Made by a program: the position numbers and the translations under genes
Shown here: one piece after another, positions 1 to 64,000 of the stretch
Numbering within the stretch: position 1 is the first letter of the stretch
Layout of the letters: each line of letters opens with the position of its first letter
Origin: a virus
Lineage: Duplodnaviria > Heunggongvirae > Uroviricota > Caudoviricetes
Strand: one strand, 5' to 3'
Length of the DNA: 64,000 bases
Virus record (IMG/VR): IMGVR_UViG_2799112923_000002
Location: 64,001-128,000 of that record
Notes under the pieces: model-generated
Database searches by the model: none
What the model saw: only the letters and a program-made list of their open reading frames with translations
Told to the model about the DNA's origin: nothing

Positions 1-168
1 ATAGAGCAGTTTAAATGGGAAAATAAAAAATATTACCATTTAATTAATAGTAGAATATTCGAATCGGATATTCCGATTAAAGAAAGATCTTATTCTAAAG
101 GAAGTTCGTACTTTAATTTAATAAAATTAGAGGATGAAACTAAAACAACCAGACGAAAAAGAGGATAA
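1..168 (+). CDS. 3' end of hypothetical protein (5'-partial)
   Basis: Frame 1 is open from position 1 (IEQFKWENKKYYHLINSRIF...) to TAA at 166-168. Confidence 0.5.
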   Translation: MEQFKWENKKYYHLINSRIFESDIPIKERSYSKGSSYFNLIKLEDETKTTRRKRG

Positions 169-649
169 GTTAAACATTTCAAAAGAATTATATTCTGCTT
201 TTTCTGATATATTACAAATTGAAGAGGATAAAATTGCTCTTATTAGTGCAGCAAAAACTTATTGTTTTATGCACGGAAACATGCAGTATAAGAAATTTTT
301 AAAATATTTATACGAATGTTGTATAAAAAATAAGAACTGTATTCTTGGATATTTGTATATGAATAATATGGCATCTCCAACTACAATGATTCATGGTATA
401 AATTTAGATGAGTTCGAATCATTTGAAAAAATCTTTGAACTTTTAGCTAGTGCCGAAGATGAATATGTAACTACTTTAAATAGTGCTATTAATGCAGCTT
501 TTAAAGATAATAATTGGAGTGCTTTTCAATATCTTTTAAAGAAACTTGATGGATTGGATCATTTATGTTGTAGAGCATTAGAAGCAGTTAAAAATAATTG
601 TGATTTATCAACATTAATACCATGCGAACAACATTCCTCGGACAAGTAG
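134..649 (+). CDS. Ferritin-like protein (divergent)
   Basis: 171 aa, helical. The segment EDEYVTTLNSAINAAFKDNNWSAFQYL resembles ferritin helices C-D. Confidence 0.55.
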   Translation: MKLKQPDEKEDKLNISKELYSAFSDILQIEEDKIALISAAKTYCFMHGNMQYKKFLKYLYECCIKNKNCILGYLYMNNMASPTTMIHGINLDEFESFEKIFELLASAEDEYVTTLNSAINAAFKDNNWSAFQYLLKKLDGLDHLCCRALEAVKNNCDLSTLIPCEQHSSDK

Positions 650-933
650 TTGCTACTCAGCCAGGTCAATATAAAATGTATGTTTTCAAAAATTTGGATG
701 AAAATGATAATAGTTTATTAAGATATTTTACTGTTACACAACCTCCAAATTGAAACGTAGAAGATTTAGATATTGGTGATACAGGTTTTGTAGAATGTGA
801 TTACGTTAACGCCGGAGATAAATACTATCAAGTTTCTACACAGGAAATGCAAACGTATAATTATACTGTTTGCTATTTATTAAATTTTATTAAACAAAAA
901 CCTAAAATAACAAATAAAGATTTTAAATTTTAA
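622..933 (+). CDS. Hypothetical protein, 103 aa (TGA=Trp)
   Basis: ATG at 622, one in-frame TGA at 751 (QPPNW), TAA at 931-933. Ends ...NKDFKF. Absent from the ORF track. Confidence 0.75.
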
Positions 934-938
934 AGATT

Positions 939-1790
939 ATGAGTGATTTACAAGAAAAGTTGGTACAAGCATTTGATGATAGGGACAAAGATATAAATCG
1001 TTGAACTTGAAAAATGTCAAATGGTACGGAAGTGAAAATGATGGATATGAAATATGATCAACTTCAACGTGCATATTGACATGTAATCGACATGCTTTAT
1101 AATAAAGATCCGTATCATCCTGGTGTACAACGAAAAAGAGATCAAGTAAGACGTATGTGGGATTGTGCTAATACAGAACTTTTACTACGTTATATTTTAC
1201 ATGAATGTCGAATAGATGTTCTTAAAACAAATAAAGACTTACTTGATTATATAAGTGCTCATAAGCGAGAGCATGGACTAAAAAATACAGATACTGTTGA
1301 TAAAATATTTACAGGTTTACCAGATGTATTTAGTTCTGTGACTATAGATATGCTGTTATCTGCATGTTTAGATTCATTGGATGCATTTAATCGTAGATTA
1401 ATTTCCGATAAGTTTATTTTATCTCTTGGTATTTGGCTATCTGAAGATGAAAAGAAAGATCTAACTGAATACGATTCTAATGGTAGATATCGTAGTAAGA
1501 AGGATGTTATCAAGGAAAGACTCTTCTTAAATAGTAATGTCGAATTAAGATTTAATCCGCAGGGTTTATCTTATAACGAATTCCGATCTATTGTTAGACT
1601 GGAAGGTCGTCCAAAATTTTCAAATATTCCAACAAATACTATTCTATTATTAAGAGATAAAATATTGCTTTTATTGGATCATGATTTTGAATATCATATT
1701 AATCGTTGAAATGTATTAAAAGATAAACTTGAAATGGTAGCAATGCAAAAGAATTTTACTCTAAAGCCTAGAGATGATAATCAAAGGTAA
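939..1790 (+). CDS. Hypothetical phage protein, 283 aa (TGA=Trp)
   Basis: ATG at 939 is in frame with track ORF 1092-1709 through TGA codons. Ends at TAA 1788-1790, overlapping the polB start. Confidence 0.8.
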
Positions 1791-3678
1791 AACTGCATTT
1801 GTTTACGATATTGAAGTATTTCCTAATTTTTTTAGTGTCGCTATTAAAAATACAGAGTCTGGCAATATTCGAACATTTCAAATTTCTGAATGAAAAAACG
1901 AAATTGGAGATATTGTTCAACTTTTTTTAAATCAAAAAATATATTGAGTTGGATATAATTCAATTCATTATGACGCTCCTATTATTTCTTATATCATAAT
2001 CAATTATAGGAAATTAGTGTCACAACCTGTTTGATTAACTAATCAAGAATTAAAACAGTTTAGTGATTTGATTATTGAATCTAAAACATCAGCATCATGA
2101 AAAAAATATAAATATGCAAATCTATTTTCAAATCTTGATTTATTAACTATGATGTTTGCAGAGAAATTAAGAGTTTCTTTGAAAGCGTTACAAGTTACAA
2201 TGGAATATAGAAATGTTGAAGAATATGATGGTGATTTTAACAGTTTTCTTCCTAAAGCTGATGTAGAGAAATTAATTAATTATAATATTAATGATATCTT
2301 ATCTACTGAAGAACTTTTAAACCGTTTAAAAGGTGAAATTGAGCTTCGATTAGGAATTGAACAAAATCTTGGAGTAAATGTTTTAAATCAAGATGGTGTT
2401 AATTTAGGTGTTGAAGTTATTAAAAATAGTTATCTTAGAGATACAGGAAAATCTTGATATGAAATAAAAGATTTAAGAAGTCCTTGTCATGAAGTAGATC
2501 TTAAAGACATTTATTTCAATTTTATAAAATTTGAAACACCTTTGTTTCAAGAATTTTATAAGGAACTTTATAATACACATATTAATCTTGATGCAGAAAA
2601 ACTTAAAAAGACTGCAGATAGATGAAAGAAAACACTTCGTGTTGGAGATCTCGAAATAACATATTCATTAGGTGGAATTCATACTAAAAATAAACCAGAA
2701 GTTTTTAGAACTGATGACTTTTGAATCATTATTGATTCAGATTGTGCATCAATGTATCCAAGTGCAATTATAAATTTTGGATTGTATCCTCAACATCTTG
2801 GTCCTGAATTTTTAAAGACTTATAAGAAAATTAGAGAGGATAGAATTAAAGCCAAACATAATGGTGATAAAGTTATGAATCAGACTTATAAGTTAGCACT
2901 TAATGGTATTTCTGGAATGTTACAAAATGAATATAGTTGATGTTATGATCCTAAGACTGTTATTAAATTACGATTAAATTGTCAATTAATGCTTTTAATG
3001 CTTACTGAAAAATTAATTAATTTAGGTTGCCGTATTGGACAATTAAATACAGATGGTATTATGTATATGGCTCCTAGAGATAAATTTGATGAAATAATGC
3101 AGGCATGTAAAGAATGGGAATCTGTAACTCAATTTCAATTAGAACATGAATATTTTGAAGTATTCTATCAATACGCTGTAAATGATTATATTGGAGTATA
3201 TAAAGGTTATTCTGAAACACATGATCCAAAACTTATTAAAACTAAAGGTATGTTTATTCAGGAACCTATTCTTGGAAAAGGTATGGCTCCACAAATTATT
3301 GCAGAAGCTTTAGTTCAATATTTTGTGAATAAAGTTCCAGTTAATGATACGTTATATGCTTGTAACGATATTAAAAAGTTTTTGACTTTTCAAAAAGTAA
3401 GTCGAGATTTTAGTGTTGAATATAATGGACAACTTTTGACGCATATAAATCGATATTATATGTCTATAAATGGACATAAAATTCGTAAATGTAAAGTTGA
3501 TACTAATGGAAAACGTTACGATTATGAAGATATGTGTGCAACATCTGGTGTTACATTATTTAATGTATTACAAGATATTTCTCCTAAAGACGCTAATATA
3601 AACTATAGTTGATATCGTAATGAAATTTATAAAATAATTTATGCTATAGAAGATAGCTTAAATCCTACATTATTTTAA
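1774..3678 (+). CDS. polB: Family B DNA polymerase, 634 aa (TGA=Trp)
   Basis: Exonuclease motifs YDIEVFPN and WVGYN..HYD; polymerase motifs DSDCASMYPS, YKLALNGISG and LNTDG. Nine in-frame TGA codons join three track fragments. Confidence 0.93.
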
Positions 3679-4592
3679 TGAAATTAGATTTAAACTTATT
3701 AAAAAGGGCGTTATCAATAAATCATCCATCTAAAAAAGAATGGCCAATGTTAACATTTATTATAAACGAGTGTTATAAAATTGGCGGATTGGATTTTGAA
3801 ATGGATGGCTATTGTAACATATTTATTACTAAAAACACATCTAATCCTGAATTCTTTCCTTGTGTAATTGCGCATACAGATCATGTTGTATCTTGTGATC
3901 ATAAGGAAGTTAGAATTAAGAATAATAAAATTTGGGGTAGAGATAAAATGACTGGAAAACAAACTGCTTTGGGTGCAGATGATACAAACGGTATATGTTG
4001 CGCGATACAGTTATTAAAAGAAATTCCAGATTTAAAAGTATGTTTTACAACTGAAGAAGAAGTTGGATTTTTAGGAGCAGATTATGCTTCTGATAATATA
4101 GATTTCTTCTACAATGTTTCTTATATGATTCAGGCAGATAGGCATGGTAGTTCTGATTTAATCACATATACAAATGGAATATATTCTGCTTCTGAATATT
4201 GGTTACAGGAAGTATCCGGAATAATGGCAGCTTTTCAATATAAAGAGGCTTATGGACTTGGTACAGATGTAGGAGTTCTTTCAGAACAATTACAATTATC
4301 TGGAGTAAATATTTCATGTGGCTACTATGATGAACATAAAGTAACGGAATATACTATTATTCCTGAACTTCAGAACTGTCTGAATTTTATGGAAGCTATT
4401 TTAAAAACAGTACCTATAGATAAACAATATACGATTAAAATCGATTATAAAGCTTATAATAGGTATTTTGATTATGAACCAGAGATGGAACCAAATGCTA
4501 AATTTGATGACTATCCAAGAGATTACGATTATATACCTTGTGACCATTGCGAGGAATATGATTGTATGAATTGTAAAAAATATCCACTATAA
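3678..4592 (+). CDS. Zn-dependent M20/M28-type peptidase
   Basis: Motifs AHTDHV, GADD, TEEEVG, QADRHG, TDVG and NISCGYYDEH; 304 aa. Confidence 0.85.
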   Translation: MKLDLNLLKRALSINHPSKKEWPMLTFIINECYKIGGLDFEMDGYCNIFITKNTSNPEFFPCVIAHTDHVVSCDHKEVRIKNNKIWGRDKMTGKQTALGADDTNGICCAIQLLKEIPDLKVCFTTEEEVGFLGADYASDNIDFFYNVSYMIQADRHGSSDLITYTNGIYSASEYWLQEVSGIMAAFQYKEAYGLGTDVGVLSEQLQLSGVNISCGYYDEHKVTEYTIIPELQNCLNFMEAILKTVPIDKQYTIKIDYKAYNRYFDYEPEMEPNAKFDDYPRDYDYIPCDHCEEYDCMNCKKYPL

Positions 4593-5810
4593 TGGATAGA
4601 ACTGAACGACAAAAACTTTGTTTAAAGCGATGACTAAATTGTGGAGGGAAAGCAAGCATTGAGGCTTGCACTGGGTTTCGGAAAAACTAGAGTCGCTTTA
4701 AACCTTATAGACGCTTTTACTAGTAAAAATCCAGAAGCACAAACATTAGTTGTAGTTCCAACACAAATTCTTAAAGATCAATGAATTCAACAAATTGATG
4801 AAAGAGGATTAGGACTAAATGCCAGAGTGGAAATTATTAATTCTGTTATTAAATTGGATTGGACTTGTGATCTTCTTATAATAGATGAGGCACATATTGC
4901 TGCAGCTGAACAGATGGTACAAGTTTTTAATAAAGTTTGTTACAAATTTATTCTTTGTTTAACTGGTACAATGGAACGTCTTGATATGAGACATCTTCTT
5001 ATTGAAAAGTTTGCTCCAATTTGTGATAGAGTTACAATACAAGAAGCTGAACAAAATGGTTGAGTTTCTCCACATAAAGAATATTTGGTTTTACTTAATG
5101 TAGATCTTACAGAATATAATGAATGAACTCGTAAATTTAATGCGTATTTCTCATATTTTAATTTTGATTTCGCTTTAGCTATGAAAGTTGCAACTGATCC
5201 AATTGCTCGTAATCAATGAGCGAAACGGATGGGATTGGATTCTAAAAAAACTGCTGCAATTGCATTGGATTGGATGAGAATGATGAAAAAACGAAAAGAT
5301 TTTGTTATGAATCATCCTAAAAAGATTGAAATTGCAAGAAAGATTTTGGAAGCTCGCCCAGATAAAAAAGCAATTACTTTTTCTGCTACAATTAATACAG
5401 CAGAACAAATAGGTATTGGTGAAACTATTCATTCTCAAAAGAAAGCAAAAGAAAATAAAGAAATCTTAGATCGATTTAATGCACAGGAATGTGGTGTATT
5501 AAATACTTCTAAATCCGCAGATCAAGGATTGGATTTAAAAGGTATAAATCTAGAAGTCATTTTACATACAGATTCATCTAAAATTCGTAAAGTACAAAGA
5601 GTAGGACGAAGTATTAGATATGAATATGGAAAAACTACTGAAATTTTTACATTGGTTATTGCTGGAACACAAGAAGTAAAATGATTTACTAATAGTAAAG
5701 CATCTAAAGTAACCACAATTACTGAAGAACAGTTAGATCGAGTTTTAGCTGGAGAAAACATTGAAACTCGAGAAAGAAATTATTCCGAAAACCTAAAATT
5801 TAGATTTTAA
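4592..5810 (+). CDS. Superfamily 2 (DEAH) helicase, about 405 aa; needs a +1 frameshift at 4676-4679
   Basis: The N-terminus MDRTERQ...IEACTGF (frame of 4592) joins GKTRVA...LIIDEAH...LTGT...QRVGRSIR in the +1 frame. The zero frame stops at TAG 4688. Confidence 0.8.
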
Positions 5811-5877
5811 CAGTTTCAGCCTAAAGATACCTAAAGTATTATTGAACGTTAAATTAATATTATAATTTAACATTAAT

Positions 5878-6474
5878 TTGGAACTTGATACAATATTAAA
5901 TCTAATGATTTCATATAGACTTACTGCCGATGAACTCTTGTTGGTTTATTTAACATTTCTTGCACAAGAGGAAGAAAATCATCCTGAATTTTTAGCAAAA
6001 TGATTTTCTAATGGCGGTGGATCTAAATTGAAAGGGTTATTTGAATCCTTAAAAGAAAAAGGTATTATTCATAAAGATTATAATCCAGAATCATATAATC
6101 CCGATGATATTGAGTTTAATAAAAACTTTTTAAAAGGATGGATTAAAAATTCTGGAGAACTTGGAAAAGAATTATTTGATGCTTATCCGCCCTTTATTAC
6201 AGTTCAGGGTAAGACATATCCACTTAAAAATATAGCAAAGAAATTTAATTCTTTGGATGATTTTTTCTTTCACTATAGTAGTCAAATAAAACACAATCCT
6301 GAAAAACATAAAGAAATTATGGAGATTTTGGATTGAGCTAAAGCAAATAATAAAATTAATAGTGGCATTTTAGAATTTGTTTGTAGTAATGGATGAGATA
6401 GTTTAAAGTATCTTAGAGATCATCCACAAGAAGGTCAAGTGGAGAGTACATTTAATGTGTATGAAAGTGCCTAA
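5878..6474 (+). CDS. Hypothetical protein upstream of DnaB (possible wHTH initiator or helicase loader), 198 aa
   Basis: TTG start at 5878, TGA read-through, TAA at 6472-6474 coupled to the dnaB ATG. The function is inferred from position only. Confidence 0.65.
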
Positions 6475-7589
6475 TGACAGATCTTGAACTTCTTTGAACT
6501 CTTATAGATAAAGGTAAAAAAGGTGATAATATAGGAATTTCTACCGGATTAAGTAAATTAGATAAACTAATTGGAGGTATTCAACCACATAGATATTATT
6601 TGTGTGGTGCAAGTTCGTCTGTTGGTAAAACTGCATTAATATTATATATAATGTATAATATTTTAAAAAACGAGGACAAAAAACGTCCAGTTTATTTTCA
6701 ATATTATAGTTTGGAAATTGGTGCAGATGTGTTACTAGCAAAATTAATGGGACTATATTGTGCAGAAGAATTTGGAGTATATTTAACAATTAATGATATT
6801 TTATCATTTGAACATCCTATTTCAGATAAAGATTATGAATGTTTGAAACAGGCCAAAAAATGACTTTCTGCAATTTCAGAATATATTGATATAGTTGATA
6901 CAAATGTTAGTGCAGATGTTTTATATGCACATACTTGTAAATTTGCAGAAACTATTGGACGTTTTGAAATTATAAATGGAAAGAAAGTGTTTATTCCAGA
7001 TAATCCTAATGCTCTAATAATCGGTGTAATAGATCACTTTGCATTAATGAATGTACAAGCAGGAAGAACGTTAAAACAAGAAATTGATTTAGCATCTTCT
7101 TATATGGTAACACTTAAAAGAAAGTTACCATTATCGTGATTTGCATTAATGCAGCAAAATAGAGCATCTTCTGATATTGAACGTCGTAAATTAGATCTTA
7201 GTGAGCCAGGTCTTAATGATTTAAAAGATAGTGGTTCTCCAAGTCAGGATTCCGATGTTGTTATGCAATTGTTCTATCCATTTAGAGAAAAATTAGCTAC
7301 ATATCGTGGTTATAGAATTCTTGGAGATAATGGACTTGGACAAAATCATAGAAGTTTGATATTAAGTAAGAACAGATATGGTATTGCAAATCAAGTGATA
7401 AATCTTGGTTTTTATGGTTCTGTTGGATGGTGAACTGAATTACCAGCTCCAGAAAAAATTACTGATTATACACAATTTCATTTTGAAGAAAATAATATAC
7501 CTTGTAAAAACAAAAAAGAAATGTTAAAAATAGATGATTCTACTCCACAACGAGTAGATGAGAAAAAGCCTATAAAATTTAGTTTTTAA
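6474..7589 (+). CDS. dnaB: DnaB-like replicative helicase, 371 aa (TGA=Trp)
   Basis: GISTGLSKLDKLIGG, Walker A GASSSVGKT, YSLE, IDH, QQNR, DLKDSG..SQDSDVV and KNRYG. Confidence 0.9.
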
Positions 7590-8332
7590 TGGCAATCGAA
7601 TTACCTAAAACAAAAATTAAGGCAGAACTACAAGATCCAAAATACTTAATTGTATTTGGTAAGCCAAAAATCGGAAAGTCTACTGCTCTTGCAGCACTTC
7701 CAAACAATCTTATAGTAGATCTTGAAAATGGATATAAGTATATCGATGCTCTCAAAGTTGAAGCAAACAGCTTAGCCGATTTGAAAGAAATTGCAATTGC
7801 AATTAAAGAGGCTGGATGTCCATATAAATATCTAACATTGGATACAATTACAAAACTTGAAGAAATTGTCAAACCGTTAGCTCTAAAATTATATCTCGAT
7901 ACACCTGCTGGTAGTAAATTTACCGGTAAAGATGTATTAGATGCACCAATGGGTGCAGGATATAGTAAAATCAGAGATGCTATCGAAATGGTAATTGATA
8001 TGTTTCAGAAAGTTGTGCCAAATATTATTTTAGTCTGTCATGTTAAAGATTCTGCTGTTGCAAACACTGATATTACAGCTAAAGTAATAGATTTAACTGG
8101 TAAAACTGGTAGAGTTTTGGCATCTAGATCCGATGCAATTGGATATTTATATCGTGATGATTTTTCCAATACAATTTTAAGTTTTAATAGCAATGATAAA
8201 TTTGTAGATTGTGGTTCTAGACCAGAACATCTTCGTAATAAAGATATAGTTCTTGGCGAAATGCAAGAAGATGGAACCATTATATATCATTGGGAACGTA
8301 TCTTCCCTTCTGAATCTATAAACAATGCTTAA
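7589..8332 (+). CDS. AAA/RecA-like ATPase (Sak4/AAA_24-like)
   Basis: Walker A FGKPKIGKST, VDLENG, LDTIT and LVCHVKD; sits next to SSB-like genes. Confidence 0.8.
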   Translation: MAIELPKTKIKAELQDPKYLIVFGKPKIGKSTALAALPNNLIVDLENGYKYIDALKVEANSLADLKEIAIAIKEAGCPYKYLTLDTITKLEEIVKPLALKLYLDTPAGSKFTGKDVLDAPMGAGYSKIRDAIEMVIDMFQKVVPNIILVCHVKDSAVANTDITAKVIDLTGKTGRVLASRSDAIGYLYRDDFSNTILSFNSNDKFVDCGSRPEHLRNKDIVLGEMQEDGTIIYHWERIFPSESINNA

Positions 8333-8843
8333 AATTTCATTTGTTTTTGATGAAATGTCTGGTACGGTATCCAATGTAAAAGTCGATGGATATAAACCAA
8401 AACTTAAAGAAATAAATACACCTTGTACTGATGTTGATCTTGAAGTACAAGAAAATAAACTCAAATTGTCAAAAAATGCATTAGAAAAACTTAATGCAAA
8501 AGCTGATGATAGAATTTCTATTCAGTATTGACAAGAAGGTATTGGTAAATCAATACCTATTATTGGAAAAGCAGAAATGTTTACCGATCGTCTTGATGGA
8601 AATAGACTTACAAAAACAGGAACTGTTTCCTTTAGAGGTGAGAAACGAACAACGTTACTTGATTTTGGAACATTTTTTAACTTAGAAACATTTAAAGACG
8701 GTATCTGAAAATTAGTTCCAGTTAAAATTGAAGAGGAAAATGATGATCTTGTTGAAGAACAAGAAGATGCAGAAGCTTTAAATGATTCTGAAATTGATAA
8801 AGAGATTGAAAATATTATGGCAGAAGATGATCTGCCCTTTTAA
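8325..8843 (+). CDS. Hypothetical protein with acidic SSB-like tail (DDLPF), 172 aa
   Basis: TGA read-through at 8529 and about 8706. Acidic C-terminus ends MAEDDLPF at TAA 8841-8843. Confidence 0.75.
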
Positions 8844-8855
8844 TTAATATATACT

Positions 8856-9572
8856 ATGGGAATGTTTAATTTAGGCTCTACCACCGGCCTTGCTGAAGGT
8901 GGTAAATTTCTTAGCGCTGGTATTCATAACGCAAAGTTTAATGGTTTGGCTTTAAGTGAAGTTACGTCTCAAAAGGATGGAACTATTTATAATACAATGC
9001 AGTTAACTCTTGATGTTGAGGGTTATGGCGATTTTGTTCAAAATTTCTTTGATCCATCAAAGAGAAACGGAGTCGAGGATCCTACATGTATGGAAAGAAC
9101 TCAATCTCAGTATGGAGAAAATCCTTCTAGAGTAGAACATTTTATGGTAGCTCTTCGTCAGATTCTTGATGCACTCGATCCTAAGATTGGAGAGGATATT
9201 GATAATAAAAATGTTGTTATTAATGGAAAGAAAATCAATACTGATGATTTAAACTTTGATCAATTAGTAAAACTTTGTGCAATTCTTACCAAACCATATA
9301 TTGGAGCAGAAGTTGAAGTAAAACTTATCCCTCAAAATAATGGATTTAATAGTATTCCTAGTTTCCCTGCAAAGATTAATCGTGCAGGTGCATTAGGTAT
9401 TGCTACTAGATTTATTGGACATGATCTTACTCTATCTCAGCGTGAACAGAAGATGATTGAGCAGGCTCAGAACAATCGTCCTACAAATATGGCTGCACCT
9501 ACAAGTAATGTAACTCTCGATGGTGTTGCAGAAGCACTTAAAGTAGATACAACTACTGATCTTCCATTCTAA
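8856..9572 (+). CDS. Single-stranded DNA-binding protein-like
   Basis: 238 aa with C-terminal TTDLPF, lying between the ATPase and the primase. Confidence 0.65.
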   Translation: MGMFNLGSTTGLAEGGKFLSAGIHNAKFNGLALSEVTSQKDGTIYNTMQLTLDVEGYGDFVQNFFDPSKRNGVEDPTCMERTQSQYGENPSRVEHFMVALRQILDALDPKIGEDIDNKNVVINGKKINTDDLNFDQLVKLCAILTKPYIGAEVEVKLIPQNNGFNSIPSFPAKINRAGALGIATRFIGHDLTLSQREQKMIEQAQNNRPTNMAAPTSNVTLDGVAEALKVDTTTDLPF

Positions 9573-9578
9573 TAACTG

Positions 9579-10583
9579 ATGAAATTTTCATTAGAACCGA
9601 TTACAATAACAAAGGAACTTATTTTAAATAGAGTTTCTGAAGAACAGATTATGGAGCATTATTTAGGCGTTAGAATACAAAAAGGCCTATTTAGAAGCCC
9701 CCTTAGAAATGATAGAATGCCAACAGCGTCTTTTTATAAAAATGGACGAGGTAGGTTAATTATGAAAGATTTTTCTGGTGCCTTTTCTGGCGATTGTTTT
9801 TCGGTTGTAATGGAGAAATTCCAATGTAGTTATTATACAGCTCTTCAAATAATAGCAAATGATTTCGGAATTATTCAACGTAAGGATATGCAAAAACATA
9901 AACCAAAAATTGAATATTCCGGAATCAAATTTGAAGAAAAAGAATCTGCAAAAATTCAAATAAAAACTAGAGAGTTTACAGATAAAGAACTTGAATGATG
10001 ACTGCGTTATGGAATCACCAAACAAACACTTGAAAAATTTAGGGTTTATCCTGTAGATGCAGTTTGATTAAACGATGAATTATTTTATCAAAATATTGAT
10101 TCTAAACCAGTATTTGGATATTATGGTGGAATAAAAAATGGAATTGAACAGTGGCGAATATATTTTCCAGGAAGAAAAGCTGGAAAATTTATTTCTAATT
10201 GAAAACAAGATCAAATTCAAGGAGCTCATATGCTTTCAAAAGATGGAGGAGATTATGTAATTGTTACTAAATCTTTAAAAGATGTTATGGCCTTATACGA
10301 ATTTGGTATACCAGCTATAGCACCTTGTTCCGAAAATTTATTTGTTACCAAATCACAGTACGAACGATTAAAAAATCATTATAAACATATATATGTTTTA
10401 TATGATAACGATTTACCAGGTGTTCAAGCTATGCGTAAAATACGCAAACAATTTCCAGAAGTAACTTGTTTAATGTTACATAGAGAAGATGCAAAAGATT
10501 TTTCTGACTATAGAAAATCATTTGGATACAGAAAAACTTTGGAATTAATTGAAAAAGCAAAAGAATATTATGGTCAAACGTAA
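9579..10583 (+). CDS. dnaG: DNA primase (DnaG-like TOPRIM), 334 aa (TGA=Trp)
   Basis: N-terminal FRSPLRND...KDF.G.F.GDCF; TOPRIM VTKSLKDVMAL...YDNDLPG...KDFSDY. Tandem TGA-TGA reads as ELEWW. Confidence 0.88.
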
Positions 10584-11007
10584 AAAAGAAATCGAACTTC
10601 CAACTGAAGAAGAGCTTGATAAAAAACCTAAAAGAAGAGGTTTAGGAGCTAGAAATAAAGCAAGAGGTAATGAATATGAATGTAGAATAGCAAAAGAGCT
10701 TCGAGAATTGGGTTTTACAGGTGTTGTTACTTCTAGAAGTGAATCTAAAAGAACAGATGATAATAAAATCGATTTAATTGATACAGAACATCAGTTACCT
10801 TTTAATATTCAACTTAAGAGAACACAAACAACACCTCAATATTTTAAAATTAGAGAAGAATCTACTGTTGATCCAGAAAGTTTTGTCTTAATTTGAAATA
10901 AACAAGAAAAAGCTAATATTAATTTTTTATCCGTAGGCGAAGTCGTTATGATGGATAAAAAAGCATTTTATAAATTAATAAAACAATTTACAGAATCCGG
11001 AAAGTAA
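10570..11007 (+). CDS. Holliday junction resolvase-like PD-(D/E)XK nuclease, 145 aa
   Basis: ARGNEYECRIAKEL...SRSES...KIDL...IQLK. One TGA; ends at TAA 11005-11007. Confidence 0.75.
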
Positions 11008-11020
11008 TTCCGGATTTTTT
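10994..11020 (+). terminator. Rho-independent terminator
   Basis: AATCCGGAA-agtaa-TTCCGGATT followed by a T-run. Confidence 0.8.
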
Positions 11021-11033
11021 ATTATATTTACAT

Positions 11034-11228
11034 ATGAAACAATTTAAAGTTGCTGTTAGTACTCCAGAAAGAGCGATAATTATTCCAATGGAGTATAACG
11101 ATGAGCAAGATACTATAGAAATAAAAGAATTACAGGTTGAACCTGTTCCTGATAAAGATGAGGATATTTCTAAAGATCCTGCGTTTTTTATTGTACAGAA
11201 AATATTAAAAGCGTTTTATAATGAGTAA
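11034..11228 (+). CDS. Hypothetical protein, 64 aa
   Basis: ATG after the terminator; the stop overlaps the next start. Confidence 0.7.
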   Translation: MKQFKVAVSTPERAIIIPMEYNDEQDTIEIKELQVEPVPDKDEDISKDPAFFIVQKILKAFYNE

Positions 11229-12687
11229 TTTATATCCTTTTTTAAGTGGAACTTTAAGAGCGATTATATCGGAACTTGTTAAAAAAGGCGATCCTATTGC
11301 AAAAGAAATTAGTGATATTGATGCAAATGTTGAAGATTTATTAAAAATTTACACATATATTCCTAATGGATTACGTGATAAAATTGTTGACAAAATAATT
11401 CGTCCATCTTTAACAGAAGAAGTATCAATGCTTTCTGTTAGAGTTGGAGGAGACGATCCAAATGTATCATTTCTCCCAAAAGATAAAGAACCGGAATATA
11501 CAGGAGATGGTACATGGGCAAGAAAGAATCGACAAGAAGGAAAACCTGCAAAAATCTTTCAAAAAGCGTTAGTAAGACAATTTAAACAACGTGAGTGGGA
11601 AACATTTTCTAATGCTTTTAAATCTGAGGTTTGTAATTGTAATAATTTTCAATTAGTATCTGGAGAAGATATTCGTTATTGGTATCACGAAAATAATTAT
11701 TACGAATGTAAAGGTACTCTTGGGAATAGTTGTATGCGATATGATTCAGCTCAAAGTTATTTTGATATATATGTCGATAATGCAAAAATGCTTATCACTA
11801 AAAAAGCTGGAAAATTAACTGGCAGAGCAATCGTATGGGAAATCGATGAGAACACTACAATTCTTGATCGAGTTTATACATGCTTTGATTATCTTTATAA
11901 TTGTTTCATTGATTATGCTAAAGAGCACAAATGGATAATTCGTGAAGATAATTCGTTATTACATACTGGCGAAGAACAATTTTGGTTAACTCCAGATGAC
12001 AATTATCTTCATGTAAAACATTTACCACTCAAGATTAAATTGAAGGAAAGATATGATGAATTTCCTTATGTAGATTCGTTTAGGTATTATAATGAAGATC
12101 ATAACTATATAACTACGAATGTAGATGATTGTGCATTAGATAGTACAGATGGAGATTATTGTCGTTGCACATATACTTGTGATCGTTGTGGACGAACATT
12201 CTTTGGATATGATGATGATATGCCTGACGAACTTCATTGGTCTGAATGGTATGGTGGATATTTATGTGACGACTGTTGTTATTGGTCGGATATATTAGAC
12301 GATTATGCTCCATATGATGAACCAAATGTACGCGTTTATATATCAAGCTGTGAAAGTGATCGAGTACCAACAGCATATATAAAAGATTCCATTGTCACTA
12401 ATCCAGAAGAAGAAGCTAAATGCTCAGATCCTGTTGTAATTATAGATGGTACATATTATTATTTAAACGATTGTAAGGATTTTATTGCATTCGATTTAGA
12501 TAAAAATCAATATACTATTATTCCTGAATCGGATACAGAGATGGAGGAATCAGTAACAGATATAGAAACACAACCTATAGTAGTACATCCTATAGAATTA
12601 CATCCTATAGAGATATATCCTACGGTTGCTGTAAGCTCAACTTCTGAAAATTGATGGGATTTGGTATCCAATACATATAGTAGATAA
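11221..12687 (+). CDS. Hypothetical phage protein (GNSCMRY/GRAIVW motifs, Cys-rich C-terminal part)
   Basis: 477 aa to TGA 12652, or 488 aa to TAA 12685-12687 if TGA=Trp. CDRCG and CDDCC clusters suggest Zn binding. Confidence 0.75.
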
Positions 12688-12698
12688 ATAATAAAAAT

Positions 12699-13451
12699 AT
12701 GCGCTACGATTTAATACCGATTAGAGGTATAGAAGAAGTACATAAAGTACTAAATTCAAAATTAGACAAACATGCTGTAAGTGAATGGAAAGATGGTCTT
12801 AAATGGACAGAAGTTATATCTTCACTTAAAAAACACTTATTAGCATTTGAAAAAGGTGAAGATTTTACACCTGAAGGAAATTTATCAATTGCAGAGGTTG
12901 CTTCTAACGCACTAATTTTAGCAGAGTATTATTCAATTAATCCTGCTGGAGATGATCGTCAATTTTTACCAATAACTAAACCAATTGTTGCATTAGATAT
13001 TGATGACGTTTGTTTAGATTTCATTGGAGGATTTGAACAGAAAACCGGAATCAAATGTAATGATTATTGGAATAGTACATACGAAATGCGTGCAAAATTA
13101 GAAGAACTCTCTACAGATAAAGAGTTTTGGACAACTTTGAAAACAAAACATATGCCGAGTTTTGAACCAGATCTTTATATTACTAGTAGAAGCATTCCAG
13201 TTGAATGGACTAAAGAAAATTTGGAAAAGAACGGATTTCCTTGTGCTCCTGTTTACTGTGTTCCTTGGAACGAAAGTAAACTTGAATTAATGAAAAAATA
13301 TAATGTTTCTATTCTTATCGACGATAAGTTTAGTAATTATAAAGATGCTGTAGATAACGGTATATTTTGCTATCTTATGGATGCACCACATAATAAATAT
13401 TATAATGTGGGACATCGTAGAATTTATGATTTAAATCTTTCTATAAAATAA
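12699..13451 (+). CDS. dATP/dGTP diphosphohydrolase-like (DUF5664-like) domain fused to a HAD 5'-nucleotidase domain
   Basis: N-terminal WKDG.KW...SL.KHL.AF..GED; C-terminal HAD motifs ALDIDDV, ITSR and LIDD. Confidence 0.7.
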   Translation: MRYDLIPIRGIEEVHKVLNSKLDKHAVSEWKDGLKWTEVISSLKKHLLAFEKGEDFTPEGNLSIAEVASNALILAEYYSINPAGDDRQFLPITKPIVALDIDDVCLDFIGGFEQKTGIKCNDYWNSTYEMRAKLEELSTDKEFWTTLKTKHMPSFEPDLYITSRSIPVEWTKENLEKNGFPCAPVYCVPWNESKLELMKKYNVSILIDDKFSNYKDAVDNGIFCYLMDAPHNKYYNVGHRRIYDLNLSIK

Positions 13452-13816
13452 TGAACGATATTTGTGTGCAACTTATTCTTAAACAGAACTCTCATTTAAA
13501 CGAAGATGATCTGTTAATGCTTAATATGTTGTCGGATGAATACGATGTATTATCAGCAAGCTCATTACTTTTAAAATATAACGCCGGAATCGAATGCGTT
13601 GTTAGTTATTTAATTATAAATAGATTGCCTTATTATAAAGCAATGAATTTTCTTGAAACTTATATAGATGGACAAAAAACAGTCTTTCTTCCAAGAAAAA
13701 TCGTATCTGTTGAAAATTTAAAAATTAAAGTAATGGATAATTATGTAAGCGATATACTTATACAAAACGAAGTTGCTAAAATGAATTCATTAATAGAGTA
13801 TAAAAAAATAAGATAA
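13451..13816 (+). CDS. Hypothetical protein, 121 aa
   Basis: Translationally coupled ORF inside the operon. Confidence 0.7.
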   Translation: MNDICVQLILKQNSHLNEDDLLMLNMLSDEYDVLSASSLLLKYNAGIECVVSYLIINRLPYYKAMNFLETYIDGQKTVFLPRKIVSVENLKIKVMDNYVSDILIQNEVAKMNSLIEYKKIR

Positions 13817-14872
13817 ATGAAACTTAAATTATCAGATTTAAAGGTAATGCCTTTAATGGAGACGTTAAAACGTCTAGATATAAGCGATGAAGAATATTTT
13901 AGCAAAAAGTATAAAGATTATATTAGCAACAGTCGCTTAAAATACATTGATCCTAAAGAAGGTGGTAAACCATATTTATATCAATGTCCACCTCATATCA
14001 CTACTCAAAGTTTAAAAGTAGGTAGTGCTGTTCATGAGTGTTTATTACAACCAGAATCTTTTACATTACTTCCAAAGATGAATAGACCATCTGCAAAGTT
14101 AGGAGATGTTGTTGAAATGGTTTATAATCTTGAGAAAGATGGAATGGATAGGATTGAAGCTATTAGAAAAGCGTGTACCGAAGTAGGATATTACGTAAAT
14201 CAAATTGATCGAAAGATTCCTATGATTATTGAAAAAGGTACTCCATTTTGGGAAGCTTTAGATACGCCAAGATCTAGAAACACCAATAAAGAAGAAATTT
14301 TATTATCTGATGCAGACTATGATACTGTATGTGGATGTTTAGAATCTTGTTACAATAATAAAGACATTATGTCAAAATTACATCCAACAGGCATGTTTGA
14401 TCAACCAGTTGAATCATATAATGAGATTGCATTTCTTATCGATTTTTTAGTAACATATAAGGGCAAGCCTATTGCAATTCTTAAATTTAAGATGAAGGCT
14501 GATAATTATACTGTAGATATTGATCGTAAAAAAGTAGTTTTAAATGATTTAAAAACTACTGGTAAAGCTGCAAGATGGTTTATGAACGAAGAATTTGGTT
14601 CACTTATTCATTATCACTATTATCGTCAGCTTGCACTTTATCTATTGGTATTAGAACAGTATTGTTTAAAAAAGTATGGTGCTTCCAAAGAAGCTGGTTG
14701 GACATATGATGCGAATTTTTTAGTTGTTCAAACATTTCCTGACTATGAGAGTAAGTGTTATAAACTTAACAGTTATTGGCTAAAGAGAGGCAAATCAGAA
14801 GCCGAATACCTACTAAAAATGGTAGCTGCTTATACATATTACGGTTGGGATTCCGAAATAGAATTTGAATAA
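13817..14872 (+). CDS. PD-(D/E)XK exonuclease (RecE/ExoVIII-like)
   Basis: YISNSRLK, GSAVHECLL, KMKADNY, NDLKTT and YYRQLALY. Confidence 0.8.
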   Translation: MKLKLSDLKVMPLMETLKRLDISDEEYFSKKYKDYISNSRLKYIDPKEGGKPYLYQCPPHITTQSLKVGSAVHECLLQPESFTLLPKMNRPSAKLGDVVEMVYNLEKDGMDRIEAIRKACTEVGYYVNQIDRKIPMIIEKGTPFWEALDTPRSRNTNKEEILLSDADYDTVCGCLESCYNNKDIMSKLHPTGMFDQPVESYNEIAFLIDFLVTYKGKPIAILKFKMKADNYTVDIDRKKVVLNDLKTTGKAARWFMNEEFGSLIHYHYYRQLALYLLVLEQYCLKKYGASKEAGWTYDANFLVVQTFPDYESKCYKLNSYWLKRGKSEAEYLLKMVAAYTYYGWDSEIEFE

Positions 14873-14887
14873 AAATTCAAAAATATT

Positions 14888-14919
14888 TTTGGAAAATTGA
14901 AAAATTTGTTGTATCTTTG
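14888..14919 (+). promoter_or_regulatory. Bacteroidota-type housekeeping sigma promoter (-33/-7)
   Basis: TTTG (14888-14891), 20-nt spacer, TATCTTTG (14912-14919), in an intergenic gap. Confidence 0.85.
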
Positions 14920-14924
14920 TATTA

Positions 14925-14998
14925 CTGATTTCGAGAGATACAGAATTGTGAAGAAATCAGAATCTCTTTACAAGGGATAGAGATGGTAAAGAACCCTT
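14925..14998 (+). promoter_or_regulatory. Structured 5' leader (two hairpins plus a possible pseudoknot)
   Basis: CTGATTTC/GAAATCAG and ATCTCT/AGAGAT stems; loop AAGGG is complementary to downstream CCCTT. Confidence 0.5.
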
Positions 14999-15029
14999 AT
15001 GGATTAATATGTTAAAAAATTTATTGATT

Positions 15030-15554
15030 ATGAAGCGTTTTGAAATTAATGCTTTCTCTATGGAGGAAGCCAAGGCTAAGGCCGCTGAATTGGGTTTAAC
15101 TGTTGTACGTAACGTTACAATGAGCTGGAAGAATGCAGGTTCTCCTGTTACCGATAAGTCTTTCAAGGAGTTTGCAGTAGATTCTCTCCAGAGGAATCAT
15201 CTTGCCAATGCTGAAGGTGTTGGTCTAATGGTTGTTGTTAGCGGTGGTTCTGCTGATACCCGCGAGCGTCCTTATAAGTACATCAACAATGTTGTTGAGG
15301 GTAAGAAGAATATTGAGCGTGTCTATGAGATTCGCAGAAAGGCTGACGGTGCTGTTCTTGCTACCGCTGGAATGAAGGCTGATGCTGAGAAGAAAGCTAA
15401 GGCTCTCATGGCTGATGTAAAGGCTGATCTTGAGTGTGTAATCGTTTATCACGTTACTGAAGGTAAGGATCTTGCTTTCACGCTGAATTATACTCCTTCT
15501 ACCTCTACTAAGGAAGGTACGTATATCGTATTTGGTAATGAGCGTCAGTTCTAA
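15030..15554 (+). CDS. Hypothetical protein, 174 aa, with high-expression codon bias
   Basis: ATG at 15030 (MKRFEINAF...), strong AAG/GAG/GCT/GGT usage, own promoter and terminator. Confidence 0.85.
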   Translation: MKRFEINAFSMEEAKAKAAELGLTVVRNVTMSWKNAGSPVTDKSFKEFAVDSLQRNHLANAEGVGLMVVVSGGSADTRERPYKYINNVVEGKKNIERVYEIRRKADGAVLATAGMKADAEKKAKALMADVKADLECVIVYHVTEGKDLAFTLNYTPSTSTKEGTYIVFGNERQF

Positions 15555-15581
15555 TTTTTAGTTACGGCTAAGTAAGTAATA

Positions 15582-15620
15582 AAGGCCGGGTATCTTTGTG
15601 GTACTCGGCCTTATTTTTTT
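15582..15620 (+). terminator. Rho-independent terminator
   Basis: AAGGCCGGGTA/TACTCGGCCTT stem followed by ATTTTTTT. Confidence 0.85.
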
Positions 15621-15645
15621 AACATTTCTGAATTAAAAGAAGAAT

Positions 15646-16170
15646 ATGAGTTTTGGAATTAAATTAAAGGATCGTTGATGCGAATGATATCAATGTTGAG
15701 TAACATTCGATCATCTGTGCGATGCCGAACCTCTATTCAAAGTAAGAGATACTTCCGTAGATGAATTCGGAAAACAGGATAGAGATTTTTGTGTTTATTT
15801 TGTTTATGATGGTGCTGGTAGAGTTATTTACGTTGGTAAAGGTAGATATTGGCATTATGAAGAATATGGATTTGATTTATTTTGGCAATCTCGACCATTT
15901 ACACATGATGATTTTTTAGCAGATCAAATAACAAGTGATTGTAAAATAGGTATAATCCATTATGGACTTACTGATTTAGAGGCCAGATTACTTGAAGCTT
16001 ATTATATATTTAAGTTTATAATGTCTGGAAGAACACTTACAAAACAAAATGCACAAATATGAAACGGCTATTCACTTATAAATAAGAAAAGAGAAATGGT
16101 TTCTAATTTTTATGAAGTGGCTAGCATACATTTGATTAATTGCTTATGGAGATCGATCGTGATCTATTAA
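15646..16170 (+). CDS. GIY-YIG family nuclease, 174 aa (TGA=Trp)
   Basis: FCVYFVYD..GRVIYVGKGR...SR...EARLLEAYYI...LIN. Four in-frame TGA codons; absent from the ORF track. Confidence 0.7.
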
Positions 16171-16913
16171 TGAAAGGAAAACCTACCATTATTAAAGGTA
16201 AAGAATTTCTTCCTACTGCAGAATATGTAGCTCCGTTTTTCGACCAAATGTCGCAATTTACGGATAATTTTATTATTAAGGTACAAACTCCAAATCAAGT
16301 CACTTTAACAGACGGTGGTGAAGATTTGACCTATAATAGAGTTTGAATTCAAGCAGTGATGCCTGATAAATATTGTATCGATAATCATGATGAGGTATAT
16401 AGTTTATTATATGGATTGGATGTAAGAACTCCCGTATATAAACTTTATAGAGGTACAATTAATAAAGCATGTACTAATTTATGTGTTTTCTCTCCAGATT
16501 GGTTAGATGTTCAACCAATTGAAGAAGGTAACACGTTTAAATATTCCATCAAGAATATGATGCAGAAGACGAATGATATTCAAGTTCGTCTTCAGAAAAT
16601 GAAAAATACATTTTTGGATAGAGATCCAGATTCAATACATAAACTCTTAGGTGAGCAAATTGAAAAAGTAATGCATCTTGAATGGGCTAATGCGAGTGGA
16701 AAAGTGAAGCTTTCTACAGCAATGTGTGTTAAAGCTTTTCAGATGGTTTATATGGATAGTAGGTCTCCTTATTTTGTAAAGGATACTGAAGAATGTAGTG
16801 TGTTTAATTATTATAATGCGTTTACTCAACTTGTTACCGATGATAGCAAAGATATACTAGGAAAGTTTGAAAAAACTCTTTTAGTTGATTCACTATTTAA
16901 TTTAATTGATTAA
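16146..16913 (+). CDS. DUF932-like protein, 255 aa (TGA=Trp)
   Basis: Two track ORFs are joined by a TGA (YNRVWIQAV). LLYGLD...YRG..NKACTNL resembles DUF932/DUF945. Confidence 0.6.
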
Positions 16914-18661
16914 TGCAAGTAATAAAAAGAAATGGCGAAAAACAGCCATTTGATTTTTCAAAAATTAAAAATGCTGTAAATAAAGCATTTAATGCTGTTC
17001 ATCAATCTGATGCTCCAGATGAATTTATTGATTATATAAACGCGGTTTCACAAACATTTAACAAAGATATTACTGTTGAGGAGATTCAAAATACAGTTGA
17101 ATATGCGTTAATGTCTCAGGGTTGATATGATGTAGCAAAAGCATATATTATTTATCGTGACGCTCATGCTGTTGAAAGAGAACGTCGAAAGAGAATTCAA
17201 TATATGAAAGACTACCAATTAAATGGAGAGAATGCAGCTACATCAAGTGCTTCTGATCCTAATGCTAACATGAATCTTAAAAATGTTGCAAATATGGAAT
17301 CAGAAGTATATAAATATGAGAATAGAAAAACACAAAGAACAATGCTTTACGATGAGATTAAAAGATTGTATAATAAAGACTTAGCGGATCAATATTTAAA
17401 AGATCTCGAATCTCATATAATTTATTCTCACGATGAAGCATCCACTCCAGTAATTAAAAATTATTGTGAAGCTGTAACTTTATATCCTCTTCTTGAAGGT
17501 ACTGGTTCATTGGATGGGACTAGTACAGAGCCTCCTAAACATCTTGATTCGTTCTGTGGACAACTGGTAAATGCTACATTTTTACTAGCATCTCAATGTA
17601 AAGGAGCTGTAGCCTTTGGAGAATTTTTTAATTTCTTTGATCATTTTGCCGTAATGGATTATGGTGAAGATTATGATTTAAAGAAGGATACGTTTGTCGA
17701 TAATCCAGAATTATTTGAACATCCTGATACAATTGAAGATAAAATCAAACAGCAATTTCAACATGTAGTATTTAATTGAAATCAACCTGCAGGTAATAGA
17801 GGTGCTCAATCTCCATTTACTAATATTTCTTATTATGATGAGAATTATTGGCATGCTTTATTTGATGATTTCTATTTTCCTGATGGAACTCAACCTAATT
17901 GGAGAAGAATCGATTATCTTCAAAGATTATTTATTCATTGGTTTAATGATGCTAGAAGTAAGACTCTGTTAACATTCCCTGTTGAAACAATGGCATTACT
18001 TACTGATGGAAAAGATGTAATTGATCAGAATTATAAAGCTCTTACTACAGAGATGTATGCTGCAGGACATAGTTTCTTTACATATTTATCTGATAATCCT
18101 GATAGTTTAGCATCTTGTTGTAGACTTCGTAATCAAATCAACGAAAACGTTTTCTCATTTACAAATGGTTTAACTGGCGTACAAACCGGAAGCTGTAATG
18201 TAATTACTATTAATCTTAATAGATTGATTCAGGATTGATATAATTTAGATAAACCAGAACAAGGTGTGGAATATGATATTTCTGGACCAATGCACGATCC
18301 TAATGATAGACTTAACTCTATGTGAATTGGAAATAAAAATGTTGCATATACATATCTTCAAGCATATTTAACACGACTTGTAGAACGCGTTCATAAATAT
18401 CATATAGCATATAAAACAATGCTTTATGAATGGGAAGCTAATGGTATGTTTACCGCAAGTAAAGCTGGATATATTCACATGAATAAACTTTATTCTACTA
18501 TAGGATTAAATGGAATCAATGAAGCCGCCGAATTCTTAGGACTTACATGTTCATATAATGAAGGATATAAAGCGTTTTGTCAACTTATAACTGGAACAAT
18601 TAGTGAACTAAATCGTAAAAATTCCACAAAGAAATTCCAGTTTAATACAGAATTTGTCCCT
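16913..18661 (+). CDS. nrdD: Anaerobic (class III) ribonucleotide reductase, exon 1
   Basis: ATP-cone MQVIKRNG, active-site LASCCRL and TGSCNVITINL, YSTIGLNG. Ends ...TEFVP at the intron 5' splice site. Confidence 0.92.
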
Positions 18662-18846
18662 AAACGCAGTGGGGACATTAAACCGCTTTTAATTGACTCG
18701 AAACTCCTATAATTAGGACAACGAGGCGCAAGCAGAGAAATCGTGCAGCGTGAGAGACTAAATAAAGCGGCTGCTTAATTGCAGATGCAATAGTCCGAAC
18801 TCTATGGTAACATAGAGAGAAAAATTGAAAAATTTTTCCATCTAAA

Positions 18847-18878
18847 TTTGTTTTTCTCGGAAAATATTTTTATATTTG
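18847..18878 (+). promoter_or_regulatory. Intron-internal Bacteroidota-type promoter
   Basis: TTTG (18847-18850), 20 nt, TATATTTG (18871-18878), 45 nt upstream of the HNH ATG. Confidence 0.8.
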
Positions 18879-18923
18879 TATTGTAATATATGAAAATAAA
18901 AATTATAATTAAAATGTAAAAAT

Positions 18924-19643
18924 ATGGAAAAAATTTGTTCTGTTTGTGGTTGTTCTGTTGGAAATGGAACAGACCATGTATATAGATTCTCTGATGGAAA
19001 TCTATATTGTAAAAAACATTACTTACAGATGTATCGTCATGGTAAAATACTAGAAAGAACCATTTACGATAAAAACGAATACATTAAATATAATGATTAT
19101 GCTGAATGTATTTGTTACGATACAAAAGGTAACGAGAAAGGCAGAGTTAAAATAGATCTTGATAAGATCAACGACTTGCAAAATTATAAAATCTATATCC
19201 GTAACCAAAACGGAAAATTATATGCGGCTATATCGATTGATAATAAAAAGATATTATTGCATAGATATCTATTTGGAATTGTAAATGAAAAATATGATAT
19301 AGATAAAGTTGTTGATCATATTAACGGTGACTCCTTAGACAATAGATTGTGTAATTTGCGTCAATGTTCTCACTCACAAAATATGCAGAACATTCGTAAA
19401 ATAAACAAAATAATCGGAGTCGCACTAGGACCAAATAAAAACAAAAAATGAGTCGCTAGAATCATGAGTAATTATAAATCTATACACATTGGTACTTTTA
19501 ATACTAAAGAAGAAGCAGTTTATGCTAGACTTTTAAAAGAAAAAGAACTTTGTGGTGATTATGGCCCTAATAAAGATTTATTTTATTTATTAGATCAGTC
19601 CTCTCCAATAGAAGCTATTAAGCAAGCTTTAGAGGACGTGTAA
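18924..19643 (+). CDS. HNH homing endonuclease with N-terminal Zn finger and C-terminal AP2 domain, 239 aa
   Basis: CSVCG...CKKH; VDHINGDSLDNRLCNLRQ; KW(TGA)VARI...HIGTFNTKEEA. Confidence 0.9.
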
Positions 19644-19651
19644 CAGAATTG

Positions 19652-20125
19652 GCTGAATCTTTAAGTTCTAAAAATTATAATTGAGATCTTCAGGATGGTT
19701 ATTGGGTACCTTTAAATAGAAATCTTTACAATTCTTATTTTTATCTTGCATCTGATCCTAACACATCTATTCTTGATCGTTTTAAACTTCATGGCCGTGA
19801 ATTTACTGGAACACTTGATGGCGGAGTAGGTCTACATTGTAACCTTGAAGAACATTTATCTCAAGAACAATATAATTATCTAATTAATTATGCAATTCAA
19901 GTTGGATGTTCTTATTTTACATTTAATATTCCAAATTGTCAGTGTGATAAATGTGGACATATAGAAAAGCATCATTTTGATAAATGTCCTAAATGTGGAA
20001 GTGAAGAAACCACAGATTGAACTAGAATCATTGGTTATTTACGTCCTGTTCCTAAATTTGATAAAGAGCGTTATAAAGAAGCTTTAACAAGAATTTATCA
20101 TCCAGCAAGTAATTTACAATGTTAA
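19652..20125 (+). CDS. nrdD: Anaerobic ribonucleotide reductase, exon 2 (spliced protein about 740 aa)
   Basis: AESLSSKNY..., LDGG, Zn site CDKC...CPKC, glycyl-radical loop TRIIGYLRP. Confidence 0.92.
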
Positions 20126-20604
20126 AATATGTAGATACACAAATTGTCTTCTCAGAGATTCCGAATGAAGTTACACTAGCAATAAATATATCAGGGTGTC
20201 CAAATCGATGTCCTGCATGTCATTCTAAATATCTCTGAGAAGACATTGGAGAACCATTAAACAAAGAATCAATTTTAAAATTGATTTCAGAAAACGAAGG
20301 AATAACTTGTGTTTGTTTAATGGGCGGTGATCAAGCTCCAAATAGTATTAATTGGTTAGCTATATGTGTAAAAGAAAAATATCCAGAGTTGAAAGTAGCA
20401 TGATATTCTGGACTACCAAAGATTCATAAAGATATCGATACATTCTATTTTGATTATATTAAAACTGGACCGTATGTAGAAGATTTAGGCCCTCTTACAA
20501 GTCCAACAACTAATCAAAAACTTTATTGTAAAGGAAAACATTTACATAAAATGGATGCTAGAGAAGAAGGTCTTTATGATATAACTGATAAATTTTGAAA
20601 ATAA
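20119..20604 (+). CDS. nrdG: Anaerobic RNR activase (radical SAM), 161 aa (TGA=Trp)
   Basis: FSEIPNEVTLAINISGCPNRCPACHSKYLW, CLMGGD, WYSG and DYIKTGPY. Absent from the ORF track. Confidence 0.92.
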
Positions 20605-20605
20605 T

Positions 20606-20902
20606 ATGATAACAGAAAGTTGTAACGATTTACTTATTAAGGCAATGGAGTGTAAAAGTAATTTTCCGTTTCACGGTATACAAGTAACACAACCAGAAGT
20701 AGCAAAAGAGATATCTGAAATAATAGCATTTGATTCTGATCCAACAATTCAAATTCCAATTGACTCGTTAATAGAACTTGTATACGATAATGGAACAGAT
20801 GCACAAATTTCATTTATCAAAAATTTAGTGGAGAATAATGATGTTAAATATATTAGTTTATCATTAAGCGCATTAAACAATATTTATGATTCCAATTCTT
20901 AG
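20606..20902 (+). CDS. Hypothetical protein, 98 aa
   Basis: ORF in the operon, ending at TAG. Confidence 0.65.
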   Translation: MITESCNDLLIKAMECKSNFPFHGIQVTQPEVAKEISEIIAFDSDPTIQIPIDSLIELVYDNGTDAQISFIKNLVENNDVKYISLSLSALNNIYDSNS

Positions 20903-21086
20903 AAAAGAAGGCTGACAATTAAACCCTAATGATAAATTAGTAAATGCTATTTTAAAAAGAATAGAGATGAATGATGGAGAATGTCCTTGTGAAAATAATT
21001 CAGAAGATAAACATTGTCCTTGTTCAGATTATAGAGATAATGATATTTGCCATTGTACTTTATATATTAAAAATGACATATTATAA
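20886..21086 (+). CDS. Ferredoxin-thioredoxin reductase catalytic subunit-like protein, 66 aa
   Basis: GW(TGA)QLNPND...GECPC...HCPC...ICHCTLY gives the CPC/CPC/CHC signature. Confidence 0.8.
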
Positions 21087-21252
21087 AGTTTCTGAAGAAG
21101 ATTTGCTTCAATTATATCGTGACGCATGTGATCTTGACTCAATAAAACAATATGTGCAAGATTGGAAAATTGAATTTCAAGAGGCATTTGACGATATAAG
21201 CGATGAAGAATTACTCGAAGCAATAAACAGTTGTTATGAAATTATAGACTAA
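21073..21252 (+). CDS. Hypothetical protein, 59 aa
   Basis: ATG at 21073 overlaps the previous stop; acidic small protein. Confidence 0.6.
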   Translation: MTYYKVSEEDLLQLYRDACDLDSIKQYVQDWKIEFQEAFDDISDEELLEAINSCYEIID

Positions 21253-21473
21253 TGCAAGTAATTATATTTGATAAATTCTTTCATTGTATATATAGAGTTC
21301 AAAATGTTCCTAGAGAATGACATTTTGATCAAGTTGCTAAGGCATTAGAACTACGACATGCACCATCAGAATATGAAGCGTTTAGAATGGATGACTCTGC
21401 TGATTTATGTATAGATGATTATAAGTATGAAGATGGAGAACTAAAACTAACTAGTTCTACCTGTTATGATTAA
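21252..21473 (+). CDS. Hypothetical protein, 73 aa (TGA=Trp)
   Basis: ATG coupled to the previous TAA, one TGA, stop overlapping the dut start region. Confidence 0.6.
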
Positions 21474-21924
21474 AAAATACAATATGGTTAATATTGAAAT
21501 TAAAAAATTAGACGAAAGAGCAATAATTCCTGAATATAAAACAGATTTAGCTGCTGGAATGGATTTATATGGACTATTGGATGCACCTATTATTCTAAAT
21601 CCTTTAGACAGAATATTAGTTAAAACCGGACTTTCAATTGCATTACCTGCAGGATATGAAGCACAGATTCGTCCTAGAAGTGGATTTGCATTAAAGCAAG
21701 GTATTACTGTTCTTAACACTCCTGGTACAATTGATGCCGATTATAGAGGTGAAATTGGAGTAATATTAGTAAACTTATCTAATAATCCTGTTGAAATAAA
21801 TCCAATGGAACGTATTGCTCAAATGGTTATTGCTAAACACGAAGTTGCTAATTTTACTGAAGTTGATACATTATCAGATACAGAACGTGGTTCTGGTGGA
21901 TTTGGTAGTACTGGAAAACAATAA
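21466..21924 (+). CDS. dut: dUTPase (trimeric)
   Basis: [29 protein letters not shown] and [10 protein letters not shown]. Confidence 0.96.
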
Positions 21925-23105
21925 TGATTAGTCTTAAAGACACTGCAATTACAAGAGATGCAAAATCTAAAATTAGAGTAATTAACATCTCTTGTAATTG
22001 ATCTGAAGAACTTCACGCTTATATTATCGAAAGATCTAGCGGTCTTCTTAATGGAAGATTAGTTATAGCACCTGTTATAACAATAGATCACGGTAAAGTA
22101 AAAAGAACAATTGATCAACAGGCTGAATTACAATACAATAGCGAACTTAAAAAATATCTTGATAAGGGTTATAAAAACATTAAGGATCTTGGAATTGAAA
22201 ATCTTACTTTAGAAACAGCTGAAGAAGCATTACCTGAAACTAATACAGATCAAAACGGATCAATCAAACCAATGTTATGTAAGGTAATGGATCGTGATAA
22301 AACTTCTCAAACAGATAAACAATGGTTGGCAAGTTATAAACATGATGGTGTACGCTGTCTACTTTTCTTAAGAGATGGAGAAGTACACACTGCATCCAGA
22401 GGTGGACAAGATTATGATATCCCTGCAACGTACATTCGTCAAGATCCATATGTTATTCAAATTTTTAATGAAAACCCAGATATGATATTAGATGGAGAAA
22501 TCTATAGACACTTATGGAATCTCCAAACAATTAGTGGACTTTGTAGACGTGAAGAACTTGTTGAAGAACATAAAGAATTGGTATTTCATTGTTATGATAT
22601 CGTTGATACTACGTTACCGTTTAAAATTCGTGCACAAAAACTTGGAATGTTTAACAAATCAAGACCAAATGATTCCAGAATCATATTCGTGGAACATCGA
22701 CCTGTGAAAGGATTGGCTCAAATCATGCAAATGCACGATGAAGCTATAGCAAATGGATATGAAGGATTGGTAGTTAGAGATCCAGAAAAAGAATATAAAC
22801 CTGGTGCTCGAGATAACAGAATGATGAAAATTAAATTATTTACTGATTCTGAATTTAAAATAGTAGGTCTTGTTGAAGGATTGCGTGATGAAGATATGTG
22901 TTTCTTAATGGAAACCGAAGATGGCACTCAATTTAAAGCAAAACCTATTGGTGATAGACAACAAAAACAATGGTATAGAGACCATTTAGACGAAATAATT
23001 GGTAAAATGGGAACTGTTAAATATTTTGGAATGACTAACTCTGAACACCCTGTTCCAAACCTTCCTTCTTTTAGGACAGTTCGATGGGACGCAGATATTG
23101 ATTAA
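21924..23105 (+). CDS. ATP-dependent DNA ligase, 393 aa (one TGA=Trp)
   Basis: Motif I YKHDGVR, DGEIY, FHCYD, EGLVVR and MMKIK. The N-terminus extends to ATG 21924 through TGA at 21999. Confidence 0.9.
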
Positions 23106-23568
23106 AAAAATAAATAATATGATGTATTCAAAAGAACAAATCGAAACTCTTAGAAATGATCCGTTTGTTAAATTGGTATCATTTCTTTTAAACGATCCAG
23201 AAGCTTTAGATAAAGCAATTGAAGAAGTTGAAGCAGAAAATGCTAAAAAGGATAAACAACCTGTTTCAAAAACACCTTGTACAACTACAGAAGACAACTT
23301 TATTCCAATTATAAATAAGGATGTATATAACGCTATTTTAGATCAGGTATTTTTATATAAAAAGAATATTCATGATCTAAACGATCTAGGATTTACTTTT
23401 GATCCAGGTGTTATGAAAAATATAAATCATCCTTTACTTAATATAATCTGTTTACTATTTACTTCTATTTGGAATGATGAATTTACTTCAAGTTTTATTA
23501 ATCTTTTATTTGATGATAAAGCTTGTAGAAACGATTTTGAAGAACTTTATAAAATATATTGTGAATAG
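23098..23568 (+). CDS. Hypothetical protein (start may be ATG 23119)
   Basis: ORF in the operon, coupled to its neighbours. Confidence 0.65.
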   Translation: MIKKINNMMYSKEQIETLRNDPFVKLVSFLLNDPEALDKAIEEVEAENAKKDKQPVSKTPCTTTEDNFIPIINKDVYNAILDQVFLYKKNIHDLNDLGFTFDPGVMKNINHPLLNIICLLFTSIWNDEFTSSFINLLFDDKACRNDFEELYKIYCE

Positions 23569-23992
23569 TCAAGAATTTATTACTTATATTAATGAAGCAA
23601 TTCGACAAGAAATGCTTCTTGGTCAAGCAAGAAATGAAATTAAACTTCAAGGTTTAAGAAATATTAAATCTGATTTTACTTACATTTCTTCAAATAATAC
23701 TAAAATGGAAGCAGTCGATATTGTAAAACGACTTTATAAAGAAAGAGAAGAGAATACTAATATCTATGCGAATACAGATCGAAAAGATCTATGGTTGCAA
23801 GAAAATACTGAAAAAAATCTTCTTAAAAGCTGGCTTCCAAAAGAACCTTCAAAGGAAGATGTAATAAACTTCCTTAATACACTTACTGAAATTCCAAAAC
23901 AAAAAAGTTCTTTTAAGAAATTTCAAGACGCTTGTTCAGAAAAATTTGGACAAAAAATCGATTCTGGAATTATATTGGAATTTCTTTCTTAA
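23561..23992 (+). CDS. GatB/YqeY-like domain protein, 143 aa
   Basis: AIRQEM...ARNEIKLQGLRNIKS...IVKRLYKEREE...IY...RKDL..QE..E..LLKSWLPK matches the YqeY pattern; GTG start. Confidence 0.7.
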   Translation: MNSQEFITYINEAIRQEMLLGQARNEIKLQGLRNIKSDFTYISSNNTKMEAVDIVKRLYKEREENTNIYANTDRKDLWLQENTEKNLLKSWLPKEPSKEDVINFLNTLTEIPKQKSSFKKFQDACSEKFGQKIDSGIILEFLS

Positions 23993-24005
23993 ATTGAAAA
24001 TTTAC

Positions 24006-24057
24006 GGCTTTTCCTGCCATTTAAGACATACATATATATTGAATGGCAGGAGAGGTC
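24006..24057 (+). promoter_or_regulatory. Long intergenic RNA hairpin
   Basis: About 17-bp stem (CTTTTCCTGCCATTT/GAATGGCAGGAGAGG) with G-U pairs valid on the + strand; 18-nt loop. Confidence 0.55.
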
Positions 24058-24234
24058 ATCTTATATTTATAAGTTGGAAATATATTGTTTATTTTCAATA
24101 ATTTAAAATTAAAATTATGACACAAGATATTTTATCATTGTTAGTATTAACACTTAATCCAGTAAATCTATATCATTTACAACCTTTTTTACTAACAATG
24201 CGTAACTTTTATCAAATACGCAATATCATTAAAT

Positions 24235-24888
24235 ATGCCATCTGGAATGAATTTATTGGAAAACTTGATAGAAAATAAAGACGTTTTGTATATTTATGAA
24301 ATAGGTTTACAAATTTATGGATTGTTTACAGATTCAGAAGATAGAGACTTTTTATTAATTGTTTCAGATGATTATATTGTTCCTGAAGAACTAAAGGACA
24401 ATGAACATATCACAATATATCGTATTTCTGATTGGTTTAAAAAGGTTTTATTAAACGAAATGATCGCATGAGAATGCGCATGTCTTCCAAAAAAATATGT
24501 TATTAAGGAACATGTAAAATTACTGTTACAAACAAATCCGCTTCAACTTCGAAAAGAGTTTGATGAAACTTATAAATATACATTTGCTAGTGCTCAAGCA
24601 AACATTTTAAAGGATAAGCCTATAACTGGTCAGAAAGGATTGTGAACAATCGTTAAATATTTAAAATTTGCAAATCAGATTATAGAAAATCACAAAATAG
24701 TAAATTTTAAAGACGTAGCTGAAGATTATAGACAAATCGTTAATGGACAAATTTCTGATTTAGATTCAATACTAAATATTTTTAATGAAAGATTGTCTAA
24801 TCCGTTACAACTATTTAAAAAATATACAGATGGTCCATTAAAGGCGAGTAAGATTAAGAAAATTCTTCAGAATAAAAAGATTAAATAA
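24235..24888 (+). CDS. Nucleotidyltransferase-like (Pol beta superfamily) protein, 217 aa (TGA=Trp)
   Basis: EIGLQIYG...DSEDRDFLLIV resembles GS..YG...SDxD; read through TGA to TAA 24886-24888. Confidence 0.55.
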
Positions 24889-24889
24889 T

Positions 24890-25054
24890 ATGAAAGAATA
24901 TAATTTTAGAGTGTATATTGAAGATAAAACAGAATTAAACACAATATTACACGCTAAAAATGAAGACGAAGCATGAATGTTTGTCAAACGACAATATTCA
25001 CCTGCAAAGGGTTTTAAATACGAATTAATCAATGTTTCAAACAAAAGTAACTAG
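24890..25054 (+). CDS. Hypothetical protein, 54 aa (TGA=Trp)
   Basis: MKEYNFRVYIE...AKNEDEAWMFVK; ends at TAG. Confidence 0.6.
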
Positions 25055-25616
25055 AGCAGAATTTGCTACAACTTGAAAAAGAGCGTTAAACGCTGCTAGA
25101 AGAACGGTAGGTAAAAAGCCTCTTGACAAAGAACCATCTAAAAGTTGGGAGGCTAAAATGCTTCTTGCCGAACATTCACCAATACGTTTAGTTGAATATG
25201 ACATTTCTTTTGAAGATATAAAACAATGAGTTACTGTACATTTAGTTAGACATTGGCTTGGATTTATTCCATTTGTTCATTCTCAACGGGAAGATAGAAG
25301 AAAATTAGATGTTCCAAGAGATGAATTACCTCAGGGTGCATTAAATGATATGGATGTTTCTGTAAATGCACAATCAATGATAAATGTATCTCGAAAAAGG
25401 CTATGTCAGAAAGCTTCTCCTGAAACTAGAGATGCTTGACAAAAAGTCGTTGATGCCGTTGGTAAAATAGATCCTATAATGGCAGAAAAATGTGTTCCAA
25501 ATTGTGTTTATCGAGGATTTTGTCCAGAAATGGAAAGTTGTGGATTTGTTAATTCTCCTAAATTTAAAGAAATGCTTGAAAAATATAGAAATACAAATTA
25601 TGATGAATCCAAGTAA
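25032..25616 (+). CDS. thyX: Flavin-dependent thymidylate synthase, 194 aa (TGA=Trp)
   Basis: AEHSPIR, VHLVRH, VHSQR, RKRLC and CVYRGFCPE. Absent from the ORF track. Confidence 0.85.
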
Positions 25617-25983
25617 AATATGTTGTTTTGGAGGATGAATTGCTCCTAATGGAGATTATTATGGATTAAACGACGATGATATACAATACATTCATATTGC
25701 TCTATCTAATCGTTTGATGCAAGATGGATTAATTCCTCCTCAACAAAATCCAGATAGATGGTTAGAAAAGAATGGATGAATCAAGCAGCATGGGAATCAT
25801 ATTTGTACACTTGATAGAAAAGACTATGATTATTGTATAACTCAAGAACAGTTAAACACATTAAGAGATATTATAGGTCAGGATTATATGTGGCTTGAGT
25901 TTGTTAATCAAGAAAAAACAGTCTTTATAAACGAATTACTTGATTTAAATGAATGAGAACTTCATTATCTTCTCATAAATTAA
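25600..25983 (+). CDS. Hypothetical protein, 127 aa (TGA=Trp)
   Basis: GGW(TGA)IAPNGDYY...H...WLEKNGW; overlaps both neighbours. Confidence 0.7.
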
Positions 25984-26663
25984 TATGTATAGCGGGACTT
26001 AAAAATTCCGGAAAAGATTCTGTTGCAAAAATGTTAGAATATCTTTTAAATGCACCTAAGCCATTTAGAACATATTTCTGATATAATATATTTAAAAAAT
26101 GGTCTGGTAAATGAAGTATAACAGCATTTGCCAAACCTTTAAAACAAACATTATCAATTATTTTAAATGTACCATTAAAATGATTGGATGATAGATCTGT
26201 TAAAGAAAATATGTATGTCGATTTAGGAGATCTTAGATTAATTGACGGATGACTTTTGGATGAAAACGATATTTTATCCGAAAATAAATTTTCTAAATTA
26301 ATTAAGTCAGGAGAACCGTTAACAGGTTATCTTTCTATACGTCAATTAATGCAATATTATGGTACAAATGTTATAAGACGTTTTCTTGGAGATAAAACTT
26401 GAATAAATGCAACTTTAAATCAATCTGAAAATAAGAATATTATTATATCTGATTTGAGATTTAAAGTTGAATATAGCGAAGTAAAACTTAGAAATGGAAT
26501 CGTTATTTATATTGAACGTCCGGAATGCGTTCCGGGTTCACATTCATCAGAACGAGAAGTTTTAGATATGAAAGAACAAAATCTGTTTGATTTTATCATA
26601 AGAAACGATGGTTCTTTAAAAGATTTATTTGACAGCATTAAAAACATTATTTATGGATGCTAA
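25953..26663 (+). CDS. Deoxynucleoside monophosphate kinase, 236 aa (TGA=Trp)
   Basis: P-loop IAGLKNSGKDS, AFAKPLK, RQLMQYYGT and ISDLRF. Confidence 0.85.
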
Positions 26664-26886
26664 AGAACTTATTATAAAATTAATTGATGCCAATGCTATT
26701 TCTGGAGAAGAAGCTTTAATATTATTTGAAGCTATAAATAAACCTAAAGAAATAGAAAGAATAGAAAAGATTATAGAAAAGTATCCTTGATGGAAATACG
26801 ATTATACAACAACCTATCCATGAAAAACAACTGATTATGAAATAACGTGTGCTTCATCAAACGCTACTTCAATAAATGATAAATAA
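26653..26886 (+). CDS. Hypothetical protein, 77 aa (TGA=Trp)
   Basis: Last + strand gene before the convergent terminators. Confidence 0.65.
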
Positions 26887-26929
26887 CAAAGTAATAGATA
26901 CAAAAAGCCCCTGCACTATAGGGTATATA

Positions 26930-26968
26930 AATAAAGCCGCTTCCATTAGGAGGCGGCTTTATTTTTTT
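26930..26968. terminator. Bidirectional terminator at the strand-switch point
   Basis: AAAGCCGCTTCC/GGAGGCGGCTTT stem with T-rich flanks on both strands. Confidence 0.8.
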
Positions 26969-27467
26969 CTCGACGTTCTTTTTGTTTTTGACGTAGTTCT
27001 TCTCTATGTTCTTCTCTATATTTTCTCTGATATTCTTTATATTTATCCTTTTGTTCTTCAGTAAGGCTTTCACGATACTTTTTTAAGTACTCGTTCATGT
27101 ATCCCTTTCTTTCTGGACGCTTTGCACGTTCTTTATAATATTCACGTCTATCTCGTTTTTCTTCATAGTTTTTTCTATATTCCTCAGATTCGGTTCTAAA
27201 TTTTTTCTTGTGATGTATCAATGCATCAGATGGTATAAAATCTTTTTGTATTTCTTTTACAACAGATTCTGGTAATTTGTATCATTCACCAGTACCTTCA
27301 TAATTACAAAAACTTATTTGATAACGTTTCTCATCTTGTTTTGTTCCATCTTTTATACCCAATAATTCAGCAATTGGATTATCAGATGCATATGCTTTCA
27401 TTCTAGAATTAAGGTTTTCTGTAAAGCCTACTTTATAATAATCTAACGTTTTTAAAAAGTATAACAT
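26946..27467 (-). CDS. T5orf172/GIY-YIG-like nuclease domain plus charged helical tail, 173 aa (TGA=Trp)
   Basis: MLYF...YKVGFTENLNSRMKAY..DNP...E..Y...GEW(TGA)Y. Two track ORFs are in frame. Confidence 0.65.
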
Positions 27468-27482
27468 TTTAATATTTTTAAT

Positions 27483-27530
27483 AAAAGCCCCTATTATCGT
27501 TCTCTGAATGATGTAGGGGCTTATTTTTTT
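27483..27530. terminator. Terminator ending the giant-gene operon
   Basis: AAGCCCCTA/TAGGGGCTT stem with T-runs on both strands. Confidence 0.75.
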
Positions 27531-27534
27531 AACT

Positions 27535-30500
27535 TTAATACTGTTTAAAAAATCCTGTTAGTTCTCTTGTTGCACCAAATGTTTGTACAAAACCTTCTGG
27601 TAATGATTTTGTTCCTGTTAAAACACTTTGAGTTGTTTGAGCTAATCTTTGTAATGTAAGTAACGATGGCGGATTCCAGTCTCCAACCATACTACCTAAT
27701 ACTTGATGAATAGGACCATCTTCTGCCATACCCATAAGAACACCATATGTTCATTGTGTTATTCAATTTTGAGCAGAACGATTATTTTTAACATCATCTC
27801 CGAAAATTAAATTAATTAATCCCGCAAATAACATCATTCCTCACATATCAATAACACTACAAATAAAATTCCCACGTTTTACTGGATCGTTTCGTCACAT
27901 ATTTAAAAATTCAGCAGGACCCATAGATATTAATGTTGCTGTGAAATCCACAACACTTTGTACCATTCCCTCTGAATACATACCCTCTTGTACAATATAT
28001 GGAGTTACATTTCCAGATTTTAACATTTCTGGTGTAATTTGTGACTCTGTTATAAATTCAATTGGAGGTAAACCAGATTCAATTTCTTCTGGCGTATGAG
28101 ATAAAATATAAAGAGGATTTCCATTTATATCTTTTTTATGAACCTGTTGTCATATATTAGTAAAACCTGGATTTTTTAATCATTGATCAATTTTTGCAGA
28201 TAATCATGTTTTATATTGCATTATAGCAGATCCTATAAATTGATATGTCATTAATGATTTCTGATCCGAATCAAAATAACCGTATAATCTACCACATTGT
28301 AATTGTACAGAACGAATTTCACTTGGAGTAAACGCTTCTGGTAAAGAAATTATATTTTCATCTGGATGTAATGTTCTTCATTCTTCTAATGCGGCATTTC
28401 ATTTAGCTTGTGCAACAGCATATTGTGCAGCACTTCCCATACTTGAATCCCATTCTTTAAACACTGGTTCTGGAGAATCAGTTAAGTATTTTGAAAATCT
28501 ACTATCTTTTCTTGCATCATATTTTAAGAACCCATGTTCATCTAATTGATACGCTTCAAAACAACCAGCACCATGTAATTGTGCAATTGCAATAGCAACT
28601 CTATAATAATTATCTGGAATTGTTGTTCCTAAATATGCTAAATTATCAAGATCTACAGTTCTTAATCCGAAATCACTAATATAATTAGATTTTCCAATTT
28701 CATCTCTTCCTTGTCCTACTAAACCAAATTTTCTATTTAATTGTCCAACTATTTGTTTTTTATCTAAATTAGCAGGAGCATTTTTAAATACATACATCAT
28801 CCCAAATGCAAAATCTTCTGCTGTTATTCCAGGTAATTGCGAATTACCAGCACGTAAAAAACCAGTATATAAAGATACTAACATTTCACGAGTGAAAGCT
28901 CTTGTATTGAATCCTAATGCAATTCCACTAGTTATTTTCTTAATTTCACCAAGAACTTTGTTTGCAAATTGTAAAGATGGATCCATAATGTTTCTACCCT
29001 TATATATTGCATCAATATATTTAGATACAAAATTTTTAATTTCTGGAATTTTTTCTCCACCAAATAACTCATTTGCATTGATAGCTGTTTTCATCGCAGC
29101 ATATAAATAACCATAAGTTTGTGATGCATCTGCTACAGATTGTGCAGCAATAACTGTACCTAAAATAGCTTCAAGATCTGTAGAATATACTGTTGTTGGA
29201 TCATTACATCAAGTAGCACGCTGTTCATCTGTATAGATACAATATCTATTCGTTAATGCTTGTGTTAAATCCAAATCGTCTTTATTATCTTTATCAATTT
29301 TGCCATAAAGTTCTTCATCACCAAAATAAAAAGTTTCAGCAGTACGAACAAAATTAGAAATTTTCTTTTTAACAACATCAGCAACACCTTTAATTCCATT
29401 ATCTAATGCGTTTTCTGTAATTGCGTCTAAAAATTTACCTTTAGATAAAGGAATTTCATAATATTTCTGAATATTTGCTTGTTCGTATGTTGGAGCAGAA
29501 CTTGTTAAATGAATATCTTTATATTGAGCTAATGTGTCAAGAATATATTTAAATGCGGCCTTTGATTTTGGTTTTCCGTTTCAAAATGGATCAGAGAAGT
29601 TAATAATTTTCATTGATTTAGATACTCTTCTATTTTCTTTAACAAAAAACTGCTTTCAGAAATCTCCTCTAGACATGGTATTTGGATTATATCCACATTC
29701 TTTATATATTTCTTCAAGTCGTTTTTTCATTTCATCTATTCTACCATTATTTATTTTAGAATATTCGTATCTAAATTCTCCAGATAATTTGTCTAACATT
29801 CTAATACTAGTAACATTCGATGCACCTGCGTTTTGAATGAAAGATCCAATAGGTAAAGCTCCACCTTGTAGAATAGCACCTCTATCGTGTTCGAGTGGAG
29901 TTTGTAACTTACGATTTATTCTTAAAGCGTCATATAAACAATAGATTGCATATCCATTTACATTTTGTAAATTTGCCGTACCATCTTCATTTACTGCTTG
30001 TGAATCTTTACTTTTAATAATATTTATTAATTTAATTATTTGAGCTTCTGTTTCAAGTGTATTATCGAAATAAGATTTCACATGACCTCACATAGAGGTT
30101 GTATAAAGAATATCATGTGCTTCTGATATAGCTGCATCAACTGGTTTTACAAATGAAGATTTAGAAATTGGAACCAATTTACCATTAGATAAGGAACATA
30201 ATCTTGTTCAATTATTATACAACGTATCGTTATCAGTTCACGCTTCTGTTTTATGCCAAGGATTTATTACTTTTAGATTTTGTAACTTTAACTCTCCGTT
30301 TCTAAGAATGTTTGAATCTTTTGAAACGATATCAAGCGCTTTCATTAAAATAAAGTTACCTCTCTGAGAAGAAAGAATATTTACACCATCTTCTTTTTCT
30401 TGAGAAAGTCCATTTGTAATACTTTTTAACGGTCGTCTTTTAGTTCCAAAATTTTTAGTATAATGTAAACTATCATGAGTTAACATGACAATTTCTACAT

Positions 30501-32409
30501 TTTTATTATTATGAAAAATAAATACACCATTTTGAATTAACGCACTATTTGGATCGTTTGCACCATAAAGAGTTCAACCTCCAGTCATATATTTATTTAG
30601 AGCCGTTCTTAAAAATTGAATTTCAGATGGTTTGTTTTGTCCTAAAAACGATTCAAATGCTTGTTCGATGAATGATTCATCTTGACCTTGTACTTGATAA
30701 ATATTTCTAAAATCTTTTGCAAATTCATAATATTGATTTTGTAAAGACTCATTCATTTTTTCACAATATTTCTCTAATATAGGACGAACTTCAGATTCAT
30801 CGTCAGATTTAAAGAAAATTGGTTGGCCTTTGCCATAACCCATATCAATTTTTGGAGAAATATACATTACATGAGTAAAACCTTCACGTCTTTTTGGATC
30901 ATCGGATGCTAATTCACGAATACGACTTTCTCTAACTTTATTACCGTTTTCATCTTTACCAAGATAAAAATCAACAGTTACTTGAAAATCTTTATCAAAA
31001 TCACCTTCTTTTAACCCATAAATTAAACGCATATCTTCACTAACATCTGCAATTTCTTTTAAAACTAATGGAGCAATTTCACTTACAGACGCTCTCATTG
31101 CAGGAAGATACTTATGCATAATGTTTGGAGTAGAAGATCTTCTTCTAGAATCACGAACTTCATCTCATTTTTCAGTAGAACGATCTAATTTTAGACTGGT
31201 GATATTTGTATGATTGTCACTAGAATCGGCAACTCTTATGTTTCTTCCATCAACAGATAAATCTTTTAATTTTATATTTGAAGGATAACCATCAGCATCA
31301 TTATTATATGAAACTGTAATAGGAACAACTTCTCCGGATCCAGCTTCAATTCCTCAAGTTTCTAAGATTGCAAGATATAAAGCAATTTGTTCCATTGCTT
31401 CAACCTTTTTTGATGAAACCCATTCACCTTTTGGAATTTTTTTATTGTCCATTTCCATTCAATCTCCAACTTCCTTTTCAGCAGTTGTTTTAAAATCAAA
31501 TACATATGCTTTTCCTTGATCTATAACTAATAAGTCAATTCTACCAAGTACTCCATCGAAATCCTTACCAAGTTTTTCTTTTAATACTCTTTTAGTAGGA
31601 CCGTCTATATGATCTGAAAATATTTCAAACTCTGGAAGAAATATTGCATTCTTTGAAAAATGATACTTACCAATAACTTCATTAAAAATTGTTTTTGTAT
31701 CATCAAAAACATTTTGTTGATCTGTAGTTGTTAATACATAACCTGGACGAAGTGAAGTTTTTTTACCCATTTTTTCATTAGCATGAACTTCCATCATCGA
31801 GTGAATATCTTGACCAACTTTTTGAGATAACTCTCGTTTAATTAAATATTTTCCTCATAATTCCTTTTTACGAGCCTCAACTTTTGCTCGTCAAGCAGAT
31901 TCAGTAGCATCACTTTGACCATGTGTTTTTACAAATTCTGACTTTTCAGAATTCATATCCTCTTCAACTCTATCTTTGAAGATTGTTTCATATTCTAAAT
32001 CATCTGTTCCAGTGGCCATTGCACGATTGACATCTTTTCTATTACCAGCAGTATTGATATAATCTGTTGCACCAATGAGATGTTCGTATTTTGTTCCAGA
32101 ACCAATTACTAAGTTTCATCTATCTAGTGTTTCATCATATTCAAAATCAGCACTAGAAGAACTTGTTCTTTTAACAGCATCTGGACGATGTTTTAATGCT
32201 TCTGTTATTTGATTAATTTTTTCTAAAGCTTGTGTTTGTACATCAGGACTGTCAAAAATGAAGTCTCTACCTTTTACAAACTTTTCATAAAGTTTTTGGC
32301 GATTTTTTGGGTCACGGAAAAAGTTTTCCGCAACCCAATTATCGACCAATTTTTCAGAATCAAAAGATTCTTCTTTGTTATTTAGTTTTACTCTATATAC
32401 ACATTTCAT
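27535..32409 (-). CDS. Giant virion (ejection) protein with PD-(D/E)XK nuclease domain, 1624 aa
   Basis: Seven track ORFs are in one frame, separated by TGA. GRIDLLVID...FDFKT...EQIALY near 31370-31550; hydrophobic helix near the C-terminus. Confidence 0.8.
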
Positions 32410-32411
32410 AT

Positions 32412-35400
32412 TTAACAGTCGTAATAAATTCCATTTTTCTTATGTTCAAACTCAGATTTAGATGTTACTGTAAGACTTTGTTTAAACGCTCTTTGTTGTG
32501 CTGATTGTTCCAGCTTAGGCATTAATGTATTATAATCGAATTCTCTAGCATAATTACCAAACATTGCTAATATTGCCGTAATATCACTATTTCCTATCTT
32601 TTCAAGTTTAATATCAGGATCAATATTAATTCCAAACATAGAATTAACAGCTGCTCTGATTTTTGCTTGTAAGGATGCATGTGAAAATCTATTTCCATTA
32701 GCAAACACACTAGAATCAATACCTTTCTTAAATGCTTCTGCTAATAAATCAACAAATACTTCCTCTTTAAAATCAGAATTATGAATATCTTTGAATCCAT
32801 GTATTTGTGCTAATTCTTTTAATTTATTTTCTGATAATTCTGAAATAGCAGCATTAATTAACTCATAATAAGAATTCTGTTGTTGAGCTGTACCAAATTT
32901 TAACATTGCACAAACAGCGTGCCCAAGTTCGTGTACTTTTGTAGAAGATTTGTAATTTTGAATATCAGTATTGATATAAATTTTACCACCATAAACAAAA
33001 CCATGAGCACTACATACACGTTTTAGCATATCTTGATTAGATAAATCAATTGGAGCCTTTTGAGGATCATTTTGTCACATTTCTAGGTCTTTATTATTAA
33101 TTTCAATAACAAAATCACCACGAATATTACAAGCGTCATCAATTGCATCCATTGTTTGATTTATGACCTCTCTATCATTTGGCCTTATACGTAATTCAAT
33201 ATTATCCGAAGTAAATCCCATTTCTTTTAAATCATCATCTGAATAAGAGTCATCAATTGAGAATGGCAATTCCATACAGAAATCAGAAGCATCTTTGCAT
33301 CGAACATTTAAAGGTTGTCCTTTAACATTTCCGAATAGATCTGTATATTGCATTCCATATAATCCATTATTTCCAGATAAAGCGGTTACACCTAAACGTC
33401 GTTCTATATTTTCTAATCCAAGCATTCGATATAATAAATCATTCTTTTTTACATCAATTCCAATTTGCTCTCCATCAACATCAATTGTAAAATGTTCTGG
33501 ATTCTCTAAACTTGATAATCTAGACAAACCTTTATCTAGTTTTGCTAATCATGTGTAAAAATCATTAATCTTTGCTTTATCATTATAAACATTCATTATT
33601 TCAAACACTCTTGTAAAACTATCGTGTCCAAATGAATCTTTATACGTATAAAGATTATAAAGATATATAACATCTCCAAGAGTTAACGAACCGTCTGAAA
33701 TACCTAATTTTTTTAAGAATTCTGTATTTTTTGCAATTTCGCCAAAACTTTTCATTACAGCGTTAAATTGATCCTTTGATACAGCTGATTCATCAATTCT
33801 CATCATGTCAATAGGCATACGTTTACGCATACTTAGTTGTTGATGTGTTCTGTTAATCTTTACCGAAGAATCAATCATTCTAACAAATAAGTTGTCTGGT
33901 ATTTCTTTCTTTAATTTTGGAAATACATAATGATCCATTAAATGTTTAAAGGTAGCTAATCCAGATATTGTTCCAAGATCTATTTCTAATCCTTTTACAG
34001 GTGTATAATAAGTATTGATAGATCCACGCTTTACAGGAAGATAAATTAATTGATTCTGTGGTAAAGTAATTTTTAAGTCAGCTTGTTTTAACCAATTTAA
34101 GATTAACGAATCTTTGACGCCATTATGCAATGCCTTAAATTCTTTTGCATTTAATCGTTTGGTATTATCACCATTTAAAATTGTTTTCGCTAATGCAAAA
34201 TCAAGTTTAAATTGTGCACTTCTACCTAAAAGTTTATTCGCAGTTCCATAAAATTTAAACATTTGTGCAAAATTTGGAACTCTAGAAATAATTGCCAATG
34301 GATTCAAACCTTTTTTGATAGCTTCATATTTTGCAATATGATGTTCTCTATAATCCTCATCCTCAATAAACTGAATTATGTCAAAATCAGCATTATCGCC
34401 ATAAGCCTTATTTATAAAGTTTTCAATTCTTAACAATTTATTATAGAAATCAAATTCGTTCGTAGGAATACCTTGATTGACACCAAGTTCCATACCAACA
34501 ATGTTTTGTTCTTCTGTAATAGGTAAAACATTCGCTACAACATTTGCAAATAAATTAAAACTATCTGAATTCTGTTCATATAAATTTGCTCTAGCTTTTA
34601 AAAATTTTCTAGTGTAACGTAACAATGTTCTATTATCTTCTTCAGAACCGGGATTTAATGTTTCAACAGGAATATCAATTGCATCCTCAAAATCATCAAA
34701 GTCTTGTTCTACATCAGAACTATAATCATCATAATCATCAAAATCTTCATACTCTTCGTTATAAGCTCTAGAATTAAATCTTATAAATAACTCATCGTAT
34801 GCTTTATTTGGAAGAAGTGATCTCAAATGAGAGTCAAATATATTAACAGCATCATTTGAAGTAAGCCAATATTTATAATCTTCTTTGTAAGTTTCACTAT
34901 CACTTAATTCTAACTTATCAATATATTTATCATCAACAATTGTTTTTGTAAGAATTCCGTTTATTGGTTTGAAAAAATAAATTGGTGTAGAACGTTTAAT
35001 TAAATCCTCTTTTTTATCAGAACTAGTAATTGGAACTTTCTTTCCGTTTTTAAATGTTAATAAATTACCGTTGTTATCTGTTTCATAACGAAGCTTATAG
35101 AAGAAACAATTATTTAATCCAGTAGAAGGGAAAGCACCAACTGCATATTTTAAAGCTTTTGCATTAATAGAAGGAAGATTTCCATCTAAAGCTATAAAAT
35201 TGATTATATTTTTAGAAGTAACTCCTCTATGAATCTTACTCATTCCAAACGCTTTGCTTAATTTTGCAACAGTGTTGAAATAAGGAGATTGCATAATAGC
35301 TTTTATTTCTTCAAAACTATGTCCAGTCATTAACAACATTCCTCAAATATCAGCAAATTCCGAAGTTGCATTGATTTTTGCAAGAATTAACTCTTTAGCA

Positions 35401-38400
35401 TTGTCTGTAGCAGCAGATAGTAACTCGGATATATTTTGAGCAGCATCTTGTGATTGACTGCGTTTAATTAATCCAAGATCTCTAGCATTATTTCCATTTA
35501 ATAAAGCATTTAAACTGATTTTTCCGTTTACTAAATATTTTGCTATAGCTGGACGTAACCTTTCTTGTTCCACTTTAGATATAGCATACGTAAAAGGAAT
35601 ATAAACATCTTTAATAAGTTTTCCAGTACTATCAAATTTAAGCAATCGTTTTAATGGATCTAAATTAAGATTTGCCATTGTATTAATTTCTGGATTACCA
35701 CTACTATAATCAACAAATAGCGTATTAGCTAAATGTTTAGCAAATTGTGTATCATCTCCATTTTGATATGCTTCAACAGCTGCATCTAATTCGTTATTCA
35801 TGTATGTACTTGCAGCAAAGAAAACTTTCATAGATACAGCAGTAATACCAATAACTGATTTACCAACCATATTTTGAACCTGCATCATAAATTTAACGTA
35901 TGGATTATCCATACTCATTCTCATTTCAACAGGATCTGGATCAACTAAAGCTTTTAAGTCATCAGTACTAATTGGATTATGACCATAAGTTTGAATCGTT
36001 CTTTTATCAAGTAAATTTAATATTCCAGCAAGTACTGAATTTTGTAACGCACCTGTTTTATCTGGAATTTTAATATCAGATTGATATGCTTCTATTTGAT
36101 TTTTAACTTTATAAATAGTGTTTATATCAGTAGAAACATCAAAAGTAAGTGTACGTGGAAGATCTTTTATACTATCGGTATCCCCATCAATTATATTTTG
36201 TATTTGCTCTTCTGTAATATTTGGTTCGTCACCTCTATTATACGTAAAATTAGAATTTTCTTTACCTTGTGTATGTTCGTTTAAAAGTCTCAAAAATTCT
36301 TGACGTTGTTCTGGAGTTACATCTTCTTCAAATCTAATAAATGTACTTCCAGATTCCATTATATCATTAAATATACGAAACGATTTAAAATTATTTGCAG
36401 CTATCACATCTGCTTTAGTAACAACAATTGATGTAGGATTATTAATTCCAAATAAATTTCTTGGACGTTTAATAAGCCCCTCAGATGTTTCAATAACATG
36501 ATTTGTTCTTGTAATTAGATCAATTAATTGATTATTACCAGCATCTCCATCAGAAATAAATTCAGAATTTGGTGGACAATATTCAATAAATGATTTAAAT
36601 AATTTCAAACCTTGCATTCTTCCAAGATTTTCTGAACGATCTGTTATTGTAAATATATTACCCTGTCTAACAAAAGTAACACTTTCATTAGTAAGTCTAT
36701 CATATATTATATATTGAGACTCATCGTTTCAAATTCGTTTCATTAATGACAACGAATCCGTTAAATCGTATGTACCTGGTTCAATTGTATCAATATTGGT
36801 AAAGCCCTCTGTATAGAATTTGCCATTTGGACTATTTAATTCTAAAATAGGACGCATTGATTTTAAATCAGATTCGTTTATTAGTTTTGAAAATTGAGAT
36901 AATGTTCCATCTTTAGCTAACTTATAGCTCATGATATATAATTTGTCAATATCATAATCAGAACCTTGTAATCAAGTTTGAACTTTTGGAACATAAACTT
37001 CATTTTTAAGACTATCTGAAAATCCGACTAATTTCAATCTTTGGAAAGATTGCATGGATTGTGTAGGAATACGAGCACCAACATAATTAAGCTGTTCTTC
37101 AAATGCAAGATATTGTTTATGAGCAAGTTTTTTAACTTTCTTATTATTTTCATTTCGAACATAAGAATTGATTGCAGCTAAAATTTGATCCTGTTGTTCT
37201 TGAGAAAGATTTCCAAAATTATCAATCAAATCTTGTGTTAACTGAATATTATTTCGTCTATCTAAACGTAATGTTATATTTACATTATTTCCAAATAAAC
37301 GATTTGCAATTACATTAATGTTATTTGGAGTAACATTATAATGTACGAAATTAATTCCCTCACCAGAAAGCAATATACTAGCTTCATCTTCAGAATCAAC
37401 TATTATAAATGGACATACTTGCTTTTTATCATTTTGAATAGAAACAACTTTACAATTATTAGAAATTTTATCACAAATTTGATCTTCACGATTATACCAT
37501 AAACCAGTATCTGTATGAGTAAATGATTTATTTTCTGTATGATAAGGAGATAGATCTTTTTTACTATGTTTATCTCTTACAGCTACATATATTGTATGAC
37601 CTGTATTAGTTGTAACAACATAATCATAAACATTTTTAGCAGTAGTTATTGTTTGTTTATCAATTAATTTGTTATAGAAAAAATCATCCCCTTGCTCTTG
37701 AATAGTATTTATATCATCACCTTCTTCTAAACCTAACTCTACTGCATGTAAACGGCCCATAATCATTTCAGCATGTCTCGTGTTAACATTTGTTACAGTA
37801 CAAGTTTTAGTTTTTAAATCTTCAAAATCATTATCACTTAGTAAAGTTCTAATCATTGAAGTTTGTATACCAATCTGATGTGTTGTATCAAGTGCCGCAA
37901 GATCTGATTTTACTTGTAAATTTAAAAGTCTTTGCCATTGATTTAAATCAAAAGGAATTGTTTTTCCATCCCATTCTATACCAGCTCGATATAATGCAAG
38001 TTTTAATGTTTGAATTTTAAATGGATCAGTAATAGTGTAATTGCGAGAAAGTTTTCTCATCTCTTTTACATTTCTTAAATAATGCAATGCTCTCACACTA
38101 TCCAGATCATACATAGAGTAACTTGTAGAATTATCAACGTCTCCATTTGATTTTATTCTTTGGAAAGTAACATCAAGTTGTCTTAAGTTTTTAGGTTTTA
38201 CTGTTCAATTTGAAATTCTGGTGTTTTTTGGAAGTAAATTTCTAACTCTGTCAAAATCATCATAGTTATCAATTTTCACTACTTCTCTTACAGGTTTTCC
38301 ATTATCAAGAAGAGTGTTTCCATTTTCATCTAACGTTTCTATAACAACAGTATCTTCCATATCAGGTTTTATACCTGGGTTATACTCCTGTATAGCACCG

Positions 38401-41400
38401 TATGCCATTGCATAATCAACATCAGATAAAAGTTTTTCAAAATGTTGTTTATTTAACTGAATAGAATCTTCTGGTGATTCATATGGATCGGATGTTCTTG
38501 GATAAAGTTTTGATATTTCTGAAGCTGCTTCATCAAACATCATAGTTTTACCGTTAATTCTGAAAGTTTGAATCATATTATGAGATGGAACAAGAACAGA
38601 CGCAATACCAGAATATTTTCTACGAATACCCTTTTTATTAATAGAAGATACAACATCAGAAATAAATGTTGCATTAATAGTAGGTCCAGAAAAAGGAATT
38701 TCATATTTAATATTTTCATCTTTTAAAGCTTTTGCAGCTTTAATTAAGAATGATTGTGCTAAACCAGTAGTGTTTCTGTTTCCTGTTTCAAATGCAGACA
38801 TTAAGCTTTCTCCAAGAAGTTTATAAACTGTATTTTCATCGTTTTTAGATAAAGCGTTTAACGTTAAACGCATTGATTGTGCAGCAACTTTTCCAATCTC
38901 CTTATAAATTTGATTTACGAGTTTTGTAAAGTGTCCTCCTTGAATTAATGCAGAAATCATTTGTGACATTTCACTAACTTCCGCAAATTCCAATTCATGA
39001 TCTGGATCCATTTGCTTACCAAGATTAATAGTGGAGCAAGTTGAGGTCAAAACGTTGTTATAAAAATCAATTCTACCATCACTTGTTCTAGCAAATGAAT
39101 TGTTAAATAGATCAGATCCATTTACGTTTCTGTTACCATCTTTTGTAGCACTATCGTTTATAATATAAGCAACCAATTTATCCTTCAAATGTTCACCACA
39201 TACAACTTCTGCAAGTGTACTAACATTTCCATCGTAGTATTCAAGTTTACCATCATTGTTTCTCATTGAATATGCACCACCTAAAATTTGATCAATGTCA
39301 TAAAGAGTTCTAATATCTTTTGATACACGCTGTGCATTTCCAATAATTTTTCCAGTATTATCTACTTCTGTTAAAGAATACGTACATTCTGTAATTGTAA
39401 TTACATTTCCGTTTTCATCTAAAATTTGTTTAGGAGAAGTAGAAATATTGTGAACAAGATAATTCTTTTTAGAGAAAGGATCACGTTTATAAATCTTTTC
39501 AGAAGAAGAATTTATATTTCTGCCATAAGAATAATAATTTTCTAATTTAATATATTGATTTAATGGAATAGAAGACATTATTTCATAAGCATGTTCAACT
39601 GAAGCATCAGACATGTAACCCATTCTTCTACGATGATTAGTCAATCCAAATTCAGCTCATTTAAATAGAGTTGGTAATCCAAATTTTGCACTTAAGTCTC
39701 CACAAATAGTTTTATTATCATATGTTACTTTTCCACTTAAAGAGGATCATCCACATAACATTGCAAATACAGGATGTACAAAAGCAGCGCCGTCCATTGA
39801 TTTAAGTTTACTGTCTTGTTCTCCAACCATATTTCATACGGTTCCAGGAATATCATCCACAGCAATATATGTAAATTCAGTACCAATGCCTCTTTCCTGT
39901 GGTGTATATAATTCAATTGAAGCGCCATTAATAACTGTACGTTTATAAGAAGCGGCTAATCTCTTTGCAGCATCATGTACATAGTAATCATTCGATAAAA
40001 CAAGTTCGGATTTTTCAACAGTATTTCCAGATTCATCTATTAATGAATTTCCACGTTTAGTAACAGTTCTTTCGTCAATAGTCTTGTATTTACCATTAAC
40101 TTGTTCAAAATCTCCATTTTCAAAAGTTGGACTATATTTACTATCATGCATTCAATAAAAACCAGTTGTCATTTTATTAAATTCTGTAGATAATAATACG
40201 TCTGCAAGAAAATATGCTTGTAAAAATGGATTAGCTTTGCCATCTTGTTTTAATAATAAATCACCAGTTTTTGTATCAACTCAATTTTTACCAGATTCCG
40301 GCAATTTGCTCATTAATTGTGCAACATTAGCATCATCGAATACATTTAATTCAAAACCACCATTTGTTAAATCGTCAATGAAATAGTTTAATTGTTGATT
40401 CATTCTAGATTTGAACAATTTGTCGGATTCACCACAATATAAACGAAGTTCATCTAAAAATGAATTATTAAATCCGCCTTTTGTAGCAAAATGAACATTA
40501 TTTACTCATTCTATGCCGGTTTCTTTAAATAATTGTTTTATTTCAGATAGCTTATGTGTATTTACATATCTAGCAATATCTTCTATCGCTTCTAATGTAG
40601 TCATATCACCGTAACTCGTACCAAGTACAATTTCATAATCTCTAATAAGATTAGAGGCAATGTTTAAGTATTCACCTCTTCTACAATCATATAGAGTGTT
40701 TAAGATCATGCTTCTATAAGTACCATTAACATCTCCAGAAATAATTTCTTTTAATGCTGTTTCTAAAGTTACATCTTTGCTATTTTGTCGTCCAACAATT
40801 ATATCTTTTCCATATGGGATTACTCAGTGGGTGCCTTTATCAGAATTAGTTGTATTTTGAAAAAGAATTGAATTATTTTTGCTATCATATAAGCTCTCAT
40901 AAAAGTCGCACATTATTCCAAGATATGTTACTTCATTCTCTGAATAAGAAACTGCTTGTGTATTAGTTCCTGCTATTTGTGCGTCCCTTCTTACATAAGG
41001 TTCTCCAACTTTTAAATAATTAGAATAAACAAAATTAGAAGATAATGCATTTTTTACACCTTTTGTTTTTGCTTCTTTTCCAAGTTTATTACGAATTTTT
41101 TTATAACCATGAATTAAGGATGTAAGACTAAATGCAGGAATAGAATCTCCATTTAAATTTTGTAATGTAACTGTTGTATCGGCTCCATATGCAGCAGCAA
41201 ACATTTCTGCTAAATTTTGCATAGCATCGCCTCTAAATGCATTATGATTTGTATTTAAATATTCTACTCGATCTGCACCAATTTTATTAAATTGAAAACC
41301 TGTATTAGAACCACTTATTGCAAGGAATGTTGTACCTAATGCTTGTGAAAATAAATCAAGTAAATTATTATCAGAAGTATATTGTTGCCAACCATCTGGA

Positions 41401-43040
41401 ATCATTCCAAGTAATTGTTCAATCATTGGTTTTACTCATTGATTTAACCCGTCAACATCGATTGGTTCAAGAAATCTTTCTGAATTTTTACTCCCAATCG
41501 TAACTCCTTCATCTGTATTTGCTCAATAATCAACTTCTGGATAATAAAATTGTACATTAATATGATTATTTGTATCTAATGTCAATCTATATCTACCGTT
41601 AGGATAAATATCAGATACTCCTAATAAAACTTGTCGTCCTTTTATCCGAATGCCATAATTTTCACAAAGTTCTTTAAATCCTTCTGGATTTAAAATTTTA
41701 TTTTCTAATACAGCGTTACGAATTCGATCAAGAATTTTTATTTCCTGTAAACTAATAATATTTTGTTTACCTTCTTGTCCGTGAATAGAACCATCTTTTT
41801 CAAGATACATTAAATATTGCATAGAATCATTTGTTGCAAAATGCTTTCAAATCATTCTTAAAGTATCCTGATCCATTGCTGATTTTAAAACTTCAGATAT
41901 AGTAACGAGTTTATCTATATATTTAGTCTTATAAGGGATAAAATTATTTTCTGATTTAATATGATTAAAAATAAATTCATCTAACTTTTTAGAAAGTGCG
42001 TCTGTATCTAATTCTCTTAAGATTTCTGTTTCACCTGTTGCTAAAAGTCAACTTTTAAATTTAGCCATTAATCCCATAAACGCTCCACTTCCAACAACAG
42101 TTTGATTTTTAACAAATAATTTATTACCTCTTTTTTCAAGTACAGGCATATTATCAAAAATTAATGAAATTATAGAACTGTTTACAATTGAAGCATTTTG
42201 AATTTCGTCTTTTCCTCAATGAGATGGTAAATTATTTGCTGGACCAATATATTGATACATATTTGGACTATAACTTGCAGATTTTTTATATGCATCTATA
42301 GTATCAATAAAGTCTATATCTTTTAAGAATACATCAAAATATTTAAGTGTGACATATGCATCATGTGCATCTTGTTTTTCTTCAGAATCGGTTGTATCAG
42401 AATCATATTTGTGTTCAAATAATGAAAGCGCATTTGTAATCATCTTTGTGAAAGAAGCATCATTTAAACCATAATCAGAATCAATTTCAAAATCTGTATA
42501 AGCTTTAATTTTTTTCAATAAATTTATTTTATAAGAATGTATATTCTTATTTAATAAATTATTTCGATTTGATTCATTTCCAATTAATGGTGATGTTATA
42601 TTTACAATGTTACTTGCATCATTAGTATTGTATTCAATGTGAAATATAGAACTATCAGCAATACTATTTCTAAAAGCTTTGTTGACTCTATCATAACCTC
42701 CAGGATCATTACTTCCAAATTCTAATTTTATATCATTTGTAGTTTTATCAATTTCTGCGTATGGATTATCATTATTGTCATTGAATTCAGAAAGTAACTC
42801 AGATTCCAATTTCCTTCATTGAACAAAAAAGGTTCGTTTATTGAATTTTAAATATTCTTCTAATTTTATTCCAACGGCAGCTTCAAATCTATTTATAAAA
42901 TCATTGACTCTGGCTTTAATCTCAGATGCCGTATTTTCAGATAATTCGCTTAAGACATCTTGCCAATTAGAGCCGCTACGAAAAGAATCCGTAATGGCTC
43001 TAATGGCGTCAGACGTCGATTTAACATTTATACATGCCAT
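32412..43040 (-). CDS. Virion-associated two-barrel RNA polymerase with C-terminal zincin-like domain, 3542 aa
   Basis: Catalytic GARIPTQ...QGSDYDIDK (36942-36965), MDGAAFVHP, SAATDNAKEL, HELGH (about 32918-32932). Single frame with TGA=Trp. Confidence 0.92.
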
Positions 43041-46000
43041 TCGCAATTAATTTTGTTATGTTTTAAATCGTCTATTGTTTGTTGTAATACTCTTATCATA
43101 TTAGCAATTTCCTGAAATTGATTATATAAATCATCAGAAATGATAGCCATGCTTTCATCAGAATCTAAAAATCTAAGCATTTCATCCAATGCACTTTTGT
43201 CTAAAGGATTATTAAATAATCTAACAAATAACGAATTAACTAATTTATTATTTATAAGATTTCCTAAACCTTCACCTCATCCAAAAATAGCTTGTTTTAC
43301 TTCATTGTACGGTAAACCAACGGTAGTTTTTCCATTAAAATGATACACTCCGACTGGTACATCATTTCCGCTTATACTTTGAATACCATCAGAATAAGAT
43401 ATATCCCCATCAATTAAAATTTCAGTATTTAAAGTAATATTGTTTACTTGTGCAAAATTATTTATTAAATATTCTGCTTGATTTACAGATTTAATCTTAA
43501 ATTCATAAGGATTTATTACATCAATTTGGAATCAAATATTATTATTAATTAAATGATTATTTATCAATCCTATTGTATTCTCAATTGATTCGGATTTTAC
43601 ATCAATTAATTGTTCTATATTATTATTTAAAAGTCCTTGTTTTTTTAATAAAGATTTCAAATATAATTTAGAACCATTTTCTACAACTAATTGATTTGGA
43701 ATATTAGCGTTATTATTTAATACAAAAGTCTGTCCATCAGAAGTTGTAATGGTTTTATTATTTATGGAAGTTATTATAAATGTTCCATCACCACCATCAT
43801 AATCTGAATTATCGTATAATCATTTTCCATTAACAATCCAGCTTTTACCATAAAAATATGTAGTACCGTCTATTGTTTCAGCAAAACCTGTTTTATTTAT
43901 TTCATATCTTTCTTTCTCTCTAAAAGATTTAGTAGGCTTTATTTCAAGTTCTGTTTGATCTCCAGATAGATTATGTTTATCTATGATATCTTTTGGTAAA
44001 AATCTTTCATCTATTGCAGAGTAATTAACATTTGATCCATTTACAAATATAATATTATTTTCTGAATAATCCAAAGGTTTTCCAAGTTTTTTATACAAGG
44101 TGTAGAATTCACCAGTAGAGTTGTCTAAATAAACTTCGTTTCCAGCAACAATTACTTTTGGAACGTTTGTGGAAATACCATTATCAATTAAAAGATTTTG
44201 TGAAATTAAAATCGATTTTCCATCTTCAGACGAACATCTTACAAGATCACCTAGTATAAATAAAGGTTTTAATTCAGAAGTACCAGACATTAATTTTCCA
44301 TCATTAATTTTAAATGATATTCCATTTATATTAAAACCTGGAGAATTAACTGTACCACCACTTAATTCCTCTACAGAAGGATATTCTTTAATGTCATTCT
44401 TCTTTAATGTTCCAGTAAATGTTTGAGAACCAACACCAAATATAACTTTACCAGTTGTAAAATCAATAGATTTAATTCTAGCACTAGTTATTAATTTATT
44501 GTTTCGTGTAAAAGAACCTTCTTCAGTAAAAGTAGATAATCAACGATCATCTATTTCAGCATTTGGTTTTCAAATAGTTCCATTTTCTCATTTAGAAGAC
44601 TTACTTTCAAATTTAAAAGTAGTATTTTGTCCTTCTAATGTATTAATTCCAACATTATTCGGTAAATCAGCAGATCGTTCAGAGAATCTAGAAGGATCTA
44701 ATCCTCAAATAGATCCATCAATACGTTTTAAATTACTTTTTGTTAACTCACTTCTATAAGTTTTTGAGTCTGCCCATCCAGTAGCTTTTCTTGCTTTTTC
44801 AGAAACAGTATTAATTTTACGATTGTCATTTAAAGCAAATCCATCTCTAAATAAATCATATTCTTTTAATTTTGTTTCAATTTTTTCAAGAACTCCTTCT
44901 GCGTTAGGAATAGCATTATACAGTCCGGCAACCGTATTATAATCATCGTTTGTATTATAAAACACTTCTCCGTCTCTACTACATCTCTGTAAAAATTGCA
45001 TTTGAATATGCCCATTTCCAAAAGAATCTATTATCTCCTCTTCGGTTAAAGAATTATCAATTCTATTTAATATAGAAAATAAACTAATATCTTCAACTTT
45101 TTGTTGAGGTATTTGAATTACCTTTGCATTTTGAAAATCAGAAAAAGATCCATCATCTTGTAATTTTAATTGACTAATTCTTATATTATAAGAGGTTCCA
45201 TCTTTATCAAATTCTACAAAATAATGTTTGTATGTATATTTTCCACTTTGTTGTTTTGTCGCGATATTAAAATATAAACCATTATCATAAGTAATACCAG
45301 ATCGTTCAGCTTTATGACTTTTGAATGTAGATTTAAATAAATGTTCTGTAAAGTAATTAAATCAATCGTTACCTTCTTCTTTAGATAGATTGTATAATGC
45401 AGCTGCAGCCGTATTTAATAAATTATAAGCACCTTTTATAGTTAATAATCTATAATCATAATGTAATTTACGTTTATTAATGGCAATATTTTTTCTATTT
45501 TTTGCAATTTGGTTTGTTGCAGTTGATTCTAAATTAAATTCTCCTATGTAATTTGCAACAAAATTCATAGCAGATTGTTTATTGTTTTCTCCGATTAACT
45601 GACGTTGTATTTCAGTTAACCCCGATTCTCCAGATCATGGAATTTGTCCAGCTGTAAATCTTGCAATATTAGCAATATTATACAAAGTTGGTAAATCAAC
45701 GTATCTGTGAGGATTTATAGCAATCATTGGAATTTTTGCACCATTTATTATTGCAGTCATAACAGAATTTCTCTGACTCGCTCCTAATTTTTTACCATTA
45801 AGATCGTGTTCTAATCTTGAATCAATATCAAAACCAGATAAGACTTCTTTATCTTTACGTTTGATATTAAAAATTTGTTCAAAATCAGAATCTTCAAGAA
45901 TTTCACAATCTGTTACTAATACTTGTGCGTGTCCAGAATTATTATTAAATCAAGCTTTTGTTGATCCAGAAGTTGTATTCAATTCTGGAGGAACATCTGT

Positions 46001-49000
46001 TGCAAACGTGTCTTTATCAGAAGGAGAAAATATTTTGACTTGAGAGATAGTGCCTATAGAACTTTCTCTATTGTTTATATTAACAATAGTTGTACTCGGA
46101 TCACCTTTTACTGCTCAGAATTCCTCTGCTTTTTCAAATAAATTGTTTTTACCACTCAATGATACTTGTCCATCAATAACTCCATTAATTAATGCGATAG
46201 GAACAAGTTTTGTTTTGCCTCCGATTTTTGTTCTTCAATAAACAACCGATTTAGACATTTCTGGATTACCATAAGATACAAATGTATGAGTACCGTTTCT
46301 AACTTCAGCATTTCAATTAGATATTAATTCTGTAATAACGCCTCTATCGGTTCGTTTAATTAAATTAGACAACGTATTAACATGATGTTCTTCTAATTCC
46401 ATGTTATATACAGCGGCAGAAGCAAATTTTCTAAATAAAGTTATAACATCATTTTCATTAGAAAAACCATCGGTAAGTTCAGAAAGTATGGAATATTTAT
46501 TAGAAGATTTCTTTTCTCCTGGTTTAACACCTTCACTTAAAAGTAATCCATTACTATCTAATGCTCAATTTACATAATCGTTTCAATCATAATAAGCACC
46601 ATTATCGGATAAAAGTTTATCAGAAATGCGTTTACGTTGAATTCTTATTTCTTTTTCAACATTACTTACAATGTTTTTACCTTTTTCATCTATTCCGTTT
46701 TCATTATTTTTTGCTTCAACAGTACTAGATCCAGGAATAGCCGCTTCTCGCTCATCTGCAGCATCTTCAAAACTAAAATTCTGATCATTGCCACCCTGAT
46801 TACCACTGTTTTCATCTTGTCCACCTTGATTTCCACTAGAAGTTTCATCTGGAAAACTTTCGGGTGTAACATTTAACATTGATTTAACGGCAGAAAAAGT
46901 TTTCTCCTTTCACTCTGCAAATGCTTTAAAAGATTGTTCGTTATTAATAGGATTTGTTAAAATCTTTTCTCCATTGTCATTAAACTTAATATTTAAATCG
47001 TTTAAATCTCCAACAAAGATTGTTCCTAATTTAGAACGTCCCATTAAAGTATAAACATCTTTATATCCTGAGTAAAGATTTTTAGAATCAAACTGTTTAT
47101 CAATAATAACATAATCGTATTCTCTACCTTGTACTTCTCTTGAAGTTAATACTTCTACTCCCTGTACATTAAGATATTCCGAATATTTTGTTTTATCGTC
47201 TGTAATGATACAAATTTGAGAAACACCGTTTTCGTGTAAAGATTTAGAAATATTTTTTAACTTTTCTACATTCTTTTCAAGTTCTTCTTTAGTAATGGAT
47301 TTTTCTCCAACAAATGTATTATTATCGGTATAATGTGAAAATGTAACACCTAAGTTTTGAGCAAGTCTTGTATCAATTTCTTTCTTTGCGGCTTCTGAAA
47401 TTTTTGTAAAATCTACTAAATAATTTTTACTAATTTCACGTTCAATTGCTTCAAGACAATCTTTAATAGCTTTATAATTTCTTTCTTTTGCCACATTTTC
47501 AAATCTAAGGCTCTCTCCTAATGAAGGACAGGATAGTACTAAAGCATCTGCAATAGAAGATTCAGCATAAGAGTTACCCTTTTTATAAAAAGCACCATTT
47601 TGTTTTTTATCACCATACATTAATACTTTTGCTCCAATTGCTTCAGCAAAAGCATCTAATAATTGTAAACAAGCAACATTCAAAAATTGTGCTTCATCTA
47701 CAAAAATGTATTGTGGTTTTAATCCTTTGTAATTATCAATAACTTTTTGTCTTACCTCTTCAAGAAAACCCTGTTTTAGTCTTGTATCGACATTTTCAAA
47801 AATCTCCTTTAATGTTGTATTTTTATCTATATCGGAAAGATCGAGATTATAAAAATCTATATCTTTATAGCTTCCGTTTTCATCAACAACTTCAATAATT
47901 TGTTTAATTAAATCAGGAAAAATTAATTTTCTCTTATCGTCATCGATTTTTAAAATTTCTGAATATGGAACAAGTTGTTTTTCCGTAGGAGCAATAACTA
48001 TTGCATTAAAAGATTCCCCTTTCTTTTTTTGCAACATACGGTATGTTAATAAAGATGTAGCAGACGTTTTTCCTGCACCGGTTCCACCTTGAATAAAGAA
48101 TAAATTCTTTAAAAGCTCTAATGAATTTCAACTCTTCTCTAATTTTTCTTTATCATCGATATTATCTGGAATTGAAACTTTACTAGCATTAATTGCATTT
48201 GCAATATGTGACAACACAGAATCTTTATCAGATATTCCAAATTCATAAGATACATGAACTGCTAACTCTTGTTGCATAAATGGCATATATGGATAATCGT
48301 CAGCTTCTTGCTCTTGCATATAAGATGCATAGAAATTTCCATAATCTTCATTTAATAATGCACCAAGTGTAACAACTATTCCCAGATTTGTTAAATTATT
48401 ATTAGATTCATCAGCTGTTTTAACTTCTCCATATTGTCCAAGTTTTGCTTTATCATCTAACATTTCTCCTAACAAATCTCCTATTTCTGCATTTGTACGA
48501 ATAACAGTTGATCCATTTTCTTCATAAGAAGAAAGTTCGGATCTAAGTAATTGTCAGAATTTTACATATCGCTTTTTAAAATCAGAGAAATTTTCAGTAG
48601 TTAAAGATGTTACATCAATGGATACACCTGATTCTGAAGCAGCCGTTTCTCATAATTTTTTAATATCGACATTAAATTTTTTATAAAATTTTCCAACTCA
48701 CGTAGCTTCATTATCAGTTTCTCCATTTAATATTTCATTCATTAAATTTTGATGGAAGAAAGTTTCTGCTTTTTGTGCGTAATTTTTCTTTGTATTTTCA
48801 TTAGCATCTGCGATTGATAACATTGTATCAACAATGTCTGCTAAATAAAGTAAATCTTCCACCAAACGATTTTTGGTATTTTCTGTAATTTCTGCGAGTT
48901 GAATATCAGTATCCTGTCTAGGTAACGTATTAATTGCTTCGTTTGTACCATCATATGCAGATTGAATTGCAACAGTTGCAAAACTAAGCATTGATTGTAC

Positions 49001-52000
49001 TTTTAATAATGCCGACTTTGCGTTTGGTTGTAATGAAAAATCAGTTAATTCATTTGAACTTAATAAAGAACGTTTTGATTCTTCAATTAAATTTAATAAC
49101 GGCATAACATCATCCCCAATTCCAATTTGCATATCATTAAGCAAATCGATTATACCATATGTTTTTGCAGAACGCATTATTTGATCTATATCATTAAACC
49201 AATTAATTAAATTTTCACCAAAAAGATACTTTTGAAAATTATCAAGCGCGTTGTTTAAAATTTCTACTCTTTGATCATCTGATACACCTTCTATATCAAT
49301 AATATCTTTTAAACTATTGATTGCTAAAATAACAGATTCAAGATCCCCACTATTTAAGGTTTCTTTTAACATTTCAATCTTAGCTAATAGTTCACCAGAA
49401 TTTATATCATATACATAATCATCTGGTAAATTAAATAATGAAACTGGATCACTTAAAATTTCATCTTGAGATATATTTTCAATAGCTTCTCCTGCATATC
49501 TCATTATATTTTGTAACAATAAATCTCCTGCACCACCGGCAATAATATTATTGTCTTTTAATGTATTAAAATATTGCATTGCAAATTGTGTGATCTTTTT
49601 TAGATTTTCTTTAATACCTAATTTAGCCTCAAGTTTTGCATTTTTATCTGTAGTTGGAGATTTTATTACATCATTTAAATCCTTAATTATAAGAGCAGCA
49701 TTTTGAATACCATCCCTAATAACAATACCTTGTTCACTTGGAATTTCTGTAAATATATCTTTTATGGGATCATAAATAGATTCATATTCAGCAATGCGTT
49801 GTTCTAAGTCTTCCGAAATTGAAACTTTTGCTTGTAAATCTGCAAGAGCTAAAGAATATTCTTCGGTTTCGGGTTCCAATGATGCAACTTTTCCTTCTGC
49901 AATAGATATATCCGATTTAACTTTTTCAAGAGCAGATTTATTATTTATATATTGTTTATACGTTTTAGATTGTGATAATGTTTTATGTAAATATAAAGGA
50001 TTTGCAGCAACGTCTTTTAAATTAGCTTCTGCGTTTGCTAATTTGGGGGCAAATGTTTCGTTTATATTTTTATAAAGTTGAAATAAAGTTTTTCCAACAT
50101 TTTGAATATCAGAAATATTGTCTGGATCACTAATAAAATTATCATAATCTGTTTTATAAAATGATTTTTCTGATTCAGATAAATCAGATAATTTTTTATG
50201 ATATCTTAATCAAATATAGTTAGCAAATCCAGTATCTCCAGTTAAAGCGTATTGATCTTCATCAAATAAATTATCTCCATTTTCAACAATATTCAACATT
50301 TGTTTCTGTAAATGAGCATTTGACAAATACATCGCTTGTTGAATATATTCACGATCATTTTCGTGTTTGAAAAATGCATCTTTCTGTGCAATTAAATTAT
50401 TTTTAAGATTTTGAAGATCGATTAGTTCTTGAGACGGCTCTTTATTATTTTTTGTTTCTGTATCAGATATTGGTTTACTTAATGCATCAATTTGAGATTG
50501 AATTCTTACTAAGTCTTTACTCAACTTAACAAGATCGTCCATAAATGTAGTGTGCATTGCCAACTGTTTTATTGCAGCTGATTGAACAGTATCCAGTTTT
50601 CCAAGTTTATCTATATTTCCTGCAAATTCAGTTAAATAACGGGTAACCGCACCTGTTGTTATACCAACATCTTTTAAAATTGATTCTAAACGATCTACTT
50701 CATGTGTAATGAGTTGATATGCAAATTCATTTTGATTATCGTCATTTGATGTTTCAGCAAATCTTATATTACCGTCCTCATCCTTAGTGAAATTTTTAAT
50801 AGAAAGATTTTTATTTCCTAAAATACCCTTATCTCGGTACATTTTAGCTCTTTCTTTTATTTCGTTACCTTTTCCATTTAAGATAAGGAAAAGCATTTGT
50901 TCGCTGGTATTATTTAAATCAGAAACACTAGGTCTATTATATATAGCGTTTTCGTATTGTGTAATCCCTTCAAATACAGCACCACCAAGAAAACCTCCTC
51001 CAAAAGAAGTAAGATATCTTTGCATTGCCTCTCCTAATGACCAACCAAAATCTAATTTTTCATTTGGCTTTGCAGTCATATTTATACCCAATGCTTCACC
51101 TCCTGCAAAAATACCTTTAATCATATCTTGAGCAACTTCTTCCATTGTTTCCTCAAGACCTTCATTTACCGATCTATTTAATATAATATTAAATGTTGAT
51201 AATGCTTTACGTGCTCCAGTTTTTTTACCACCTTCAACAACACCTCTTGCGACTGTTAGATCTTTAGGGGTTCCAGATAAACTTGATTTAGAAAATTTTT
51301 CTCATCCAGATATAACAGTTTCTTTAACTCGATTAAATAATTCCGCTGCTTCTTTTTGATTTCCTTTAATCAATTCATTAACTCCTTTTCCAGTTTCTGC
51401 TTGTGCCAGTCTTTCAATATTATCTTTTGAATAATTTTTTATAATATTGTTTACTTCTGATTCATCTAGTCAAGTTCCTTTAAAGAGTGCATCTTTAAAG
51501 TAATCCATATTCATTAGACTATATAAACCTGCCATCGTACCAAGCATTCCTATTCCAGCAACAGCGTCACTTGCTCCTGCTTCTTTAAAACTACTGTAAC
51601 TATCAGTAGAAGAAGTTAACGCCATATAAGCCAAAGATAATCTTTGCCCTCATTTAGAATCAAGCATTGTATCTCCACTTCTTAGAAGATGCTGAGATAA
51701 ATTTGCAACTTGACGTTGCGAGAAAAGTTGCATTGAACTAGAACGAATAATTTCTCCTAGATTCTCCCATGATAAAAACTTTTCTTTTCCTTTATCAGAC
51801 TGTGTTGGACTCCATCTTTCAAGCCAACCTTCAGCACTGGTCAGAGCTCTTCCATAAGGACTATCATTAGAACCGAGAATTCCATTTATACCTTTTAATA
51901 AAGTTGGCATTGCAGCAGTTAATCCCCCAACCATTCCAATAGTACCTCAAATACTACTCATTCCTGGAATTAATAACGGTGCTACATAAGCTGCTGTTTG

Positions 52001-52774
52001 TAATATAGTTTTTCCAATACTTTTATCTAAACCATCACTATCGAAAAAATCTCATTTATTAATAGGCGTTCCATCTACAGTAAGTGTATCGGAAACTCTA
52101 AGAACTTCTTTCCCATAAGGATCTCTATTGCCAAGTTTTTCATAAAAAGGATCTCCATTTTCATTTAATTTAAAATCACCTTTTCTATGTTGTACAGTTC
52201 TTCCATTTTCTTGATGCACACCGTCTTCATCATATGTGGCAAGAACCATTGTTGGAGCAAAAATAGATTTAAAAAATCCATGATTGTTAGGAGTTCATCC
52301 TAATCCGTTTCCATTTTCATCCTGCGCTTCACTATCTTGAGCGATCTCTCTCATACTAAATACAGGAGCACCAATTGATCCAATTCCCGTGATTCCTTTT
52401 GCTCTACGTCCAAAATCACCACTACCACGATAAATGATAGCGGTGACATCCTTTACATTTGATTTAAAAGGTTGTGTTCAATCTAAAGGATCTTTATCCA
52501 AACTTTCAATCAAATGTTTTTCATAATCATCGTTTGAAAATTTATTATATGAATTAGATACGCTATCATAAAAATTTTGAAATTTAGATTCATCAAAATT
52601 ACCTAAATCGTTTTTAAATAAATCATTATTTTTTACCGCATCTAAATTTTTATAATAATCTGCATCTTTTAAACCGGTATTATCTGCTGTAACACCATGT
52701 AATAACATATCTTCATATGTAGCATTAGGTTGATTCAGCATTACCGCAAACATATCATTCTTTTTATTTGCCAT
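43028..52774 (-). CDS. Giant virion (ejection) protein with embedded superfamily 1 helicase domain, 3248 aa
   Basis: QGGTGAGKTS (about 48062-48091), IFVDEAQ, YGDKKQ, TSREVQGREYD and YTLMGRSK. Hydrophobic Gly/Ala-rich segments in the N-terminal part. Confidence 0.82.
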
Positions 52775-52775
52775 A

Positions 52776-54659
52776 TTAGGAATCAAAATTAGTTATAAAT
52801 TGATCTTGCATTATATTGGATTGTACAATATGACTTAAATATGCTTTTTCTGGAACGTTTCTAAATGTTTCTTTACCGTAGAACTGATCATTAGACATTA
52901 GGAAGCCCTGTGTTTCATCTAAAATAGGAACATATACGTTTCCATAATAAAAATCATTTTTCTTTGCATCACCGTAATTATGAGATTTTGTCTCTTTCTT
53001 TGTTGGATCAAGTTTTCCGTATTGCACTAATTTATTATATTCATCTTTCACTGCACCAGCTTCCATTCTAGATAAATGTTCTAAGAATGGTTTTGATTGT
53101 TCTTCAATTTTGATTAAATCTCTATTTGCATATCCAGCAAAAGACATGAAAAATCCCATTTTTTCTGGTTTAAACTGTAAAGTATTATTTTCAGTTATGA
53201 TTACATCATCTGAAATAGATCCGAGTTTATCACGTATTTCTAATTGTGTAATACCAGGATGATCTTTAATATATCTTTGTACTTCGTTAAATTTAACAAG
53301 TGCTGAAAAATCTGGAGTAGTATAACCATTATCTGAAATCTTTTTTGGTAATGCTACACGGGTTAATTGACTACTACCATCTCATACAATAGCACTCTTC
53401 TGATTTGGATTAATTACTTGATTTCCAAATGTAATTTGTCCAAGATTGGCTCCTCGCAAACCAAATACTTTCGGAAGTAATACTTCAAGATTGTTTCTAG
53501 TAAGTCCGTTTTTATCATCATCTGATAAAGGTCCTGCATTTCACGCAGCAATCGCCATTTGAGCTGTATCTGCTACACGTTGTGCAATAGGACTTATATA
53601 AGCTGTAGTTTGTTGTAAATGACCTCTGTTTATTTCGTCTGGAAGTGTACCTTGAGTTAATTGTTCTGTAGAACTTCCACCTTTCTTTCCAGTAGTATAT
53701 GGATCATATTCTGTTGCAGTTTTATCAAAATCAACTGTTTTGGAATAACTTGGATAATGATATAATGCTTGTAAGATTAGTCTTGTAACATCCTTTTCAT
53801 TTTTTGGATCTCCACCTTCAGCTGCAGTTTTAGCAATTAATAAATTTCTAGCATTAGGTGTCATTCCTTCGTATAAAAAGTTTATAGCAGCATTAACATC
53901 ACGCAACTGATCTTCAGTTTTAAATTTATAATATCCATCGGGACCAGCTTGATTTAATAAAGCAAGACCTCTATTAACAGAATCATCTTTAGTTGTATAA
54001 CCACCTAATTCATCTGTACCAAAAGCTTTTATACTAGTACGAAGATAATCCGTAATTGATTTCATACCGATAGTATTTTGAAGATCGTTTAAAATACTAG
54101 TATCAAAAGCTAAGCCATCTTCATGTTCTCTATAATAGAGAAGTTCATCATTTGTTAAAATTCGATATTTTTCAGAATCATAATCATTCGGTTTTATTCT
54201 AACAATATTTCCATCTTCGTTAAGTGCATACATTAATCCAGTACTAGTAATGGCTACTTCTGAACCTGCAGCTTCAGATGTCATTTGTTGAACAGCTTTA
54301 TCCCGTAAGTTATTATTGTACTTAACATCATTTACAAGTTGCTGAACTTTCATTAAATCCGATAAATCATAATCATCCTCTTCTCCTCCAAAAATACTGT
54401 AATTACTTAAAGATTGTGCTTTAGTTAAAAATGTATTTGCAGCTTTTAATAAAGTACTTACATCACTAGGCATTCCGTTTTCTTTAAGTAAATCAATTAT
54501 TTCTTTTTTCATTGTACCAGAAATCTTTTCTGGCGAACTTCCCGATGAAGCGGTTCCACCAGAAGTAGTAGAAGTACTCTCTTGAAGAGAACCGGCTTGA
54601 GCAGGAAGATAGGGGGTGTATACCACACCCCCCACTTGATACTTCCTTTTAATGTACAT
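52776..54659 (-). CDS. Putative virion/ejection protein, 627 aa
   Basis: Starts MYIKRKYQVGG; two track ORFs joined through TGA. Confidence 0.75.
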
Positions 54660-57600
54660 TTATTGGTTTTGTTTGTAATAACAGTTTAATAATCGCATCA
54701 TTCAGCTGTTTAACTGCTTGTGCAGAGTCTTTTGTATTTTGTAATAATAATTCAGGATATGGATCTCTTGAATATGTTACAGCAGAACGTTTGCCTTCGG
54801 AAGAAACTTTACCACCTGTCTTCAGAATACCTCTTTTAAACATTGGAGATAACTGAGCATATAAACCTGAATAACCTAAACCTTGTTGCTTTAATGCAAG
54901 TTGTGATTTAATTGTTGCAAGAGCTCTCTGTGCATTTTCACTATTTGGATCGTCTTTATATAGACGATTAAAGTTATCCATTTCTGTGCGATACCATTCA
55001 TCTAATGCACCAAGATCTTTATTATACGCTTTAGCCGCTTCTAATTGATTTCTCATTTGCCAATTACGATTATATCAATCTTGGGTAGCGTATGCAGCTT
55101 GATCAAAGAATTTAGATTTTTCAGCAATATTAGCATTCTTTGCCTGAACGTCTTCAATACCGTGTTGCCAACGAAGCTGTCCATTTTGATTAGCTACATT
55201 AACATGTCTCAACTGTTCATTGTTCCAGAAATCTTGTAATCCAGCTAAATATTTGCCAAATTCTTCAGAATCCGCAAGTGTACCTTGCATTTCATAATTA
55301 AATGCATCTTGTTGACGCTGACGTTGCATTAAATCGTTTTGCATAGCATCAGACGTTACTGGTTTAGACATTCTCGCCTGATTTGCCAACGCTCTATATG
55401 CCTCACCTCTACCACTAGAAATAAATCTTGGAGTATTCAATAAAGCATCTTGCATCTGATAATGAGGACGATTTAAGAAATTCTCTAATTGCTTATCACT
55501 CTGCTTCATTGCATATAATGAGCGAGCTCAATTCATAGGAACATTTAAATCAGGATTTCATTTTTGTTCAGAGAATGTACCTTGAATATAAGGATTTTGT
55601 TTTCCTTCAGATTCTGTACCTTGAATTGATTCTGTTCCTGTAGTTTTAACAGTTGACTGAACAGGTCGTCCTGTCATAGGATTTGTAACTTTGAAACTTG
55701 TTGTAGAACTATTTAATGAAGTTGGTGAAGATGGTATAAATGTCGTTGTATTTCCAGTAGGAACCGTATATAAAGGATCTGTTTTAAACTTAAATCCGGT
55801 AGATAAATCTGGATTTAAAATAGGTCCATTAAACTTTAATCCAGATTGTCCTTTTTCTATCTTACCACCTTTCTTAAATAAAGGTTGCATAACTGCACCA
55901 GAAGGTTGTTGATCTTCATATCCAAGAAGCTTTAATGGAATAATTGGCTGTGGTAATGCTATACCTTGCCTTGGTACAGCAGTAGTAGCGGTTCTCGAAG
56001 TATAAGCAGTATAATTTGCACGACCTGGATTTTGTATCATTCCTGGACCATTTAACTCTGTAAAACCTCCAGGAAGCATCTCCTGACTAAATTGTCGGCC
56101 TTTGAATTCAGATAAAGGTATCTCTCTACTAACAACTTGTCCTTTTGTTCTAAATACCCTAGGTTTTGTTGGATAAACGTCAGTATCCGTTCTAGTTAAT
56201 TCGTAAGCTTTTGTTGTAGTTCGAGTTGGTCTTTCTCCTCGTAACTGTGCATTATACGTACTTTGTTTATCTCCAACACCATACCATCAATCGTGTCATT
56301 TATTACCGTTCGCTTGCTCAGTAGTTGTATTCGTGTTTGTTTTTTTCTTTACATTTACTACAATATCTCCATCCTTACCACGTATTTGTTGTCAAATTGT
56401 TTTCTTTTGTTTAAGTAAGGATTCTGCAGCAGCTGCAATATCTTTATCAGATGCGTTAGGTGCCTTTGCTTTTATAGCTTCACGTAAGGCTTTAGGTTGA
56501 TCGGAAGCAGATAAAACCTTTTTAATTGCTGCATCATCAAGTGTAATATCTGAATCCCCAATCTTAAAGTTTTCTGAATATGCCTTTGTCTTAGTTGTCT
56601 TTGTACTTCTTCCAAATCCACCAGATTTTCCGATTCCAACACCAGCAGTAATAGCATTTACAAGCATATCAACATCACGAGTTGTAAACTTTTGTCCAGA
56701 AGCAATTTTCTTTGCGGTTTCTACAACTCCAGCACCAAGACCATAAACAGATGCAGCTTTGATAATTGTAGGTAATGCGTTTTTGACAGCTTTTGGAATT
56801 CTAGCAAGTTTACCCATACCACCAAGTACAGGTAGTAACATTGTAGCATCCATTCCAAGATTTAATAAATAATTAGGAATAGCGCCCTTTGTTCCTCTAC
56901 TTAAATCGGCATATAATCTAGCAGTAGAACCTGTTGCACCAGTAGCAACTGATGCAATATTAGCACCTGGAATAAAAGCAGTAGTAAGAGAACCTAAATC
57001 TGCTGCAAGTGCTACCATATCAGCTGTATCAGCATCAGTTCAATTTTTACCTCCAATTTCTGCAACACTAGCTGCATTTTTAGGATTTGTATTCGTAGTA
57101 TTTACTATTCTTTCTGTAACACCAGTTGCAGTTTTAGCACCTCCCGCAATACCACCTTTTTGATCTTTTAATACACCACCGTTTTTCTCAAATTGTGGAG
57201 CGTTTACAAGCATATTATTTCTACGATCAATTCTAGATCCTTTTCTATTATTTTTAATAGCTTCTACAAGTTGTTTAATTTCCTCTTCAGAAAAGCCCAT
57301 TTTTCTGAATTGATTAGATAAACTGCTAAAGTTTCAAAATTCATTATCACCTTGTCTAAATCCAGACTGAACTAATGTAGATAGCGCAGTCATGAAATTC
57401 TTCTTATTTTGTGCATTACCTATAACACGAGACAATCAACTATTTTCTCCATTTTGTTTTATATTGTTCATGAGTATTTGGGCAATCTCTTTTGGAAGAA
57501 CAATATCTTGATTGTCTGTTCCGTTTGCATAAATCTGAGGCATATGAAGAATCACATCTTCGTCCGGATTTTCTATACTTCTATAAAATCTAAATCCAGT

Positions 57601-59109
57601 AGCTTGTTTATTCTTATCAAAAAGATCTTCATAATATCTATTATTGTATGCACCATTATTTTTGCCAACAGTACGCTTATATGTATTTAAACCAGTTTCT
57701 CTTGCTTGTCCATTTTCTAATTGAATAACTTCTTCAGGAGTTAATTCTCTTTCTAAACCACCTCGATTATTTAAAAGAGCGTACTTATAATTATATCTAC
57801 GATAAGGGCCTTCTAATGAATCGTCGCCAAGATTTACATATTGAATTAATTGTTGGTCGTCAGTCATTCCATTAGTAGTAGCAAGTCCAGTTAAATCAGA
57901 AAAACGATAATTTGGGTTTGCGGAAAGGAATGTAGAATATTGATCTGGATTTAAATAAATTGGATTTTCCCGAGCAAGATCTGTGAAGCGGGTTAAAATT
58001 TGATTATCTGCACCAGTTCAATTACCTGATTTCATCATGGAATTAAACCCTCCATCTGCATTTAATATTCTCGCTAATGTAGGATTATCTAATGCATATA
58101 AGCGATTATTATAAAGGGTATAATTTCTATAAGGATCAAATGATCCATCTGCACCATAACGACTGTTATAAAAGTCATCATTAAACCAAATATTCCTTCC
58201 TTCTAAATCTCCAAGATTTCATCCTCAAGATTCACCATCATTTAAAGATATAGAACCATCATCGTTTATATGAGCTCTACTTCCTAAAAGATCAGCAAGT
58301 CCTCCATGTCCTGCATTATTTCATTTAAGTCTATCCGATGCTGTTAGTCCAGATGCATCAACACTGTCACTATCACTAGTATCAGGTTTAGCAATAAAGA
58401 AATTATTTAAAAATTTAATATCGTCTTCTCCTAGTTGGTTGTTTTTTGCTCTAGTTTTAATTTGATCAAGTGTATCTGCTCAACGATCTTTACTTTGATT
58501 ATATAAACCTTGTAAAGCTGACATGTGTTCCGGCGTATATTGTGAAGCAAGTTTGTATATTTTCTTTCCAGCTTCAGGATCACTTAAATAAGCGGTCATA
58601 TCATCTAAACGTTGCATCAGACCTGCATTTTTTGCAGAATTTTCTGATCAAACTTTAGTTCCGTCTTTATCTATATAATCAAATCATGCTGTATCTCCAT
58701 AAATATCTTTTAGATTAGTAGGAGTTTCTTCAGTTGCTTTAGGAACTTGATAATGAAAGGATCCTATAGCAGAAAGTGCATTTCTAAAACGATGTGCATC
58801 TGTATCAAATTGTGCTTCTCACCATTTTCTTCATCTACTAGAATTAGCACCACGTAAATTATTTTGCCGATCAGTAATTCCACTTCAATCACCATACATT
58901 CCAGAAATAGTATTAGCAGCACTATCATATCGTAAATCCTGTCCATCTTGTAGAGCATTACTTAAACCAGCAAGAGTTTGAGCATCTGTTCCAGCAGTAT
59001 TTCTTAAGTGTGTTGTTAATGCATTGATGAATTCTGGTGTTGCTTTATATTTGATTCCATCAATGGTTAAAGAACCACCTGATTGTAATTTTGTTATAAC
59101 TTGACTCAT
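54649..59109 (-). CDS. Putative virion/ejection protein, 1486 aa
   Basis: Starts MSQVITKLQSGG; seven track ORFs in one frame; hydrophobic Gly/Ala-rich region about 56650-57020. Confidence 0.8.
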
Positions 59110-59127
59110 GTACTATAATATAAATAA

Positions 59128-59154
59128 CTCGGGACTTGTGTCCCAAATCCCGAG
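59128..59154 (-). terminator. Hairpin or partial terminator between the small gene and the giant-gene operon
   Basis: CTCGGGA/TCCCGAG stem followed on the - strand by TTATTTATT. Confidence 0.55.
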
Positions 59155-59175
59155 TCAAGTTTTCTAAATCTTAAA

Positions 59176-59463
59176 TTATTTTCTAACCATTCTGTAAGAA
59201 GTGATCTTACCACCCTTACCAAAAACAGGTTGTGCTTGTGCGCCTTGTGCTTGTTGAAGAAGTTCTAGGAACATTTGTGCACCTTGTGCTAGCATTGAGC
59301 AATCTTGTGCTTGTAAACCTTGCATAAACATTTCAGCAATTGCCATAAGAGGATCTTGTCCTTCTTGTGCTGGCATTCCACCTTCAACTGGTGCAGCTTC
59401 GACTGGTGCACCTGCTTCTGGAGCCTCTACTGGGCCACCCATTTGTAATTTACGAAGTTTCAT
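59176..59463 (-). CDS. Small low-complexity protein, 95 aa, high-expression codon bias
   Basis: MKLRKLQMGG...PAE-rich...FGKGGKI, directly downstream of the - strand promoter. Confidence 0.8.
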   Translation of the reverse strand: MKLRKLQMGGPVEAPEAGAPVEAAPVEGGMPAQEGQDPLMAIAEMFMQGLQAQDCSMLAQGAQMFLELLQQAQGAQAQPVFGKGGKITSYRMVRK

Positions 59464-59524
59464 ATAAAATTTTGTTTTAAATTGTTAATATGTATGAATC
59501 TCTTATTTTCGTATCAATCAACCG

Positions 59525-59556
59525 CAAATATACTAAAAATATTTCAAATAAACAAA
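59525..59556 (-). promoter_or_regulatory. Bacteroidota-type promoter driving the ejection-protein/vRNAP operon
   Basis: On the - strand: TTTG (59556-59553), 20 nt, TATATTTG (59532-59525). Confidence 0.85.
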
Positions 59557-59575
59557 TTTTATTTCTATAAATTTA

Positions 59576-59607
59576 TTTGGAATTTTAAAAAATTATACTT
59601 ATATTTG
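59576..59607 (+). promoter_or_regulatory. Divergent Bacteroidota-type promoter on the + strand
   Basis: TTTG (59576-59579), 20 nt, TATATTTG (59600-59607). Confidence 0.8.
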
Positions 59608-59611
59608 TATC

Positions 59612-59724
59612 CAGAACGATTGGAAAAAGAATATGTACGACCGAATTAGGTACTATATTAAAAAGTATTGACCCAACTCAGTTCTATATATGCCCTCTGG
59701 TGTTAAACCAGGGGGCTTTTTGTT
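59612..59724 (+). ncRNA. Candidate about 110-nt small RNA or leader transcript
   Basis: Bounded by a consensus promoter and a + strand terminator; internal AGAAC/GTTCT and AATATGTAC/GTACTATATT pairings. Confidence 0.5.
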
Positions 59725-59727
59725 TTT
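59692..59727 (+). terminator. Rho-independent terminator (+ strand)
   Basis: GCCCTCTGGT/ACCAGGGGGC stem (G-U valid on +) followed by TTTTTGTTTTTC. Confidence 0.8.
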
Positions 59728-60735
59728 CTATACATATTCTGCCGGACGATTGTCTTGTGCCTTTATTTCATTAAACACGTAACGTCCTAATGCTTTATAA
59801 TCTTTATCTAATTGAGATATAGCCGCTTTCTTTGCTTTTCTTAAGATTACTTCCGTACTCTTGCGACTAAATATTCTACAACCAGATTCTATTTCACCTT
59901 GTACTTCTCCATTAGAACCATAAATATATAATTTATTAACCTTTAATTCAGGATGTTGTTTTTCATCAAAATCATCCTCCTCTTCTTCAGGTTCTGCGTC
60001 TGGTTCATCATGTAAAGCAAGATTAGTATAAGTACCTTGTGGTATTTGCTCTGATTGATTTAACTCTATAACCCAGTAAATAGGTTCTGATTCTTCTTTT
60101 ATAAGTTTTTCAGAGAGCGGTTCTCCGTTATGTGCTGAAATAACAACTCCATCTTTATTTATAAAAAGTATTCTTAAAGCAATTGTTGTATCTTTCATTC
60201 AAAATGCTAGATGATTCTGAGGATTATCCGAATAATCAAATATTGCACCTTCATCAGAATCCATATCATCTACATTTTTAAGTCCGGTTTCTTTTTCTTC
60301 TTCTGAATATAGATATAAAAGTTTATATGTTTTATTTCCAATAGTTACTGGAACAATGTCAAGATCTGCTTCAAATTGGCCACCTTCTCCAAAAGTTTTA
60401 ATTCCGTTTTCTGATAGATAATCTTCAATCATTTCAATTATAAGATCAATCCTTCCAGAATTAATTAACTGCATAATATCTCCTCCTGCTCATTTAGATA
60501 GCTCTTCAACAATCTCTGGATGGCTTTGTAAAACATATAATATCTTTTGAATAGGATTACCAACTTGATCGATTACCGAATTAGCAGCAATGTTTTCTAA
60601 ATCGGATTTTTGTAAACCGTCTGACTTGATATCTGCCATAGCAATAGCTGCAGTAGAGCCGCCTTTACTTGAAGGATCTTCTTTTAAATCTTGAAGAAGA
60701 CTTAATAAAATTGCATTTATTGATTTATTATCCAT
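59728..60735 (-). CDS. DUF192-domain fusion protein, 335 aa (TGA=Trp)
   Basis: Three track ORFs in one frame. GLKNVDDMDSDEGAIFDY...AFW(TGA)MKDTTIALRILFINKDGVV fits the DUF192 pattern. Confidence 0.75.
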
Positions 60736-60736
60736 A

Positions 60737-61966
60737 TTATACCTCCTCAGCTAATTGTCCAGTATTATCTTGAGTATTTTCAAGAATCTCACTTACAAGA
60801 AGTTTTCCAGCTTCTATCATTGCTTCTTCAGATCCATCTTTCATTAATTCTTCAATCTTTTTTGTAAGTTCTAAACGAAGAATTAATTCTTCTTTTTCAA
60901 TTTCAGCTACTTGTTCTCCATTAGCGTCTACTACAGGAATACCTTTACGAGTAACATCTTCTAAATCAGGATTTACATCATTTAAATGGTGTAATCTTGC
61001 ATGAAGAGCTCCTTCAGGTAATAGATTTGTATCTGTTCCAATTACTCCACCTTTCTGTAATTTTCTTGCTTCTAATATTTTCTGTAATTCCTTTTTAGAT
61101 AGGATTTTCATTCCGTTCTTTCCAACAGCATACATTTGATAATTAGTTCCAGCGTAACGATTTAAATTCTGTTGAGCAATATCTCTTCCATAATCGGATT
61201 GTTTACGAAGACTATTTGTTCTTCCTATCTCGTTTACTACATCAACATTATCGTTAGATTCATCAATAAACTGATTCATCTTATTTCTTCCAATTCCAAA
61301 TAAAGTACGTTTCCCACTTATCTTATTAGCTGCATCAATATCTTTTTGTACACCAGAATATCCTGCTAATACAGATTCGCCTTCTGCATTAAGACCCTGC
61401 GCTTTATTTGTTTTTCCTGGAGAAAATGCTGCCATAACCAGACTATTACCAGGGATTGCATTCATCGCATTATTAAGAAATCTTGCACCACCAGAAACAC
61501 CAGCTCGACTACTTGCATCTTTATCGAGATCGTCAATATGAAATCCTGTAGCATCACCAATAGCATCTACAACTTTAGTTGCAGCGCCTATTGCCATAGC
61601 TATTGGATTTCCAGAATTAATTGCAGCAGAAGAAATACTATCTCTGATTCCAAGTGATTGAGCAGATACTGTATCATTCATTTGTGTAAAAGCTGGAGAA
61701 ATGGTATTTATCCCTTGAGCAATCGGACTTATAATATTGGAATAATTATTTAAACCTCCCTGTAACAAATTAAATCAATTATTAGATGTATTTTGTTTCG
61801 CTTGTTTTTGTTGTCCTGCTCTATAATCGGCTTCACCTGCTAAACCAGGTGCAATTTGTGCTACAGCTGTACTAATTAAAGGTGGCATGTTTTTCTTTTG
61901 AGCAGTAACTATTGCAGGAGGGCCATCTACTCTATATTTTCCATTATTTAAATTAGGATCTGCCAT
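60737..61966 (-). CDS. Putative virion protein, 409 aa (TGA=Trp)
   Basis: Two track ORFs joined; Gly/Ala-rich, with internal RKLQKGG. Confidence 0.75.
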
Positions 61967-61968
61967 AA

Positions 61969-64000
61969 CTAACTATAACTTATATTTTCAAATGTTGTAA
62001 CGCCATTAATTATGGCTAATCTATTAGGAATATTGGGGCCATTATAATAACGTAATCTAATTTTAATCCATTTATCTCTAAGTTTAGCGGATACAAATTC
62101 ATCCGATTCTTTAAAGATTTTAACATCTGGATCTTTCAAATTAGCGTTATATCTCAATGGTTCTATATTTGTATATCAATAATCCTCTTTATATTGTATA
62201 TTACCTCGTCTTCTTCCATATGTTTCAACGTTCTTGCAGATTTGTTTTATAAGTAATGTATATTCATCTAATACAGCATCATAATTTACACCTGCGTTAT
62301 AAAACATTGGTTTAAAATTAGTTATATCAAAATTATCTTTAGAGAATAGATCTGGTTGTTTTCTATACGGAATATCTTTTCCATATTTTCCATAAATCTC
62401 ATAATTATCGTGATATATTCTTGCTTTATTAAATAAATAGTCATCACCTATAAATTCAAATTCTATTTCTGTAGGTTGAACATTATTTGAAATAATAACT
62501 AAGTTTTCAAAAATTTTATGTAAACCTTGAGGTGTATTTACTACAAATTCGAATTCAAATGGATAATGTTTATTATATCAATAATTTGGAATAAATTGTG
62601 TATCTATTCCTGTTCTACCATGTCTATAAATTCCAAATTCATTATATGGATGTAATGGAATTGAATAAAATGTATTATTGATATTTCCAGAAAACAATGG
62701 AACTCAACTATATCTAGTTACTCACAATGCTTGTCTTTCATTATAGCAAAGATTTCATTCTTTTGAATCACTCTCATTTGTATGATAGAATGTAAACATT
62801 ATATCACCTTTGTAATTATTATAATGAGATTTAACATTTGTTACACCAAGACAAACATCTCGAGTCAATCCTAAATTAATATTATCATTTAAGAAACGTT
62901 GAAGTTTTAAATCAGATAACATTTCTAATCCGTTCTTATCTGTATATCTTCAAATTTTCTTTGCAGAAGTATCAACGCCATAAATTCCAATAGGGGTTCT
63001 AATTATAGAATCCTGCCACATAGAACCATAATCTTGAGATATAATAGACAATTGTTCTGGAAGAACACCATGCCCGTAAATATGAATTGTTTGTTCTGTA
63101 GTAGTTTGCATTAACGCCTTTTCATTTATAGGGATCATAGCCAATCCATGTTCAAACACACAGAATAAATTATTACCTCAAGAAACTAATTTAACAATAG
63201 CTCCATATTGTTTTGTATAATCGTGATAAGATGCTCCCTGAAAAACACGATATCCGTTTGTAAACGAATCATTAACACTTACATTACTGAACATAATTCT
63301 TGTTGAAAATTCATTTTTATCAAATGGAGTGTCTTGTTTAATTGTATTACGTTTTCTACCTACAGTGGCATTGTAACCATCATTTAAAAGATGCGAATCT
63401 TCTAATTTAGTTGCGGTAGATGCACCAATTAAAGGGTAAAAACTTCTAGCTGTTCCCATCAATGCCATCTCAGAAGTGTTAAATGTGTCTTCTGAGCGAA
63501 GTCCGAGATTAGAATTTGATAAGCATTTAAACGTAACTCAATGACCTAACGATACGGTATTTAAATCAGTAAGATTGATTTCATCTCATTGTGTGTAATC
63601 ATTTTCTTCTCCTTCTGGAATTTCGCCATATGCTACATTATTATATCCCCTATAATATTTTCTTCAACAATCTTCTTTTACTATCTTATCTGCAATAGGA
63701 GCGGTAGAATCAATAAAATTACGTAACATTCTAACTGTTACTGTGTTAGTGAAACAATCCCCTCTATAAACCTCTATATTTGATTCTTCTAATGGATGTC
63801 TATCAGATACTGCATAATATTCTGCATAATTGTTTACTCTTACAATTATATCGTTTCTAAAATTGTCATCGTGTTTGTTACGAATATTATATAAATAATT
63901 TGGTTGTACTCCGTGTTCTTTAGTATCAGAGATAGTTCCAATAAATGGAGTATATTTTCCTCTTACAATGTTATCTTCTGCGTAGTAATTAATATTGGAG
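61969..64000 (-). CDS. Tail stabilization/muzzle-like protein, C-terminal part (5'-partial)
   Basis: Frame is open from the window edge to TAG 61969 with TGA=Trp. YRGDCF, GVDTSAKKIW and FEFEFVVN...HKIFENL; position in the tail module. Confidence 0.65.

Follow-up and report, generated by a model that had tools for sequence, protein, structure and literature searches.

Do the many in-frame TGA codons of a cattle-gut phage terminate its genes or encode an amino acid, and, if they are sense codons, how are they decoded? The window analysed here, a stretch of 64,000 nt, comes from a phage genome of 166,911 bp (167 kb; CheckV completeness 100%) and contains a replication module on the plus strand and part of a virion module on the minus strand. 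A muzzle-like protein on the minus strand matched Pfam crAss_MUZ, a crAss-specific virion protein family, above the cut-off (E 4.5e-28). The best named matches of the family-B DNA polymerase (PolB) were all crAss-like phages with 42–44% identity, e.g. cr4_1 of Suoliviridae, and CrAssphage cr4_1 was also the closest named relative (43.8%). By its crAss muzzle domain and crAss-like PolB, the phage is Crassvirales-related; its capsid, portal and terminase genes are located outside the window. The reading that we favour, with a probability of about 0.9, is that TGA would be a fully reassigned tryptophan codon in the replication and virion modules of this phage, decoded by means of its own tRNA(UCA).

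Open reading frames with TGA as a sense codon

Gene calling with translation table 11 split the window into many short ORFs. With TGA read as sense, the window held 42 genes of at least 80 aa, with 179 in-frame TGA and 89 TGG codons. Thirty-one of the 42 genes contained TGA, and the stops were TAA in 38 genes and TAG in four. At six junctions there was a 1-nt TAATG overlap, where the end coordinate of one gene was the start of the next, as expected from the first-pass annotation of this DNA, which had described genes closing at TAA or TAG and coupled to the next start. A comparison of coding density, which it had put forward as a check, came out in its favour, because TGA read-through lifted the cover by stop-free frames of at least 150 aa from 0.18–0.88 to 0.87–1.00 per 8-kb bin of the window. 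Genome-wide, the same measure went from 0.50 to 0.815, and 388 in-frame TGA sites were counted. Frames without TAA or TAG reached 10.6 kb in DNA with a GC content of 29%, and frames of that length cannot arise by chance. On the minus strand, ORFs of 3542, 3248, 1624 and 1486 aa were opened by TGA read-through, and almost nothing in the giant ORFs was matched in PHROG and Pfam searches. With 19–28 TGAs per ORF, simple arithmetic gives about 97–98% read-through per site as the level needed for half of the chains to be completed.

The sum of TGA and TGG was 1.1–1.6% of codons in every module, which is a normal Trp content. No bias was found at the +4 or −1 position of in-frame TGA (p = 0.26). A genuine sense codon should behave in this way, and context-dependent read-through was rejected on this ground. 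Reading through TAG added no coding cover and fused only four chance ORF pairs; recoding of TAG was thus rejected, and TAG is a stop. The genome also has a tRNA(CUA) gene. A bovine-gut DNA contig obtained independently in another study differed at 18 positions over 2.9 kb and kept all nine TGAs of PolB, which are therefore not assembly errors. Contigs from RNA libraries (X19 and X20) covered only short stretches of PolB and adjacent genes, and one of them retained the TGA at 2623–2625, with DNA carry-over being possible.

The features of the window are collected in Table 1. The family names given in the first-pass annotation were upheld by profile matches (DNA polymerase, primase, AP2/HNH, Fer4_12 and DUF192), and all five motifs quoted there with TGA in place of Trp were located, in PolB, the primase, the NrdG-like protein, the HNH/AP2 endonuclease and the DUF192 protein. 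Its count of nine TGA against one TGG in PolB was reproduced. An explanation of the split NrdD by a group I intron was rejected, with no Rfam match in 18500–19800 and no such intron in the window at the gathering threshold. A PDB search with the NrdG-like protein gave no match.

Table 1. Features located in the 64,000-nt window, with TGA read as a sense codon
Feature	Position	Strand	Details
171-aa protein without assigned function, TGA-free	134..649	+	ten relatives 0 TGA, 7 TGG
Family-B DNA polymerase (PolB)	1774..3678	+	634 aa, 9 TGA, 1 TGG; PHROG 1252 E 2.8e-138
PolB motif ..IY(TGA)VGYN	aa 58 of 1774–3678	+	located in sequence
M28/M42-like peptidase, TGA-free	3678..4592	+	3 TGG; weak Pfam matches below curated cut-offs; six relatives 0 TGA, 21 TGG
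SF2 helicase (ResIII/Helicase_C)	4641..5810	+	5 TGA; Pfam; relatives 68 TGA vs 12 TGG
DnaB-like helicase	6474..7589	+	4 TGA; Pfam DnaB_C E 5.4e-24; relatives 38 TGA vs 14 TGG
DNA primase (Toprim)	9579..10583	+	4 TGA; PHROG 12622 E 8.5e-45
Primase tandem motif ELE(TGA)(TGA)	aa 140–141 of 9579–10583	+	located in sequence
TGA-free island	11221..14872	+	21 TGG; homologs in recoded relatives 0 TGA, 92 TGG
Anaerobic ribonucleotide reductase region	16913..20604	+	Pfam
NrdD N-part	16913–18712	+	4 TGA; NRDD profile positions 6–415
HNH-AP2 endonuclease ORF	18924–19643	+	1 TGA, K(TGA)VAR; HNH_3/AP2, between NrdD parts
NrdD C-part	19649–20125	+	2 TGA; NRDD profile positions 415–562, separate ORF
NrdG-like activase	20119–20604	+	3 TGA, KYL(TGA); Fer4_12
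1624-aa protein	27535..32409	-	22 TGA; open only with TGA as sense; weak PD-(D/E)XK match below Pfam cut-off
3542-aa protein	32412..43040	-	19 TGA; no family match
3248-aa protein	43028..52774	-	28 TGA; internal AAA/helicase-like P-loop
1486-aa protein	54649..59109	-	19 TGA
DUF192-domain protein	59728..60735	-	2 TGA, F(TGA)MKD; Pfam DUF192 E 1.8e-12
Crassvirus muzzle-like virion protein	61969..64000, beyond window end	-	1510 aa, 16 TGA in all; PHROG virion structural protein

The residue encoded by TGA

PolB was aligned at the codon level with 57 standard-code homologs, none of which had an in-frame TGA. Opposite the TGA codons, the homologs had Trp in 57 of 57 sequences at aa 109 and in 56 of 57 at aa 228, and other TGA columns held Phe or Trp (aa 389), Phe (aa 58) and Tyr (aa 284 and 613). 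Gly made up 3 of the 1660 residues in the PolB TGA columns. When 44 TGA sites in 15 genes with standard-code homologs were pooled, the per-site BLOSUM62 sums came to +205 for Trp, +78 for Tyr, +34 for Phe, −82 for Cys, −83 for Ser and −96 for Gly, and Trp was the commonest homolog residue at 21 of the 44 sites. Gly or random residues opposite TGA, which the first-pass annotation had named as evidence that would speak against Trp, were not what was found; among about 730 residues there were six Gly, six Cys and two Ser. In an RNase H gene located shortly before the window, TGA sites likewise aligned with Trp residues of an RNase H of known structure (3h08).

For the 1486-aa protein of the minus strand, five crAss-like genomes with the standard code gave no match, and the exchange between TGA and TGG in recoded relatives was therefore used instead. 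Compared to the homolog in relative G001 (81% identity), its 19 TGA codons corresponded to TGG at ten sites, TGA at eight and TAT at one. Since TGA is one transition away from TGG, the alignment with Trp partly reflects mutational origin, and it is the retention of TGA at invariant Trp sites that argues for Trp. At the level of sequence comparison, the alignments together with the TGG exchange confirmed that TGA reads as tryptophan on both strands, including core replication genes, as had been claimed from the window itself.

Spared genes and a suppressor tRNA with an additional arm

The earlier statement that recoding is not limited to late genes stood with regard to the replication genes, which are recoded, and needs a refinement in that some parts of the genome are not recoded: a block of 35 kb follows the standard code, and five window genes are TGA-free. 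The five window genes stayed TGA-free across all recoded relatives, with 0 TGA versus 120 TGG. The island among them consists of a 477/488-aa protein without assigned function, a DUF550-like dNTP diphosphohydrolase (12699–13451), a 121-aa ORF and a PD-(D/E)XK DUF3799 protein (13817–14872), and its single TGA, located 11 codons before a TAA, is probably a real stop. The plus-strand block of 35 kb lies upstream of the window (genome 27.4–62.7 kb) and follows the standard code, in which TGA is still a stop. Its genes encode Trp by TGG (8 TGA vs 122 TGG codons) and still terminate at TGA, with a TAA close by as a backup; five of the eight TGA were 0–12 codons from a TAA or TAG stop. The block also contains 21 of the 25 tRNA genes predicted in the genome. 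Judged from codon content, recoding is gene-selective, covering replication and virion genes and sparing five genes in the window. With a standard-code block and TGA-free genes inside the replication module, the idea of a temporal switch survives, and the switch would be placed before replication, not before the late genes; we infer this expression timing from codon usage only.

The first-pass annotation had reasoned that the phage must supply a tRNA with a UCA anticodon and had seen none in the window. The tRNA search of the window was indeed empty, and a tRNA(UCA) gene was found at genome positions 59870–59962, about 4.0–4.1 kb before the first base of the window and at the 3′ end of the 35-kb block. 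Searches of the complete genome for RF-1, PCRF and class Ib synthetase domains showed that neither RF1, RF2 nor TrpRS is encoded; the wider search thus returned the tRNA and no release-factor gene. The tRNA(UCA) is 93 nt long, was called by ARAGORN, scored 56 bits against the Rfam tRNA model and has a 7/5 acceptor/T branch with a 4-bp D stem. Its acceptor has A1-U72, G73, G2-C71, G3-C70 and G5-C68, all of which are bacterial Trp identity elements (PMC9976931).

The long variable arm of this tRNA is a conserved copy of the CCA anticodon hairpin of tRNA-Trp, placed in the variable-arm position of a tRNA with a Trp-type acceptor stem. It forms a 5-7-5 hairpin with the loop N-U-C-C-A-A-A and is tethered by single-stranded linkers of 2–7 nt (4–6 nt in most); in the copy from the phage studied, the pair that closes the loop is a C.A mismatch. 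In an IMG/VR scan without a motif requirement, every tRNA recovered had UCCAA in the 7-nt loop. Among 42 unique sequences the 5-bp stem of the extra arm was 89.5% paired, compared to 46.7% after shuffling, with four to six pair types per position. A local code 4 test near the other long-arm tRNAs gave a median gain of 0.13 versus 0.013 in controls and was clear at some loci only; the test is weak because these tRNAs sit in standard-code blocks. The close relatives G001, G002, G004 and G005 have an ordinary tRNA(UCA) of 72–77 nt and recode with it, so recoding can do without the extra arm. In five related genomes, BLAST with the 93-nt tRNA matched short fragments only; four of these genomes have an unrelated short tRNA(UCA), and no tRNA(UCA) was found in the examined part of relative G003. 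Literature searches found no description of a tRNA-Trp whose variable arm is long or resembles an anticodon arm.

We propose a model where the 35-kb block would be translated first under the standard code of the host while the suppressor tRNA accumulates. Because the phage lacks its own TrpRS and release factor, the host TrpRS would charge the tRNA(UCA), after which the TGA-containing replication and virion genes would become translatable; the few conserved TGA-free genes of the replication module could be made regardless of the tRNA. The extra arm may possibly act as a handle for the host TrpRS, its CCA hairpin supplying the anticodon identity element that would be lost to the enzyme when C34 becomes U. 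We give somewhat less than an even chance to the combined proposal that the spare CCA hairpin is recognised by the host TrpRS while the UCA arm decodes UGA, and that the TGA-free genes reflect a programme of timed translation that begins before DNA replication.

No code switch would be needed if the host were a code 4 bacterium, for instance a Mollicute, in which TGA already means Trp. Such hosts could occur in cattle-gut samples and would agree with TGA acting as an ordinary sense codon without context bias. We consider this improbable, since the 35-kb block avoids sense TGA and ends its genes at TAA-backed TGA, the five spared genes are TGA-free across relatives, and the phage brings a tRNA(UCA) of its own. 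In addition, the muzzle domain and PolB point to Crassvirales, and the hosts known for this order follow the standard code according to the preprint by Borges et al. and PMC10136315. The tRNA raises the question of whether TGA could stand for serine, or for either Ser or Trp in an ambiguous manner, through recognition by SerRS, which also uses a long variable arm together with G73 (PMC9976931). The 93-nt length, the class-II-like extra arm and G73 are all in line with this, but the two Ser among about 730 residues, the BLOSUM62 sum of −83 compared to +205 for Trp and the TGA codons at invariant Trp positions of PolB make it quite unlikely, as do the single-stranded linkers of the hairpin and the Trp-type A1-U72 acceptor. 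Some mischarging with Ser is possible.

The same alignments leave very little room for glycine (code 25, used by Gracilibacteria/Absconditabacteria and their phages) or cysteine, with six residues each and negative sums for both. Selenocysteine is suggested by the SeC label that ARAGORN assigned from the UCA anticodon and the long arm. Bacterial tRNA-Sec, however, has an 8/5 branch and a 6-bp D stem, unlike the phage tRNA, and 388 in-frame sites are incompatible with SECIS-dependent insertion, so that this group of readings is highly implausible. Hardly credible, finally, is the view that the TGAs are real stops in pseudogene fragments, assembly errors or sites of minority programmed read-through. 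It agrees with the many short ORFs obtained with table 11, but not with the length of the TAA/TAG-free frames at this GC content, the conservation of TGA in an independent sample and in relatives, the missing context signature, or the essential genes that would be affected (PolB, primase and muzzle protein).

With TGA as a reassigned Trp codon, the practical consequence is that gene calls made with the standard code shred this phage, and those made with code 4 restore PolB, primase, NrdD/G and virion proteins of 1500–3500 aa. As recoding reaches the replication machinery while a few neighbouring genes are TGA-free across diverged relatives, the pattern offers a testable map of the genes needed before the suppressor tRNA acts. 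The giant ORFs, which hold as many as 28 TGAs, imply that reassignment is nearly complete in a phage with neither a release factor nor a synthetase of its own, which sharpens the questions of how host RF2 is outcompeted and how the UCA tRNA reaches sufficient charging. With regard to charging, a candidate answer is the decoy-arm tRNA, which is also a possible part for genetic-code engineering; if the proposed role of the spare CCA hairpin is true, it would be a natural tRNA design with two anticodon arms that is absent from the searchable literature.

Comparison with known recoded systems

The tRNA-Trp(UCA) of Mycoplasma and mitochondria and the opal suppressors derived from E. coli tRNA-Trp are class I tRNAs of about 75 nt. 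The phage tRNA resembles them in its Trp-type acceptor stem and in a UCA anticodon reading UGA, and differs in that a second anticodon-like hairpin, with CCA, takes the place of the variable arm.

Gut phages with TGA reassigned to Trp (code 4) and a phage suppressor tRNA are known from Borges et al. (bioRxiv 10.1101/2021.08.26.457843). As in those phages, the GC content is low, TGA occupies Trp positions in frame, a tRNA(UCA) is present and the code-change parts themselves follow the standard code; like most of them as proposed there, the phage studied here would rely on the host TrpRS. In contrast to the emphasis of that study on structural and lysis genes, PolB, the helicases, the primase and NrdD/G are recoded too, and TGA avoidance inside the replication module is gene-specific and conserved. 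Unlike the Jade-type phages, the phage has no 'code change module' with RF1 and TrpRS. The zeta crAss-like phages Lera and ct1yV3 have genomes of 160–180 kb, about 25 tRNAs, TCA and CTA suppressor tRNAs, and opal suppression that extends to signature genes, among them RNA polymerase and a helicase, without amber recoding; the structure of the tRNAs was not described in that paper (PMC12386605). By this description our phage is similar, with 166.9 kb, 25 tRNAs including UCA and CUA, and TAG as a real stop, but it has PolB whereas both zeta phages are listed with polA, and TGA occurs in most of its genes (31/42 in the window) compared to 41 ORFs with TGA in Lera. Block-wise dual coding in crAss-like phages, as presented in the abstract of the Mgcod preprint (bioRxiv 10.1101/2022.06.29.495998), likewise combines a standard-code block with a recoded remainder; against the block-wise picture in that abstract, single conserved TGA-free genes are here interleaved with recoded ones. 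The kind of recoding is thus already known from Borges et al., Mgcod and Lera, and the tRNA with the extra arm is the unusual part and apparently unpublished.

TGA as a tryptophan codon

Under translation table 11 the window fragmented into short ORFs, whereas genes tiled it when TGA was read as sense. Reading through TGA raised the genome-wide cover by stop-free frames of at least 150 aa from 0.50 to 0.815, and by the same measure every 8-kb bin of the window reached 0.87–1.00; reading through TAG gave no gain in this cover. The 42 window genes of at least 80 aa carried 179 in-frame TGA and 89 TGG codons and ended at TAA (38) or TAG (4). All nine TGA codons of the family-B DNA polymerase (PolB) were kept in a DNA contig of independent origin, taken from a different bovine-gut study (18 differences in 2.9 kb).

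The encoded amino acid was assigned by codon-level comparison, because Trp counts in full-length database translations of relatives would have been circular. Among 77 IMG/VR polymerase homologs, 57 lacked in-frame TGA and spelled Trp as TGG, and in these the nine TGA columns of PolB held W (57/57), W (56/57), F/W, F, Y, Y, a mixture (A/W/L), R and E. The only TGG column of PolB was TGA in 11 of 20 recoded relatives. Per-site averaged BLOSUM62 sums over 44 TGA sites in 15 genes ranked W first (+205), followed by Y (+78) and F (+34), with poor fits for C (-82), S (-83) and G (-96). The phage's RNase H gene lies immediately upstream of the window, and its TGA sites aligned to Trp residues in the RNase H structure 3h08. 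On the minus strand, a search of five standard-code crAss-like genomes for homologs of the 1486-aa gene found none; in a relative with 81% identity, its 19 TGA positions were TGG (10), TGA (8) and TAT (1). TGA and TGG together made up 1.1–1.6% of codons in every module, and the bases flanking in-frame TGA were the same as those around TGG and other codons.

Glycine, serine, cysteine and selenocysteine were rejected as meanings of TGA on the homolog columns and BLOSUM62 sums, composition and context. Leaky termination was rejected because the neighbouring bases were as for ordinary codons. Judged by sequence, TGA is a fully reassigned Trp codon, based on the homolog columns, the BLOSUM62 ranking, the 3h08 alignment, exchange with TGG, composition and context. 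The first-pass annotation had claimed TGA-to-Trp reassignment on both strands; its five quoted motifs were all located with TGA at the position it gave, and the signal was real and correctly interpreted.

Gene content of the window

The window spans bases 64001-128000 of one viral contig of 166,911 bp. The contig's initial 99 bases were identical to its final 99 bases, and in the CheckV assessment, which reported direct terminal repeats, its completeness was 100%. The GC content was 27–34%, and the GC skew reversed sign close to window base 27,000, at the point where the genes change strand. The closest named polymerases were all from crAss-like phages (42–44% identity, e.g. CrAssphage cr4_1, Suoliviridae), and near-identical DNA turned up in about ten studies of bovine-gut metagenomes. 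Profile matches placed replication and nucleotide-metabolism genes in the plus-strand half.

Positions of features in the window (w) and elsewhere in the genome (g); L083 is a piece of the genome
Feature	Position	Strand	Remark
SPFH protein, phosphoesterases, PcfJ, amidoligase/amidotransferase set	standard-code block	+	
IMPDH-like protein, GroEL-like chaperonin, NUDIX	standard-code block	+	
tRNA(CUA)	g 41394-41466 (L083:1394-1466)		22.5 kb ahead of window base 1
Two consecutive genes ending in TGA-TAA	g 48122-49470 (L083:8122-9470)		
tRNA(UCA)	g 59870-59962		4.0–4.1 kb ahead of window base 1
Family-B DNA polymerase, SF2 helicase, DnaB-like helicase, AAA_24 ATPase, primase	w ~130-26,900	+	
DUF550-like dNTP diphosphohydrolase, PD-(D/E)XK protein	w ~130-26,900	+	
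NrdD, NrdG-like activase, dUTPase, ATP-dependent ligase, YqeY-like protein	w ~130-26,900	+	
ThyX-like protein, dNMP kinase	w ~130-26,900	+	
Five TGA-free genes	w 134-649, 3678-4592, 11221-12687, 12699-13451, 13817-14872	+	
DUF550-type dATP/dGTP diphosphohydrolase N-terminal domain	w 12699-13451	+	E 1.3e-13; in conserved TGA-free island
nrdD, two ORFs	w 16913-20125	+	Pfam profile positions 6-415 and 415-562
HNH-AP2 homing-endonuclease-like ORF	w 18924-19643		one TGA
YqeY-like protein	w 23474-23992	+	Pfam E 2.2e-10; PHROG 'tRNA amidotransferase'; 0 TGA, 2 TGG
Very large proteins (1624, 3542, 3248, 1486 aa)	minus-strand half of window	-	
Adjacent 3542- and 3248-aa ORFs	w 32412-52774	-	
DUF192 protein	minus-strand half of window	-	
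Crassvirus muzzle domain protein	minus-strand half of window	-	E 4.5e-28

The two parts of nrdD are separated by the endonuclease-like ORF. An Rfam search for a group I intron at this site detected none, which leaves two readings: a split gene, or an intron that escaped recognition. The YqeY-like protein has a tRNA-binding type of domain and occurs in a code-switching phage; that it may handle the suppressor tRNA is pure speculation. The two adjacent giant ORFs gave almost no Pfam or PHROG match, the sole one being a P-loop segment near aa 1556–1771 of the 3248-aa ORF, and they presumably encode crAss-type giant virion or ejected proteins.

The suppressor tRNA and the standard-code block

The window contained no tRNA genes, and 21 of the 25 in the genome lay in an upstream plus-strand block at about 27.4–62.7 kb. 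The 47 genes of at least 80 aa in this block contained 122 TGG versus only 8 TGA. Five of these TGAs sat 0–12 codons ahead of a TAA or TAG stop, two of them as TGA-TAA tandems, and TGA in the block is evidently a stop with a back-up stop behind it; the tandem would keep the stop safe whether or not the suppressor tRNA has yet been produced. It had been proposed that the phage must supply a UCA-anticodon tRNA or suppress RF2. The tRNA(UCA) was indeed present, at the end of the block. Neither a gene for a release factor nor an evident antagonist of RF2 was found, and RF-1, PCRF and class Ib synthetase domains were absent throughout the genome. By arithmetic, half of the chains from ORFs with 19–28 TGAs would be completed only at about 97–98% read-through per site.

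The tRNA(UCA) is 93 nt long, scored 56 bits against the Rfam tRNA model and has a normal 7/5 acceptor/T branch with A1-U72, G73, G2-C71, G3-C70 and G5-C68, which are bacterial Trp identity elements (PMC9976931). The long variable arm of this tRNA folds into a hairpin of 17 nt, and the 7-nt loop (G-U-C-C-A-A-A) is a canonical anticodon loop showing CCA, the normal Trp anticodon. An IMG/VR pattern search that demanded both loops returned 49 two-hairpin tRNAs; a pattern that left the second loop free gave 33 hits, and UCCAA occupied the arm loop in each of the tRNAs among these hits. Across 42 unique sequences the 5-bp arm stem was 89.5% paired versus 46.7% when shuffled (maximum 58%), with 4–6 pair types per position, and the loop was invariant. 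Our best reading, a tentative one held at somewhat under even odds, is that the arm gives TrpRS the anticodon determinants lost through the C34-to-U change. Recoding clearly does not depend on the arm; four related phages (G001, G002, G004 and G005) have ordinary tRNA(UCA) genes of 72–77 nt, unrelated in sequence to the 93-nt tRNA. In the examined part of another relative, G003, no tRNA(UCA) was found, though its PolB has 8 in-frame TGAs. The literature searched held no description of a tRNA with such an arm.

The genome also encodes a tRNA with the amber anticodon CUA. TAG is a working stop despite this tRNA and ends 26 of 159 genes of at least 80 aa; the next in-frame TAA lay a median of 9.5 codons past TAG stops versus 14 past TAA stops. 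In G004, a tRNA with the ochre anticodon UUA adjoins the tRNA(UCA) (L096:5959-6033, a piece of that genome).

Selective TGA avoidance and a proposed order of expression

Counts over up to 19 recoded relatives gave 360 TGA versus 154 TGG codons for PolB, the helicases, the primase and neighbouring genes; five window genes had 0 TGA versus 120 TGG in recoded relatives at 37–84% protein identity. The single TGA of one of these genes (window 11221-12687) lies 11 codons ahead of TAA and is probably a true stop. The conservation of this pattern argues for selection and against recent import of the five genes. Most simply, their products would be needed before, or without, the suppressor.

The likely order, which we infer, is that the standard-code block would be expressed first, tRNA(UCA) would then accumulate and be charged by the host TrpRS, and the TGA-containing genes would be translated last. 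This order agrees with the model of Borges et al. (bioRxiv 10.1101/2021.08.26.457843), and the block-wise coding in crAss-like phages, as described in the Mgcod report (bioRxiv 10.1101/2022.06.29.495998), agrees with the present case. Lera, a zeta crAss-like phage, pairs UCA and CUA suppressor tRNAs with opal suppression only (PMC12386605), and the same pairing was found here. The phage thus belongs to a known kind, the TGA-to-Trp recoded crAss-like phages; what goes beyond the routine is the gene-by-gene conserved TGA avoidance in the replication module and the suppressor tRNA with its putative decoy arm, encoded about 4 kb ahead of the window.

What the first reader, a model, noticed from the sequence alone, without database searches (positions are those of the whole stretch)
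4661..4690. +1 frameshift inside the SF2 helicase Walker A motif at UUU-CGG
Seen: the frame from ATG 4592 reads ...EACT GGG TTT CGG AAA AAC TAG, while the rest of the helicase is in the +1 frame. Slipping tRNA-Phe from TTT (4676) to TTC (4677) gives exactly TGFGKT. Established: UUU-CGN is a +1 shift motif in influenza PA-X and amalgaviruses, and CGG is rare in AT-rich genomes. Inference: this is either programmed frameshifting that throttles helicase output or a single-base assembly error or inactivating mutation.
Basis: partly seen in the sequence, partly recalled or inferred. Interest (0 to 1): 0.7.

Follow-up and report, generated by a model that had tools for sequence, protein, structure and literature searches.

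The report
Conserved ribosome slip in phage helicase
The extra base in this gut phage's only XPB-like helicase gene is not an error: many related phages keep it, or other 1-10-base inserts, at the very spot where selfish introns invade, and ribosomes most likely slip over it to make a normal enzyme.

Summary
Observation confirmed. The phage is a complete 167-kb crAss-like phage (TGA=Trp). The frame from ATG 4592 stops at TAG 4688-4690; a +1 shift at TTT_CGG (4676-4681) gives a 405-aa helicase, the family's usual length. It is not an error or a dead gene: all 12 proteins of the window's cluster that reach this far show the break, five lineages up to dS about 1 apart keep TTT_CGG, both halves are under purifying selection (dN/dS 0.13-0.27), and the gene is single-copy. 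Relatives carry other +1, +4, +5, +8 or +10 inserts, or group I-like introns with homing endonucleases, at this same codon. Alleles are scattered over the tree, and one pair shows a recombination tract. Best reading: a corrective +1 ribosomal frameshift (tRNA-Phe slip, rare CGG in the A site) that tolerates an insert in an intron homing site, like T4 gene 60/MobA. 'Throttling' is unsupported. No protein-level or cleavage evidence exists. This scan earlier reported what appears to be the same family on other DNA (e1-5398175, +10 allele); I found no paper on it.

The parts
4592..4690 (+). Zero-frame ORF (32 codons, TGA=W at codon 14): helicase N-terminus with Q-motif helix, first beta strand and start of Walker A; unshifted ribosomes stop at TAG 4688-4690
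   Evidence: aligns to archaeal XPB residues 96-120; synonymous-biased change among carriers
4676..4681 (+). Predicted +1 shift site TTT_CGG (P-site UUU re-pairs to UUC 4677-4679; rare CGG in A site). The extra base is C4679 or one T of 4676-4678 (indistinguishable)
   Evidence: invariant in window, L003, L011, L260, L133
4677..5810 (+). +1-frame ORF: rest of the XPB/SNF2-type SF2 helicase (377 codons from Phe; 405 aa in total)
   Evidence: single copy in the complete genome
4682..4683 (+). Position (Gly^Lys of GFG^KT) at which relatives carry group I-like introns with GIY-YIG or LAGLIDADG-like endonucleases, and the +1/+4/+5/+8/+10 stop-containing inserts
4637..4678 (+). Weak remnant of the 5' hairpin that is strong in stop-containing alleles; inner 6-bp stem 4652-4657/4664-4669. 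Not significant in this allele (z -1.35)
4641..4661 (+). GTG 4641 and TTG 4659 in the +1 frame: starts chosen by gene callers, judged not to be the real start
4590..4594 (+). TAATG overlap: stop of the upstream peptidase-like gene (3678-4592) overlaps the helicase ATG (translational coupling inferred)
5226..5229 (+). Internal control: an in-frame CGG followed by A later in the same helicase, preceded by AAA, that must be read as a normal triplet

Best explanation
The gene is functional and is decoded by a corrective +1 ribosomal frameshift. Ribosomes start at ATG 4592 and reach UUU with peptidyl-tRNA-Phe(GAA) in the P site. They pause on the rare CGG, and a fraction re-pair one base forward on UUC, then read GGA AAA ACT, giving the normal 405-aa helicase; the rest release a 32-aa peptide. 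Shown: the break, its conservation, selection on both halves, single copy, the invariant hexamer. Inferred: that the shift is ribosomal and at Phe. Why it persists (inferred, about 0.45): the extra base lies 3 nt from the insertion site of endonuclease-carrying introns, so it likely spoils the homing/cleavage site without changing an invariant P-loop (a 'savior indel' with compensatory frameshifting). It is one member of an allelic series whose other members use a stop codon plus a 5' hairpin to slip or hop a Gly tRNA by 1-10 nt.
For: Same break in 12/12 informative cluster members from several sources and in five lineages. Downstream dN/dS 0.13-0.27 at dS 0.64-1.3, with no other stops; upstream zero-frame segment pN 0.015-0.16 vs pS 0.11-0.80. 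Single copy in a complete genome. L133 has GGC before TTT, which excludes a Gly-to-Gly slip, and no +1-frame start. The phage encodes tRNA-Phe(GAA) and tRNA-Gly(UCC) but no detectable tRNA-Arg. UUU_Ynn is +1 shift-prone in bacteria and UUU_CGU is the PA-X site (PMC5009743). All short frame-breaking inserts found by DNA lie at this codon pair, apart from one isolated case in L240. Three different introns sit at the same point. The +1 carriers are not a clade (AU p 5e-8), and L003 vs intact L257 differ at 45 positions in the first ~290 nt but only 6 in the next ~900 nt. Precedent: the T4 gene 60 insert blocks MobA nicking (10.1101/2022.08.31.505936).
Against: No proteomic, ribosome-profiling or reporter data. 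No significant stimulator in this allele (5' fold z -1.35, 3' fold unremarkable), so efficiency may be low for a replication enzyme. No endonuclease gene lies next to the helicase here (none of GIY-YIG or LAGLIDADG_3 type in the genome; nearest HNH 14 kb away), so nothing shows what drives spread. Four of the five carriers share a near-identical N-terminal tract and are not independent origins. No cleavage data.
Confidence: 0.65

Rival explanations
1. Same product, different mechanics: no P-site slip; tRNA-Gly binds out of frame (or reads four bases) at CGG-A/T, as proposed for glass-sponge mitochondria and for another phage in this scan.
For: The insert is a pyrimidine 5' of a GGA/GGT codon, the glass-sponge pattern (PMC5009743). 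The phage has tRNA-Gly(UCC). Lead e1-5432088.
Against: This genome has 11 in-frame CGG-A in its ORF set (some ORFs spurious), including one later in the same helicase (5226-5229) that must be read as a triplet. Its tRNA-Gly has a normal 7-base loop. Among about 100 genes shared with an intact relative, only the helicase is frame-broken. TTT before CGG is invariant.
Confidence: 0.13
2. The frameshift was selected as a regulator that throttles helicase output or senses Arg-tRNA(CCG) supply.
For: CGG is rare and the phage brings no tRNA-Arg; a shift necessarily lowers output.
Against: 89 surveyed loci are intact against 28 with short inserts (redundant counts). Near-identical backgrounds switch between intact, insert and intron states. 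Different alleles use unrelated triggers (rare codon, TAA, TAG), which a sensor would not.
Confidence: 0.12
3. Correction at the RNA level (slippage by the phage RNA polymerase, editing, or excision by an intron ribozyme in trans).
For: crAss-like phages encode their own RNA polymerase. Yutin et al. suspect unknown expression mechanisms in the Zeta group (PMC7886860). The site coincides with an intron site.
Against: Runs are only 3-4 bases long. No single excision rule (U before, G at the end) fits the +1 and +5 alleles (inspection). The stop codon placed directly after Gly and the 5' hairpin in the other alleles are translation signals.
Confidence: 0.06
4. No recoding: a shortened helicase starts at TTG 4659 (or GTG 4641) in the +1 frame, which still reads G-F-G-K-T.
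For: The +1 frame is open for 15 codons upstream, and GGG in four carriers keeps a Gly there.
Against: It would lack the Q-motif helix and replace the invariant Thr by Leu/Gln/Pro. L133, L142 and L143 have no such start. The zero-frame segment is the one conserved at protein level.
Confidence: 0.04
5. Assembly error or pseudogene.
For: Reads were not available; a break in Walker A would be a null.
Against: Found in many independent assemblies; purifying selection over dS about 1; no second lesion in any of 22 distinct insert-bearing genes; breaks confined to one site.
Confidence: 0.02

Closest known systems
Influenza A PA-X and amalgavirus +1 frameshifting at UUU_CGN; bacterial UUU_Ynn shifting (YopN-TyeA) (PMC5009743)
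   Same: Same minimal shift cassette: UUU followed by a CGN codon, +1 direction, no obvious stimulator.
   Different: There the shift makes an extra product at low level; here it is obligatory for the only copy of a replication helicase, inside Walker A, in a bacteriophage.
T4 gene 60 translational bypass with the MobA homing endonuclease (10.1101/2022.08.31.505936; PMC5009743)
   Same: Frame-breaking insert in a conserved replication-enzyme motif tied to homing endonucleases. Sister alleles show Gly take-off, an immediate stop codon and a 5' stem-loop.
   Different: The window's allele is a 1-nt overlap slip, not a bypass; there is no adjacent stop in this genome and no adjacent endonuclease. 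Endonucleases here sit in introns at the same site in other phages. Inserts are 1-10 nt, not 50.
Corrective +1 frameshifting in glass-sponge and ant mitochondria (PMC5009743)
   Same: Single pyrimidine inserted 5' of a GGA codon creating CGG_A; full-length protein restored by translation.
   Different: Site-specific here, not genome-wide; no enlarged-loop tRNA-Gly; CGG-A is read normally elsewhere.
Zeta-group crAss-like phages (Yutin et al. 2021, PMC7886860)
   Same: 145-192 kb genome, TGA=Trp with suppressor tRNA, SNF2-type plus DnaB helicases, intron-rich relatives; unexplained frameshifts noted in RNAP motifs.
   Different: In the passages read, the paper does not describe a helicase frameshift or a mechanism.

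Membership tests
Programmed +1 ribosomal frameshift, UUU_CGN/UUU_Ynn type | P-site codon able to re-pair at +1 (UUU to UUC) | tested here: met
   invariant in five lineages; tRNA-Phe(GAA) encoded
Programmed +1 ribosomal frameshift, UUU_CGN/UUU_Ynn type | Slow A-site codon | tested here: inconclusive
   CGG is 1.9% of Arg codons and no phage tRNA-Arg was found; host tRNA supply unknown
Programmed +1 ribosomal frameshift, UUU_CGN/UUU_Ynn type | Conserved site with both frames under purifying selection | tested here: met
Programmed +1 ribosomal frameshift, UUU_CGN/UUU_Ynn type | Trans-frame product demonstrated; mRNA colinear with DNA | not testable with these tools
   needs MS, reporter, RNA-seq
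T4 gene 60-type translational bypass | Non-overlapping matched take-off and landing codons around a coding gap | tested here: not met
   window allele is a 1-nt overlap shift; met only by the +5 sister alleles, landing triplets of +4/+8/+10 mismatch at position 1
T4 gene 60-type translational bypass | Stop or hungry codon right after take-off | tested here: inconclusive
   rare CGG here; stop codon in all other insert classes
T4 gene 60-type translational bypass | 5' stem-loop | tested here: not met
   window z -1.35; stop-containing alleles mean z -4.4 vs intact -1.0, p 7e-6 uncorrected for kinship; compensatory changes
T4 gene 60-type translational bypass | Cassette linked to an adjacent homing endonuclease | tested here: not met
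   endonucleases occur only in introns at this site in relatives
T4 gene 60-type translational bypass | Insert blocks endonuclease cleavage | not testable with these tools
   needs cleavage assay
Genome-wide CGG-A recoding (glass-sponge type) | CGG otherwise unused or always marking a shift; enlarged-loop tRNA-Gly | tested here: not met
XPB/Rad25-like SF2 helicase (crAss 'SNF2' helicase) | Q motif, Walker A, DExH, motifs III-VI, two RecA domains | tested here: met
   (best solved relatives archaeal XPB, E 1e-25)
Zeta-group crAss-like phage | Genome size 145-192 kb, TGA=Trp with tRNA(UCA), replication block with SNF2-type helicase, DnaB, AAA, primase, PolB | tested here: met
   against PMC7886860
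Zeta-group crAss-like phage | Placement in terminase or capsid phylogeny | not tested
   no reference set used

The most novel reading that the evidence does not exclude
One phage family has repeatedly evolved, and swaps by recombination, a graded set of tiny recoding inserts (a +1 Phe slip, a +1 Gly slip at a stop, and 4-10-nt stop hops with a 5' hairpin, some landing on mismatched codons) in a single invariant Walker A codon pair, as immunity against intron-borne homing endonucleases; i.e. ribosomal recoding used as a general anti-homing strategy and a natural series of intermediates between simple frameshifting and T4-type bypassing.
Probability: 0.4. Interest if true: 0.85.

Novelty: new variant of a known kind. 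Interest (0 to 1): 0.68.

Why it matters
Obligatory recoding inside the catalytic motif of a single-copy replication enzyme is rare in phages, and natural bypassing is established for only a few cases. The allelic series at one codon, on nearly identical gene backgrounds, makes two open questions directly testable: how bypass elements such as T4 gene 60 arise from small indels, and whether such indels are selected as protection against homing endonucleases. It also offers a concrete mechanism for the unexplained motif-breaking frameshifts reported in Zeta crAss-like phages, and shows that databases hold many wrong N-termini for this helicase.

Tried and rejected
Degenerate DNA pattern scans of viral contigs: the first returned 109 stretches that I did not inspect and took as mostly chance; the tighter ones returned only L003's contig plus unrelated genes. 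Rfam found no group I intron match for the long inserts at either threshold; they are called group I-like from a U before and G at the end, shared core motifs and endonuclease ORFs only. A first-Gly slip (GGG to GGT) was rejected by L133. A 3' stimulator was not found. A significant 5' hairpin in the window allele was not found. Genome-wide CGG recoding and other frameshifted genes were not found against two complete relatives; breaks shared by all three genomes would be missed. In-frame TTT_CGG avoidance is uninformative (1 seen, in a probably spurious ORF, 1.2 expected). Promoter/terminator scans gave nothing above chance. Literature searches for this feature in crAss-like phages gave no direct report; the library lacks most subscription journals. 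No structure prediction was run, as sequence alignment to XPB sufficed.

Full report
Setting. The window is part of a complete 166,911-bp phage genome with terminal repeats. Genes are continuous only with TGA read as Trp, and the genome encodes a tRNA with a UCA anticodon. Size, code and the replication block (PolB, SF2 helicase, DnaB, AAA ATPase, primase) fit Zeta-group crAss-like phages (PMC7886860); I did not test this by marker phylogeny.

Observation. It is exactly as described. The frame from ATG 4592, which overlaps the stop of the upstream gene, gives 32 codons ending in TAG 4688-4690, and the helicase continues in the +1 frame to 5810. Re-pairing from TTT 4676 to TTC 4677 gives 405 aa, the length of intact homologs, and restores a TGFGKT that is invariant in 36 of 36 aligned homologs. 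The upstream 28 residues align with the Q-motif helix and first strand of archaeal XPB, so they belong to the fold. The gene is single-copy.

Not an error, not a pseudogene. The window's 90% cluster has 13 members from several sources; all 12 that reach the N-terminus are calls beginning in the +1 frame, none intact. The same TTT_CGG break is in L003/L009, L011/L012, L260 and L133/L134. Between these five lineages the downstream frame has dS 0.64-1.3 and dN/dS 0.13-0.27, and the upstream zero-frame segment changes mostly at synonymous sites. None of 22 distinct insert-bearing genes has a second lesion; four are cut short by contig ends or a downstream intron.

Where the shift is. Across carriers the Thr codon, the first Gly codon (GGG or GGC), the base after CGG and the distance to the zero-frame stop vary; TTT_CGG does not. 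GGC in L133 excludes a slip on the first Gly. CGG is 36 of 1873 Arg codons, and the phage encodes tRNA-Phe(GAA) but no detectable tRNA-Arg. UUU_Ynn is known to be +1 shift-prone in bacteria and UUU_CGU is the PA-X site (PMC5009743). General reading of CGG-A as Gly is unlikely: a later in-frame CGG-A in the same helicase must be read normally, tRNA-Gly has a normal loop, and no other gene is frame-broken relative to an intact complete relative. An internal start in the +1 frame is unlikely: it would drop the Q motif, replace the invariant Thr, and is impossible in L133, L142 and L143. That the correction is ribosomal is inference.

The wider pattern. Odd N-termini among homologs led to DNA showing an allelic series at the same codon pair. 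It comprises intact genes (89 loci, redundant), the window's +1 type, a second +1 type in which Gly is followed directly by TAA, +4, +5, +8 and +10 inserts that all begin with a stop after the second Gly, and three 1.1-1.2-kb group I-like introns with GIY-YIG or LAGLIDADG-like endonucleases inserted exactly between Gly and Lys. No short insert is a multiple of three. The stop-containing alleles have a strong 5' hairpin (mean z -4.4 against synonymous shuffles, intact -1.0) with compensatory changes (kinship inflates this). L133 has it too (z -4.6), but the window's allele keeps only a weak remnant (z -1.35).

Mobility. On a tree of the downstream protein the states are interleaved: at least 21 changes between intact and disrupted, and 6 for the window's type. 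The +1 carriers are rejected as a clade (AU p 5e-8). L003 (+1) and L257 (intact) differ at 45 positions in the first ~290 nt and at 6 in the remaining ~900 nt, a recombination tract around the site. L144 (intact), L153 (+5) and L158 (intron) are likewise near-identical. The direction of transfer is not determined.

Mechanism and purpose. Most likely a fraction of ribosomes slip +1 at UUU_CGG and make the normal enzyme (about 0.85 for some translational correction, 0.65 for the Phe slip). The best account of why such alleles persist is protection of an invariant, endonuclease-targeted motif, as shown for the T4 gene 60 insert against MobA (10.1101/2022.08.31.505936) and in line with the 'savior indel' class (PMC5009743). 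I put this at about 0.45: it rests on coincidence of position and on mosaicism, there is no cleavage test, and this genome has no endonuclease near the gene. Decay products of lost introns or bypass cassettes that are merely tolerated would look similar. A regulatory throttle is not supported.

Novelty. It works like PA-X-type +1 shifting and, as a family, like T4 gene 60 bypassing, but the window's allele fails the bypass membership tests. I found no paper describing it; Yutin et al. only note unexplained motif-breaking frameshifts in Zeta RNAP genes. This scan has reported what appears to be the same family from another genome (e1-5398175) and parallel cases in other helicases; these are unchecked notes and are not counted as support. 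Verdict: real, conserved, probably recoded; new variant of a known kind; interest 0.68.

Noticed in passing
G000:C1:41394-41466 (outside the window): tRNA gene with CUA anticodon (potential TAG suppressor) in a genome that otherwise uses TGA=Trp and ends about 22 ORFs with TAG; could allow read-through of the zero-frame TAG 4688. Absent from the two relatives checked.
   Followed up: partly
G000:C1:31067-31143 (outside the window): tRNA-like gene with an abnormal 6-base anticodon loop, directly after tRNA-Leu(TAA).
   Followed up: no
G002 (genome of L140): ARAGORN reports a tRNA with a UUA anticodon (potential TAA suppressor) in this relative.
   Followed up: no
L168:3460-4883, L171:3440-4858, L177:2614-4108, L235, L236: A second intron-like insertion site in the same helicase near codon 312 (motif V region), and a third near codon 99 in L237.
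   Followed up: partly
L240:545-560: Isolated frame break near helicase codon 157 that looks like a 4-nt duplication around a Gly codon; single instance, may be an error or another hop.
   Followed up: partly
L001 and L140, upstream of Walker A: Intact alleles that nevertheless carry the strong 5' hairpin (z about -4), suggesting reversion from an insert-bearing state; intron allele L004 also has it.
   Followed up: partly
L127, L128, L130, L132, L133, L135 just downstream of the helicase: A 68-74-aa ORF follows the helicase in several insert-bearing loci but not in the window; no PHROG match for the one tested; presence in intact relatives not surveyed.
   Followed up: partly
window 18924-19643: Free-standing HNH endonuclease gene, the only homing-endonuclease-like hit among three families searched in the genome.
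   Followed up: partly
window 27535-52786 (minus strand): Three very large uninterrupted ORFs (1624, 3544, 3252 aa) under TGA=Trp, presumably the virion RNA polymerase block; unlike the disrupted Zeta RNAP genes in the literature.
   Followed up: no

Follow-up and report, generated by a model that had tools for sequence, protein, structure and literature searches.

Gut viromes are dominated by crAss-like phages, and we know of hardly any description of RNA-level control in this group. In bacteria, leader-peptide attenuators of the trp and his type place a short open reading frame before an intrinsic terminator, at a workable distance.

Several described systems bear on the locus reported here. 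Middle and late genes of crAss-like phages are transcribed by the host polymerase, and late in infection the newly made virion polymerase has to be prevented from transcribing; how this is done has been raised as a question for phage phi14:2 (10.1101/2020.03.07.982082). In the same phage, gp66 carries a DFDID motif (10.1101/2020.03.07.982082). Sigma-A promoters of the Bacteroidota follow the consensus -33 TTTG, -7 TAnnTTTG (PMC7366714). An engineered 78-nt core of Bacillus subtilis 6S-1 RNA, consisting of the bubble and short arms, binds sigma-A polymerase, about 10-fold more weakly (PMC8876501). Among small internal loops, the Kt-23 kink-turn pattern comprises a 3-nt bulge followed by G1b-A1n and A2b-(G/U)2n (PMC2790904).

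A short transcription unit in a TGA-recoded phage genome

The source virus record is complete at 166,911 bases, and the 64,000-nucleotide stretch analysed here (the window) is part of it. A minus-strand block in the window contains long genes that are read through only when TGA is decoded as Trp, and it encodes the crAss muzzle protein and a DUF192 protein; the TGA recoding of this genome lies in its late genes. More than 20 tRNAs are present, one with a UCA anticodon. Compared by size, recoding and tRNA content with the Zeta group (PMC7886860; PMC12386605), the virus is probably a TGA-recoded crAss-like phage of that group.

Outside the window, the UCA-anticodon tRNA (G000:C1:59870-59962) is 93 nt long, and its long variable arm gives it a Ser/Sec-like shape, even though Trp is the residue with which TGA aligns in the proteins. 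Its counterparts take 94-nt forms in G003 and G169 and 72-77-nt forms in G001, G002 and G160, and none was detected in the code-4 genomes G161, G162, G166 and G168. A CUA-anticodon tRNA also lies outside the window (G000:C1:41394-41466), yet TAG is a stop codon in this genome; the same pair of suppressors has been reported for phage Lera (PMC12386605). A search of five genomes for a release-factor gene found none.

Next to the DUF192 gene, a preliminary description of this DNA had noted a plus-strand promoter, an ATG, an in-frame TGA and a terminator stem, all of which are present as it placed them (Table 1). The -7 box of the small-RNA promoter was kept in 21 of 21 homologues checked, and promoter and terminator were both kept in all 17 aligned homologues. 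We infer that the RNA begins at 59613, 5 nt past the -7 box, where the closing stem starts. Because a U tract follows the terminator stem on the plus strand only, the terminator is polar for that strand. The divergent promoter of the virion cargo/RNA-polymerase operon lies 67 nt upstream of the RNA promoter, and the two promoters are always arranged back-to-back. In the sequencing runs examined the share of words was small, and the one rumen RNA run gave no contig over the RNA, which says nothing either way on expression.

Table 1. Features of the RNA locus and its surroundings (window coordinates)
Feature	Position	Strand	Details and basis
Small-RNA promoter, Bacteroidota sigma-A type	59576..59607	+	-33 TTTG (59576-59579), -7 box TATATTTG (59600-59607); sequence
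Small non-coding RNA gene, ~113 nt (predicted)	59613..59726	+	covariance model match 137 bits, single copy in genome; covariation
Closing stem P1	59613..59685	+	59613-59623 with 59673-59685, two bulges; 8/11 pairs change on both sides in 17 homologues
Central A/U-rich bubble around inner arm	59624..59672	+	59624-59629 opposite 59660-59672
Inner arm	59630..59659	+	6-bp P2 (59630-59635 with 59654-59659), small internal loop, cap hairpin P3 (59640-59651)
12-codon ORF ending in TGA	59633..59671	+	present, judged incidental: unconserved, chance level 3-4%
Intrinsic terminator	59692..59726	+	10-pair stem 59692-59716; 6/10 pairs covary; P(formed) ~1
Divergent promoter of virion cargo/RNA-polymerase operon	59525..59556	-	-7 box 59532-59525, -33 at 59556-59553
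95-aa gene, heads divergent operon, constant neighbour of RNA	59176..59463	-	locus comparison
DUF192 gene, 335 aa in code 4	59728..60735	-	Pfam PF02643; convergent neighbour, replaced in several relatives
3542-aa gene of the same block	32412..43040	-	DYDID motif, resembling the catalytic motif in virion RNA polymerases of crAss phages

Covariation defines a small RNA family

The consensus fold is a rod in which closing stem P1, an A/U bubble, P2, a small loop and cap hairpin P3 succeed one another, followed by the terminator. Across 17 homologues, in an alignment fitted to the covariance model and with counts that ignore kinship among homologues, 19 of 30 pairs changed on both sides while 98% of cells remained paired, a combination reached by 0 of 500 shuffles; in controls made by sliding this alignment, 32-44% of cells paired. 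A plain MAFFT alignment of nine homologues gave 8 of 30 pairs changing on both sides, with 97% of cells paired. Over the 17 homologues covarying pairs numbered 3/6 in P2 and 2/3 in P3, and compensatory changes were present in all four helices. An invariant G-U pair together with many G-U variants favours a plus-strand RNA over a minus-strand RNA or a DNA hairpin.

Selection appears to have held particular parts of this fold. Helix pairing, the large unpaired A/U bubble, a fixed junction from helix to bubble and a small loop in which C59653 is invariant are kept, and loop sequences vary while loop sizes are constant within each structural type. The structure could in principle be a chance product of an AT-rich intergenic region in which only the promoter and terminator are real, and the rod is indeed only moderately stable by itself (about -8 to -13 kcal/mol), the unconstrained fold of the window sequence departing from the consensus. 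The compensatory changes in every helix, and retention of the fold across deep branches of the phage tree, make such a coincidence very unlikely. The locus is thus, with high confidence, a real non-coding RNA gene. The fallback suggestion of the preliminary description, a structured small RNA of about 110 nt, is strongly supported by the covariation together with the RNA's own promoter and own terminator.

The RNA was single-copy in each genome searched, and scanning of genomes for its core motif turned up no further conserved element of this kind. In one relative the model gave a weak second match of 26-28 bits (L338:1501-1631, minus strand; G002:128317-128447), apparently driven by a terminator and an outer stem. 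Rfam scans, taking matches up to E 10, returned only terminator-driven hits below gathering scores and no 6S family; a match to the L10 leader was set aside, as it skips the structured part of that model. The covariance model found no homologue in 151 Bacteroidales genomes, with one weak terminator-driven match, and blastn against annotated phages found none either. Loose 16-mer and gapped pattern scans yielded mostly chance matches and no true homologue among the genome-contig loci examined; among the transcript-scan matches, L312 was a false positive. Literature searches, which did not extend to the motif lists of a catalogue of viral structured RNAs that may include it (PMC10690425), retrieved no description of this RNA. 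With no matching Rfam family, it is a new structured small RNA family, carried by many large crAss-like phages of the gut and rumen.

The TGA-ending frame is judged to be incidental

The preliminary description had proposed that the unit is a leader-peptide attenuator reporting on TGA decoding, in which read-through of the TGA lets the ribosome disrupt the terminator and so switches on antisense transcription into the DUF192 gene. The geometry it relied on is accurate: 12 codons run from the ATG to the TGA, the terminator stem lies 20 nt further on, and with TGA read as Trp the frame continues to TAA 59780-59782 for 49 aa. The spacing of these elements is plausible for such a device, and both the TGA recoding of the genome and its UCA-anticodon tRNA would fit the proposal.

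Comparison of relatives tells against this proposal, since the start codon, the frame and the TGA all vary among them, the very outcome that the preliminary description had named as refuting it. Among the 17 homologues the triplet aligned to the TGA is TGA in 5, TAA in 2 and TTA in 10, while the start triplet is ATG, GTG or GCG in the first nine homologues and others beyond, and covaries with its pairing partner in P2. AUG frames across the homologous transcripts span 1-30 codons or are missing. An AUG frame of at least 8 codons that ends at a TGA before the terminator is present in only 3 of the 32 distinct homologous transcripts; in two of these, from close relatives, a different AUG lies in frame with the same TGA and the encoded peptide is unrelated. 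By chance, an ATG frame of at least 8 codons ending at TGA arises in 2.8% of antisense 79-nt windows and in 3.8% of transcript shuffles.

RNA folding points the same way. The AUG is buried in the covarying helix P2, where it is paired with P ~0.9, and the TGA (59669-59671) sits in the 3' strand of the central bubble. The calculated probability of terminator formation is 0.98 or higher in all 17 homologues, and it is unchanged when the upstream RNA is masked as by a ribosome, a calculation by folding alone that cannot address direct disruption by the ribosome; a search for a conserved antiterminator by folding these homologues found none. The gene that the antisense transcription would oppose, DUF192 here, is often another gene in relatives. 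Many code-4 phages lack the unit, and its losses within these lineages speak against a TGA sensor, as does a similar unit in the standard-code locus L362. Reading the unit as an attenuator is consequently extremely improbable, and we judge the leader frame, from these comparisons, to be a chance frame inside the RNA gene. This result removes a tempting but wrong account of how recoded phages time TGA read-through. A cis-antisense RNA to DUF192 was also rejected, as the transcript ends at 59726, the gene ends at 59728 and the convergent gene varies.

Three structural types across crAss-like phages

Relatives were gathered through the DUF192 protein, the 95-aa protein and DNA patterns, and their RNAs fell into three types. 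Type A, the rumen form that includes the RNA of this window, has a lopsided bubble of 5-6 by 10-13 nt; type B occupies the same site in human-gut code-4 phages (43 contigs), and type C the same site in L465, L506 and the standard-code L362, types B and C having bubbles of 12-15 by 13-16 nt. The type-A covariance model gives no significant score to types B and C. The register of P2, an unpaired C and the way the helix joins the bubble are common to types A and B. A descriptor of this core, one position of which was relaxed after type B had been seen, yields about 3 chance matches per genome, so that a match at most 30 nt from the same promoter is unlikely to be accidental. Judged by position and this short core, type B appears homologous to type A, a likeness that is unlikely to have arisen by accident; type C may be homologous too, mainly by position and shape, with weaker support than type B.

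In most type B RNAs (L412-L454) a further conserved hairpin, rich in A and U, separates rod and terminator; L521 is without it. In L465, upstream of the small gene, a second promoter-like site and an oppositely oriented sequence follow the type C RNA and fill a 2-kb gap in the virion block.

At this site TAG-recoded relatives, part of the standard-code relatives and about 20 TGA-recoded contigs lack the unit, and genome-wide scans by pattern or descriptor gave no credible copy in G161, G162, G163, G164 and G169. In a midpoint-rooted tree, in which several loci are without the muzzle or DUF192 part and L379 and L382 were taken by coverage as code 15 and code 4, the RNA-bearing phages make up three deep branches. 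This suggests an old element that was lost at least twice, and the existence of whole clades without it implies that the RNA is dispensable. Most carriers are TGA-recoded, but since the carriers are related, their excess is no evidence that the RNA goes with recoding.

Linkage of the RNA to the divergent operon promoter

Even where the convergent gene differs, the RNA remains next to the divergent promoter that serves the virion RNA-polymerase operon. The 3542-aa product of this block gave no profile or PDB match; its motif, size and position would make it the putative virion RNA polymerase. The distance between the two -7 boxes is 58-59, 67-71, 79 or 87-88 nt in most relatives of types A and C, near whole helical turns, and 93-94 nt, out of that phase, in some of type B.

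Fixed linkage of this kind, with spacings in types A and C close to helical-turn steps, would be expected if the unit acted in cis, back-to-back transcription tuning or insulating the operon promoter and the RNA being a by-product. This explanation leaves the covariation of P1-P3 and the invariant loop bases unaccounted for; phages without the unit retain the same operon with a gap of 70-130 nt, and the type B spacings break the phase. We therefore regard a purely local role as quite unlikely.

An insertion hot spot of 1-5 variable genes lies between DUF192 and the RNA terminator in L347, L345, L349, L350, L372, L373, L380, L381 and L364. At its N-terminus the DUF192 protein is extended by about 110 aa (window 60399-60735, minus strand); the extension also occurs in L001, L002, L120 and L139 and is missing from L003, L004 and L137. 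A strong terminator-like hairpin (window 59125-59157, minus strand) between the 95-aa and 1486-aa genes could control how much of the small protein is made relative to the giant cargo proteins.

A proposed role through protein binding

Selection on pairing, on bubble size and on a few junction bases, rather than on a seed, points to protein binding, and a non-coding RNA acting in this way is our main reading, to which we assign a probability of roughly 0.6. Transcription by host sigma-A RNA polymerase would begin near 59613, back-to-back with the divergent operon promoter described above, and would stop constitutively at the terminator, releasing a rod of about 113 nt. The RNA would presumably be transcribed at middle or late times, and the rod would act in trans by its shape, as a ligand of or a decoy for a protein.

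The most serious competitor is a base-pairing RNA that acts in trans, its A/U-rich bubble strands regulating host or phage mRNAs. The layout of promoter, rod and terminator is that of ordinary Bacteroides intergenic small RNAs (PMC7366714), and the bubble offers single strands for pairing. These strands are variable and of low complexity, and it is the structure that is conserved, not a seed, none being found. Among phage start regions, the best duplexes were no better than those of shuffled sequences in three of four genomes, and no orthologous phage target ranked high in all four. Base pairing is accordingly possible and, on this evidence, distinctly less probable than protein binding.

For a protein-binding RNA, we would rank the candidate partners as RNA polymerase first (the host holoenzyme or the new virion enzyme), followed by some other host protein, for example a defence sensor or nuclease, and lastly a phage HTH_17 protein. 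Polymerase is the best-named candidate because the 78-nt 6S core binds sigma-A polymerase and because the RNA stays so constantly beside the promoter of the virion polymerase block. The RNA might then be a natural miniature mimic of an open promoter, with a bubble and short arms, that would be produced at the same time as the virion RNA-polymerase operon and would hold the new virion polymerase inactive until packaging or trap the host holoenzyme. The 5' strand of the type A bubble is short and a -35-like arm is missing, both of which count against a promoter mimic, and trapping the host polymerase would cost the phage, since crAss late genes need that enzyme; we hold this specific version to be doubtful, an outside chance among the possible forms of protein binding.

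A 98-aa HTH_17-like gene (G000:C1:139074-139370, minus strand; L609:3074-3370) occurs in 16 of 20 near-complete RNA-positive genomes and in 0 of 24 RNA-negative records, a co-occurrence that reflects only two or three independent losses, for a gene picked from 192. Some of its copies are truncated, and its product is a weak candidate for the RNA's partner. Two further ideas were set aside. A Y RNA with a Ro60 partner was rejected, there being no TROVE gene in five complete genomes and no Y-RNA match in Rfam, although a control search found a TROVE gene in B. thetaiotaomicron, so that a host Ro60 could still serve. A mimic of a CRISPR repeat was dropped, as divergent members have a different sequence on the 5' side.

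The family offers a compact RNA with covariation support, a defined promoter, lineages in which it was naturally lost and a candidate partner gene. If the RNA does bind RNA polymerase, it would bear on the question of what keeps newly made virion polymerase away from the genome during late infection.

Comparison with known systems

Like the trp and his attenuators, the locus has a short open reading frame and an intrinsic terminator at a workable distance; unlike them, it has no conserved frame or control codon, no antiterminator and no downstream sense gene. It resembles the long intergenic non-coding RNAs of phi14:2, which are likewise non-coding transcripts of a crAss-like phage with no assigned function (10.1101/2020.03.07.982082). 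Those are long, rightward RNAs of the early region, whereas the present RNA is short, lies in the virion block and has a host-type promoter.

Bacteroides intergenic small RNAs such as GibS (PMC7366714) share its layout, with a sigma-A -33/-7 promoter, a structured RNA of about 100 nt and an intrinsic terminator. The present RNA differs from them in being phage-borne, in having no homologue in the 151 Bacteroidales genomes and in showing no conserved seed or target in our searches. The small loop of type A recalls the Kt-23 kink-turn, with a 3-nt bulge followed by G-A and A-U in 14 of 17 homologues; it departs from that pattern in having G at 1n in 3 of 17 and an extra unpaired C opposite the bulge, and in type B a C-G replaces the G-A. 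We treat this as only a resemblance.

There is also a likeness in shape to 6S RNA (RF00013; Bacteroidales-1 RF01693). The phage RNA has no Rfam 6S match and no likeness to the Bacteroidales 6S sequences compared; polymerase binding is a candidate activity. Its core, about 70 nt against the 180-200 nt or so of 6S RNA, has an apical arm of about 9-12 pairs and no -35-like arm. As in 6S RNA, the fold is a rod with a closing stem, a central bubble and an apical arm, and the bubble, lopsided in type A, is in types B and C a large central one between two helices.
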